Shown piece after piece: positions 1 to 47,714 of a stretch of DNA of 47,714 nucleotides. How positions within the stretch are numbered: the first letter of the stretch is position 1; every line of letters begins with the position of its first letter. The position numbers and the translations under genes were made by a program. Source of the stretch: a virus (lineage: Duplodnaviria; Heunggongvirae; Uroviricota; Caudoviricetes); IMG/VR virus record IMGVR_UViG_3300028805_000039, positions 191,852-239,565 of that record. One strand, 5' to 3'. The notes under the pieces were generated by a model. That model was not told where the DNA came from and searched no databases. It worked only from the letters and a program-made list of their open reading frames with translations.

Positions 1-2
1 CA

Positions 3-455
3 AATTGGCCGCATAAAACGCATTGTTATATTTTTCAAACTTATATTGTTACTTATGATGATTGTGAAATTAGGATAAGATATAGCGAGCCAGCTTTAGA
101 TCATCAAGGTAAGACAATTTCTCCTTATAAGTTTACTTATAAGAGTGGCGGCGATCTTAGTAGAATTGAAATTGAAAAAGAGTTAAAAGCTCGTGAGTAT
201 GAAGAATTGAAAAAGACAATATCTTATCCTGCAATTATAAAAGATTTTTATACTTTTCAATTTGATGGAAAATCAATAGAAATGTCATGTGTTGATAATG
301 ATTGGTATTATGCAGAAGTAGAATTTAACAATCTATTAGAGGCAGAAGCATATGATTTTCCTTGGCCAGAATTGGTTATTAAAGAAGTTACAGAAGATAA
401 AGAGTATAAGATGAAAAATTATTGGCGTAAGACTAGGCTAAAAGAGGAAATTTGA
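3..455 (+). CDS. CYTH-like (triphosphate tunnel) domain protein, 5'-partial (ORF open from window edge; track shows only TTG-start fragment 207..455)
   Basis: Frame open from nt 3; translation contains RIEIEKE / YAEVEFN EXEXK-like motifs; ends TGA 453-455. Confidence 0.35.
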   Translation, partial: NWPHKTHCYIFQTYIVTYDDCEIRIRYSEPALDHQGKTISPYKFTYKSGGDLSRIEIEKELKAREYEELKKTISYPAIIKDFYTFQFDGKSIEMSCVDNDWYYAEVEFNNLLEAEAYDFPWPELVIKEVTEDKEYKMKNYWRKTRLKEEI

Positions 456-480
456 AAATTTTAAAAAAAATTGGTATAAT
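452..480 (+). promoter_or_regulatory. sigma70-like promoter copy 1 (TTGAAA-17-TATAAT)
   Basis: TTGAAA 452-457, TATAAT 475-480, 17-bp spacer; member of repeated conserved promoter family. Confidence 0.7.
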
Positions 481-510
481 ATTTTTAGAAAAAAATAAGG
501 AGTAAAAAAT

Positions 511-1077
511 ATGCCTGTAAATAAAGGATACTTAACAGCAAAAACAGATAAAGCTAGTGATGAAGTTTATACTCCTTCATATGCAATTTAGCCATTGGTA
601 AAATATATTGAAGACTATATGGCACGAGATAGTTTTGAATATTCAGAAGAATACCCATTGCGAATTTGGTGCCCATTTGATATGGCAAATAGTAAATATG
701 TTGAGGTTTTATCATAGATTCCAAAAGTAAAAGTAATATATAGTCATATTGATACTGGTGAAAATTTCTTTTATTATGAGCCAGAAGATTATGATATTAT
801 TATTTCTAATCCACCTTTTTCATGTAAAGATGATGTATTAAAAAGACTTTGGGAACTTAATAAACCTTATGCTATGTTATTACCAGTACCAACATTACAA
901 GGTCAGGCTCGTTTTCCTTATATGAAAGATATTCAGTATTTAGGATTTGATAAGCGTATTAATTATTATAAAGATATTTCTATGACTAAAACACAAGATG
1001 GAGTATCTTTTGGATCTTGTTATTTATGCCGTAAATTTCTTCCTAAAGATTTAATTATTGAAGAATTAAAGAAATAA
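511..1077 (+). CDS. phage Dam-type DNA N6-adenine methyltransferase; contains 2 in-frame TAG codons (589-591, 715-717)
   Basis: RBS AAGGAG + ATG 511; translation ..IISNPPFSCKDD.. (motif IV NPPF) after read-through of two TAGs; ends TAA 1075-1077; track fragment 874..1077 is in the same frame. Confidence 0.75.
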
Positions 1078-1080
1078 TAT

Positions 1081-1109
1081 TTGAAAATTTTAAAAAAATT
1101 TAGTATAAT
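1081..1109 (+). promoter_or_regulatory. sigma70-like promoter copy 2
   Basis: TTGAAA 1081-1086, 17-bp spacer, TATAAT 1104-1109. Confidence 0.7.
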
Positions 1110-1140
1110 ATTTATAGAAAATAAATAAGGAATTAAATAT

Positions 1141-1344
1141 ATGGAAAATAAACCTTATAAAATTTCAAAAGAAGATGCTATTATCTTACAGCGACATTGT
1201 GAAGAAATAAAATCTATTTTAGATAAATATGCTTGGCATAATCCAGATGCCCTTAATGTAGTAACAAGCATGAGCAGAATAAAAAGTGCCTTTAGTACTT
1301 TTAATGAATGGGTAGATATTGCTTATTTTTTTACTGAGAATTAA
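1141..1344 (+). CDS. hypothetical protein (67 aa)
   Basis: ORF with RBS AAGGA upstream, no TAG. Confidence 0.45.
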   Translation: MENKPYKISKEDAIILQRHCEEIKSILDKYAWHNPDALNVVTSMSRIKSAFSTFNEWVDIAYFFTEN

Positions 1345-1360
1345 TTTAATTCTCTAATAT

Positions 1361-1440
1361 GCGCCGGTAGCATAATGGATAGTGCGCTGGGCTACGGACC
1401 CAGGTTTTCTGTGGGGGTTCGACTCCTCTCCGGCGTACCA
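1361..1440 (+). tRNA. tRNA-Arg (anticodon ACG), CCA encoded
   Basis: Acceptor GCGCCGG/CCGGCGT, anticodon stem CTGGG/CCCAG, loop CTACGGA, T-loop TTCGACT; 9-nt variable region. Confidence 0.65.
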
Positions 1441-1554
1441 GCGAGAAATCGTCACTATACTTACCAAGCACATGGGATAGCCTATACTAGTAGATTTGTG
1501 CACCGCGGCTATGAAAAGTATAGGGTTAGTAAAATAGGAAATGGATCTTCTCGC
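1441..1554 (+). other. structured spacer element between tRNAs (terminal 7-bp helix GCGAGAA/TTCTCGC, internal 8-bp inverted repeat CCTATACT/AGTATAGG)
   Basis: Abuts CCA of the preceding tRNA; no convincing cloverleaf found by hand. Confidence 0.3.
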
Positions 1555-1561
1555 TTTATAT

Positions 1562-1637
1562 GGAGGGATTGGTGTAATAGTTAGCATTAGAGATTGTGGC
1601 TCTCTAGGCGACGGAGCGTAACCGTCATCTCTCCCCA
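1562..1637 (+). tRNA. tRNA-His (anticodon GTG) with encoded G-1 and CCA
   Basis: Anticodon stem AGAGA/TCTCT, loop TTGTGGC; T-arm GACGG-AGCGTAA-CCGTC; G-1 pairs with C73. Confidence 0.6.
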
Positions 1638-1661
1638 TTTAAAATATAAAGGAGTATTAAA

Positions 1662-2768
1662 ATGAATGTAATTAAAACTGGTGGTAATTGGACTATTTAT
1701 GATGATGCTATTGAATCATTTGATAAACTTCCTGCTGGCACCTATATGATTAATTTTAGTAAAATGATGGGTTATTTTCTTACTAATCATAATGACCTTG
1801 AAGTTAAAGAGACTAAAATTTATGGAGATACTGAAAAGAAAGTTGATAAAATTCTTCGTTCTTTTTCTTTGACCGATCGTAATTTTGGTGTTATTTTAAG
1901 TGGCCCAAAGGGTGTTGGTAAATCTTTGTTCGCACGAGTTCTTGCTAATAAAGCCGCAAAGAATAATCTTCCTCTTTTGATTTGTTCTGGTTATACTCCT
2001 GGGATTGCTTCTTTTATTAGTTCTATTGACCAAGAGGTAATTATTCTTTTTGATGAATTTGAAAAGACTTTTAGTGAAAAAGATAAGACTGATCCCCAAG
2101 AGGAAATGTTGAGTTTATTTGATGGAGTTGATAGTGGCAAGAAACTTTTTGTGGTAACTTGTAATGAAGTGCGGCATTTAAATGAATATCTATTAAATAG
2201 ACCTGGACGTTTTCATTATCATTTTATTCTTACTAATCCTACGGCAGTAGAAGTAGAGGAATATATGAAAGATAAACTTGATTTAAAATATCAAAATCTT
2301 ATTCCTCAGATTATTAATTTTTCTCTTGGTGGGAATCTTACTTATGATTGCTTACGAGCTATTGCATTTGAAGTTAATAATGGCTATAGCCTTGAAGAGA
2401 CTGTACAAGATTTGAATATTTCTCGTGATAAAGTGCTTTATTATGATATTCGCATTGAATTTGAGGATGGCCAAATTTGTATTGTCAGAAAAGCCTGTCT
2501 TGATTTTTATAGGGATTATTGTAAAGAATGGTGTCAAGATGGTAATGATGAGATTGGTTTTTCCCTTGTCTTTAAAACTAGTGATATAAAATATGATCCT
2601 GAAAAAACTATTCAGCATCTTGATCCAGATAAAGTAACGATTCAGTATGATAATTCTGATTTAGAAGATATGACAAACGATCAAAAGGTTTTTTATCAAA
2701 CTCGTAAGGTAAAATCTGTTGTACTTCATAGGAGTGTTGATTCTTATATTTATAGGTATGCGATTTAA
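1662..2768 (+). CDS. AAA+ family ATPase
   Basis: Walker A GPKGVGKS, Walker B ILFDEFEK; 368 aa, no TAG. Confidence 0.65.
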   Translation: MNVIKTGGNWTIYDDAIESFDKLPAGTYMINFSKMMGYFLTNHNDLEVKETKIYGDTEKKVDKILRSFSLTDRNFGVILSGPKGVGKSLFARVLANKAAKNNLPLLICSGYTPGIASFISSIDQEVIILFDEFEKTFSEKDKTDPQEEMLSLFDGVDSGKKLFVVTCNEVRHLNEYLLNRPGRFHYHFILTNPTAVEVEEYMKDKLDLKYQNLIPQIINFSLGGNLTYDCLRAIAFEVNNGYSLEETVQDLNISRDKVLYYDIRIEFEDGQICIVRKACLDFYRDYCKEWCQDGNDEIGFSLVFKTSDIKYDPEKTIQHLDPDKVTIQYDNSDLEDMTNDQKVFYQTRKVKSVVLHRSVDSYIYRYAI

Positions 2769-2783
2769 CTAAATCGCATACAT

Positions 2784-2858
2784 ACGTTCGTAGTCTAATG
2801 GATAAAACAATTCTCCCCTAAAGAATAATTGTAGGTTCAATTCCTACCGAACGTACCA
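2784..2858 (+). tRNA. tRNA with anticodon CCT (Arg-AGG) as folded; atypical C33, loop CCCCTAA also contains CTA
   Basis: Acceptor ACGTTCG/CGAACGT+A+CCA, anticodon stem ATTCT/AGAAT, T-arm GTAGG-TTCAATT-CCTAC. Confidence 0.55.
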
Positions 2859-2916
2859 ATACTCTATATAAGATTAGGTATAGAGTAAATTTATATTGTA
2901 AAGTGAGGAATTTACA

Positions 2917-3255
2917 ATGGTTATTTATAGTGAAAAACTTAATAAGAAATTTGAAACTGTCGATGAATGCGTAAAAGCAGAACAGGAATATGAGGCAAAA
3001 GTTGCCGCAGAAAAGGCTGCTAAAGAAAAGGCTATTGCTGAAGCTAAGGCACGACAGGAAGCTCTTGTTAATGACCGCAAGACTCGTGCTACTGAAGTTG
3101 AAGATGCCTATAAAGCAGTTGTTGAAGCACAGAAAGTTTATCGCGAGAAACTGAATGCCTTTATTAAGGATTATGGTAGCTTCCATATGACCCTTAAAAC
3201 TGGTGATGGCAATCCTTTTGATCTTTTTCATAGTTTCTTTGAAAACTGGTTTTAA
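2917..3255 (+). CDS. hypothetical coiled-coil protein (112 aa)
   Basis: RBS GAGGAA, ATG 2917; Ala/Lys/Glu-rich. Confidence 0.5.
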   Translation: MVIYSEKLNKKFETVDECVKAEQEYEAKVAAEKAAKEKAIAEAKARQEALVNDRKTRATEVEDAYKAVVEAQKVYREKLNAFIKDYGSFHMTLKTGDGNPFDLFHSFFENWF

Positions 3256-3291
3256 TCTATAAAAAATTGGGGAAGTCCCCCAATTTTATAT

Positions 3292-3365
3292 AGGAGAGTC
3301 GGTTAATGGTAAACCAGCGGTCTCCAAAACCGCGACTGGGGGTTCAAGTCCCTCCTCCCCTGCCA
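3292..3365 (+). tRNA. tRNA-Trp (anticodon CCA)
   Basis: D-arm GGTT-AATGGTA-AACC, anticodon stem GCGGT/ACCGC, loop CTCCAAA, T-loop TTCAAGT, G73+CCA. Confidence 0.7.
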
Positions 3366-3393
3366 TAAAAAATTAAAAAAGGAGTATTTAAAA

Positions 3394-3834
3394 ATGTTAA
3401 AAAAGATTGTTTCTATTTTCCTGGTATTTGTTTTTGCTGTTTTTCTTATGGGATATATTGTTCCAGTAGCAAATGCTGATTATTTTCCTAGTCCAACAAT
3501 AACAGAACATGATATACGGTTGCGGTATTTCCCTGATGTAGCATCTAATCTTTATCGAATTTGTGATAGTGATGGAAATTTAGTACGCTTCATTGAATTT
3601 GAAGATGTGAATTATTCGCTTTTAGATGATTTAAAAAAGATTCCACCTGATGTAAAATTTGCTTTTAATATTGATATTAATACTGAACTTGGTAATAATG
3701 AATATATGGAACTTATTCTTCTTAATGAAAATGAAATTAATGTATATAATAATGGAGTAAAAGTTCCAGTCGAAAAATTTGGTGAGTATAATATTGCGCA
3801 TATTATTGATTCAGGTTTAGTAACAATTAGTTGA
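3394..3834 (+). CDS. secreted/membrane-anchored hypothetical protein (signal peptide)
   Basis: N-terminus MLKKIVSIFLVFVFAVFLMGYIVPVANA. Confidence 0.55.
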   Translation: MLKKIVSIFLVFVFAVFLMGYIVPVANADYFPSPTITEHDIRLRYFPDVASNLYRICDSDGNLVRFIEFEDVNYSLLDDLKKIPPDVKFAFNIDINTELGNNEYMELILLNENEINVYNNGVKVPVEKFGEYNIAHIIDSGLVTIS

Positions 3835-3859
3835 AAATTTTAAAAAAATATTATATAAT
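3831..3859 (+). promoter_or_regulatory. sigma70-like promoter copy 3 (drives tRNA-Lys and downstream genes)
   Basis: TTGAAA 3831-3836, TATAAT 3854-3859, 17-bp spacer. Confidence 0.7.
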
Positions 3860-3904
3860 ATATATGTAAGATAAAGAAAAAGATATTACATATATATTTT
3901 TTAT

Positions 3905-3980
3905 GCATCCATAGCTCAGCTGGTAGAGCAGCGGACTCTTAATCCGAAGGTCGCGGGTTCGAACCCCTCTGGATGCACCA
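3905..3980 (+). tRNA. tRNA-Lys (anticodon CTT)
   Basis: GCATCCA/TGGATGC acceptor, D-arm GCTC-AGCTGGTA-GAGC, loop CTCTTAA, TTCGAAC T-loop, CCA. Confidence 0.8.
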
Positions 3981-4005
3981 TTTAATTATTTCAAGGAGAA
4001 TAAAA

Positions 4006-5082
4006 ATGAATCTTAAATCTTTTTATAAATCTAATGTAAAAATGCTTTATACTAAAAAAGAATTGGATAATTTTAATAATATTTATGTATATTATTATAA
4101 TAAAGTTAATAGTTTTGATGAATTAATATCAAAATTTCCTACAAATTTACATGATATTATTAAATATGAGTTTCATAAACAATTTGAGATTCAAAAAGGT
4201 ATCCAGGGTGGAGTCCTTGTTGAATTAACAATTCTTACAACTATGGCTAACTTTTTTGGTATTTATGATTTTTCTTATGATAATGGGAAATATATTTATG
4301 AAAATGATAAATATATTTTCATTCTTCAAGGGAATTTCGGTCATGGTGGATTAAAAGATGGCAATGATATTAAAATTTTTGACAAAATAGATAATAGATG
4401 GTATAATTGTGAAGTAAAAGAACCTTTTGCTCGTTTTGATGAAATGGATTGGCTTTATACTGAAGAAGGAAAACTTTGTCCTAGTAAGCGAGCAGATAAG
4501 AATAAATTACCATTGTTTTGGCCGATTGCTAATGCGTATAATGCTCATATGAGTGTATTTGATCATATTGGTCATAATTATCCATTAACAGAAGAAATGG
4601 TTAAAGAAATTGTTTCTAATTATTTTGGAAATGTAGATTATATTTTAACATTTACAGAAAAAGATAATTATTTTTTAATAATTCCAAATAATAAAGAAAT
4701 ATTTAGCTTAATTTATTCTTATAAAGGTTCTGAAATTAGAACTGTTAGTGGGAAAAATTTAAAATGTGTTTTTACACCTGTTTATGCCAAAAACGTACTT
4801 GATAAATATCTTATTAAAGAAGATGATAAATATTATTATTTTAATGTTGATGATTTTATCTATACTATTGGTAGACAGAGTTCTAATAAAGGAAGATATA
4901 AATTAATTGAAGGTTTTGCTATTTTGCAAGAAAATGCTATTATTGAAAATAATATTTTAAAGTGTGAAAAAAAGTATTTTAAACAAAATAGCGCTGTTAT
5001 TAGTCCTAAAATTAAACTTATTTCAGATTATAGTAAAATAAAAGATATTATTATACAGGGAGAAGATAGTCTTGACAAATGA
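4006..5082 (+). CDS. putative PD-(D/E)XK nuclease-domain protein; possibly the N-terminal (endonuclease + helical) part of a Type IIG RM enzyme
   Basis: RBS AAGGAG + ATG 4006; ..IFDKIDNRWYNCEVKEPF.. (D..EVK motif); ends TGA 5080-5082, directly followed in the +1 frame by the MTase-domain ORF. Confidence 0.4.
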   Translation: MNLKSFYKSNVKMLYTKKELDNFNNIYVYYYNKVNSFDELISKFPTNLHDIIKYEFHKQFEIQKGIQGGVLVELTILTTMANFFGIYDFSYDNGKYIYENDKYIFILQGNFGHGGLKDGNDIKIFDKIDNRWYNCEVKEPFARFDEMDWLYTEEGKLCPSKRADKNKLPLFWPIANAYNAHMSVFDHIGHNYPLTEEMVKEIVSNYFGNVDYILTFTEKDNYFLIIPNNKEIFSLIYSYKGSEIRTVSGKNLKCVFTPVYAKNVLDKYLIKEDDKYYYFNVDDFIYTIGRQSSNKGRYKLIEGFAILQENAIIENNILKCEKKYFKQNSAVISPKIKLISDYSKIKDIIIQGEDSLDK

Positions 5083-5200
5083 AAAAGAATATCTCGCTTC
5101 TATTAAATAGCGAGGCTTATATTAGACTTGGGAAGATATTTTAAATAATTATTTTCCAAATGAATATTTTAAAGAAGAAACTTTAGGTGGTCTTTATGAG

Positions 5201-6553
5201 ATGGGGCTAGCTGAAGAAAATAAAATTGAAAAAAAGAGTATGGGAAAATATTATACTCCAGATGATGTAGCTAATATTATGGCTTAGTATTTATTAGAAT
5301 TACCTGGTGATAATATTTGTGATTTATGTTGTGGAACAGGAAATTTAACTTTTGCCGTATTAAATTAGATGACTGATGATGAAGCTAAACAATTTATACT
5401 TAATGGTCATTTATATTTATATGATATTGATAATATAGCTATAAAAATTTGTTTAGCTATACTAAAAAATAGATATGGAGATATCGTAGATAATATCCAT
5501 ATTATAAATACAGATTGTTTAAAATCTGATGTTAATTTTCCTGATAATGTTAAAATTATTTCAAATCCTCCATATGGCAAAAATACTGATTTAGTAAATA
5601 ATATTTATAATTGTGCAAAAACTACAAAAGAATTATATGTTGCTTTTATGGAAAAAGCTCTTTATGCTAAAGTTCCATTTGTATTTATAACTCCTCATAG
5701 TTTTTTAGGTGGGAATACTTTTAAAGAGTTACGTAAAGAATTATATGGTGGAAAAATTTTTGCTTTTGATAATGTTCCTGGAAATATTTTTAAAGGTAAA
5801 AAATTTGGTATTTTCAATTCAAATGAAGCAAACTCAACTAGAGCAGCAATTTCTATTTTAAATCCTAATTCTAAGGATATTTATGTTGCTCCTTTTATTA
5901 GATTTAAAACAGAAGAACGTTCAAAAATTTTAAATAAAGAATTTTTAGATACATTGCTACCTGAAAAAGCACAAAGTAATACTGGAAATATCTATTATAG
6001 AATTTAGGCTGGAACAGAAGAAATTATTACTAAATGGTTAGATTCTAAAAATAAAAAATTTAGTAGTTTATTAGTTTCTACTCCTAATGAATATAAAATT
6101 GATATTCCAAATACTTGTAGATATTTTACTACTGGGGCTAAAAAAACTTTATCTAGAAGTGGTAAATTAACTATTTATTGTAAAGATGAAGATAGTTTTT
6201 ATTTAGCATATGCATTTATTAATTCTTCTTTATGTTATTACTGGCATCGAATGTGTAATGGTGGTATTACATATCCAATTACACTTTTGAAGGATATGCC
6301 TATTTTTGGATCAGCAACACAAGAATTAAAAAATTATTGTAATAAACTAATTGAAAATGAAGAAAAATATATAGTTTTAAAGAAAAATGCTGGAGCATAT
6401 TAGGAAAATATTAAATTTCCTATGGAAATGCGTTTTGAATTAACAGATATTCTTTTAAAACAAATAAATTTATCTAATAATATATCTTTAAAAAAGGTAC
6501 ATAATAATAGTTGTTTAACTACAACAATAGATAATATTATAGATGAAGAATAA
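5201..6553 (+). CDS. gamma-class N6-adenine DNA methyltransferase + TRD (Type IIG/HsdM-like), in-frame TAG codons (5288-5290, 5366-5368, 6005-6007, 6401-6403); conserved sequence extends upstream to ~5087 in the same frame without a start codon
   Basis: Motifs GKYYTPDDVANIM (X), DLCCGTGNL (I), ISNPPYGK (IV); HsdM-like LGGLYE upstream of first ATG; ends TAA 6551-6553. Confidence 0.7.
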
Positions 6554-6560
6554 AAAATTA

Positions 6561-6589
6561 TTGACATTTTAAAAAAAATATTATATAAT
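6561..6589 (+). promoter_or_regulatory. sigma70-like promoter copy 4 (TTGACA-17-TATAAT)
   Basis: TTGACA 6561-6566, TATAAT 6584-6589. Confidence 0.7.
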
Positions 6590-6802
6590 ATTTATAGAAA
6601 ATAAATAAAGGCATATACAGCAACCATTATATTTGTAAATTTTTAGAATTAAAATATATAAAAACAATTTTAGAAGCGTGGTTTCTTCTAACGACGATTA
6701 ATAAACTAGATTATTTCTCTAACAAGAGAAACACCGGAGATTTAGTCTTATTAACAGGTAAGTTTCTTTGTGCCTTGTTTTGGGATATTAATTCCCAATT
6801 AT

Positions 6803-6879
6803 GCGGGGTTAGCTCAGCTGGTTAGAGCACATGCCTTACAAGCATGGGGTCACTGGTTCAAGTCCAGTACTCCGCACCA
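6803..6879 (+). tRNA. tRNA-Val (anticodon TAC)
   Basis: GCGGGGT/ACTCCGC, anticodon stem CATGC/GCATG loop CTTACAA, TTCAAGT T-loop, A73+CCA. Confidence 0.8.
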
Positions 6880-6920
6880 GATCAAATTACAGTATCCTAT
6901 GGAACTGTGATATAAATATA

Positions 6921-6981
6921 AAGACTCAAACAGCAATTTTATTGGAATAGTCTGTTAAACTATAATTCAAAAAGAGTCTTG
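6921..6981 (+). ncRNA. small structured RNA element, AAGAC..CAGCAA family (terminal helix AAGACTC/GAGTCTT)
   Basis: Shares 5' AAGAC(A/T)C...ACAGCAA motif with elements at 7152, 10862, 11245. Confidence 0.3.
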
Positions 6982-7006
6982 TGATTTAAATAAAAAAATC
7001 TTTTAT

Positions 7007-7035
7007 TTGAAAAATTTAAAAAAATTTGATATAAT
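7007..7035 (+). promoter_or_regulatory. sigma70-like promoter copy 5 (upstream of tRNA-Pro)
   Basis: TTGAAA 7007-7012, TATAAT 7030-7035. Confidence 0.7.
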
Positions 7036-7073
7036 ATATATATAAAGTTAAGAAATAAATAAAAAATAAATTT

Positions 7074-7149
7074 CGGGGAGTAATTCAGTTGGTAGAATGC
7101 GTGATTTGGGATCACGATGCCGTGGGTTCGAGTCCCGCCTCTCCGACCA
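7074..7149 (+). tRNA. tRNA-Pro (anticodon TGG)
   Basis: CGGGGAG/CTCTCCG, D-arm ATTC-AGTTGGTA-GAAT, anticodon stem CGTGA/TCACG loop TTTGGGA, CCA. Confidence 0.8.
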
Positions 7150-7151
7150 TA

Positions 7152-7219
7152 AGACACATACAGCAACTTTTAAAGATACAATTTTTATGTTATCGGTTCA
7201 AGTCCGATTATGTCAGCCA
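7152..7219 (+). ncRNA. tRNA-like element (AAGACACATACAGCAAC 5' motif, perfect T-arm ATCGG-TTCAAGT-CCGAT, 3' GCCA) lacking a pairing 5' acceptor strand
   Basis: Directly follows tRNA-Pro; possible Y-RNA-like or degenerate tRNA. Confidence 0.3.
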
Positions 7220-7275
7220 TTAATTTGATGTATTATCCAATGGGTAGGATGAAAGAGTATGATGTGTCTAGATAT

Positions 7276-7432
7276 AGCCCCGTGGTGTAAAGGTAGCACA
7301 CTGGACTTGTCGATATGGTGTAATGGAAGCATAATTGAATGCCTCTTGTAATTGAGAGGAGGCGCTAGTTCGATTCTAGCTATCGGCTCCATGACTCCAA
7401 TGGTGTAGGTTCGAATCCTGCCGGGGCTGCCA
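7276..7432 (+). tRNA. tRNA-Gln (anticodon TTG) interrupted between nt 34 and 35 by an 83-nt insert (7309-7391)
   Basis: 5' half AGCCCCG-TG-GTGTAAAGGTAGCAC-A-CTGGA-CTT (7276-7308) and 3' half TGAC-TCCAA-TGGT-GTAGG-TTCGAAT-CCTGC-CGGGGCT-G-CCA (7392-7432) join to a canonical cloverleaf. Confidence 0.6.
7309..7391 (+). tRNA. tRNA-like gene nested inside the tRNA-Gln anticodon loop (identity unclear; possible 8-nt loop TGTAATTG with GTA)
   Basis: Acceptor GTCGATA/TATCGGC + T + CCA, perfect T-arm GCTAG-TTCGATT-CTAGC, D-arm GTG-TAATGGAAG-CAT. Confidence 0.45.
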
Positions 7433-7702
7433 TCCAAAATTAAGAAAGGTTTAAAAGTATGGAAAGATTATATTAGTTACATCATGGTGATGTTTTTACA
7501 GTTTCTGCTGATTTATTTTTAACCACTAATTGGAATGTTGATAATTTTAAATTTATAAAATATAATTTTTATTCTAAACCTTGGTGGAAATTTTGGGAAA
7601 AAAGAAAATTAAAAAATGTTTAGGTAATGTATGTCGGAAATGACACACAAAATAATTATCTTGTAACAAATGAAAAGAAATGTATTGAGGAGTTTTATAA
7701 AA

Positions 7703-7978
7703 ATGATTAGAACTAAAATTCGTTTGGAAACTAATAAAGAAGTTACTGCGTTTGTTAGTAAGTTAAATACTGATGGCAGTATTGATAAGTATATTGTTGA
7801 AGATGAGGAAGGTCGTCATCGTGTAAATGCTCGTTCTTATCTTGGTATGCTTTATGCTTCTGCTGAATTTGCTGGCAATATGTTCCTTGTAAATGAAACT
7901 GAAGATGGTAAGTTTCCTGCTTTTGTTTATGATTTTATGCCATTGAGCGAAAATGATGGAAATTATATCCATGAGTGA
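7703..7978 (+). CDS. hypothetical protein
   Basis: RBS GAGGAG then ATG 7703 (track ORF 7670..7978 same frame). Confidence 0.5.
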   Translation: MIRTKIRLETNKEVTAFVSKLNTDGSIDKYIVEDEEGRHRVNARSYLGMLYASAEFAGNMFLVNETEDGKFPAFVYDFMPLSENDGNYIHE

Positions 7979-8012
7979 TATTAATAATTTTCGTATTCTT
8001 GTTGAATAGGAA

Positions 8013-8129
8013 ATGTTAAAAATGGGAGCTTCTAATAGTGATTTTAGATTCATCCATGATGAAGCTATTATTAATACTATTAGAAGAAATGGCTCCCCTG
8101 AAGATTTAGCTTGGGCTTTATTACAATAA
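8013..8129 (+). CDS. small hypothetical ORF (38 aa)
   Basis: ATG 8013, TAA 8127-8129; weak. Confidence 0.25.
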   Translation: MLKMGASNSDFRFIHDEAIINTIRRNGSPEDLAWALLQ

Positions 8130-8132
8130 TTT

Positions 8133-8206
8133 ACTCCTATCGTATAATGGTAGTATAACTGGCTCTGAACCAGTGGGCCGAGGATCGAAACCTTGTGGGA
8201 GTGCCA
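8133..8206 (+). tRNA. tRNA-Gln (anticodon CTG)
   Basis: ACTCCTA/TGGGAGT, anticodon stem ACTGG/CCAGT loop CTCTGAA, G73+CCA. Confidence 0.7.
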
Positions 8207-8209
8207 GGA

Positions 8210-9080
8210 GTAGCAGGAATGGAAATCCTGTATAAATCTTCAATATGATGTGTCAGGAAGTAGGGTTAGGAGCTCATCTTTTAAAGAGCGATTTGCGGCA
8301 GCTGGGCAAATCCTTGCGCGCAAGCGACACTGACCGGGTTAGGGATTTACCTTGAAAATCTAACAAGATTTTTTCTTGTTGTGAGCCATAAGGTTTTGGC
8401 TTGATATAAACCTAGTGAGGTTTTTACCTCACTTATAATATATCGTGGAAGGCAAAGTAAACGAGCCGCCGTTATAATATGGGTATTGATAAACACCGCA
8501 ACAGCAATTATTTATTTGCTTGGGGAGCCGGTGATAGTTGGTGTAAGTCCAGCCCACGATGCCAGCCCGATTGGGCGGCGTCAATGATAACTAGACGAAA
8601 AATGTTATCTATATCGTAGGTGGGTTTATTAAACTGGCGATGAAGTTGCTTACTGTGGCAGATACAAGGTAAGCCGTTTCCAAAGACGAAATGATGGTAT
8701 GTTGGATAGAATATATTAAATAATGATTATTATCGCAGCTGTCTCACTGTGCTATGTAAATGAAATTCCCTTCTCTTGGTTCTAACATTAGAACTCCAAC
8801 TAATAATGATGAGAAACACTAAATATTTATTTAGAAGTATGGACTAAGGTTGTGGGCAAAAATGATTTTTTATATGTAATTTATTTTCAGAGGGTTAGGC
8901 TATAAATGCGGGATATGATTTGGTGTAATCGCGGGTGCGCACACTAGATACTCTTTTTAGAGTTAGAAGACTTAGGCAAAAACCACCTAAGAATCATAGG
9001 TTCAAGTAGGGCAACCGGAGCTTGGAAAGTTATGAAAATAATTATAATATAGAAAATCATTTTTGTTTTAATAAAAAAAC
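8210..9080 (+). ncRNA. candidate large structured non-coding RNA (ORF-free, GC-enriched, many hairpins, flanked by tRNAs)
   Basis: No ORF >=60 aa on either strand for ~1.4 kb; local GC far above genome background; hairpins e.g. AGTGAGG/CCTCACT, GATAAC/GTTATC. Confidence 0.4.
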
Positions 9081-9086
9081 TTTTAT

Positions 9087-9115
9087 TTGAATTTTATAAA
9101 AAAATATCATATAAT
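9087..9115 (+). promoter_or_regulatory. sigma70-like promoter copy 6
   Basis: TTGAAT 9087-9092, TATAAT 9110-9115. Confidence 0.65.
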
Positions 9116-9154
9116 ATATATGTAAATTAAATAAAAAAAAGGAAATTTAAAAAA

Positions 9155-9427
9155 ATGATTGATTTTAATAATTTAAAGTCTTATAAAGATTATTCTAAAT
9201 TAACTGGTGATGATATTCTTGAATTTATGCAAGAATAGACTAGAGATGATATTGAAGAATTTAAAGAGTTTTGTAAACCTCATACTGAAACTGATGAAAA
9301 TGGAATAACTCATGAATATTAGCCTAGATTTTTTGAAATTCGTAATTGGGTTTTAGATAAATATTATCCAGGTTTAACTACTCCAAAAAAGAATATAAGT
9401 TTTATAGAGCGTATTATGGATTTATAA
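9155..9427 (+). CDS. hypothetical protein (90 aa) with 2 in-frame TAG (9233-9235, 9323-9325)
   Basis: RBS GGAAA.., ATG 9155, TAA 9425-9427; codon-by-codon check. Confidence 0.5.
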
Positions 9428-9447
9428 AAAATTTGATAATTTTTAAA

Positions 9448-9476
9448 TTGATTTTTTATAAAAAAAATGTTATAAT
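9448..9476 (+). promoter_or_regulatory. sigma70-like promoter copy 7
   Basis: TTGATT 9448-9453, TATAAT 9471-9476. Confidence 0.65.
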
Positions 9477-9527
9477 ATATATGTAAATTAAATAAAAAAT
9501 AATTTTTTAGAAAAGGAATTGAATGAA

Positions 9528-9872
9528 ATGAATTATCCCCTGAGTAAGTACCGTTTTTATGAAGCTGGTAATAAGACTATTGCTGTTAGTACTTATGCTG
9601 GTAGACCTGTTCGTGGTATTTCAATTTGCCATGAAAATGATGATTTTAGTCTTGAAACTGGTAAGCTACTCGCGGCAGCACGTTGTAATGAAAAGATTTC
9701 TGCCAAGCGAGTTGCTCGTGCTAATATGAAAGTACGACAGGCACAGGCTGATCTTGAGAAGGCCCAGAAGCACCTTGAAAATATGAAGGCTTATCTAAAT
9801 GATGCAGTTATTGCATATAATGATGCCGGAATTGAAACTGATAAGATTATTGAGTCTCTAAGGGCTAAGTGA
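9528..9872 (+). CDS. hypothetical protein
   Basis: ATG 9528 in frame with track ORF 9519..9872; RBS AAGGA. Confidence 0.5.
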   Translation: MNYPLSKYRFYEAGNKTIAVSTYAGRPVRGISICHENDDFSLETGKLLAAARCNEKISAKRVARANMKVRQAQADLEKAQKHLENMKAYLNDAVIAYNDAGIETDKIIESLRAK

Positions 9873-9878
9873 AAAAAA

Positions 9879-9907
9879 TGCGGATTGATAAAATTTTTCA
9901 ATCCGCA
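9879..9907 (+). terminator. hairpin (TGCGGATTG...CAATCCGCA) after CDS, no strong T-run
   Basis: 9-bp inverted repeat. Confidence 0.35.
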
Positions 9908-9915
9908 GAAAGTAT

Positions 9916-9990
9916 CCTCCCTTGGTGTAATGGTAGCACGGGTGGCTCTAACCCACCAGGCGTTGGTTCGATTCCGAACAGGGAGTGCCA
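9916..9990 (+). tRNA. suppressor tRNA, anticodon CTA (reads UAG); probably Gln-derived
   Basis: Anticodon stem GGTGG/CCACC with loop CTCTAAC (CTA at 9948-9950); D-arm GTG-TAATGGTAG-CAC; T-loop TTCGATT; 3' AGGGAGT-G-CCA resembles the phage tRNA-Gln(CTG) end; acceptor has a C1/T72 mismatch. Confidence 0.7.
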
Positions 9991-9995
9991 TTGGC

Positions 9996-10024
9996 TTGAC
10001 TTTTATTAAAAAATTTGATATAAT
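9996..10024 (+). promoter_or_regulatory. sigma70-like promoter copy 8 (TTGACT-17-TATAAT)
   Basis: TTGACT 9996-10001, TATAAT 10019-10024. Confidence 0.65.
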
Positions 10025-10039
10025 ATATATGTAAATATT

Positions 10040-10260
10040 GCGGATTGGTGCAAAAGTTAACACGTCGGTCTCTGGGGCTATGGTGTAAAAAACATACTTG
10101 GAAAGCAAGGGCCTTGAGAAGTTGGGGCAGTACCAACTAGCTCCACCAAAAACCGAAGAACAGGGGGCGGTACCCTGATCCGCTGCCAACACGATAACAA
10201 ATAAGTGTATAAACGGATATGTGGCTGACGAACCTACTGTCATCTCCCTTCCTATGGTGA
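10040..10260 (+). ncRNA. GC-rich untranslated leader / candidate small RNA downstream of promoter 8
   Basis: ~220 nt without ORF; contains tRNA-like fragments (GGTGTAAA, ...GCTGCCA). Confidence 0.25.
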
Positions 10261-10366
10261 TAAAAAATGTTAAATTAGAATTTAATTTTTGAATTAATTT
10301 TTGCTTTTCCTGTGGTATTGTTTATTATAATATATATTTTTGGAAGCTTTAAGGAATGATATTCAG

Positions 10367-10465
10367 ATGTTAGAAATATTAGATTGGATTTTAATTTTTG
10401 GATTAACTTTTATACTTCCTATTGGATTATTCGTTATATTTGTTTTTAAAAATTTTAAGGAATGA
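10367..10465 (+). CDS. small hydrophobic peptide (32 aa)
   Basis: RBS AAGGAA, MLEILDWILIFGLTFILPIGLFVIFVFKNFKE. Confidence 0.4.
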   Translation: MLEILDWILIFGLTFILPIGLFVIFVFKNFKE

Positions 10466-10470
10466 TTTTT

Positions 10471-10818
10471 ATGTATAGAAAAAGAGCTTGGAGAAGATAT
10501 AAAAATTATATAAAAGCCAAAAGAAAAAGAGATATTGATTTAAATGATCGAATGTGGTGGGATTATTCAATTTATAATAATCCTATTAAACCTAGTTATT
10601 ATTCTCCAAATAGTAAGCCTAAATTTGGAATGTATGATAATCTTCACCAGTACAGTAAAAATAAAATTCATTGTAGTTGTCCTTGGTGTTCTCCACGCAC
10701 TCGTAATAAGGGGCGGCATAGAAATAAAAAGAATTATGCTCCATCTATTAATTATGGAATAATGGATAAACGAAGACAAATGGCAATGGATGATGATGAA
10801 AAAGAATTTTTTAATTGA
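10471..10818 (+). CDS. basic Cys-containing protein (CSCPWCSPR), hypothetical
   Basis: RBS AAGGAA, ATG 10471, TGA 10816-10818. Confidence 0.5.
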   Translation: MYRKRAWRRYKNYIKAKRKRDIDLNDRMWWDYSIYNNPIKPSYYSPNSKPKFGMYDNLHQYSKNKIHCSCPWCSPRTRNKGRHRNKKNYAPSINYGIMDKRRQMAMDDDEKEFFN

Positions 10819-10843
10819 AAATTTTAAAAAAATATTATATAAT
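10815..10843 (+). promoter_or_regulatory. sigma70-like promoter copy 9
   Basis: TTGAAA 10815-10820, TATAAT 10838-10843. Confidence 0.7.
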
Positions 10844-10861
10844 ATTTATAGAAAATAAAAA

Positions 10862-10950
10862 AAGACACGTTCAGCAAGTTATTTATAAATCGACACTTTT
10901 AATAGAAAATTTGATTTAATAGAAAATTTGATTTGTTTTCAAGTGTCTTG
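10862..10950 (+). ncRNA. structured 5' leader element, AAGACAC..CAGCAA family (terminal helix AAGACAC/GTGTCTT, internal 17-nt direct repeat)
   Basis: Lies between promoter 9 and ATG 10962. Confidence 0.3.
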
Positions 10951-10961
10951 AAAGGATATAT

Positions 10962-11231
10962 ATGAAATATGTACATTTTTCTGGTAGCAATGGTTATTGT
11001 GGAACTGATTATGATGAATATGTAATGTTTGATGACGATTGCCCTGAAAATGAAATTGATAATTATTCTACTGAATTAGCATATCAATGTGCTGAATCTT
11101 ATGAATATTTAGAAACTGGTTGGTATGATGATTTCGAAGATGAAGACGATCGTGAAGCATATTATGAAAATGCTTTAAGTTATTGTAGTTGGAATTATTG
11201 TTCTAAAGAAGAATATTTAAGAGGTTTTTGA
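10962..11231 (+). CDS. acidic hypothetical protein (89 aa)
   Basis: ORF, RBS GAAAGGA. Confidence 0.5.
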   Translation: MKYVHFSGSNGYCGTDYDEYVMFDDDCPENEIDNYSTELAYQCAESYEYLETGWYDDFEDEDDREAYYENALSYCSWNYCSKEEYLRGF

Positions 11232-11244
11232 TAAAATAAAATAT

Positions 11245-11356
11245 AGACAGATACAGCAACTTCTTTTTAAAAAGAATTTTAGCATAATGGTAATGCATTT
11301 GACTTGTTAATCAAAATATACGGTTCAAATCCGTGATAACTCTTTTAATCTGTCTA
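11245..11356 (+). ncRNA. tRNA-like structured RNA (terminal 8-bp helix AGACAGAT/ATCTGTCT, D-arm-like AGCATAATGGTAATGC, T-arm TACGG-TTCAAAT-CCGTG); YrlA/Y-RNA-like candidate
   Basis: Not a canonical tRNA (T-arm not adjacent to terminal helix); shares ACAGCAAC motif. Confidence 0.35.
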
Positions 11357-11365
11357 GTTAATATG

Positions 11366-11827
11366 CGGGCGTGGTGGAATAGGTAGACACCAGGGACTTT
11401 AGAGTATAAAGATACAAAGAGCATTAAGGTAGGAAACTCCTTAGATGAATGTTGGCTAATTCGGTGAAAGTCTTACTGAGACAACGCCGAGCTAAATTAA
11501 ATAATGATTTACTATCAATAAATTGAGTAGAGGTCCATATGATAGTAGTGGATAAATAAACAGCCTTTATTCAAGATCATTATTTATAAATGTGTAGAGA
11601 CTATATACTAACCACCTAAACAGAAATGCATGGTGAAAACATAGTCCAGACTACAACATTAAATAATAATCCTCTATCAGTAAATTGAATAGAGACCCAT
11701 ATGATAGTAGTGGGAATCTGCAAAGACTTTATTCAAGATTATTATTTAATGGCTATGGTGACATAGAGTAGTAGGAAAATCCCTTGGTCGAAAGACCGTG
11801 CGAGTTCAAATCTCGCCGCCCGCACCA
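11366..11827 (+). tRNA. tRNA-Leu (anticodon TAA), class II, with ~375-nt group-I-like intron (11401-11775) between U34 and A35
   Basis: 5' exon GCGGGCG-T-GGTG..CACC-AGGGA-CTT; 3' exon AAAA-TCCCT-long variable arm-GCGAG-TTCAAAT-CTCGC-CGCCCGC-A-CCA; intron follows U and ends in G; intron contains GACUA / UAGUCC P7-like pair. Confidence 0.6.
11401..11775 (+). mobile_element. group I-like intron in tRNA-Leu(UAA) anticodon loop (contains two ~95-nt internally duplicated segments)
   Basis: Insertion site identical to the classic cyanobacterial tRNA-Leu intron. Confidence 0.5.
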
Positions 11828-11953
11828 ATATGTTTCTAAATGGCACAATTTGTTGCCAAATTAGAGCCTTTTATTTCTAGTCCGGTTCTAATAGTTTTAC
11901 TCCTTTCCTTTCTGTTTTCTGTGGTCTTTAAAATATAAAGACCACACTTTTAT

Positions 11954-12030
11954 GCGGGTGTAGCTGAGTTGGTTCAAGCACCTGACTTTTAATCAGGGGA
12001 CCGTGGGTTCAAATCCCGCCACCCGCACCA
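11954..12030 (+). tRNA. tRNA-Lys (anticodon TTT)
   Basis: GCGGGTG/CACCCGC, anticodon stem CCTGA/TCAGG loop CTTTTAA, T-arm GTGGG-TTCAAAT-CCCGC, A73+CCA. Confidence 0.8.
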
Positions 12031-12046
12031 TTATAAAAAATTAAGG

Positions 12047-12526
12047 ATGAATAAAATGAAGTTAAGAGAACCTACAAAAGACGACATAGAAAAAGCAGTT
12101 GAATATTTTAAAGAAGTGCAAAAAATTCATACTGATGATAGTTATCGAGATTGGCTTTTATCTTGGGATTTTTCAAAATCAGGGTATGAATCTATTTATG
12201 ATGATGATATTCAATATAGCAAAATCTTAACAGAAGATGAAATTAATAAATTTCTTTTAATTAGTGAATATGAAGCTGATATAACTTGGAGGAATCCTGA
12301 TTATAAAAGTGAATATACTTATGAAGATAAAGATGCTTATTTCCCAACAGTAGTTAATTTGCTTTGTGCCAATGGAGTTTGGTATGAACTTTCTACTATG
12401 TGGGGACAAGGTGCGAGAACAGAATTTTTCCCTATAAAAGATTTTAAGAATTGGGAATATAGAGATAAAGTAAAATATTATTATAATATGATAAAAAAAG
12501 AATGGTATTGTTTAGTTAGAAAATAA
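12047..12526 (+). CDS. hypothetical protein (159 aa)
   Basis: ORF with RBS AAGGA. Confidence 0.5.
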   Translation: MNKMKLREPTKDDIEKAVEYFKEVQKIHTDDSYRDWLLSWDFSKSGYESIYDDDIQYSKILTEDEINKFLLISEYEADITWRNPDYKSEYTYEDKDAYFPTVVNLLCANGVWYELSTMWGQGARTEFFPIKDFKNWEYRDKVKYYYNMIKKEWYCLVRK

Positions 12527-12532
12527 TATTAT

Positions 12533-12561
12533 TTGATTTTTTTTAAAAAATTTGATATAAT
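12533..12561 (+). promoter_or_regulatory. sigma70-like promoter copy 10
   Basis: TTGATT 12533-12538, TATAAT 12556-12561. Confidence 0.65.
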
Positions 12562-12644
12562 ATATATATAAAGTTAAGAAATAAATAAAAAATAAATTTT
12601 CCTCTTGTCCAAGAGGAAACAATGTGAAAAAGGAGAAATAAAAT

Positions 12645-14144
12645 ATGTCTAATTCTTTTATGAATGGTTTGCAGAATGCCACTAATTATGGCTATACTAC
12701 TAATGGTGCTCTTAGTCATAAGACCACTGGTAATGATTTGCTCGATATGTTCGCTCAGGCTGGCGCTTACCGTAGACGCACTGATAATGATTGCATTCTT
12801 CTTTTTAAGAATGCCTATATCGAGAATTCTAAGTATGCTCTTAAGTGTCTCTTCTATATGAGAGATATTCGTGGCGGTCAGGGAGAGCGTCGTTTCTTCC
12901 GTGTATGCTACAAGTGGCTGATTAGTTATGACAAGGCTGCGGCTAAGCGTAATCTTCAGTATATGAGCGAGTATGGTCGCTGGGATGATTTGCTTTATAT
13001 CTGTCAGGGCACTTCTCTTTGGAATGATGCAATGCAGATTGTTCGTTCTCAGCTTATGCTGGATATGGATAGTTGCAATCACAGCGATAAGACCGGTATT
13101 AGTTTGCTGGCTAAGTGGATGCCTAGTGAGAACACTTCTAGTGCTGTAACTAGAACTTTGGCTCATGAGGTTCGTACTGCTCTTGGTTTTAATCATCGTC
13201 AGTATCGTAAGACTCTTTCTGTGCTTCGTGATCGTTTGAACGTTCTTGAACGTTTAATGAGCGCTGGTCGTTGGGATGAAATCGAGTTCGATAAGATTCC
13301 TTCTAAGGCTGGTATGAAGTATAAGAATGCTTTTGCTCGTAGAGACATGATTGCTCAGAAGTATGAAAAGTTCGCTAAGGACGAAAATACTACTGTTAAT
13401 GCAAAGGCTCTCTATCCTTACGAAGTTGTTGAGCAGGCTCGCGCTTGCCGCGGAGCAGTTGACCGTGCTATGATTAATAAGTATTGGGATAATCTTGAAG
13501 ATTATTTCAATGGGGCTACTTTGGATGCTCTTTGCGTCATTGATACTTCTGGTTCTATGACTTGGGGCAGCAATCGTCCTTATCCTATTGATGTAGCAAT
13601 TTCTCTTGGCCTTTATTGTGCTGAAAGAGCCCGCGGTCCTTTCGCTGGGAATTACGTTTCCTTCTCTTCTCGTCCTCAGTTGATTCGTACTGAAGGTATT
13701 GATTTTGTTGATAAGGTATACCGTATCTATCGTACTAATCTTTGCCAGAATACGAACATTGAAGCTACTTTCGATTTGCTTCTTGATACTGCGATTCGTA
13801 ATCGTTGTAAGCAGGAAGATCTTCCTAAGTCTTTGATTGTTATTTCTGATATGCAGTTCGACCAGGCTCGCGGTGCTTATTACGGTGATCGTAGTTATGG
13901 TGTTAGAACTCTTATGGAAAGAATTGAAGGAAAGTGGAACCAGGCTGGATATAAGATGCCTAATCTTGTATTCTGGAATGTAAATGCTACTGCTAATCCT
14001 AATATGCCAATGGAAATGAAGGATGGCGTGTCTTACGTTTCTGGTTGCTCTCCTGTAATTTTCAAGCAGATTCTTACTGGGAAGACTGCGTTCGACCTTA
14101 TGTATGAAGTGCTTGATGCTGAGCGTTATACCGTTATCGGTTAA
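12645..14144 (+). CDS. vWA-domain protein with Ro60/TROVE-like N-terminal region (Rsr-like; or DUF2828-type)
   Basis: MIDAS DTSGSM, ..YVSFSS.., ..LIVISDMQF..; N-terminus TNGALSHKTTGNDLLDMFAQAG resembles Ro60 'NAGG..vsde.rL.rFl.lG'; no TAG. Confidence 0.5.
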   Translation: MSNSFMNGLQNATNYGYTTNGALSHKTTGNDLLDMFAQAGAYRRRTDNDCILLFKNAYIENSKYALKCLFYMRDIRGGQGERRFFRVCYKWLISYDKAAAKRNLQYMSEYGRWDDLLYICQGTSLWNDAMQIVRSQLMLDMDSCNHSDKTGISLLAKWMPSENTSSAVTRTLAHEVRTALGFNHRQYRKTLSVLRDRLNVLERLMSAGRWDEIEFDKIPSKAGMKYKNAFARRDMIAQKYEKFAKDENTTVNAKALYPYEVVEQARACRGAVDRAMINKYWDNLEDYFNGATLDALCVIDTSGSMTWGSNRPYPIDVAISLGLYCAERARGPFAGNYVSFSSRPQLIRTEGIDFVDKVYRIYRTNLCQNTNIEATFDLLLDTAIRNRCKQEDLPKSLIVISDMQFDQARGAYYGDRSYGVRTLMERIEGKWNQAGYKMPNLVFWNVNATANPNMPMEMKDGVSYVSGCSPVIFKQILTGKTAFDLMYEVLDAERYTVIG

Positions 14145-14149
14145 AAATA

Positions 14150-14190
14150 AAAATACCTGCTACTAAAAATAGCAGGTATTTTTTTTATTT
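14150..14190 (+). terminator. rho-independent terminator
   Basis: ATACCTGCTA...TAGCAGGTAT + T8. Confidence 0.8.
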
Positions 14191-14278
14191 ATGATCGCGT
14201 GGTTTGCCCCGGCCGGAAGCAATAGGCAATACCGCACCCCAAAATAAAAATTGGTTTAGAATTTTTTAGTCAAATATA

Positions 14279-14307
14279 TTGACTTTTCTAAAAAAATATA
14301 TTATAAT
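14279..14307 (+). promoter_or_regulatory. sigma70-like promoter copy 11 (TTGACT-17-TATAAT)
   Basis: TTGACT 14279-14284, TATAAT 14302-14307. Confidence 0.65.
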
Positions 14308-14336
14308 ATAAAAAAGAAATAGAAAGGAGATCCTAA

Positions 14337-14831
14337 ATGTCAATTAGAGGAACTTTTGCTAGTATAGATGATTTAAAAATTATAGATAATCCAACAATAG
14401 ATGATGTTGCTATTGTTGGAAATTAGATGTATCAATATAAAGATGGATGGCAACCAATAGATACAACAGATAAAAAATTTGATATTGGATTAACTGAATA
14501 TTAGTTAAATCAAATGGTAGTTAAACAATTACCTGATTATACTAATTTATATAAAGCAAAAAAAATTATTAGAGATTTTACTCATAAACAAGGGCAAGTA
14601 TTTATGCTACTTTGTCATGAATTACGATATTATACAGTTTTATATTTAGAAAAAGAAGGTTATGATAAAATTGAAGATATTGTAATTGAGTGTTTAAAGG
14701 GTATGGGAACTATTAAAGATATTAGCAAAGAGGATGGAGCAATTGGATGTTGGGTTTTAACTCCAGAAGATGATGAAGCTCATATGTTCTTTTTGTTTAA
14801 TTATGATGGAGGATTTGAAAGATGCGTATAA
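14337..14831 (+). CDS. hypothetical protein (164 aa) with 2 in-frame TAG (14424-14426, 14502-14504)
   Basis: RBS AGGAG, ATG 14337; frame continuous with track ORF 14514..14831. Confidence 0.55.
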
Positions 14832-15091
14832 TGTATTGTTATATTGAACCATGGGTAGTCAATCAAAATATTTATTTAATGAATGATGGAATCGAACCTG
14901 TGGTTACAGATAAAATTAATTTAGAAGATTTACCTATTTATTTAACAAATGCTTATAAAGAAAAAAAATGTGATAAAATTATTCTTCATGGCAGTGTTAA
15001 AGGAATCACAAACCAATGCGCCGAAGATGTTATTAATTATGGACTAACAAATTATGGATTAAATAATATGAATATAGAGGTAATAAAATAA
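14822..15091 (+). CDS. hypothetical protein
   Basis: track ORF, overlapping start. Confidence 0.45.
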   Translation: MRIMYCYIEPWVVNQNIYLMNDGIEPVVTDKINLEDLPIYLTNAYKEKKCDKIILHGSVKGITNQCAEDVINYGLTNYGLNNMNIEVIK

Positions 15092-15336
15092 TGACAAAAT
15101 ATTTACTTAATGCAACAAACACTTATAGAGTTCATACTGTCGCAGAAGTTGAACAACTTCATGACTTACTTAAACATGATACAAATTTTGAACTTACTGC
15201 TTTTAGTTATACTACAAAAGATATTAAAGTTAAAGGTGAAGTTATTGACCAATATCAAGTTGTAAAAGCTAAAATTGTATTTACAAATGAAAAAGAACCA
15301 GAAGTTGAGTTCCAGGAGGAATATCATGAGGTTTGA
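15091..15336 (+). CDS. hypothetical protein
   Basis: track ORF. Confidence 0.45.
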   Translation: MTKYLLNATNTYRVHTVAEVEQLHDLLKHDTNFELTAFSYTTKDIKVKGEVIDQYQVVKAKIVFTNEKEPEVEFQEEYHEV

Positions 15337-15943
15337 AAGAGTATAGGCTTATCCTGATGCTATTCTTCCAACTCGTGGAACTGAAAAAGCTGGGGGTTAT
15401 GATTTATATGCCGCAGAAGATACTGTAATTCTTAGTTATCAAGAAATCATTGATGAACTTAAAATAGCTTATAATTACTCTCTTAGAAATAAGAATACTA
15501 TAGGAATTGATTGGGAATAGAACATTCTTCCACAAATTCTTAAAAATTGTTCCTTCGATTGTCGTCCAACATTAGTTCCTACTGGAGTAAAAATCTATTT
15601 AGATAAAGATAAAACCTTTGATATCCAAGCTCGTTCGTCTCTACCTAGAAAAAATTGGTTAATCGTGGCAAATGCTCCTGGACTTATTGATGCTGATTAT
15701 GTTGATAATCCAGATAATGAAGGACATATTTTTGTTCAATTAATTAATCTTGCTCCTTTCCCATTTACTATTAAAAAAGGTGAAAAATTTGCCCAAGGAG
15801 TTATTCGTCAATATTTTACTGTAGATAATGATAGCCATGGCGGCGAAAGAATGGGTGGCTTTGGGAGCACTGATAAAATTTTTACAAAAGAAGAATTTGC
15901 TCCTAATCTCTTTGGCAATGGGACTAGTTTTTCATATACTTAA
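15326..15943 (+). CDS. dut: dUTP diphosphatase (dUTPase) with 2 in-frame TAG (15344-15346, 15518-15520)
   Basis: RBS CAGGAGGA + ATG 15326; motifs PTRGTEKAGGYDL, RSSL, GLIDADY, RMGGFGSTD; frame continuous with track ORF 15665..15943. Confidence 0.8.
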
Positions 15944-15961
15944 ATAGGATATTGGAGTTTT

Positions 15962-16453
15962 ATGAGATTACTCGCATTAGACTAGGCTTCACGAACTACG
16001 GGTTGGGCAATCTTTGATGATGAAGAATTAGTTAATAGTGGAACTTTTACTTTGAAATCTGATGATATTGGAGAACGACTTGTCGATTATAAAAAGCATG
16101 TAGAAAAATTGATTTGTGATAATGATATAGAAGAAGTTGCTTTTGAAGATATTCAAATGTAGAATCAAATAAATAATGTTTAGACTTTTAAAGTTTTAGC
16201 AGAAATATTTGGGGTTACACAAGAATATTTAGTAGAACAAGGTCATTCATATCATGTAGTGAGTTCTAATACTTGGAAATCACAATTAAATATAAAAGGT
16301 AAGCAAAGAGCAGAATAGAAAAAAAATGCTTAGGCTTATGTGTTAGAACATTATAATAAAAAAGTATCTTAGGATGAATCTGATGCTATTTGTATTGGTT
16401 CATGTGTAGTATTACAAAATAAAAAGAAAAAGGCTGACTTCAATTGGGGTTGA
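15962..16453 (+). CDS. RuvC-family Holliday junction resolvase (phage type) with 6 in-frame TAG
   Basis: MRLLALD*ASRTTGWAIF.., ..EVAFEDIQ.., ..DESDAICIG..; TAG at 15983, 16160, 16181, 16316, 16331, 16370; ends TGA 16451-16453; verified codon by codon. Confidence 0.65.
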
Positions 16454-16531
16454 GGGCAGCCTTTTGTAATATTCTTATTAGTTTTTTCTTTTATTATGAA
16501 AGAAAGCTAAGAAAGGAAGAGAGAACCATAT

Positions 16532-17041
16532 ATGTTAGATTTTATAATTAAATATTGGCTTGAAGTTGCTTTTGGCTTAGTATGTGGGGCTGTCGCTTGG
16601 CTCGCTAAAAAATACATTACTATGTCAAAAACAGAAAAAGAAAATCATGAAACAGCAATTATCACAACCATTTAGGAAAAAATGGATGATTAGTATGATA
16701 AGACACAAGAATAGATGGATGTATGTTATAATCGTCTTAATAATAAAATTAGTGAATTTATCGAAGAATCACGAGAAGCTGATAAATAGACTATTAAAAC
16801 AATTGATAATATGCGAGGGGACGTTCTTATTATTGAAGGAGCATATTTTAGGAATGAATGCCGTAAATTGTTAAAAGAAGATCATATTATTACTAATGCT
16901 GAATTTAATATTATTACAGTATAGCATACAGCTTATAATAATTTAGGCGGAAATCATGAAGGCGATGCCTTGTATGAGATGGTAAAAGCTAAACATTAGA
17001 AACATTTAGTTGAAAAAGGCTCTAACGATGATGACTATTAA
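16532..17041 (+). CDS. membrane protein (N-terminal TM) with 7 in-frame TAG
   Basis: MLDFIIKYWLEVAFGLVCGAVAWLAKK..; ends TAA 17039-17041; verified codon by codon. Confidence 0.5.
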
Positions 17042-17044
17042 ATA

Positions 17045-17095
17045 AAAAAAAGAGGAAAATAAATTATTTATTTTCCTCTTTTTTTTATTTTTTTA
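17045..17095. terminator. bidirectional rho-independent terminator between convergent operons
   Basis: AAGAGGAAAATAAA-TTAT-TTATTTTCCTCTT flanked by A-run and T-run. Confidence 0.8.
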
Positions 17096-17394
17096 AATAC
17101 TCTATTAGTAACAGCTACAATTTCATCTCCATAAGTTGAAAATATATCTGCTAATAATTCTTCTTGGTCTAATGTTAAAATAACATTATAACTAAACATA
17201 GCCGCATGGGTCACTTCATGAGCTAATACTTTTCTGAACTTGACCTCATCTAGCCCATCTGCGATATAAATAGTTTTAGTAAAATTATCACAACAGCCAA
17301 GAGTAAAAGTATTTCTATTTGTTAATAGCATAGGATAAGTTGGCGGCACAATACGCACTCGCCAACTCATTCCATTAATGACAAATATAATCAT
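17068..17394 (-). CDS. putative Zn-metallopeptidase (HExxH)
   Basis: ..VLAHEVTHAAM.. Confidence 0.5.
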   Translation of the reverse strand: MIIFVINGMSWRVRIVPPTYPMLLTNRNTFTLGCCDNFTKTIYIADGLDEVKFRKVLAHEVTHAAMFSYNVILTLDQEELLADIFSTYGDEIVAVTNRVFKKIKKRGK

Positions 17395-18005
17395 TTCACT
17401 ATTTTTGCGGATAATTGCGCAAGCTTAGTTGATAATATTTGTTTTTCTTCTGGAGTTGCTTTTACGATCATTTCAGTTAAATCTTCCCCTAAATCTTTAA
17501 CATAATGATCCAAATCTTTCATTGATTTTTGATCATCGGCTCCAGAATTTTTTCCTTCCATATACATGCGACGAGAATAATAACTACGGCCATTATTAGT
17601 TATTTCACCATCATTATAATTTAAATGATCTTCACGCCAAGCCTTATCTCTCATTATATATGGGGCATATTCCATATAAGGAACATAATTACGCATATTC
17701 CCAGAATTAGTAAATTGCCCATCAGCATTTCTAGACTAACCATCATAATAATGCGTTCCACCTCCATTATTAGGATTTCCACTTTCCATATAATAAGAAA
17801 TATTCATAGGAGCCTAAGAATGTTCTTCTTTTTCTTTTGTTTTATCCATAGCTTCAATAATTGAGCAATAGTACATGGCTTCTTCTAAGTCTTTAATCAT
17901 GTCTATTACTTCTCCCATTTCTTTTGCATTAACCTTTTTTAAATCACCCATTTGGCCTTGAACAGAGCCAATTAAACATTGTTCAATATTTCTAAGTTGT
18001 TCCAT
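17391..18005 (-). CDS. hypothetical protein; track ORFs 17814..18005 and 17391..17696 joined by read-through of 2 TAG (plus-strand CTA at 17814-17816 and 17736-17738)
   Basis: Same frame, no TAA/TGA between; codon-by-codon check. Confidence 0.55.
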
Positions 18006-18006
18006 A

Positions 18007-18429
18007 TTAAGCCACCCTTACTACAATAAGATTTGCATTTTGAACATCTGCTGCGGCAACACCAGAGTTCTCTACACTAATTTGGGCGCAACATCCTTGA
18101 GCAACATCAATAAATAATGAACTACTTACACTATTAAATTCTTCTACTGCGCCAGGAGTAGAAATCATAGTGGAAGTACTAATTGGCTCTCCATTTACAG
18201 CAATAGCAAAAGAAATCGGGTCTGTCGCAGTACCATCTGCGGGAATCGCAACATTACCATTGAAATTCACATAAAATCTCGCACGGCATTGATTAGTGAG
18301 TCCGCGAAGACTCACTAATCCGCTACCTTCTCGATGTAATATTGATGGATTTCCACTTACGGCAGTGCTAGTAAAAACAACTACTCCATTGGGAGCAACA
18401 GTCTATAAAGCATTAGCTGTTATTTCCAT
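18007..18429 (-). CDS. hypothetical (structural?) protein, 1 in-frame TAG
   Basis: RBS AAGGAG-7nt-ATG (minus) at 18429; extends track ORF 18007..18315 upstream through TAG (plus 18403-18405). Confidence 0.5.
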
Positions 18430-18449
18430 ACTACATCTCCTTCCTTTAA

Positions 18450-19280
18450 TTAGCCTACTAAGTTATTTCCGCCACATCCGCAGCCACAGCCATAACCATA
18501 TGTTGGCCAGCCATTACTTACTGGGAATACTTGACCAGTATATGGATTAGCTGTTAAGTAAGCAGGATTTGCTACTGGACGAAGTTGAGAAATAAGATAA
18601 GCATTTTGTTCGGCTTGTGAAGCCTGTGTTTTAAGTGCATTATTCTCATTTTGTAATGCTGTAATTCTATCTTGTACTAAGAAATCAAGAATAGAACGGG
18701 TATTAGCATTATTATTTTCCATAATATCACGGACACCATCCATAACTGCCTGACGGTCAGCGCAGTTTTCAGTTGCGATATTATAGTTGAGTTGTGCTAA
18801 TGCACCAGAAATCATTTGGTCGGTTTGGCAATTAGCAAGTTGCTGTGCTGCCTACATACCTGATAACTGTTGTGTAAGAGCAAAAGTGTTTTGTAATCCA
18901 CCAACAGTTACGCCATTAATTGCATTAGTAATAGTATTAGTGTTCTGACAAGCCTATAAACCTAAATTGCTAATATCACTTTGAATTGCACTAGTACCGT
19001 TAGTTACAGCAGCAGTAGTAGTAGCAAAACCATTAAGGATACCAGTGTTAAGGTCATAGAACTTATCACTATTACTATCCATATTATAGATGTAAGGCAT
19101 AGCAGCATTTCCGCCACCATTATTGCCCCAGCCATTTCCCCATCCGCCAAAAGCGAATAAGAAGAGGAGGATTATCCACCAACCTCCGGCCCCGCCGAAA
19201 AAACCATCATTGCCGTATCCACCATTACCGGTAGCAGCAGCAATGTCCGCTAAAGAGTATCCATTTTCATTGTTAAACAT
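18450..19280 (-). CDS. Gly/Asn-rich membrane protein (TM WWIILLFLFAFGGW; C-term GCGCGCGG), 2 in-frame TAG
   Basis: track ORFs 18954..19280 and 18450..18815 are in one frame, joined through TAG at plus 18954-18956 and 18852-18854; RBS AAAGGAGG. Confidence 0.55.
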
Positions 19281-19311
19281 ATGCGTTTAACCTCCTTTAA
19301 TAATATATTAT

Positions 19312-19554
19312 TTACAGCCCTAAACTTTGTTTAAAAGCAGTAAATTCTTTATCAAAGTCTATCCCACGCTAAGCACAGATATTACGAGCGATTTTTTCTA
19401 TATCTGCGGTATTACCTTGCTGAGCTAGACTAAGGAGGTTCTATCCCATAGGGGAAGACTATGCTTGTTGCTATAAATACTCCATCATCATTTGTTGAGG
19501 GTTCTGTTTATTCCTCACCATCTACATCATCATTTGTATTGGGTTACTATTCAA
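19312..19554 (-). CDS. small Gln-rich protein, 6 in-frame TAG
   Basis: ..MMMEYL*QQA*SSPMG*NLLSLAQQGNTADIEKIARNICA*RGIDFDKEFTAFKQSLGL; TTG/ATG start after RBS GGAGG; TAA stop. Confidence 0.4.
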
Positions 19555-19956
19555 TTAAAAAACCTCCTTAAAACCTTGGGGATTTTCTTGTGCCGGAGAG
19601 GTTTGTGGGACAGTAACCTTATTCTAATTTAATAACTCTGCAACTTTGCCCATTGCCTATTCAAATTCTTGACGAGTGACAAATTCTCCAGATACTGGTT
19701 CTGTTGGCAGAGGTTTCAATTCATACATATTTAATTGGGCTATCCCATCAAGCCCTACGGTCTTTGTATAAATTTTTTTATTTGCAATATCTGGAAAATA
19801 AAAAATTGAACCATCAAAATCAATAGAGGTAGCTTTTACTTCTTCTAATGAAGAAACAGGATGCCCTTTTAATCCACCGAACTATGGAATTGGTGGACTA
19901 ACTATACGCTATTGCGGCATTATAGAGCTAGGCTATTGCTGGTAATAATTATACAT
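19555..19956 (-). CDS. hypothetical protein, 6 in-frame TAG
   Basis: MYNYYQQ*PSSIMPQ*RIVSPPIP*FGGLKGHPVSS...; only frame free of TAA/TGA across 19558-19956; ends TAA (plus 19555-19557). Confidence 0.45.
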
Positions 19957-20165
19957 ATCATCCCTTCTTTTTATAAATTTTTTTGGTATCGCTCTTACCA
20001 ATTTTATGTAAAATTTATGGTAAATAATTTTAAAACTTTTGCCAAAAAAAATTATTAAAAATTTTTTAAGTAAATGCGGCATTGAGGGCAAGAATAAATA
20101 ATATACTTTCCTTTTTTTTCTAAAATAAATAGAGATATAAAAAAGTAAAAAAGGAGATAGAAATA

Positions 20166-20585
20166 ATGAAACCAGAAACACAAGCTTTATTACAACAAAT
20201 TTGGCAATTATGTATAATTCCATTATTAACAGTTCTTACTGGATATATTATTAAATTAATTAATAAACAATCTGATAAAATGTAGAGAGAAACTGATAAT
20301 GAATTATATAAAAAATATATCGCTTTATTAGATGACACAATTGTTAAATGTGTAATTGCTACAAACCAAACTTATGTAGATGCTCTTAAAGATCAAAATG
20401 CTTTTGATGTAAATGCTCAAAAAGAAGCCTTTAAACGTACATATGATTCAGTTATGGCTATTCTTAGTTTAGAAGCAAAGAATTATTTAGAACATGCGGT
20501 TGGTGATTTAAATACTTATATTACAAAAGCTATTGAAACATAGGTAAAAGTTAATAAAATTTCAACAATTACTATTACTGAATAA
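20166..20585 (+). CDS. small membrane protein, holin-like (LL-H-type?), 2 in-frame TAG (20283, 20541)
   Basis: RBS AAAGGAG, N-terminal TM LCIIPLLTVLTGYIIKLI; verified codon by codon. Confidence 0.4.
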
Positions 20586-20739
20586 TAAAAAAGAAGATTT
20601 TAAAAAACTAATATAAAACTTTTTTAAATTATAATTAAATATATTAAAATGGACAATTATATATAATTATTAATTAAAAAAAAATAAAATTATATGTAAT
20701 CATAAAATTTTAGTATACCATTGGAGGAAGTGACATTAT

Positions 20740-21294
20740 ATGGCGAAAAGAGTTAGTGAATTACCGATAACAACACATACTAATTTAACACCTAGTGCTT
20801 GTCTTTTAGTTAATGAACCTACTAATAATGGATTTATTACTAAATAGATGACTATAGCAGAATTAAACAATGAATTAATTGAAAATTATCATTATCTTAC
20901 TTCTAATAATGATAATTCTAATTTAACCAATGAGAGTAAAATTAATACACTTATTGGTAATGATACTAACAAGTCAGTACGTACTATTGCTAATGAAGAA
21001 TTAGTTACTTAGTTAATCCCAGCCAATGCTAGTGCAGCACTTGATACACTTCAAGAAATTGCGGCTTGGATTCAAGCTCATCCTAATGATGTAGCACAAA
21101 TAAATTCTACTATTGCTGCTTTACAGCAAAAATTAACTTTAGGAGTAAATAGTAATAATAATGAATATTCTACTGTTAAGGATTATGTAGAAGCTACTAT
21201 TGCTAATGAAAATAGTAATTTACAACCATTAACAAAAGAAGATATTCATGAAGCATTTTATGGCTTTAAAGAAATTGAGATAAATACTATTTGA
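20740..21294 (+). CDS. tail fiber-like protein (N-terminal conserved region), 2 in-frame TAG
   Basis: RBS GGAGGAAG; ..ITK*MTIAELNNELIENY.., ..DTLQEIAAWIQAHPNDV.. Confidence 0.5.
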
Positions 21295-21331
21295 ACTTAA
21301 ATAAAAAAAATAAAGAAAGGAATTAATAATT

Positions 21332-21955
21332 ATGACTTTTTTAGATTTTTCTGGGGTATAGGCCCTTGCTGAAATGTTAACTAATAGTTTTTTAGTTATG
21401 GAAAAAGAAAATAATAAATATGGAGATTTAAATCTTGTTAAATTTACTCATGACACAAATAGTTAGTAGTATATCGTAAATGTTTATCCTGTTGATGCTG
21501 CAGAACCTAGTAATGTTCCACTCCCAGAAATTATAAGCGAACATGGCAATTGGAGTTCTCCTGGATATTTTACAGATAATGTAACATTAAATAACATACC
21601 AAATACATTATGGGTTATTGATAAAACAGAGTCATCAAGTTTTTCCAATGGTGATAGTGTAATTAGAACATTCCAAAATTGTCATTTAAATGATGATCCA
21701 GAAACTCTTAATACGTTAATTAATAATTTATCAGAAAAGAATTTACACTTAACTATTTATGATTTAACTTTTGCAACTGGTAATAAACTTTTAATATATA
21801 AGAATCTTACAAAAGCATTAGTATTATTTAAAAGAAGTAGTATTGTTGATAGTGGATATAATTCTGCTTATGTGGTTAATGAAATTGATTTAAATACCAA
21901 TTCTATTAATAAATATTATACTAATTATAGTAATGATAGTGGAGGTGGATCGTGA
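21332..21955 (+). CDS. hypothetical tail-associated protein, 3 in-frame TAG (incl. TAG-TAG pair 21467-21472)
   Basis: ATG 21332, TGA 21953-21955. Confidence 0.45.
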
Positions 21956-22038
21956 GAAATTTAATAATAACTTCTTTATTTAAGAATAAAAAAATATTTT
22001 TATTTTAACATATACTTTAAAAGGAATGTGAAATAATT

Positions 22039-22532
22039 ATGGTAAAAAAATTAGTGAATTACCCGTAACTACTCATTCTAGTTTAACACCTAGCGCTTGT
22101 CTTTTAGTTAATGAACCAAGTGGTACTTGATATATTACTAAACAAATGACTATTGCTGAATTAAATAATGAATTAATTGAAAATTATAGTTATATTACTA
22201 CTAATACAATTTCAAATTATGTATTATCATCTAGCTGTGGAAGTAGTAATGATAATGTGGATAATAATTTATTCCATAGTGCAGGTTATTTAGAAACAAT
22301 GGATACAACAGGTGAATGGTGGCAAACAGAATACCCAATCGTATTTTTTGATACAATAACACAAAAACTTTTCTGTGTTGATAAATATAATCATCAAGCT
22401 ATATTAATGGATACTGCAGTAGATGGTATTACTATAGATGGAACAGATTATAGTGGAGCTAAACTTGTTAATCTCTTTAGTTATGAGGATAATAGCACTA
22501 CTTATACTGCTTCAAACGCCTCTAATACTTAA
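22039..22532 (+). pseudogene. degenerate paralog of tail fiber gene 20740 (1-nt deletion near start + in-frame TGA); intact ORF only from ATG 22146
   Basis: Nucleotide-level similarity to 20740-20860 but frame broken; track ORF 22146..22532. Confidence 0.4.
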
Positions 22533-22545
22533 TAATTAATATAAT

Positions 22546-22582
22546 AAAGGATAAAGAGTTTTTTACTCTTTATCCTTTTTAT
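22546..22582 (+). terminator. rho-independent terminator
   Basis: GGATAAAGAG-TTTTT-TACTCTTTATCC + TTTTT. Confidence 0.8.
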
Positions 22583-22670
22583 TTATTTGGCCATTAGTAA
22601 ATAAAGATAAAATTAAAAAATGTATATGTATTAGAAAAGAAAATTTTTATTCAAGAGGTGAATAAAAAAT

Positions 22671-23600
22671 ATGCCAATTACAATTAATTCTTTTTATTAC
22701 AAAAATTCAAGTGGTAGTTATATAAATTGTTTGCCAGGATTTCCTTCTGTCGCAACTAAACCATTAACAGCATATGTAGCTGGCATAAATAATGAAAATG
22801 TGACAATCGCATTTTCTGGAAATGGATACTATAGCTAGAGTATTCAAGTATCAATTCCTTATAATATTTATTCAGGACCTAGTATTATCTATCCATCTCC
22901 TTCGACAGAAAATATTCCTGCTTATACATATTTTCCATATTCTGTTACAATCCCATCAGAACCTAATTTAAAACCTGAAAATATTGCTCCAGGAGTAACA
23001 ATATTAGGAGTAACAGGGGCCGAAGTAGAAGATAGTAGTGATTATGAAAAAAGATTTATAGAATAGGATAAATTAAATAGTACTATTTTTGAAACTTTAG
23101 GTTATTCAAAAGCTGATATAGTAGCTAAGGATGGAATGTAGTATACTACATATTATACTTTATCTTCTTCAATATTAAATGATAGTGATATTACACGAGT
23201 TGGGGCTTATACTTTTTATAGTAATGCTACTATTACATCAATAAATTATCCATAGTGTAATTATATTGGAAATGGGGGCTTCTATAATTGTAAAAATCTT
23301 ACTACAATTAATTTTCCAATGTGCAATATTATTGAAGTTAATGCTTTTGCAAATTGTTCTAATCTTATAACAGTTAGTATTCCATAGTGTCATTATATTC
23401 AAGCGGGAGCCTTTAATAATTGTATAAATTTAACAACTGTTTATTTGAATCAAACATCTTCTGTTTGTAAACTACTAAATTCACAAGTATTTAATAATTG
23501 TAGTAATCTTATATCAATATATGTCCCATTAAGTTTAATAGATAATTATAAATAGGATAATACTTGGCAATATTTTTCTAATAAAATTATAGGAATATAA
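22671..23600 (+). CDS. BspA-type leucine-rich-repeat protein (putative receptor-binding/tail fiber), in-frame TAGs
   Basis: C-terminal 22-aa repeats ..P*CNYIGNGGFYNCKNLTTINFPMCNIIEVNAF..; RBS GAGGTG. Confidence 0.55.
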
Positions 23601-23614
23601 AGGAGATATATCAT

Positions 23615-25096
23615 ATGAATTTAATATTCAATAATTTATTTGTTAAGCAATCTCAAAGTTATAATAGTTTACCAGCTATTGCTGTATTAAAACAATTATC
23701 TTCAATTCCTTCTTCTTATTATTCTTATACAATAAATAATGATATAATTAATATAAATTATATAAATTATTTATCAAATAACATTTCTACTCATACAGTA
23801 TCCTTTCCCTTATTAAATAATAATAATATAAATTTATCTATTGCGTCTTATTATATTAATAGTAATATTTTAATTCAAAATAATATTTCATTAAATCAAT
23901 CAAATTTAATTCCAGAAAATATTAAGAAAAATATTTCTCTTTTTAATATTATCGGGAATTTTATACCTAGTAATTACCGTCAATTTAGATTATTACCATC
24001 TATTTCTACTTATAATAATGAAAATATTTCATCAATTAGAGACATGTGTTTTTTAAGTTGGTTAGATTTATCTATAATTGATTTGCCATAGTGTAGTTAT
24101 ATTGGAAATAGTGCTTTTGCTGGTTGTTATAATCTTACTACAGTAAATTTTCCATAGTGTAGTTATATTGGAAGTTATGCTTTTTATAAATGTAATAGTC
24201 TTACTTCAATAAGTTTTCCATAGTGTAGTTATATTGGAAGTTATGCTTTTTGTAAATGTAATAGTCTTACTTCAATAAGTTTTCCATAGTGTAGTTATAT
24301 TGGAAGTCATGCTTTTTTTGATTGTCTTAGTCTTACTACAGTAAATTTTCCAATATGTAGTTATATTGGAAATGGTGCTTTTGCTGGTTGCTCTAATCTT
24401 ACTTCAATAAGTTTTCCAATATGTAGTTATATTGGAAATTATGCTTTTTAGAGTTGTATTAGACTTACAACAGTAGATTTTCCATTGTGTCCTTATATTG
24501 GAAGTTATGCTTTTTGCCGTTGTTCTAATCTTACTTCTGCAAATTTTCCATATTGTAGTTATATTGAAAGTTATGCTTTTTATAGTTGTATTAGACTTAC
24601 TTCAATAAATTTTCCAGTATGTAGTTATATTGAAAGTTATGCTTTTTATTGGTGTATAAATCTTACTACAGTAGATTTTCCATAGTGTAATTATATTGGA
24701 GATTATGCTTTTGGCCATTGTCCTAGTCTTACTTCAATAAATTTTCCAGTATGTAGTTATATTGGAGAGGGTGCTTTTAATTATTGTCCTAGTCTTACTT
24801 CAATAAGTTTTCCATAGTGTAGTTATATTGGAAGTCATGCTTTTTAGAATTGTCGTAATCTTACTACAGTAGATTTTCCATAGTGTAGTTATATTGGAAG
24901 TAGTGCTTTTTAGAATTGTTCTAGTCTTACTACTATTTATTTAAACTAGACATCACAAATATGTTCATTATATAATAGTGATGTATTTTCTAGTTGTAAT
25001 AAACTTCAATCAATTTATGTCCCACAAAGTTTAGTCGAAGCTTATCAAACCGATGCTCGTTGGAAATCATTATCAACTAAAATTATAGGTGTATAA
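23615..25096 (+). CDS. BspA-type LRR repeat protein, 13 x 66-nt repeats, ~12 in-frame TAG
   Basis: track ORFs 23615..24091 and 24485..24685 in same frame; repeat FP[*IVLY]CSYIGSYAF[*YCF].C.SLTSI.; ends TAA 25094-25096. Confidence 0.6.
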
Positions 25097-25176
25097 AAAA
25101 AATAAAAAAAATAGAATTATTATATTAATTAAATAATATAATAATTCTATTTTTAATTTCAACAAAAAAAATAAAA

Positions 25177-26712
25177 ATGAAGGATGTGAATATATTGAGT
25201 TATCAAATAATAATCCCTTCAGATGTTGCGCCATTGCGCGCCCCAGTTATTCCTACTTTAAGAATTATAGATGAAGATACAGCGGAAATATATGTAAAAT
25301 ATCCTTATTCTACATATGTATCAGGCAATATAAATATAGATTTAGATATTGGTAATACTTCAATAAAAGTAGATAGCGTTAAAATAAATAAATTAATTAG
25401 TTTTTTAGAAGGTAATTCTGAATTTGATTATAGTATAATATAGTAGTATAATAAAATAGGAATAGGATTATATAATAAATTTAATTCAAGAATTGCAAAT
25501 TTTCCATAGTGTACTTGTATTGGAAATAGTACTTTTTAGAATTGTTCTAGTCTTACTTCTGCAAATTTTCCATTATGTAATTATATTGGAAGTTATGCTT
25601 TTTAGAATTGTCTTAGTCTTACTTCAATAAATTTCCCATAGTGTAGTTATATTGGAAGTAGTGCTTTTTAGAATTGTCGTAATCTTACTACAGTAGATTT
25701 TCCATAGTGTAGTTATATTGGAAGTTTGGCTTTTGAGGATTGTGATAATCTTACTTCAATAAATTTCCCATAGTGTAGTCATATTGAAAGTTTGGCTTTT
25801 TATGATTGTGATAGTCTTACTTCAATAAGTTTTCCATAGTGTAGTTATATTGGAAATCGTGCTTTTTATGATTGTCGTAATCTTACTACAGTAGATTTTC
25901 CATAGTGTAGTTATATTGAAAGTAATGCTTTTTGCTATTGTCCTAGTCTTACTTCAATAAGTTTTCCATAGTGTAATTATATTGGAAGTTATACTTTTTA
26001 TAGTTGTATTAGACTTACTTCAATAAATTTTCCATAGTGTAATTATATTGGAGAGAGTGCTTTTTATTATTGTTCTAATCTTACTTCAATAAGTTTTCCA
26101 ATATGTAGTTATATTGGAAGTTATGCTTTTTAGAGTTGCTCTAATCTTACTTCAATAAATTTTCCATAGTGTAGTTATATTGGAGAGAGTGCTTTTTATA
26201 ATTGTCGTAATCTTACTTCAATAAATTTTTCATTATGTAGTTATATCGAGAATAGTGCTTTTTATCGTTGCTCTAATCTTACTTCAATAAATTTTCCAGT
26301 ATGTAGTTATATTGGAAGTTATGCTTTTTAGAGTTGTTATAGTCTTATTTCAGTAGATTTTCCATAGTGTAGTTATATTGGAGAGAGTGCTTTTTAGAGT
26401 TGTTATAGTCTTACTTCAATAAATTTCCCATAGTGTAGTTATATTGGAAGTTATGCTTTTTAGAGTTGCTCTAATCTTACTTCAATAAATTTCCCATAGT
26501 GTAGTTATATTGGAAGTCGTGCTTTTATGTCGTGTTCTCGTCTTACTACTATTTATTTAAACTAGACATCACAAGTATGTTCATTATATAATAGTTATGT
26601 ATTTTCTAGTTGTAATAAACTTCAATCAATTTATGTTCCACAAAGTTTAGTCGAAGCATATAGAAACCATAGCAGATGGCGTTATTTTTCTAATAAAATA
26701 ATAGGGATATAA
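25177..26712 (+). CDS. BspA-type LRR repeat protein with tandem TAG-TAG (25441-25446) and ~16 further in-frame TAG
   Basis: track ORF 25177..25443 continues in frame through the repeats to TAA 26710-26712. Confidence 0.55.
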
Positions 26713-26714
26713 AT

Positions 26715-26825
26715 AAAATAAAATAATAGGGATATAAATAAATAAAATAATTTTTAAATTATTATTTTATTTATTTATATCCCTATTATTTTATTTTATT
26801 TATATCCCTATTATTTTATTAGAAA
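26715..26825. repeat. perfect palindrome / bidirectional terminator between convergent LRR genes; centre of a ~1.4-kb diverged inverted duplication
   Basis: ATAAAATAATAGGGATATAAATAAATAAAATAATTTTTAAATTATTATTTTATTTATTTATATCCCTATTATTTTAT. Confidence 0.7.
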
Positions 26826-28572
26826 AATAACGCCATTGATAATTATTCTTATACATACTTATTAAACTTTGTGGAACATAAATTGATTGAAGTTTATTAC
26901 AACCAGAAAATACATAACTATTATATAATGAACATATTAGTGATGTCTAGTTTAAATAAATAGTAGTAAGATTAGAACAATCATAAAAAGCACCCTGTCC
27001 AATAGAACGACATATTGGAAAACTTACTGTAGTAAGACTAGAACAATTCTAAAAAGCCCAACTTTCAATATAACTACACTATGGAAAATCTACTGTAGTA
27101 AGATTACGACAATTATAAAAAGCACTACTTCCAATATAACTACATACTGGAAAATTTATTGAAGTAAGTCTAATACAACTCTAAAAAGCATAACTTTCAA
27201 TATAACTACACTATGGAAAACTTATTGAAGTAAGATTAGAACAATCCTAAAAAACCCTATTTCCAATATAACTACATCTTGGAAAATTTGCAGAAGTAAG
27301 ACTATTACAATTCAAAAAAGCATAACTTTCAATAGAACGACATATTGGAAAATTTGCAGAAGTAAGACTAGAACAATTCAAAAAAGCATAACTTCCAATA
27401 GAACGACATATTGGAAAATTTGCAGAAGTAAGACTAGAACAATTCAAAAAAGCACTCTCTCCAATATAACTACACTATGGAAAATCTACTGTAGTAAGAT
27501 TACGACAGTACTCAAAAACCCTACTTCCAATATAACTACATCTTGGAAAATTTGCAGAAGTAAGACTAGAACAATAGCCAAAAGCACCACTTCCAATCTA
27601 AGTGCACAATGGAAAATCTACTGTTGTAAGTCTAATACAATCATAAAAAGCAAGATTTCCAATCTCAGTGCACAATGGAAAACTTATTGAAGTAAGACTA
27701 TTACAATTATAAAAAGCCCAATTTCTAATATAACTACACTATGGAAAATCTACTGTTGTAAGTCTAATACAATTCTAAAAAGCATAACTTTCAATATAAC
27801 TACACTATGGGAAATTTATTGAAGTAAGACTAAGACAATCCTCAAAAGCCAAACTTCCAATATAACTACATACTGGAAAATTTATTGAAGTAAGATTACG
27901 ACAATCCTAAAAAGCACTACTTCCAATATAACTACATACTGGAAAATCTACTGTAGTAAGATTACGACAATTCAAAAAAGCATAACTTCCAATAGAACGA
28001 CATATTGGAAAATTTGCAGAAGTAAGACTAGAACAATTCTAAAAAGCACTATTCCCGATATAACTACACTATGGAAAATCTACTGTAGTAAGACTAAGAC
28101 AATTCTAAAAAGCATAACTTCTAATATAACTACACTATGGAAAATTTGCAGAAGTAAGATTACGACAATTATAAAAAGCACTACTTCCAATATAACTACA
28201 TACTGGAAAATTTATTGAAGTAAGTCTAATACAACTATAAAAAGCATTACTCTCAATATAACTACACTATGGAAAACTAATAGTAGTAATATTGCTAAAA
28301 TAAGCAAAGGCGGCAGCACGCACTGAAGTTATTGTTGAACCTATAAGATTTAAATTATCATCATTAAGATTGCCATTAACATAATCATAAAAAACATCAT
28401 ATATTAAACTCATACTTTTACTACTAATACCAGCATTAATAAAAGTAGAAGGGCCATAGTCAACATTAAAATTTATTTTATCTGGAAAAATAGTAATATT
28501 ATTATCCTTAATTTCAGGATTAATTCCAGATATTGTCCCACTAGGAATCTATAACTATATACTCAATATCAA
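26800..28572 (-). CDS. BspA-type LRR repeat protein (inverted paralog of 25177..26712), many in-frame TAG
   Basis: Frame shared with track ORF 27247..27447; TTG start overlapping upstream TGA (TTGA), RBS AGGAGAGG; stop TAA (plus 26800-26802). Confidence 0.5.
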
Positions 28573-29552
28573 TCCTCTCCTAATTTTTCAATATGATTTA
28601 ACCATTCATTAATAGTAATAGTTTCCATACCCATGCCTTCCATAACAGAACGCTATCTAATCTAATTAGAAATATACATTTTATCATTAGTAGGAATAGT
28701 ATTCCATAAACCTTTAAATTCTTTATAATATTTTGAAAAACGAATTTCTGTACTATCACGATACTCTTTATTTTCTTGATTAATCCATTCTGGTTTATTC
28801 ATAGTATAATAAGCATCAAAAATCATCATAACACTATAAAACATCGCCTTATCTTTAAGTCCACGATTTAAAAATTCATGTACTAAACATTCATTAGAAT
28901 CAAGCATATTCTTATAGGTTTTTAAAATATATTTAGGATCATGACGGCAAACACTTTCATCACGCCATTTCCAAAGATAAAATGGTATAGGACAATATTT
29001 TACATTAGTACTTAAATTCTAACATAAAATATTAAAATAACTATCTTCATGAATTGTTAAATTATTATTCCATTTAATATTTTTATCAAGTAAATAATGT
29101 CTACTATGTACTTTACCATGCACAAAAGTACTATCCATTTCATGATTTACATAAACAATTTCTTTGTTTTCAGGATTACGACTTTCTTCAATAAACATTG
29201 ATACAAGACTATCAAATCCACCATTTTTAATTTCCTAAAAAATTATAAAGAATGCACAAACAGTATAAAACATATCATCCGCATCACAAAACATAACATA
29301 ATCTGCTGTTGCATGGTTTAAACAAGCATTTCTAGTAGCACTAACGCCATGATGTTCTTCTTTATAATATTTAACTTCAAATGGATAAGAATTTAATAAA
29401 TCTTCTGATAAAAATACATCTGAACCATCATTACAAATTATTACCCCAACATCTTTAAAATCAACACTTTGCTAAATGGCAATACTATCTAATAAATTTT
29501 TTATAACATCATCAGTTTCTTTATATTGAGGTACTAAAATCTATAATTTCAT
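28569..29552 (-). CDS. family 2 glycosyltransferase (GT-A fold), 6 in-frame TAG
   Basis: ..GVIICNDGSD.., ..MFCDADDMFY..; extends track ORF 28662..28907 both ways; codon-by-codon check; RBS AAAGGAG. Confidence 0.65.
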
Positions 29553-29588
29553 AAAATAAAAACTCCTTTTTCTCTAAAAAATTTTTTA

Positions 29589-30050
29589 TTAAGCTAACAA
29601 TGCTTCCCATTCTGATTTTGTCATTAATACTAAATTACCTTCATTATTAACAACAAGTATTTTTCCAACATTAGCAGCACCCTAATTTTTTTCAACAAAA
29701 TCTGTTGCTGCCCAAGTAACTGGAGCCCCATCTCCATCAATTGAATTAATTTTAATTCCTTGTCCAACTGAAGCTTCAGATATTCCCAAAGCCAAAGCCT
29801 CTTGCATAGTAGGAATTTCAACTGGAACTCCAGCAACTTCATTTACCCATAACTAATTTGATGGAATTGTAGGCTAAGTCTCTGATACCTGGATAATCCC
29901 ATCCGCATATTCTTTTGTAACTAAATCTTTATTATGAGAAATAGTTCCATAATTTCTACCATATATTTTCCATTTTTTTTCTTCAGAGCCAAGATTATAT
30001 TTATCAGTAGAATCTGGTATTAAACCCATTCCTAAAGTTATATCACTCAT
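29589..30050 (-). CDS. hypothetical tail-module protein with in-frame TAGs
   Basis: RBS GGAGAGAG + ATG (plus CAT 30048-30050); TAA stop (plus 29589-29591); translated by eye. Confidence 0.4.
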
Positions 30051-30101
30051 CTAAACTATCTCTCTCCTTTATTCTATAATTTTATTTTATATTTGACAAG
30101 T

Positions 30102-30614
30102 TTAATCAACATTATCAACTCGAATATTACACTCAGAATCTATCGAAACTCTTACAGTAATATAATTATTAATATTCCCATTTGGAAATGTAAAATCAAA
30201 ACTTCTTGAACCAGAGGCCGGTGGAGATAAAGTCACCCCAGAAATATTATATACTGTACGCTAATTATTACTGCCAGAAGGAGCAGGGATTAAAACATCA
30301 TTATTTTGTTTTGAAATAAATCCTTCTATTGGCCCATCACATAAAACAGCACCTGGAGATCCACCAACAGAAATTGAAATACCATTATCTGTATCACTAG
30401 TGGTAATATTTGAAAAAATTGTTGAATTATTATTTGAATCATTAGCATATTTTACAGATAAAGTTGCAGGCTATACATTAAATTTTAATTTTATATCCTA
30501 ATCAATAAATTTATTTTTAGTATATAAAGTTAATGTATTATTCTTTTGTTTAGTAATTAAAAAAGTACCCTAAAATTTATTGTCAGAAGTACCCAAAGTA
30601 AAATCTACTGCCAT
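30102..30614 (-). CDS. hypothetical structural protein with in-frame TAGs
   Basis: RBS AAAGGAGC + ATG (plus 30612-30614); TAA stop (plus 30102-30104). Confidence 0.4.
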
Positions 30615-30634
30615 AAATATTAGCTCCTTTCTTA

Positions 30635-31495
30635 TTACGTATCAAATGCTAATTGTTCATTAGTCAAATCTTCTTCCCCAGTGGTTTCTTCATCATACTA
30701 AAGAACATTACCATCTTCATCAGTAATAACTTCATCATTTTCATCAGTTAAATCTTGTGTACCAGAATCACTACCAGAATCACCAGAACCAGATCCGCTC
30801 CCAGAATCACCAGAACCAGATCCACTACCAGAACCAGATCCACTACCAGAACCAGATCCACTACCTGAGCCAGAGTTACCATCATCAGTAATTGGATTTT
30901 CTTCTTCACCAGTAGAAGGGCTAGTGCCTCCTGACCAAGAACCTGCACCATTATAAACAGGAATAGTAACATCTTCAGTCCCATCAAAAACATAAGTGCC
31001 GTCACCAAATATTAATGAACCTGATAAACCGCCACCTCCGCTAGAACAACTGCTGGTCTATAATCCCAATAAAATCCAGTTTGCACCATCATATATAAAT
31101 TGACCAACTGAACCTGCATAGATTTTTAATGAATTATCTAATGGGACTGAACCATATTTCATTACAGCAATATTTCCAGAATCAGAAATATTTAATTTTA
31201 AAGCATTTGGAGTAACAGTATTTCTATTAATAAATTTAATATAAACAACTACTCCTTTAACAAGAGCAAAACCACTAATAGCAACATTTTTATACATGTC
31301 ATCTTCAGCTGTACTACATTCTCCATAAAAAGTTCCGTTTAATTGACGTAAACCTCCAGCCTAATCATCAATTGTATCAACATAGAACTTATTTGTAGTA
31401 GCATCAAAATAACAATATCCAGCTTTATGATTTGACACATTATCAATTGTTTTAGTCAAATCATTAAAATTATTAAAAATTTTAAAGAGTGCCAA
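30635..31495 (-). CDS. structural protein with Gly-Ser (GSGSGS/GDSGS) linker repeats, 3 in-frame TAG
   Basis: track ORF 31058..31297 in frame; TTG start after RBS GGAGAG; poly-(GS) encoded at plus 30780-30880. Confidence 0.5.
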
Positions 31496-31528
31496 TCTTC
31501 AGCTCTCCTTTCTATAAATTTTATAATA

Positions 31529-31560
31529 AAAAAAAATGGAGATAGTAAGCCCTATCTCCA
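31529..31560. terminator. hairpin GGAGATAG-N7-CTATCTCC flanked by A-run/T-run (terminator in the leftward orientation)
   Basis: A9 + hairpin on plus = hairpin + U9 on minus. Confidence 0.5.
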
Positions 31561-31670
31561 CAATAAAATATTTTTATATTTAAATAAAAATTAAACAGTT
31601 TTGAAAGGTATCTTACTCTTTCTCAATGATTTTAATAAATCTTAAAAACAAATTAAATACAATCGCCCAA

Positions 31671-31699
31671 TTGAAAATCTCTAAAAAATATTATATAAT
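31671..31699 (+). promoter_or_regulatory. sigma70-like promoter copy 12
   Basis: TTGAAA 31671-31676, TATAAT 31694-31699. Confidence 0.7.
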
Positions 31700-31731
31700 A
31701 TATATGTAAAATAAAGAAAGGAATTGATACT

Positions 31732-32265
31732 ATGGCTAAAATGTTTCTTATGTGTGGAAATTGCGGTTCTGGAAAAACTTATTTTGCAAAAGAGTTTGCT
31801 GAAAAAAATGGTTATAAATATGTCTCTATTGATGAGCGTTATAAGGCTCATAATGGAAGTGAAAGTAATAGAGAGAATAAATTTAAGATTTGGCTTGAAT
31901 TTTATGAATTAATTCATTATTATGAACTTACTGATTGTGATGTTGTAGTAGATACTAATGCTCCTACATTTTTTGACCGCACTGAATTTCTTAATTGGTT
32001 TCCTACTTTTGAACATCATTTAATCTGGATTGATGCTCCTATTGACATTTGCCTTGAAAATAATAGAAATAGAGAAAGAGTTATTCCAGAAGATGTAATG
32101 AAAAAATTATTTCTTAATTTTGAAGAACCCACTATGTTTACTTATACAATGTCTTGTCGGGCTCGCAGTCAGTGGAAAAGTGTTTCTATGATTAAAAATA
32201 ATAACAATCATTTTGGAAATAGAATTACTTTATTTGGAAGTTTTCCGAAAGGAGTTAAAATTTGA
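31732..32265 (+). CDS. polynucleotide 5'-kinase (T4 Pnk kinase-domain-like P-loop kinase)
   Basis: GNCGSGKTYFAKEF (cf. T4 Pnk GCPGSGKST), VVVDTN, lid ..NNRNRERVIPEDVMKKL.. Confidence 0.55.
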   Translation: MAKMFLMCGNCGSGKTYFAKEFAEKNGYKYVSIDERYKAHNGSESNRENKFKIWLEFYELIHYYELTDCDVVVDTNAPTFFDRTEFLNWFPTFEHHLIWIDAPIDICLENNRNRERVIPEDVMKKLFLNFEEPTMFTYTMSCRARSQWKSVSMIKNNNNHFGNRITLFGSFPKGVKI

Positions 32266-32471
32266 AAAATAATAATTATTTAGTTTATCTTAGTAAATTT
32301 TTTCTTTATGCAATTTTAAGTGTGTTAAGTACCGGAGTAATTATGGGAATTGTTTATTTTTTAATTTTTTGGTTATTTAATACGAAGGTATTAGCAATTT
32401 TTCTTTCTATAATTGTAGGAATTATTTATAGTATTGGTTTAATCTCAATTCGAGTTAGCGATGAGGAGTGA
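32262..32471 (+). CDS. small membrane protein
   Basis: two predicted TM helices. Confidence 0.4.
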   Translation: MKNNNYLVYLSKFFLYAILSVLSTGVIMGIVYFLIFWLFNTKVLAIFLSIIVGIIYSIGLISIRVSDEE

Positions 32472-32479
32472 GTTAAGTA

Positions 32480-33049
32480 ATGGCACTCGAAGGTCTCTAT
32501 AAATGCTTTTCTCATTGGGGCAAAGATGGCGGTACGTGGGTTATTTCTGATACTCATTTTGGGGAAGATGACTTAAAATGTGCCTATCCTAATCGTCCTG
32601 ATGATGAAACGCTTCTTAAAATAATTAACCAAAAAGTTGGTAAAGCAGGAACGTTGATCCATATTGGTGATGTTGGCGATATTGAATTTGCCAAGAGACT
32701 TAAAGGTTATAAGATTCTTATTTGCGGCAACCACGACAAAGGACCTGAATACTATGAAGGCATCTTTGATGAAGTATATGCCGGTCCACTTCTTATCTCT
32801 CCTAAACTTATGCTTTGTCATGAACCTATTAAATATCCTTATGCTTATGTAATTCACGGACACGACCATTCTGGTTCTCATTTTGAATACGGACATATGA
32901 ATGTTTGTTGTGATGTAATTGGTTATTCTCCTATTAATTTTAATCAATTTCTTAAATCCGGCAAACTTAAAGAATGTGAAAATATTGAACGTGAAACGAT
33001 TGATAAAGCAACAGAACGTGCACATAAAAGAGGAGGTAAACGTAAATAA
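32480..33049 (+). CDS. calcineurin-like metallophosphoesterase (candidate RNA 2',3'-phosphatase)
   Basis: VISDTHFGED, GDVGD, GNHD, GHDH motifs. Confidence 0.6.
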   Translation: MALEGLYKCFSHWGKDGGTWVISDTHFGEDDLKCAYPNRPDDETLLKIINQKVGKAGTLIHIGDVGDIEFAKRLKGYKILICGNHDKGPEYYEGIFDEVYAGPLLISPKLMLCHEPIKYPYAYVIHGHDHSGSHFEYGHMNVCCDVIGYSPINFNQFLKSGKLKECENIERETIDKATERAHKRGGKRK

Positions 33050-33672
33050 TGTCTACTATAATTCTTTCTATTGGAGTAGGAATTAGTGGTTTTTTAATCA
33101 CTTATTTAGTTAAACTTATTTACCCATATCTCAATATTAAAAATGAAAATAATATTCATATTTATTATAAAAATGCTTATAATAATTGGTATGGTGAAGG
33201 CAAAAATCTTCCTACTTTTACATTTGATAATTTTCTTCAATTTTATAATTTAAATCCAAAAGAATGGCAAATAATAGACATAGATGGAAAAGTGGTTTTG
33301 CCGGCCCGTAAAATAGGACAAAAAGCATATTATGGTTGTGCATATGATTATCAACCTATCTTTTTTACAAATATGTTTGAATGTAAAAAATATCGAGATT
33401 GGGCTGCTGAAAGAGTAAATGAAATAAAAAAAGAAAAAGATGGTGAAAATAAAAATAAAGCCACTAAAACTATTCTTAATGCAGTCCAAGAAGATATTAA
33501 CGAAATCCGCAAAGAAAATATAGATATTATTAATCAAACTGAAAATGATTTAGCTACAAATTTAACTGTAACAGAAACACAAAAATTCGTAGGTAATGAT
33601 GGGAAAGTTGCCCAACAAGAAGTATATCGTGGAATCGCAAGTGATGGGCATATTGTCCGGGTAATTCGTTAA
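33049..33672 (+). CDS. membrane-anchored protein, paralog family with 33935..34648
   Basis: N-terminal TM; shared motif TF(D)..L.FYN.NP..W. Confidence 0.4.
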   Translation: MSTIILSIGVGISGFLITYLVKLIYPYLNIKNENNIHIYYKNAYNNWYGEGKNLPTFTFDNFLQFYNLNPKEWQIIDIDGKVVLPARKIGQKAYYGCAYDYQPIFFTNMFECKKYRDWAAERVNEIKKEKDGENKNKATKTILNAVQEDINEIRKENIDIINQTENDLATNLTVTETQKFVGNDGKVAQQEVYRGIASDGHIVRVIR

Positions 33673-33696
33673 TAAAATGGAAGTTTAATAGATTTT

Positions 33697-33933
33697 TTGA
33701 AAGTAGAAAAAAATAAAATGATAAATAAGAAAATAAAAAATATAATTATATGGCTTGTTAATTTTATATTATTGTTTATTTCTATCATTATTGGCATGGC
33801 AATTATTTGTTCTGCTGTTTATTTTCCATTAAAATGGTTAAATTGGAATGGGACATGTTCGATTACAATATGTATAGGTGTATTATATATAATAATTATG
33901 ATAATTAAATTAATAGCGGAGGCAATGGAATAA
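33697..33933 (+). CDS. small membrane protein
   Basis: track ORF, hydrophobic. Confidence 0.4.
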   Translation: MKVEKNKMINKKIKNIIIWLVNFILLFISIIIGMAIICSAVYFPLKWLNWNGTCSITICIGVLYIIIMIIKLIAEAME

Positions 33934-33934
33934 T

Positions 33935-34648
33935 ATGGTTTGGATTTTATTAGGTATTTTTATTGGTATTCCTACTTTAATTATTGGTGGAGCAGCAATA
34001 TCTGTAAAAATTGATGAAATAAAAGAAAAAGAAAATAAGAAAAAAAAGCAAGATAAAGAGAACGAAGATATTTATAATCGCATTTTACAAACTACTTATA
34101 CTGACAAAGTTGCTAACATCAAAGGAGCTGTAAAAGAGCTTCCTCAGATGACTTTTGATCGTTGGTTAACATTTTATAATACTAATCCTGATAATTGGGA
34201 TATGGAAAAATTTACGACACATCTTAATTTAGGATATACAGATTATAATTATCTTATCCCTACTTACTATAAAACTACTACTCATAAAGGAAAAGATAAA
34301 GTAATAGAAAATACCGTAGGTATTCCTATCTTTTGGACGGATTGGCATGAAGCTGTAAAATTTCATAACTGGTATATTAATGAATATAAAAGAGGTAACG
34401 CTGCCGGTTATGAAAGAAAGCGTGACGCTTCTATGGAACAGCTTTCTAAATATCTCCAGGAAGATATTGAGGAGCGTCGTGCTCAGATCTTAAGAGACTA
34501 TGAAAAAGTAGTTGATCAGACTCAACGAGTAAAAGTTGAGGGTAGTGAGATTACTCTAGATTTGAATACTCCTGCTCAGGATAAATCTGGAGAAGAAGAA
34601 ATCGCTGCCATAATGGATAAACTTTTGGCAACTAGTGGCGGACATTAA
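33935..34648 (+). CDS. membrane-anchored protein (paralog of 33049..33672)
   Basis: track ORF. Confidence 0.4.
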   Translation: MVWILLGIFIGIPTLIIGGAAISVKIDEIKEKENKKKKQDKENEDIYNRILQTTYTDKVANIKGAVKELPQMTFDRWLTFYNTNPDNWDMEKFTTHLNLGYTDYNYLIPTYYKTTTHKGKDKVIENTVGIPIFWTDWHEAVKFHNWYINEYKRGNAAGYERKRDASMEQLSKYLQEDIEERRAQILRDYEKVVDQTQRVKVEGSEITLDLNTPAQDKSGEEEIAAIMDKLLATSGGH

Positions 34649-34660
34649 TATATAATTAAA

Positions 34661-34724
34661 AACTGCCGATTACCATTTTTTTACTAGATAATTGTAAGAA
34701 AATTGGTAATCGGCAGTTTCTTTT
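34661..34724 (+). terminator. rho-independent terminator (15-bp stem AACTGCCGATTACCA / TGGTAATCGGCAGTT) + T-run
   Basis: inverted repeat then TTTCTTTT. Confidence 0.75.
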
Positions 34725-34726
34725 AA

Positions 34727-34755
34727 TTGAAAATTTTAAAAAAATATTATATAAT
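34727..34755 (+). promoter_or_regulatory. sigma70-like promoter copy 13
   Basis: TTGAAA 34727-34732, TATAAT 34750-34755. Confidence 0.7.
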
Positions 34756-34809
34756 ATATATGTAAGTTAAAGAAAAAGATAAATAAATTTTTATTGGGAG
34801 CTGATACTT

Positions 34810-35427
34810 ATGTTTAAATTGAAACCTTCTTTTCTTCCTAAACTGCATATTGAAATTGAACGTTGGAAATATCTTGAATCTATGGACGTTTATATTTCTT
34901 CGCATGGTAGATTTAAAGATAAGAATGGTGAATTTCTTTCTGTTGGGGCAAGAAATAATTATCTTGTTTTTCGTGGAGAATCTGTTCATCGGCTCGTTCT
35001 TTCAACTTTTAAACCTGTTCCTGGTTGGGCTGGTTTGACTGTTGATCATCTTAATCATAATACTCGTGATAATAGAGTTAGTAATCTTGAATGGGTAACT
35101 CTTGCTGAAAATACCAGGCGAGCTCGTAAAGATGAGAATGATAATACAAAAACTATGCTCCAGAAGACAGAAGAAAAAATTAAAGCGGCAGAAGAAATTA
35201 AAACAGCCGAAGCACAGGCCACTACTGCTAATGATGGTATTTATGTTGTTCTTAATGGGGTAAAGCTTCCTATTGACTCGGCTTGTCAGCTTATGAAAAG
35301 TGATAAGAGTTTAAGTGCTGATAAAATTAATACTCTTATTAATAATATTAAAGAAAATGCCAAGCGCGACTATGCTTATGGTAATTGGAAAATTAGGGGT
35401 ATGGAAGCTGGAGTCCCTAATAATTAA
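34810..35427 (+). mobile_element. free-standing HNH homing endonuclease (NUMOD4 + HNH_3 type)
   Basis: ..VDHLNHNTRDNRVSNLEWVTLAEN..; SSHGRFKDKNGEF. Confidence 0.6.
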
Positions 35428-35444
35428 TTAAGGAGAAAAAATAA

Positions 35445-35972
35445 ATGAGTAAAATTCTTATTATTATTGATGCGCAGAATGATTTTATTACAGGGGATCT
35501 TGGCTCTGAAGAAGCTGAAAAAGCACGAAATAATATTTGTACTTTTATTAATGAATATGCTGAATCATATGATGAAATTTATTTAACTAGAGATACGCAT
35601 AATGAAGATTATCTTTCTACAAATGAAGGACAACATCTCCCAGTAATTCACTGTATTGAAAATAGTGATGGTTGGCAAATTGATCCTAAAATTCTTTTTT
35701 ACCTTAAAGGATATAAGTATAGCTATATCAATAAAAATACTTTTGGCTATTTAGATTGGAGTAAAGGTGTTCTTGATCAAGCAGATGAAATGACAATTGA
35801 TATTATGGGTTTTTGTACTGATATTTGTGTTATTACTAATGCATTAATCCTTAAAACTGAATTTCCAGAAGCAGATATAACAGTATGGCATAGAGGATGC
35901 GCTGGGACCAGTATTAAAAATCACGAAGCAGCTCTTGATATTATGGAAAGTTGTCAGATTAGGGTGATATAA
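35445..35972 (+). CDS. isochorismatase-family hydrolase (nicotinamidase PncA-like)
   Basis: IIIDAQNDF.., catalytic-Cys context MGFCTDICV. Confidence 0.55.
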   Translation: MSKILIIIDAQNDFITGDLGSEEAEKARNNICTFINEYAESYDEIYLTRDTHNEDYLSTNEGQHLPVIHCIENSDGWQIDPKILFYLKGYKYSYINKNTFGYLDWSKGVLDQADEMTIDIMGFCTDICVITNALILKTEFPEADITVWHRGCAGTSIKNHEAALDIMESCQIRVI

Positions 35973-36199
35973 TGATAAAGAAAAGATTAGACTATGAAAC
36001 AGAGGTATCTGATAAATTCGTAAATGAACCGACAGATGAAGAAATACAACAGCTAATTGAAATAGCTAAACAAAATCCTGATTGTATTGTTAGGATTCAT
36101 TGGTATGTGCGATATAATGGTTGGTTTGATAGAGCTATTAGTACTAATGATACTATTGAAACATTTAAAGAAAGAATGCCGAAAGTTTATGGTTTATAA
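35972..36199 (+). CDS. hypothetical small protein
   Basis: track ORF. Confidence 0.4.
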   Translation: MIKKRLDYETEVSDKFVNEPTDEEIQQLIEIAKQNPDCIVRIHWYVRYNGWFDRAISTNDTIETFKERMPKVYGL

Positions 36200-36438
36200 T
36201 GAATAAATTATTAAAAGATTTGCGAGATTGTAGCGGTTGTGGCTTTAGCGTTTGCCGTGATGCTATTAATTATTGTAAAACTCATAAAGATTGTTCTCCA
36301 TTAGCTTATTTAATGATAATGTATAATGGAGTTAAATATGAAGATATAGATAAAGTAATTAAAGAAGAAACAAAAAGATTGCTTGATAATCCTCCATATT
36401 GGGCAAAAAATACTCAAATTTGTGAAGTAATTAAATAA
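36199..36438 (+). CDS. Cys-rich small protein
   Basis: track ORF, CSGCGFSVC. Confidence 0.4.
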   Translation: MNKLLKDLRDCSGCGFSVCRDAINYCKTHKDCSPLAYLMIMYNGVKYEDIDKVIKEETKRLLDNPPYWAKNTQICEVIK

Positions 36439-36632
36439 TGAAATATTATAAAATTCCTGAAAAGACTTTATGTTTACTTATAAAAAATATTTTATTTGTA
36501 AAAGCCCATGAAGAGTATTTTAATTCAATGGAAGTTTTAACTTCTGAAATAAATTATTTTGAAGAACATGGTGGAATGGAGTCTCTTGTAAATGAATATT
36601 TAGATAAATTTAAAGAATGCGAAATGGAGTGA
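36438..36632 (+). CDS. hypothetical small protein
   Basis: track ORF. Confidence 0.4.
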   Translation: MKYYKIPEKTLCLLIKNILFVKAHEEYFNSMEVLTSEINYFEEHGGMESLVNEYLDKFKECEME

Positions 36633-36638
36633 TAAAAT

Positions 36639-37907
36639 ATGCTAAATAAAGATGGAGTTCGTGAACTTGCTTATGTTGTCCTTGTTGATGGGATTGAACC
36701 TATTCCTGGATATGATAGAGTAGAACATGCTCTTATTGGTGGTTGGCGAGTAATTGTGCAGAAGGACCAGTTTAAAGTTGGTGACCCAGCTATTTATTTT
36801 GAAATTGATAGTAAGGTGCCAAAGGATAGAGAATGTTTTTCCTTCCTTGAAAAGCGTAATTATAAGGTAAAGACCTTAAAGATGTGTAAAACTATTTCAC
36901 AGGGGCTTCTTATGCACGCAAGTGATTTCGGTTGGAAAGCTTATCGGGGTATGGATCCACCTTTTGATGAACCTGCTTGTATTATTGACGATAAAAATCA
37001 TTGTTATTATGTCGATGATGAATCTCGTTTCTTGACTTCTATTCTTGGCGTAACCTATGCCGATGATGAAGATAATGCTCGTAAGGCTCCTTCTGTTGAT
37101 AAGTATAAAAAGATGGCCCAGCGTCATCCTAATATCTTTAAGAAGTCTTGGGCACGCTGGATGATGAAGCGTGAGTGGGGTCGTAAGCTCATGTTTATGT
37201 TCTTCGGTAAGAAGAAAGATAAGAAAAATGGGTGGCCTTCTTGGGTTTCAAAGACCGATGAGGAGCGTGTACAGAATATGCCTTGGATTCTTAATGATAC
37301 TGGTAGTTGGGTTATTACTGAAAAAATTGATGGTAGTTCTACTACCTTTACTATGAAACGTGGTAAGCGTGGTAAAAATGAGTTTTATGTCTGTTCTCGT
37401 AATGTATGTTTTGATAGTGTAGATAAACCTTGCTATTATGACACTAATATTTACTGGGAAATGGCACAAAAGTATGATATGTATAATGTTCTTTCAAAAT
37501 TTCTTGAAGAGCATCCCGATATTGAATGGGTAACTATTCAAGGCGAGACCTTCGGTAATGGTATCCAAAAGAGAGATTACTCTATGACAGAGCATGATTT
37601 CCGAGCCTTCAATCTTATTACTCCTAATAAAGGTCGTTGGGGCACTATGGAAATGTATAATACATTATTCACAGCAAAATATCGTATTCCTTGTGTGCCA
37701 GTCATTAACAAAGATTTTCACTTTGATTCTCTTGATATGTTGAAGGACGATGACGATAGTAATAGAGTAGATACTCTTCTTAACTTAGCTACTGGTAATT
37801 CTCAAATTGATGGACTTCCTCGTGAAGGATTTGTTCTCCGTTCTGCGGATGGCACTAAATCTTTTAAAGCAGTAAGTAATAGTTTCCTTCTTAAATATCA
37901 TAGTTAA
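36639..37907 (+). CDS. ATP-dependent RNA ligase (Rnl-type nucleotidyltransferase)
   Basis: motif I EKIDGSS (KxDG), motif IV EGFVLR, motif V KSFKAV. Confidence 0.55.
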   Translation: MLNKDGVRELAYVVLVDGIEPIPGYDRVEHALIGGWRVIVQKDQFKVGDPAIYFEIDSKVPKDRECFSFLEKRNYKVKTLKMCKTISQGLLMHASDFGWKAYRGMDPPFDEPACIIDDKNHCYYVDDESRFLTSILGVTYADDEDNARKAPSVDKYKKMAQRHPNIFKKSWARWMMKREWGRKLMFMFFGKKKDKKNGWPSWVSKTDEERVQNMPWILNDTGSWVITEKIDGSSTTFTMKRGKRGKNEFYVCSRNVCFDSVDKPCYYDTNIYWEMAQKYDMYNVLSKFLEEHPDIEWVTIQGETFGNGIQKRDYSMTEHDFRAFNLITPNKGRWGTMEMYNTLFTAKYRIPCVPVINKDFHFDSLDMLKDDDDSNRVDTLLNLATGNSQIDGLPREGFVLRSADGTKSFKAVSNSFLLKYHS

Positions 37908-37917
37908 GGAGGAAACT

Positions 37918-38103
37918 ATGACTAATAGAAATTATGACGCATCTAAATTAACGAATGAAGAATTAATTAATAGATTAAAATCTCATTCAATGTATTATGA
38001 TGAATATTGGGATTTGGAAAAATTAGAACTTGTAAAAGAAGATACAGCAGCAATTCTTTTTGAAGCAGCTAATAGGTTAGAACAGTTCTGGAAAGGAAAA
38101 TAA
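37918..38103 (+). CDS. small protein (paralog of 39203..39526 N-terminus)
   Basis: TNEELINRLK..YWDLEKLEL shared. Confidence 0.4.
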   Translation: MTNRNYDASKLTNEELINRLKSHSMYYDEYWDLEKLELVKEDTAAILFEAANRLEQFWKGK

Positions 38104-38117
38104 ATAAAAAGGAAACT

Positions 38118-38315
38118 ATGACTTAGTTTGTTCAAAATTTTATAGGTAAATCTTTAGACGACATAACTAAAGATATAAATGATTATATTAAATTGACAGG
38201 CTATAAAATAATTACTATGACAATGATAATTGAAGATAAATATATTTCTACTCCAAGAGTATTAAATAATTATATTCCTACTTATAAAGTATTAGTTTGT
38301 TTTGAAAAGGAATAA
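38118..38315 (+). CDS. small protein, paralog family of 3 (38118, 38318, 38732), 1 in-frame TAG as 3rd codon
   Basis: MT*FVQNFIGK...VLVCFEKE. Confidence 0.4.
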
Positions 38316-38317
38316 AT

Positions 38318-38500
38318 ATGAAAAAACAATTTATTAAAATTTTTGCTGAAACAACTATGAGCGCTTTAGAATCTAAAATCAATAATTATTTAGAAAATAA
38401 TCCAGTTAAAATAATCTCTATTTCATATAATTATATTAATAATGCTGTATTTAAAGAAAGAGCATTTATATATTTTGAGGAGGAACAAAACAATGAGTAA
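38318..38500 (+). CDS. small protein, same paralog family
   Basis: track ORF. Confidence 0.4.
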   Translation: MKKQFIKIFAETTMSALESKINNYLENNPVKIISISYNYINNAVFKERAFIYFEEEQNNE

Positions 38501-38729
38501 ACTTGATATTGCTAAAGATATTATTAAAGGGTTCTATTTCTTAGCTGATTGCGGCATCTATAATACTCGTAATATTATGGGAGATCCAATGACAACAATT
38601 TATGAAAATAATGGACTTATAATTGATATTTGTTATGAATGGAGTTATTTTGAAGTTTTTGGACTTTCCAAAACTGATTTTAATGAATTAGAAAAGTTTT
38701 ATAACACATTAGAAAAAGAGGAAGTATAA
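38494..38729 (+). CDS. hypothetical protein
   Basis: RBS GGAGG + ATG 38494 within track ORF 38442..38729. Confidence 0.4.
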
Positions 38730-38731
38730 AA

Positions 38732-38902
38732 ATGAAATAGTATATTAAATTATTTGGTAGTACTGGCAATGATACATTAACCAGTGAAATTAATACTTAT
38801 TTAGAAGAAAATAATTGTAAAATTGTTTCTGCACAATTAGCAATGAGTTCTGACTTTCCAAATTATAAAACTATATTAATTATTTTTGAGGAGATTGAAT
38901 AA
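38732..38902 (+). CDS. small protein, same paralog family, TAG as 3rd codon
   Basis: MK*YIKLFGSTG...ILIIFEEIE; TAA 38900-38902. Confidence 0.4.
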
Positions 38903-39210
38903 TGTTAAATCGCACTTAGTATAGAGCTTATTTACGAAAAAATAAAAAAAATAAAAATCTTTCTATTTGCCCTAAGTGTAATCATAAATCACTTTTCTAT
39001 TCAACAGCAAGAGGTGAAAATGATACGGTTATTAAATGCGATATTTGCAAAGATATAGTTTTTGAAGGCCCTGATGTTACTCGTATGGTGCCGCCTGGAA
39101 TTTATCTTCCATTGCCTTTGGATATTTTTGAAATTGTTCTTAAAACCCCTCCAAAAGAAGAAGATAAAGTTCAAGAAGCAGAATATGTAGAAGTAAAAGA
39201 AAATGATTGA
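38902..39210 (+). CDS. zinc-ribbon protein, 1 in-frame TAG
   Basis: CPKC...CDIC; ATG overlaps previous TAA (TAATG). Confidence 0.45.
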
Positions 39211-39526
39211 TTGTAATTTTAATGTATCTAATTTTACTAATGAAGAATTAATTAATAGATTAAAATATCTTGCTGATTTCTATTGGGAATATTGGGATTT
39301 AGAAAAATTAGAATTACTTGAAGCTGATACAGCTGCTGTTTTATATGAAGCAGCTAAACGATTAGAAAAATTTTATTCTTTAAATACCAATGAAATGTGT
39401 GATTGCTATCGTCCAAATATGTATAGAGATAATATAGCAAGATGTTTTGGTACAAAAGAAATTGATCCATGTAATTGTAATGGAAATAAAAATAAATGTG
39501 ATTTTTATAATAAAGGAGAAAAATAA
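39203..39526 (+). CDS. hypothetical Cys-rich protein
   Basis: track ORF. Confidence 0.45.
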   Translation: MIDCNFNVSNFTNEELINRLKYLADFYWEYWDLEKLELLEADTAAVLYEAAKRLEKFYSLNTNEMCDCYRPNMYRDNIARCFGTKEIDPCNCNGNKNKCDFYNKGEK

Positions 39527-39529
39527 ATA

Positions 39530-40420
39530 ATGAAAATTGGTCGCATGATTGGAATTAGTGTAGTTGTATTGCTTTTAGTTTTTGTTTTGCTTAATTCATT
39601 TACAATTGTTCAATCTGGTTTTACAGGAGTCCCTGTAACTTTTGGTAAAGTAGCAAATTATACAGTTGGCGAAGGTCCGCATTTCCATTCTCCATTTACT
39701 GATATTATCAAAATGGATAATCATGTCCAGAAACATACTATTACAATGAGTGCTTTTTCTAAGGACATTCAGGAAACTGCCGTTACTTATACTATTAACT
39801 ATAAAATTAGCGAAAATGATGCTATGACAATTTATCGTACAATTGGCAAAAATTACTTTGAAACAGTTATTTCCCCTAATATTAGTGAAGCGGTAAAAAC
39901 TGCCACAGCACATTATACAGCTGAAAGTTTGGTTAATAATCGTGATAAGTTGAGCCAGGAGATTGAAGTAATTTTAACTGATTTGCTCGAAAAGTATAAA
40001 ATTATTATCGTTGGTACTTCCATTGAAGATCTGGACTTCACTGATGCTTTCACAAATGCAGTTGAAGCAAAGCAGGTCGCAGCACAGAATAAATTGAAAG
40101 CACAGACCGAGCAGGAACAGCAAACAATGGAAGAGGAAGCAAAGGCAAAACGTGCTGTTATTCAAGCTAACGCAGAAGCAGAGCAGGCTAAAATCGCAGC
40201 AAATGCAGACCTTGAAGTAGTAAAAATTCAAGCTGAAGCAAGTCTTTATGCTGGCCAGCGAGAAGCTGAAATGAATCAGCGTATCGCAGAAGCTTTAACT
40301 CCACAGTTGATTAGTTATTATTGGATTAAACAATGGGATGGTGAGTTGCCTGATACTATGTTGGGTGATGGCACTGATATAATGCTCGCATTAGATACTG
40401 CTACTGGTGTTACAAAGTAA
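39530..40420 (+). CDS. SPFH/band-7 (prohibitin/stomatin-like) membrane protein
   Basis: N-terminal TM + ..IVQSGFTGVPVTFGKV..EGPHFHSPF.. + coiled-coil. Confidence 0.6.
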   Translation: MKIGRMIGISVVVLLLVFVLLNSFTIVQSGFTGVPVTFGKVANYTVGEGPHFHSPFTDIIKMDNHVQKHTITMSAFSKDIQETAVTYTINYKISENDAMTIYRTIGKNYFETVISPNISEAVKTATAHYTAESLVNNRDKLSQEIEVILTDLLEKYKIIIVGTSIEDLDFTDAFTNAVEAKQVAAQNKLKAQTEQEQQTMEEEAKAKRAVIQANAEAEQAKIAANADLEVVKIQAEASLYAGQREAEMNQRIAEALTPQLISYYWIKQWDGELPDTMLGDGTDIMLALDTATGVTK

Positions 40421-40431
40421 ATCTATATTTA

Positions 40432-40468
40432 TAAGAGAGGGGCGACCCTCTCTTATTTGATTTTTTAA
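40432..40468 (+). terminator. rho-independent terminator
   Basis: AGAGAGGGG-CGA-CCCTCTCT + T-rich. Confidence 0.7.
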
Positions 40469-40485
40469 AAAAAATATTATATAAT
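40457..40485 (+). promoter_or_regulatory. sigma70-like promoter copy 14
   Basis: TTGATT 40457-40462, TATAAT 40480-40485. Confidence 0.6.
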
Positions 40486-40647
40486 ATTTATAAGGGAAAG
40501 GGGACAAATATTATATAAATATTTTTAATACACCAGAAATTTAGTTATACATTTCAACATGGGCTTTTGGTACTATATGTGGATTAATATTTGCTTGGAC
40601 TATGGAAATAGAGAATCAAAAATATTTAAAAAATAAGGAAGAAAATA

Positions 40648-40914
40648 ATGATTGATATAATCCGATATCCTGATAAACCAATTTTAAAATATACTTGCTT
40701 ATGTTCTTTATGCGGCACTCAATGGATGTGTGATAAAGCCGACATAAAATGGAAAGATGATTTTTTTATTGGAACATGTCCTCTTTGTGGATTTCATAAT
40801 TATTGTTATAATTATGAAAAAGAAAAAAGATGGACTGATTTTCAATATTATAATGGCTCTTATGAAATTCCTATATTAAATAGAGAGAGGACTGAAAATA
40901 GTGACTATTGCTGA
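40648..40914 (+). CDS. Cys-rich hypothetical protein
   Basis: track ORF. Confidence 0.4.
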   Translation: MIDIIRYPDKPILKYTCLCSLCGTQWMCDKADIKWKDDFFIGTCPLCGFHNYCYNYEKEKRWTDFQYYNGSYEIPILNRERTENSDYC

Positions 40915-41365
40915 ATGTCAAGTTGAGACACAAAAGCATATTGAAAAAGTAAGAAAATATATTCGTTTTCTTACTGATAAATTAACTACTCGTGGAGTAA
41001 ATCATGATGCAGCAAAATTAAAATCACCAGAAGTGGAATTATTTGCTGAACATACTGAAAAATTAAAAAATCTTGAATATAATAGTGAAGAGTATAAAGC
41101 AAGTTTAGCAGCGTTAAAACCAGCATTAGATCATCATTATGCTGCATATCGTCATCATCCAGAGCATTTCTCCAATGGAATTAATGATATGAATCTTGTT
41201 GATTTATGCGAAATGATTGCTGATTGGAAGGCTGCTAGTGAAAGACAGAATAGTGGAAATTTAATTAAAAGTATTGAAATAAATGCCGATAGATTTCATA
41301 TTGATGCTCAATTAAAACAAATCTTATTAAATACAGCAAAATTATATGATGAAGAGGAAAAATAA
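40901..41365 (+). CDS. His-rich hypothetical protein (possible metal-dependent hydrolase)
   Basis: NHDAAKL, HHYAAYRHHPEHF. Confidence 0.3.
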   Translation: MTIAECQVETQKHIEKVRKYIRFLTDKLTTRGVNHDAAKLKSPEVELFAEHTEKLKNLEYNSEEYKASLAALKPALDHHYAAYRHHPEHFSNGINDMNLVDLCEMIADWKAASERQNSGNLIKSIEINADRFHIDAQLKQILLNTAKLYDEEEK

Positions 41366-41483
41366 ATGAATATTATTAGTATGGTTTTTATTGGACTTAT
41401 GATAATTTTAATTATTGGAGCAAGTATTAATAATAGTGATTAAAAAAATATTGTAACTTAAATAAGTTACAATATTTTTTTAA

Positions 41484-41512
41484 TTGAAATTTATAAAAAA
41501 ATATTATATAAT
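41484..41512 (+). promoter_or_regulatory. sigma70-like promoter copy 15
   Basis: TTGAAA 41484-41489, TATAAT 41507-41512. Confidence 0.7.
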
Positions 41513-41544
41513 ATTTATAGAAAATAAAAAGGATTGGTTTAATT

Positions 41545-41754
41545 ATGTTTAATTTTATTAAAAAATTATATCTATTTATTGCTAAAATATTTGCAGGAAT
41601 GTTAGGTGGTATAGGAGTAATACTTGGCCTTTATTATCCTTTATTTTTATTTATGGGGCCTGATTCTGTTTTCCCATATTTAATGGGAGGTATCGGCGGA
41701 GTAGTTTATGCTATTGGATTTTTAGACAAACTTTTAAATGGAGATTTTAAATGA
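41545..41754 (+). CDS. small membrane protein
   Basis: track ORF. Confidence 0.4.
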   Translation: MFNFIKKLYLFIAKIFAGMLGGIGVILGLYYPLFLFMGPDSVFPYLMGGIGGVVYAIGFLDKLLNGDFK

Positions 41755-41927
41755 ATAGTAATATTTGGTTTATTATTTGTGATATTTGGCTTATTATTTT
41801 CAATACTTATTTTGTAATTAATAAGACAGGCCATTGGCAATTTAATCTTGCTGCTGCTATCTGTTTAACTATTTCTGCTAGTATTTTAGCAGTCCAAGAA
41901 ATAAAAAGAAGAAAGGATAAAAGATAA
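41751..41927 (+). CDS. small membrane protein (58 aa)
   Basis: ATG 41751, TAA 41925-41927, overlaps next start (TAATG). Confidence 0.35.
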   Translation: MNSNIWFIICDIWLIIFNTYFVINKTGHWQFNLAAAICLTISASILAVQEIKRRKDKR

Positions 41928-42718
41928 TGCCAGTTCATGATGAATTAGGAAAAAGAATGAAAAGATATGAAGCAATTTCTCAAATTAGTTTAATGCGGCG
42001 AACTCCTGTTGCTATTCGTATTGATGGAAAAGCTTTCCATACTTTTACTAAACATTTACGGAAACCTTATGATAAACTTTTCCATGAAGCAATGGAAAAT
42101 ACTATGAAATATCTTTGTGAGAATATCCAAAACTGTGTATTTGGATATACACAATCTGATGAAATTACTCTTATTCTTACCGATTATGAAACTTTAAATA
42201 CAGACGCTTGGTTTGGTTATGAAGTTCAAAAACTTTGTTCTATTAGTGCAAGTATGGCAACTATGAAATTTAATCAAGAATTTCAAAGACTAGCTGAAGA
42301 TTATATTTGGGAATGGAGCCATGATATGGTTCCACAATCTGTTGGACTATGGGAAAAAGAAAAAACATATCATACTCATTTAAAAGATTGCATCGCACGA
42401 GGGGCAATGTTTGATGCTCGTTGTTTTAACATTCCAAAAGAAGAAGTAGTAAATCTTGTTCTTTGGCGGCAATTTGATGCGGAACGCAATTCTATTAACT
42501 CTATGGGGCAAAGTTATTTTTCTCATAAGGAACTTCAAAATAAGAATTGCGGCGAAATTATTAAAATGCTCGAAGATAAAGGTGTCTTTTGGAATAATCA
42601 TTCTAATGCTTTTAAGCATGGGGTTGCTTGTATAAATAATGGCGATGGTTGGGAATTAGATTATAATATGCCAATGCTTAAAGGAGAAGACAGATATTAT
42701 TTAGAGAGGTTTGTATGA
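41927..42718 (+). CDS. Thg1-like 3'-5' RNA polymerase (tRNA-His guanylyltransferase family)
   Basis: ..VAIRIDGKAFHTFTKHLRKPYD...VFGYTQSDEITLIL.. matches Thg1 ..VRLDGRNFHRF...AYGQSDEYSFVF.. Confidence 0.7.
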   Translation: MPVHDELGKRMKRYEAISQISLMRRTPVAIRIDGKAFHTFTKHLRKPYDKLFHEAMENTMKYLCENIQNCVFGYTQSDEITLILTDYETLNTDAWFGYEVQKLCSISASMATMKFNQEFQRLAEDYIWEWSHDMVPQSVGLWEKEKTYHTHLKDCIARGAMFDARCFNIPKEEVVNLVLWRQFDAERNSINSMGQSYFSHKELQNKNCGEIIKMLEDKGVFWNNHSNAFKHGVACINNGDGWELDYNMPMLKGEDRYYLERFV

Positions 42719-43188
42719 GTGAAAAGCATAAGGTAATATATGATAGAGAAAGTGATCAGTATTATCAGCGTAGACGAGTGGGAAATCAAACTATTGAATT
42801 AGGAATGAATTGTACTGATTGGATTGAAGAGAATAAAGAATCTTGGTGGAATATCTTTCTAACAATCTATAATAAACGTAAAGATGCCTTTACAAATATG
42901 GATAAAAAGGTTATAACAGGTCAAAATCCATTTGCTACTTTTGCGACTGCACGCGATATGTTCTATGATGTAGAGGCTGAAGTTTTAAAGAGAGAATTAG
43001 AGTACGGTCATAGCAATAAAGTAGTAATTTTCTGCACTTGGGTAGACAATAGAAGACGTGATGCTTATTATCGTGTACTTAATAAACATGGATATGACTG
43101 GGGAAAGTGTAGTGGTGGAAAATGTATCATGAAAACTTTTACTAGAGATAATTTAGCTAAAGAAATAATTGAAGAGGACTCAAAATAA
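42715..43188 (+). CDS. hypothetical protein
   Basis: track ORF. Confidence 0.4.
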   Translation: MSEKHKVIYDRESDQYYQRRRVGNQTIELGMNCTDWIEENKESWWNIFLTIYNKRKDAFTNMDKKVITGQNPFATFATARDMFYDVEAEVLKRELEYGHSNKVVIFCTWVDNRRRDAYYRVLNKHGYDWGKCSGGKCIMKTFTRDNLAKEIIEEDSK

Positions 43189-44057
43189 TGAAATATCAAG
43201 AAATTTCTAATTGTTTTACTTATAAATATGCTTATTGTCAAACTGAAAAAGATAATTTAATTCTTCATAAAGTAGAAGAGCATTTAGCAGAAGTAATTGA
43301 TAATGGTTATTTTGATCTAAAAAGTATTTTTTTTATCGCACTTGAGGGTAGCCAAAATTATGAATTAGATTTGCCGAATAGTGATATTGATACTAAATTA
43401 ATTGTTCTTCCTAATTTTGAAGATTTTGTACTAAATAATAAACCAGTTAGTACAACACATATCCGAAAAAATGGAGAGCATATTAGTTTTACCGATGTTA
43501 GAAATTATTTTTCCTCTTTGAGAAAACAGAATATTAATTTTGTTGAGACACTATTTTCTCCTTGGATTATTGTAAATAAAATATATGAAGAAGAATTTAA
43601 AGCTCTTTACAAAAATCGAGAATTAATAGCACGATATAATCCTGTCAAAGCTGTTAAAACTATTGGCGGAATTGCGACTGATAGATATAAAGCAATTTAT
43701 AATCTCAATTCTAAAAGAGTTGATGTCATTAAACAGTATGGCTATGATGGAAAGGCAATTAGTCATCTTTGCCGTCTTACTCAATTTTTATATGATTATA
43801 CAAGTGAGTGCAAATATAGAGTATGTATGGTTCCTCTCTATAAACAATTAATTCTTGATTTAAAACAAAATAAAATTAACCCAGCTAGAGCAAAAAATAT
43901 TGCAGAAGCAGAATATGAGACAATTCAAAGAATTGTTGATAATTATACAAAACAACATGAAGAAACTATAAATGAAGAAGCTGAAAATCTTCTTACTTAT
44001 TTACAATTTAGTCTCGTGCAAGCATCTTTTTTGGCTGACTGTGCGGCACAGGGTTGA
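43188..44057 (+). CDS. Pol-beta-superfamily nucleotidyltransferase
   Basis: ..LEGSQNYELDLPNSDIDTKLIV.. (GS..SD.D). Confidence 0.5.
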   Translation: MKYQEISNCFTYKYAYCQTEKDNLILHKVEEHLAEVIDNGYFDLKSIFFIALEGSQNYELDLPNSDIDTKLIVLPNFEDFVLNNKPVSTTHIRKNGEHISFTDVRNYFSSLRKQNINFVETLFSPWIIVNKIYEEEFKALYKNRELIARYNPVKAVKTIGGIATDRYKAIYNLNSKRVDVIKQYGYDGKAISHLCRLTQFLYDYTSECKYRVCMVPLYKQLILDLKQNKINPARAKNIAEAEYETIQRIVDNYTKQHEETINEEAENLLTYLQFSLVQASFLADCAAQG

Positions 44058-44076
44058 TACATCCGCATCTCAAATT

Positions 44077-44116
44077 AAAAAGTCGTTTGGAATTTTTCAA
44101 ACGACTTTTTTTCTTT
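44077..44116 (+). terminator. rho-independent terminator
   Basis: AAAAGTCGTTTG / CAAACGACTTTT + T-run. Confidence 0.75.
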
Positions 44117-44119
44117 TAG

Positions 44120-44148
44120 TTGAAAATATTAAAAAAATATTATATAAT
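44120..44148 (+). promoter_or_regulatory. sigma70-like promoter copy 16
   Basis: TTGAAA 44120-44125, TATAAT 44143-44148. Confidence 0.7.
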
Positions 44149-44181
44149 ATATATGTAAAAAATAAAAAAGGAATGAAATAA

Positions 44182-44541
44182 ATGATATTTAATAAAAATC
44201 ATCCAGACTTTGAATTTAATGATGTATATTTTCTTTATCTTATTGATAATCATTACGATTTTGATGAAGAAGATATTAAAATGTTTATTGAATGTTGCGA
44301 AATTGATCGTATTCCACGAGAACTTCGCCGTTGGACAAGGCAGATTGATAGTATTTGCGAAGTTAAAGATAGATATTTTATCGTAAGTTGGGACGAGGGG
44401 CTTACTGAATATCAAGAAAATATATATGATGATAGTACTATTACAGAAGTAACTCCTATTGAAACAACAAAACGAATTATTGTCACTCAATGGCGAGATA
44501 AAGAAAATAATATAGTTTGCGAGACGATAAATGATGAATAA
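44182..44541 (+). CDS. hypothetical protein
   Basis: track ORF. Confidence 0.45.
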   Translation: MIFNKNHPDFEFNDVYFLYLIDNHYDFDEEDIKMFIECCEIDRIPRELRRWTRQIDSICEVKDRYFIVSWDEGLTEYQENIYDDSTITEVTPIETTKRIIVTQWRDKENNIVCETINDE

Positions 44542-44734
44542 TTTAGATAGACTTATAGCGGCAATTCAATGTCCTGAATGGAAATAGAGCGTATGTAAGG
44601 CTTGCCCTTATGATTATTAGATTGAATTAACTGATGAAGAAGATAGACCTCGACATAGTTATTATGATTGTAATAGAGTTAAAATGTTAGATGATGCTCT
44701 ATTCTATTTAGAAGAATTAAAAAGGAGAATCTAA
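44531..44734 (+). CDS. small Cys-rich protein (paralog of 44735..44950), 2 in-frame TAG
   Basis: MMNNLDRLIAAIQCPEWK*SVCKACPYDY*IELTDEED...; TAA 44732-44734. Confidence 0.4.
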
Positions 44735-44950
44735 ATGAATAATTTAGATAATGTAATTACAGCATATGAATGTTGGAATGGTCCATATGAAAAAGATAAA
44801 TGTGACCATTGCCCTTATGGTTATTCATATCTTGATGATAGTGGAGATGGCCGTCCTTTTTATACTTGCAAAGAAGAAAGATTAACAGATGATATGTATT
44901 TTTGGTTAAAAATATATCAACATCTTGTTCAGCAAGGAGACACTAGATGA
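44735..44950 (+). CDS. small Cys-rich protein
   Basis: track ORF. Confidence 0.45.
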   Translation: MNNLDNVITAYECWNGPYEKDKCDHCPYGYSYLDDSGDGRPFYTCKEERLTDDMYFWLKIYQHLVQQGDTR

Positions 44951-45339
44951 AATATATAATTGCTGGTGGCCGTGATTTTAATAATCGTAATATTTTATAT
45001 GCTGTGATGAACACTGTTAAAAAATATGGCCCATCCGTAAATAAACCCATTACAGAAATTATAACAGGTGATGCCAGAGGGGCAGACACATTAGGAGCCG
45101 AATGGGCTAATATAAATGGAATTAAACTTACTCACTTTCCAGCAAAATGGGAAATATATGGGAAATCTGCCGGTTTTATTCGTAATGCTGATATGGGGAC
45201 ATATGCTGATGCTGCCATCATTTTTTGGGATGGGGAAAGTAAAGGCACTAAGCATATGATCCAAACAATGAAAAAACTTGGAAAACCATATAGTGTATTT
45301 AATTATAAAGGAGAATTAATTGAATCTAATGGAATTTGA
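44947..45339 (+). CDS. SLOG-family (DUF2493/YspA-like) Rossmann-fold protein
   Basis: ..IAGGRDF..GDARGADTLGAEWA.. Confidence 0.45.
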   Translation: MKYIIAGGRDFNNRNILYAVMNTVKKYGPSVNKPITEIITGDARGADTLGAEWANINGIKLTHFPAKWEIYGKSAGFIRNADMGTYADAAIIFWDGESKGTKHMIQTMKKLGKPYSVFNYKGELIESNGI

Positions 45340-45349
45340 AGTTTTTATT

Positions 45350-45481
45350 ATGCCTTGCGGTTTTGCTTTTTTTGCTGGTTTTTGTTTTGGAAGTTGTTTT
45401 CGTAAAGATGATTATAGTTTTACTATGTTTTACCCAGGGATGTTTGCTTTATTTGGAATGATTATGGAAATAATAAAATGA
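45350..45481 (+). CDS. small membrane peptide (43 aa)
   Basis: MPCGFAFFAGFCFGSCF.. Confidence 0.3.
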   Translation: MPCGFAFFAGFCFGSCFRKDDYSFTMFYPGMFALFGMIMEIIK

Positions 45482-45645
45482 ATAAATATGTAGAAGAAAT
45501 TTTAAAATATGAAGCAGCAAATAAAAATAAACCATTTGATTTAGCATTAATTCCAGAAGATGTTCGTGAATATGTCATTTGGATGTTAAGAAAAGAGTAC
45601 ATAAAACAAATATATAAAAGGGATGATACTAATGATAACGGCTAA
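45478..45645 (+). CDS. small hypothetical protein (55 aa)
   Basis: ATGA overlap with previous. Confidence 0.3.
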   Translation: MNKYVEEILKYEAANKNKPFDLALIPEDVREYVIWMLRKEYIKQIYKRDDTNDNG

Positions 45646-45922
45646 AGAAGCAAAAAAAATAACAGAGACTCGTCAAATAAAAATTATTAAAGAAAAATTA
45701 AAATCTAATGAAAAACTTTTAAAAGCCATTGAAGATAGAATTAAAATTGCTGCTAGTATTGATGGTTGGAATTCAATATATTTTTATTTCGCAGAAAAAT
45801 ATCATTCAACTATAGGCGATATGGTATTTATTGAACACTATTTAAAAGAATATTGTGGATTTAAAACTAAATTATTTAAAGATGAAAGAAACGCTTGGTA
45901 TCTTGAAATATCTTGGAGGTGA
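45623..45922 (+). CDS. hypothetical protein
   Basis: track ORF. Confidence 0.45.
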   Translation: MILMITAKEAKKITETRQIKIIKEKLKSNEKLLKAIEDRIKIAASIDGWNSIYFYFAEKYHSTIGDMVFIEHYLKEYCGFKTKLFKDERNAWYLEISWR

Positions 45923-46800
45923 TTAATAAAATGGGCATGATTCGTAATCAAAATTTTAAAAATTGGTTGGTGCATGGAGATTGCCATGGCCAGTTTAATT
46001 GGATGACCAATGGTAGTTTAAATGATTATATTCCTCATGAAACTGCGATTATTATTCTAGGTGATGCTGGATTTAACTTCTACCTTAATAAAACCGAAGC
46101 TAAACATAATAAGGAAATTAACGACCGTGGTTATACTTTTTATGTAGTTCGTGGGAATCATGAGGCACGTCCACAAGATTTACCAGAAATGAGTAAAGTA
46201 TATGATTGTAATGTTCATGGATTTATTTATTATAATCCTAATCTTCCCAATATTCGTTATTTCAAAGATTATGGAGATTATGTAATTGGACTTTATTATT
46301 GTTATGTAATTGGCGGAGCGTACTCTGTTGATAAATGGTATCGTCTTGGTAGATTAAATATGACAGAAGAAACTAATATTCCTACTAAATCTGGTTGGTT
46401 TGCAGATGAACAGTTAACTAAAGACGAAATGGCAGAAGCAGAACGAGAAATTGATATAATATTGACAAAAGGGCTTCCAAAGAAATTTGATTTTATCCTT
46501 TCTCATACCTGTCCTTATTCTTTACAGCCGACAGATATGTTCTTGTCTGGAATAGACCAGTCAAAAGTAGATAATAGTATGGAACTTTGGATGGATAAAA
46601 TTTATCAAAAAAATCGTGGTAAAACTATTTGGCTTTGGGGACATTTTCACCGTGATAGTATTGAAGCACCACGATGTGAAATGTTTTATAATGATTTAAA
46701 TAGCTTTAAAGAGATTAAAGAACGTTGGAATAGATATGATGAAACTGGTGAATTAGATTGGTATCTTGTAAAAAGTCCATTTTTTGAGGAGCGTGCGTAA
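45913..46800 (+). CDS. calcineurin-like metallophosphoesterase (second copy; lambda-phosphatase-like)
   Basis: HGDCHGQF, ILGDAGFN, VRGNHEA, GHFH motifs. Confidence 0.6.
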   Translation: MEVINKMGMIRNQNFKNWLVHGDCHGQFNWMTNGSLNDYIPHETAIIILGDAGFNFYLNKTEAKHNKEINDRGYTFYVVRGNHEARPQDLPEMSKVYDCNVHGFIYYNPNLPNIRYFKDYGDYVIGLYYCYVIGGAYSVDKWYRLGRLNMTEETNIPTKSGWFADEQLTKDEMAEAEREIDIILTKGLPKKFDFILSHTCPYSLQPTDMFLSGIDQSKVDNSMELWMDKIYQKNRGKTIWLWGHFHRDSIEAPRCEMFYNDLNSFKEIKERWNRYDETGELDWYLVKSPFFEERA

Positions 46801-46802
46801 TT

Positions 46803-46973
46803 ATGTTTGGAATGATTTTATCTATTTTTATAGCTTTCTTTTTAATCTATGTTACTTTTTCTATCTTTTTTGACAAACGAATTAGTGATTATCCAAGACT
46901 TGGTATTTTTTTATGTTCTTTAGGCTTCACAATTTTTTATATTATAAAATGGATGCCAACTTTTTGGGGGTAA
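46803..46973 (+). CDS. small membrane protein
   Basis: hydrophobic 56 aa. Confidence 0.35.
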   Translation: MFGMILSIFIAFFLIYVTFSIFFDKRISDYPRLGIFLCSLGFTIFYIIKWMPTFWG

Positions 46974-46976
46974 AAA

Positions 46977-47351
46977 ATGACAATTTTAAATACTTTTCCT
47001 ACTGAAATTACAACTGGGACAGCATATTATTTTACTTGGTCAATTGCTTGTTGGATTGGAGTTATAACAGTAGCAATTATTATTGGTTTAGCGGTTATAG
47101 CCATAAAAGAAGGTTTTGAATATAGTGAAGGATTAGTAATTTTATTAGGTATTACTCTTATTACTTTAGCAGCAGTTATTTTATTTGCATTAATTCTACC
47201 TCATGAGGTTACAACTACTGTTAATACATATGAAGTTGTAATGGATGAAACAGTAAGTTTTAATGAAATTATAGATAAATATAATTTTATTGAAAAACGT
47301 GGAGATATTTATGTATTACAAGATAAACTTCCAGAAGGAGAAAAAGAATAA
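46977..47351 (+). CDS. membrane protein (paralog of next)
   Basis: track ORF. Confidence 0.45.
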   Translation: MTILNTFPTEITTGTAYYFTWSIACWIGVITVAIIIGLAVIAIKEGFEYSEGLVILLGITLITLAAVILFALILPHEVTTTVNTYEVVMDETVSFNEIIDKYNFIEKRGDIYVLQDKLPEGEKE

Positions 47352-47714
47352 ATGGATGGTATAACAATTCTTAGTACAGGAACAAAAGTTATGGATATGG
47401 GTGAAGAATTTTATTTTTCTCCTAATTTCTCAAGTTTTTTTGGCTTAGCTGTTATTATTGCATTGGTAGTAGGATGTTGTTTATTTATTGTATATGGAAT
47501 AAAAGAAAAAGATGAAATTATTTTTATTGGAGTAGGGTTCTGTCTTATACTTATTTTAATAGTTACAGACTTAACTTTTGATCACCAAATAACAAAAACA
47601 ATTCCTGAATATAAAGTAACAATAGATAAAAATGTTAGTCTTGTTGAATTTTATGATAAATATACAGTTTTAGAACAAGATGGTTTGATTTTCACTATCA
47701 TAGATAAAGATTGG
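47352..47714 (+). CDS. membrane protein, 3'-partial (paralog of 46977..47351)
   Basis: ATG 47352, runs off window. Confidence 0.4.
   Translation, partial: MDGITILSTGTKVMDMGEEFYFSPNFSSFFGLAVIIALVVGCCLFIVYGIKEKDEIIFIGVGFCLILILIVTDLTFDHQITKTIPEYKVTIDKNVSLVEFYDKYTVLEQDGLIFTIIDKDW

What the first reader, a model, noticed from the sequence alone, without database searches (positions are those of the whole stretch)
31732..46800. Dispersed RNA-repair / tRNA-end maintenance gene set
The early regions encode a T4-Pnk-like P-loop kinase (31732-32265), two calcineurin-type metallophosphoesterases (32480-33049 and 45913-46800), and an Rnl-type RNA ligase (KxDG, EGFVLR; 36639-37907). They also encode a Thg1-like 3'-5' polymerase (41927-42718) and a Pol-beta nucleotidyltransferase (43188-44057). 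Together these can heal 2',3'-P/5'-OH breaks, rebuild tRNA 5' ends (Thg1-like) and possibly 3' CCA ends. That is a fuller kit than T4 Pnk+Rnl1, and would make sense in a phage carrying ~14 tRNAs that host anticodon nucleases could target.
Basis: partly seen in the sequence, partly recalled or inferred. Interest (0 to 1): 0.7.

Follow-up and report, generated by a model that had tools for sequence, protein, structure and literature searches.

The report
Phage tRNA/RNA end-repair gene kit
An uncultivated jumbo phage carries a full set of enzymes predicted to clean up, rebuild and re-join broken RNA ends, most likely tRNAs. Kits of this kind have already been catalogued in large phages, so this is a well-supported but ordinary example with one uncharacterised accessory gene.

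Summary
Corrections:
- The ligase is an Rnl5 (DraRnl/NgrRnl) nick-sealing RNA ligase, not Rnl1.
- The Thg1 homologue is a bacterial-type Thg1-like protein (TLP) with its catalytic Asp/Asp-Glu intact.
- The kinase belongs to the Pnk clade but is kinase-only.
- The Pol-beta enzyme is a divergent RlaP (RNA-ligase-associated) nucleotidyltransferase, not a CCA-adding enzyme.

- a Band-7/SPFH protein;
- a Ro60-like TROVE/vWA protein in the tRNA block;
- a YAcAr SLOG protein;
- a conserved GNAT-fold ORF wedged between TLP and RlaP.

The genes lie in five standard-code transcription units that share one sigma-70-like promoter motif with the tRNA genes. Related metagenomic phages hold the same genes in compact, shuffled cassettes, for example Thg1–ORF157–RlaP–YAcAr–Metallophos–Rnl5. 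That argues for functional linkage.

Such kits are described in Burroughs & Aravind 2016 and Iyer et al. 2021, so this is a new member of a known kind. All activities are inferred. In passing, 14.3–31.5 kb is TAG-recoded and the phage encodes a CUA suppressor tRNA.

The parts
1361..12030 (+). tRNA gene block: 11 ARAGORN tRNAs, including tRNA-His(GUG) at 1563-1637 and a CUA amber-suppressor tRNA at 9917-9986. These are the presumed clients of the kit.
   Evidence: All real tRNAs encode CCA. tRNA-His has an encoded G-1 (position 1562) opposite C73.
12645..14144 (+). Ro60-like TROVE/vWA protein (DUF2828 + DUF7788), a candidate RNA-binding scaffold.
   Evidence: Pfam 1.8e-28 and 7e-41. PHROG 850 'RNA-binding protein' 8e-125. 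Lies next to Thg1 in L013, L015, L045 and L075.
31671..31706 (+). Sigma-70-like promoter (TTGAAA-N17-TATAAT) for transcription unit 1 (kinase to phosphoesterase 1).
   Evidence: The same motif sits at 34727, 40457, 41484 and 44120, and seven times in the tRNA block.
31732..32265 (+). Polynucleotide 5'-kinase-clade P-loop kinase, kinase domain only.
   Evidence: AAA_33 3.7e-11. PHROG 505 'polynucleotide kinase' 4.6e-9. A family profile hits PSTK, the CthPnkp kinase domain, Pnkp1 and T4 Pnk (1.3e-12).
32480..33049 (+). Small metallophosphoesterase 1, a candidate 2',3'-cyclic-phosphate/3'-phosphate end-healing enzyme.
   Evidence: Metallophos_2 1.3e-5. PHROG 547 2.7e-23. DxH/GD/GNHD/GHxH motifs are present. 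A homologue sits directly upstream of Thg1 in at least 9 loci.
36639..37907 (+). Rnl5-type (DraRnl/NgrRnl) ATP-dependent RNA ligase: N-terminal OB domain, an insert of about 100 aa, then the nucleotidyltransferase domain.
   Evidence: K229, E303, E396 and K410 align with NgrRnl motifs I, III, IV and V.
39203..39526 (+). Small conserved ORF that travels with the ligase and Band-7 genes.
   Evidence: tblastn hits lie between the ligase and Band-7 genes in L003 and L050, and after the ligase in L004. No family match.
39530..40420 (+). Membrane-anchored SPFH/Band-7 protein, a candidate scaffold.
   Evidence: Band_7 1e-26. Recurs near Thg1 or the ligase in 9-10 loci. Terminator at 40431-40456.
40901..41365 (+). 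DUF5662 protein rich in His/Asp; role unknown.
   Evidence: PF18907 1e-33. No PDB or PHROG match.
41484..41519 (+). Promoter of the Thg1-ORF157-RlaP operon.
41927..42718 (+). Bacterial-type Thg1-like protein (TLP), a 3'-5' RNA polymerase.
   Evidence: PF04446 2.9e-32. BtTLP 4KGK 7.7e-48 versus human THG1 5e-4. PHROG 4717 1e-80. D33, D78 and E79 are present.
42715..43188 (+). ORF157, a conserved GNAT-fold protein with no Pfam family. Its start and stop overlap the flanking genes.
43188..44057 (+). Divergent RlaP-family Pol-beta nucleotidyltransferase, a predicted 3'-end nucleotide adder.
   Evidence: PF10127 matches 8 of 9 relatives and many database homologues. G54-S55...D66-x-D68 is invariant. 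AF2 pLDDT 95.9. Terminator at 44077-44110.
44947..45339 (+). YAcAr SLOG-domain protein, the conserved upstream partner of phosphoesterase 2.
   Evidence: PF10686 1.2e-13. A YAcAr-then-Metallophos pair occurs in L087, L089, L091 and L094.
45913..46800 (+). Metallophosphoesterase 2 with PPP/lambda-phosphatase-like GDxHG/GDxG/GNHE motifs. The likely start is 45931.
   Evidence: Metallophos 1.5e-10. PHROG 1649. Adjacent to the RlaP gene in at least 10 loci. Conserved metal ligands.

Best explanation
The region encodes an early-expressed, multi-enzyme RNA end-healing, end-restoring and sealing kit that most likely acts on tRNAs.

Proposed steps, all inferred from the characterised activities of each family:
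1. [quoted passage not shown]
2. The Pnk-clade kinase phosphorylates the 5'-OH.
3. One or both metallophosphoesterases remove the 2',3'-cyclic or 3'-phosphate to give a 3'-OH.
4. The RlaP-like transferase adds back one or two nucleotides at the 3'-OH side.
5. The Thg1-like protein fills missing 5' nucleotides in the 3'-5' direction, templated by the opposite strand.
6. The Rnl5 ligase seals the resulting 3'-OH/5'-phosphate nick in a duplex context.

The Band-7, TROVE/vWA and GNAT-fold ORF157 proteins are candidate scaffolds or specificity factors.

Shown here: family membership, intact catalytic motifs, operon structure and conserved gene linkage.
Inferred: every activity, the substrate (tRNA) and the biological trigger (host nucleases).
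For: - Family assignments and catalytic residues.
- Thg1, ORF157 and RlaP are translationally coupled. They sit in one unit between a promoter at 41484-41519 and a terminator at 44077-44110.
- The same promoter motif drives the tRNA block and all five repair units.
- Of 80 viral loci with a Thg1 relative, 34 have a kinase, phosphoesterase, ligase or RlaP within 10 kb. Partner-gene density is 13 per 100 kb within 2.5 kb, against 3.3-7.2 further out.
- Compact cassettes with different gene orders occur in relatives: L004 (phosphoesterase 1-Thg1-RlaP-ligase), L014 (ligase-Thg1-kinase) and L050 (Thg1-RlaP-phosphoesterase 2-ligase-o107-Band-7). L087, L089 and L091 carry Thg1-ORF157-RlaP-x-YAcAr-Metallophos-(HNH)-Rnl5.
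- Literature describes the same logic. Thg1-PNK-ligase neighbourhoods are in PMC2904730. Jumbo-phage kits of ligases, PNK, phosphoesterases, RlaP, CCA enzyme, Thg1, TROVE and tRNAs are in PMC7824862, section 3.4.9. RlaP adds 1-2 NMP to damaged RNA 3'-OH ends and restores aminoacylation of repaired tRNA (PMC12776372).
Against: - No activity or substrate was tested.
- Characterised Rnl5 enzymes seal duplex nicks, not anticodon-loop breaks (my knowledge of DraRnl/NgrRnl), so classic anticodon-nuclease repair may not be the target.
- The kinase and both phosphoesterases belong to broad superfamilies. Phosphoesterase 2 has no significant solved relative.
- The window's own RlaP and phosphoesterase 1 copies score below the Pfam gathering thresholds.
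- Only 9 of 80 Thg1 loci have tRNA genes within 10 kb.
- Many of the loci are related to each other, so neighbourhood counts are not independent.
Confidence: 0.7

Rival explanations
1. The kit serves routine maturation or quality control of the phage's own tRNAs, including the suppressor tRNA that TAG-recoded genes need, rather than repair of host-inflicted damage. Examples would be restoring G-1 on tRNA-His, or healing tRNA ends left by self-cleaving ribozymes.
For: - The phage carries 11-12 tRNAs, including tRNA-His and a CUA suppressor, and 102 in-frame TAGs at 14.3-31.5 kb.
- The repair genes share promoters with the tRNA genes.
- DRB0094-family RNA ligase is reported as 140-fold enriched in gut phages whose tRNAs are flanked by HDV-like theta ribozymes (PMC10879173). 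HDV-like ribozymes leave a 2',3'-cyclic phosphate on the upstream product (my knowledge of the ribozyme class), which would be the tRNA 3' end.
- In L004 the cassette is flanked by 18 tRNA genes.
Against: - No HDV-like ribozyme hit in the window at E<=1.
- All real tRNAs here encode CCA, unlike theta-ribozyme-associated tRNAs, of which 4.5% do.
- tRNA-His has an encoded G-1:C73 pair of the bacterial type, which normally needs no Thg1.
- Only 2 of 80 Thg1 loci have a tRNA-His nearby.
Confidence: 0.2
2. Only part of the set is RNA repair. Phosphoesterase 2 with its YAcAr SLOG partner, and perhaps the isochorismatase-family protein, belongs to an NAD+/ADP-ribose or cyclic-nucleotide counter-defence module that merely lies next to the repair genes.
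For: - A YAcAr-then-Metallophos pair is conserved.
- A NADAR gene follows the ligase in L091.
- The isochorismatase-family gene recurs in 15 loci.
- PMC7824862 places YAcAr SLOG domains among predicted NAD+-utilising phage enzymes.
Against: - Phosphoesterase 2 is directly adjacent to RlaP in at least 10 loci and sits between RlaP and the ligase in L050.
- RlaP needs a 3'-OH, which a phosphoesterase would supply.
- Macro/NADAR-type enzymes are themselves linked to RNA repair in the same literature (PMC2904730, PMC7824862).
Confidence: 0.25
3. The genes are functionally unrelated early genes, or they act on DNA (end processing, or nick sealing at RNA-DNA junctions during replication).
For: - In this window the genes are spread over 15 kb in five transcription units with many unrelated small ORFs and an HNH endonuclease between them.
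- Phosphoesterase 1 weakly resembles PdeM, a DNA-ligase-associated phosphoesterase.
- PNK-clade kinases can act on DNA.
Against: - Linkage is conserved in several gene orders in relatives.
- Thg1/TLP enzymes are known only as RNA enzymes.
- Rnl5 requires an RNA 3'-OH strand (my knowledge of DraRnl/NgrRnl).
- RlaP acts on RNA (PMC12776372).
Confidence: 0.07

Closest known systems
Phage and bacterial modular RNA-repair systems (Burroughs & Aravind 2016; jumbo-phage survey by Iyer et al. 2021, PMC7824862)
   Same: The same 'syntax': ATP-dependent RNA ligase, polynucleotide kinase, phosphoesterase, RlaP, optionally Thg1, TROVE and Band-7 scaffolds, and many phage tRNAs. The window comes from a phage of at least 239.5 kb.
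   Different: This particular combination and the conserved Thg1-ORF157(GNAT-fold)-RlaP operon were not found described in the papers I could read.
T4 Pnk + Rnl1 tRNA repair pathway
   Same: The healing-and-sealing logic for 5'-OH/2',3'-cyclic-phosphate breaks, and a phage that encodes its own tRNAs.
   Different: The kinase has no fused HAD phosphatase. Metallophosphoesterases are the likely 3' healers, as in CthPnkp. The ligase is Rnl5 (duplex nick sealing) rather than Rnl1. Two end-rebuilding polymerases (TLP and RlaP) are added.
Deinococcus radiodurans DraRnl / Naegleria gruberi NgrRnl (Rnl5)
   Same: N-terminal OB domain plus a C-terminal nucleotidyltransferase domain, with motifs I, III, IV and V conserved.
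   Different: About 100 extra residues between the domains. The score is below the TIGR02306 equivalog cut-off (101.5 against 151.15). Identity to cultured-phage homologues is at most 28%.
Bacillus thuringiensis Thg1-like protein (BtTLP, PDB 4KGK)
   Same: Strong full-length similarity (7.7e-48) and conserved catalytic residues. The family is known for template-dependent repair of tRNA 5' ends (PMC3061083).
   Different: An insertion of about 39 residues (121-159) and a phage origin. 161 phage records already carry annotated homologues.
RlaP nucleotidyltransferases (PF10127; PfRlaP/PaRlaP, T4 NrdC.11)
   Same: Pol-beta GS...DxD core with a helical C-terminal domain, and gene linkage to RNA ligases.
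   Different: Very divergent: 20.5 bits against a cut-off of 23. It is linked to Rnl5 and Thg1 rather than RtcB. The nearest solved folds are kanamycin nucleotidyltransferase and HalB, at TM about 0.42 only.

Membership tests
Rnl5 RNA ligase (DraRnl/NgrRnl, TIGR02306) | N-terminal OB-fold domain followed by a C-terminal nucleotidyltransferase domain | tested here: met
   PF21189 (residues 11-92) and PF09414 (223-412). Both domains align to NgrRnl 5COT.
Rnl5 RNA ligase (DraRnl/NgrRnl, TIGR02306) | Motif I lysine (KxDG) and motifs III, IV and V | tested here: met
   K229-IDG, QGE303, RE396GFVLR and FK410AVSN align with the NgrRnl motifs.
Rnl5 RNA ligase (DraRnl/NgrRnl, TIGR02306) | Score above the curated equivalog cut-off | tested here: not met
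   101.5 bits against a cut-off of 151.15. It is a divergent member with an inter-domain insert of about 100 aa.
Rnl5 RNA ligase (DraRnl/NgrRnl, TIGR02306) | ATP-dependent sealing of 3'-OH/5'-phosphate nicks with an RNA 3'-OH strand | not testable with these tools
   Needs biochemistry.
Thg1 / Thg1-like protein (PF04446) | Pfam score above the gathering threshold | tested here: met
   111.8 bits against 29.2.
Thg1 / Thg1-like protein (PF04446) | Catalytic metal-binding carboxylates (Asp in RxDG; Asp-Glu in SDE) | tested here: met
   D33 and D78-E79 align with BtTLP and Thg1 structures.
Thg1 / Thg1-like protein (PF04446) | Bacterial TLP subtype rather than eukaryotic tRNA-His-specific Thg1 | tested here: met
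   BtTLP 7.7e-48 against Candida/human Thg1 at 2.5e-5 to 5e-4.
Thg1 / Thg1-like protein (PF04446) | Template-dependent 3'-5' nucleotide addition to tRNA 5' ends | not testable with these tools
   Needs biochemistry.
T4 Pnk (bifunctional kinase-phosphatase) | P-loop 5'-kinase domain of the polynucleotide-kinase clade | tested here: met
   A family profile hits the CthPnkp kinase (9.6e-15), Pnkp1 (1.1e-14) and T4 Pnk (1.3e-12), but also PSTK (7e-18). The P-loop, D34 and R114 are invariant.
T4 Pnk (bifunctional kinase-phosphatase) | Fused C-terminal HAD (DxDxT) 3'-phosphatase domain | tested here: not met
   The protein is 177 aa with only the kinase domain. It is therefore not a T4 Pnk orthologue.
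RlaP (PF10127) | Pfam score above the gathering threshold | tested here: inconclusive
   The window copy scores 20.5 against 23. However, 8 of 9 aligned relatives match, with a best E of 2.2e-6, and many homologues at 50-73% identity carry precomputed PF10127.
RlaP (PF10127) | Pol-beta hG[GS]...DxD catalytic signature | tested here: met
   G54, S55, D66 and D68 are invariant in 43 sequences. The high-confidence model has a Pol-beta fold.
RlaP (PF10127) | Genomic association with RNA ligase genes | tested here: met
   L004, L024, L026, L033, L050, L087, L089 and L091.
Class II CCA-adding enzyme | PolyA_pol head domain and fold similarity to CCA enzymes | tested here: not met
   No PF01743 hit. 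Foldseek TM 0.18-0.23 to CCA enzymes.
Calcineurin-like metallophosphoesterases | DxH / GD / GNH[DE] / H / GHxH metal-binding motifs | tested here: met
   All are present in both proteins. In phosphoesterase 2 they are invariant across 12 homologues.
Calcineurin-like metallophosphoesterases | RNA 2',3'-cyclic phosphodiesterase / 3'-phosphatase activity, as in the CthPnkp phosphatase domain | not testable with these tools
   There is no significant sequence match to CthPnkp or lambda phosphatase. The role is inferred from gene context only.
Band-7 / b7a-tRNA RNA-repair module | SPFH/Band-7 protein linked to an RNA ligase | tested here: met
   Band_7 1e-26. Ligase-o107-Band-7 order in L003 and L050.
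Band-7 / b7a-tRNA RNA-repair module | Adjacent tRNA-like non-coding RNA | tested here: not met
   No tRNA or tRNA-like hit next to the gene. The flanking gaps fold as a terminator plus promoter.
Ro60 (TROVE)-Y RNA module | TROVE/vWA protein with a neighbouring Y RNA | tested here: inconclusive
   The protein matches DUF2828 and DUF7788. Rfam gives no Y RNA hit. Stem-bracketed tRNA-like elements at 7150-7275 and 11243-11362 are only candidates.
GNAT acyltransferases (for ORF157) | GNAT fold | tested here: met
GNAT acyltransferases (for ORF157) | Acetyl-CoA-binding motif A (Q/RxxGxG/A) | tested here: not met
   The equivalent loop is an invariant N-R-R-R with no glycines. No Pfam GNAT hit.

The most novel reading that the evidence does not exclude
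The conserved Thg1-like - GNAT-fold ORF157 - RlaP - YAcAr - metallophosphoesterase - Rnl5 cassette may be one coordinated 'gap-filling' RNA repair machine. It would rebuild both sides of a break in a base-paired tRNA region such as the acceptor stem: 5' side by the TLP, 3' side by RlaP, followed by duplex nick sealing. ORF157 would be a new specificity or scaffold subunit. In TAG-recoded phages the machine would protect the suppressor tRNA on which the recoded genes depend.
Probability: 0.2. Interest if true: 0.65.

Novelty: new member of a known kind. Interest (0 to 1): 0.35.

Why it matters
If the kit works as inferred, the phage can heal broken RNA ends and also replace nucleotides lost from either side of a break before sealing. 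That would counter host nucleases that excise bases. It would also matter for a phage whose recoded genes depend on its own suppressor tRNA. The practical value lies in three things: a set of divergent, compact enzymes (Rnl5, TLP, RlaP) for biochemistry, a conserved uncharacterised GNAT-fold partner to test, and a correct annotation of a TAG-recoded jumbo phage. It does not change what is known about phage RNA repair in general.

Tried and rejected
- Megablast of the 15-kb region against 50,697 phage records found nothing. There is no close cultured relative.
- Single-sequence or profile PDB searches gave no significant hit for the Pol-beta enzyme, phosphoesterase 2 and DUF5662.
- I looked for a Band-7-associated tRNA-like RNA. 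ARAGORN and Rfam found none near 39.5-41.9 kb. The structured intergenic stretches at 40415-40655 and 41360-41550 (z about -3.7) are a terminator hairpin followed by the shared promoter, not ncRNA candidates.
- I looked for Y RNA and HDV-like or theta ribozymes with Rfam over the whole window, and with lax filters on two sub-regions. There were no hits.
- I tested whether Thg1 genes sit next to tRNA arrays or tRNA-His in general. Only 9 of 80 loci have tRNAs within 10 kb and only 2 have tRNA-His, so that link was rejected as a general rule.
- I considered a CCA-adding role for the Pol-beta enzyme and rejected it.
- I considered a need for G-1 addition to tRNA-His. This is unlikely because G-1 is encoded opposite C73.
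- The key primary paper (Burroughs & Aravind 2016, PMC5062991) is not held. Its content is cited only through PMC7824862 and bioRxiv 10.1101/312249.

Full report
**Observation**

| ORF | Assignment | Key scores |
|---|---|---|
| 31732-32265 | P-loop kinase | AAA_33 3.7e-11; PHROG 'polynucleotide kinase' 4.6e-9 |
| 32480-33049 | Metallophosphoesterase 1 | Metallophos_2 1.3e-5; PHROG 547 2.7e-23 |
| 36639-37907 | RNA ligase | PF09414 8e-21 plus N-terminal PHA02142 OB domain 9e-21 |
| 41927-42718 | Thg1-like | PF04446 2.9e-32 |
| 43188-44057 | Pol-beta nucleotidyltransferase | PF10127 RlaP 4e-4; PHROG 388 2.2e-20 |
| 45913-46800 | Metallophosphoesterase 2 | Metallophos 1.5e-10 |

ARAGORN finds 11 tRNAs at 1361-12030. 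Rfam adds a composite 154-nt tRNA hit.

**What each part is**

- **Ligase.** It is an Rnl5 enzyme.
  - Both its OB domain and its nucleotidyltransferase domain align to Naegleria NgrRnl (5COT, 4e-26).
  - It also hits the DraRnl model TIGR02306, but below the equivalog cut-off.
  - K229 (KxDG), E303, E396 and K410 occupy motifs I, III, IV and V.
  - About 100 extra residues separate the two domains.
- **Thg1 homologue.** It is a bacterial-type Thg1-like protein.
  - It matches Bacillus thuringiensis TLP 4KGK at 7.7e-48, against 5e-4 for human THG1.
  - D33 and D78-E79 are in place, and there is an insertion of about 39 residues.
- **Kinase.** It is 177 aa and kinase-only.
  - A profile of it and four phage homologues hits seryl-tRNA(Sec) kinase, the Clostridium thermocellum Pnkp kinase domain, Pnkp1 and T4 Pnk (1.3e-12).
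  - It therefore belongs to the RNA/polynucleotide kinase clade but is not a T4 Pnk orthologue.
- **Pol-beta enzyme.** It is a divergent RlaP.
  - The window copy is sub-threshold. However, 8 of 9 relatives and many database homologues carry PF10127.
  - The GS...DxD signature is invariant.
  - A confident model (pLDDT 95.9) is a Pol-beta fold with a helical C-domain.
  - Its nearest solved relatives are kanamycin nucleotidyltransferase and HalB, at TM about 0.42 only. CCA-adding enzymes score TM about 0.2.
  - The CCA idea is therefore not supported. In addition, all real tRNAs here already encode CCA.
- **Phosphoesterases.** Both keep the full metal-binding motif set. They cannot be placed in a specific subfamily.

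- A Band-7/SPFH protein at 39530-40420, with a small conserved partner ORF at 39203-39526.
- A DUF5662 protein at 40901-41365.
- A YAcAr SLOG protein at 44947-45339.
- A Ro60-like TROVE/vWA protein at 12645-14144 in the tRNA block.
- ORF157 at 42715-43188.
  - It overlaps the stop of the TLP gene and the start of the RlaP gene.
  - It has 159 database homologues and no Pfam family.
  - The canonical acetyl-CoA motif is replaced by an invariant N-R-R-R.

**Organisation**

A strong sigma-70-like promoter (TTGAAA-N17-TATAAT inside a conserved AAAAAAATATTATATAATAT motif) occurs seven times in the tRNA block. It also occurs at 31671, 34727, 40457, 41484 and 44120. Terminators lie at 40431-40456 and 44077-44110.

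The repair genes therefore lie in five units that share their promoter type with the tRNA genes. Thg1-ORF157-RlaP form one operon.

**Linkage in relatives**

- An identical RlaP protein sits on contigs of up to 239,565 bp, so this is a jumbo phage. It has no close cultured relative.
- At least 599 IMG/VR stretches encode a Thg1 relative.
- In the best 80 loci, 34 carry a kinase, phosphoesterase, ligase or RlaP within 10 kb.
- Partner-gene density is 13 per 100 kb within 2.5 kb of Thg1, against 3.3-7.2 further out.
- Gene order differs between lineages while linkage persists:
  - L004: phosphoesterase 1-Thg1-RlaP-ligase
  - L014: ligase-Thg1-kinase
  - L050: Thg1-RlaP-phosphoesterase 2-ligase-o107-Band-7
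- In the seven contexts read from the window, L003 and the ORF157-homologue lookups the order is Thg1, ORF157, small ORFs, RlaP. In five of these it continues to YAcAr and Metallophos, and in three it runs on to (HNH and) Rnl5. In L045 the ORF157 homologue instead lies beside the TROVE gene, about 3 kb from Thg1.
- The 'dispersed' set in this window is thus a loosened version of a compact cassette.
- The loci are related to one another, so these counts are not independent events.

**Mechanism (inferred)**

1. The kinase makes a 5'-phosphate.
2. A phosphoesterase makes a 3'-OH.
3. RlaP adds one or two nucleotides at the 3' side. This activity is shown for Pseudomonas RlaPs in PMC12776372.
4. 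The TLP fills the 5' side against the template strand (family activity, PMC3061083).
5. Rnl5 seals the duplex nick.

Because Rnl5 enzymes prefer duplex nicks (my knowledge of DraRnl/NgrRnl), base-paired parts of tRNA are a more natural target than anticodon loops. None of this was tested.

**Rivals**

1. *Maturation or quality control of the phage's own tRNAs.*
   - For: the DRB0094 ligase family is reported as 140-fold enriched in gut phages with theta ribozymes next to tRNAs (PMC10879173).
   - Against: the window has no HDV-like hit, its tRNAs encode CCA, and tRNA-His has an encoded G-1:C73 pair.
2. *Phosphoesterase 2 with YAcAr belongs to NAD+/ADP-ribose or cyclic-nucleotide counter-defence.*
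   - For: YAcAr is placed among predicted NAD+-utilising enzymes (PMC7824862), and a NADAR gene is nearby in L091.
   - Against: phosphoesterase 2 lies next to RlaP in at least 10 loci.
3. *Unrelated genes, or genes acting on DNA.* The conserved linkage and the RNA specificity of the families argue against this.

**Comparison with what is known**

- Thg1-PNK-RNA ligase neighbourhoods, and phage Thg1, were described in 2010 (PMC2904730).
- Jumbo-phage kits of RNA ligases, PNK, phosphoesterases, RlaP, CCA enzyme, Thg1, TROVE and tRNAs were surveyed in 2021 (PMC7824862).
- Band-7 and Ro60 modules with tRNA-like RNAs were proposed as repair cofactors (Burroughs & Aravind 2016, as summarised in bioRxiv 10.1101/312249).
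- 161 phage records already carry annotated Thg1 homologues and 332 carry this ligase type.

This is therefore a new member of a known kind. The conserved GNAT-fold ORF157, and the fixed Thg1-ORF157-RlaP operon, are the only elements I could not find described.

**Side finding**

Positions 14.3-31.5 kb resolve into 18 packed ORFs only if TAG is read as sense, with 102 in-frame TAGs. The tRNA block and the repair region use the standard code, and the phage encodes a CUA suppressor tRNA. This is the known phage TAG-recoding phenomenon. It makes tRNA integrity plausibly more critical for this phage.

Noticed in passing
window 14300-31500 (both strands); suppressor tRNA at 9917-9986: This stretch has almost no long ORFs in the standard code. 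Read with TAG as sense, it becomes 18 tightly packed ORFs with 102 in-frame TAGs. They include a dUTPase-like protein, BspA-type leucine-rich-repeat proteins and a glycosyltransferase-like protein. A CUA-anticodon tRNA lies in the tRNA block. The tRNA block and the repair region are intact in the standard code. This is TAG stop-codon recoding confined to part of the genome, a known phenomenon.
   Followed up: partly
window 7276-7429: Rfam scores a 154-nt tRNA (48.6 bits) that ARAGORN does not call. The sequence looks like a tRNA with a second tRNA-like unit inserted in its anticodon region, and it ends in an encoded CCA.
   Followed up: partly
window 7150-7275 and 11243-11362: Two elements have the same layout: a terminal stem (GACACAT/ATGTGTC and AGACAGAT/ATCTGTCT), a shared ACAGCAAC motif, and an internal tRNA-like part. 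One of these is the ARAGORN 'tRNA-???' with a 4-nt anticodon and no CCA. They lie upstream of the Ro60-like TROVE gene and might be Y-RNA-like partners. Rfam gives no Y RNA hit, and the folding z-scores are only -2.0 and -2.4.
   Followed up: partly
window 1099, 3849, 6579, 7025, 9105, 10833, 12551, 31689, 34745, 40475, 41502, 44138: One conserved promoter motif (TTGAAA-N17-TATAAT within AAAAAAATATTATATAATAT[AT]TAT) is repeated twelve times on the + strand. Including reverse-strand readings of this partly palindromic motif, 28 matches were found against 3.4 expected by chance. It defines the standard-code transcription units.
   Followed up: yes
window 34810-35427; L089 10430-11017; L091 9946-10533: An HNH_3 endonuclease gene sits upstream of the Rnl5 ligase gene. 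It is separated from it by the isochorismatase-family gene and three small ORFs in the window, by one small ORF in L089, and is directly adjacent in L091. This suggests a mobile endonuclease associated with the ligase locus.
   Followed up: no
window 35445-35972: An isochorismatase-family protein (possibly a nicotinamidase) recurs within 10 kb of Thg1 in 15 of 80 related loci. Its link to RNA repair or NAD+ metabolism is unexplained.
   Followed up: no
window 5369-6007: The Eco57I-like methyltransferase ORF is the only one of 34 standard-code ORFs that ends in TAG. The frame stays open for at least 20 further codons after the TAG, so it may be read through by the suppressor tRNA.
   Followed up: no
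L073 2994-3896: In one relative the kinase homologue lies directly after the ligase gene and is fused to a C-terminal HD phosphohydrolase domain. That makes it an alternative end-healing partner to the metallophosphoesterases.
   Followed up: partly
window 40901-41365 versus L083 8002-8178: The DUF5662 ORF is full length here (154 aa, GTG start, whole Pfam model matched). On a near-identical contig it was called as only 58 aa. This is a start-codon or gene-calling difference that was not resolved.
   Followed up: no
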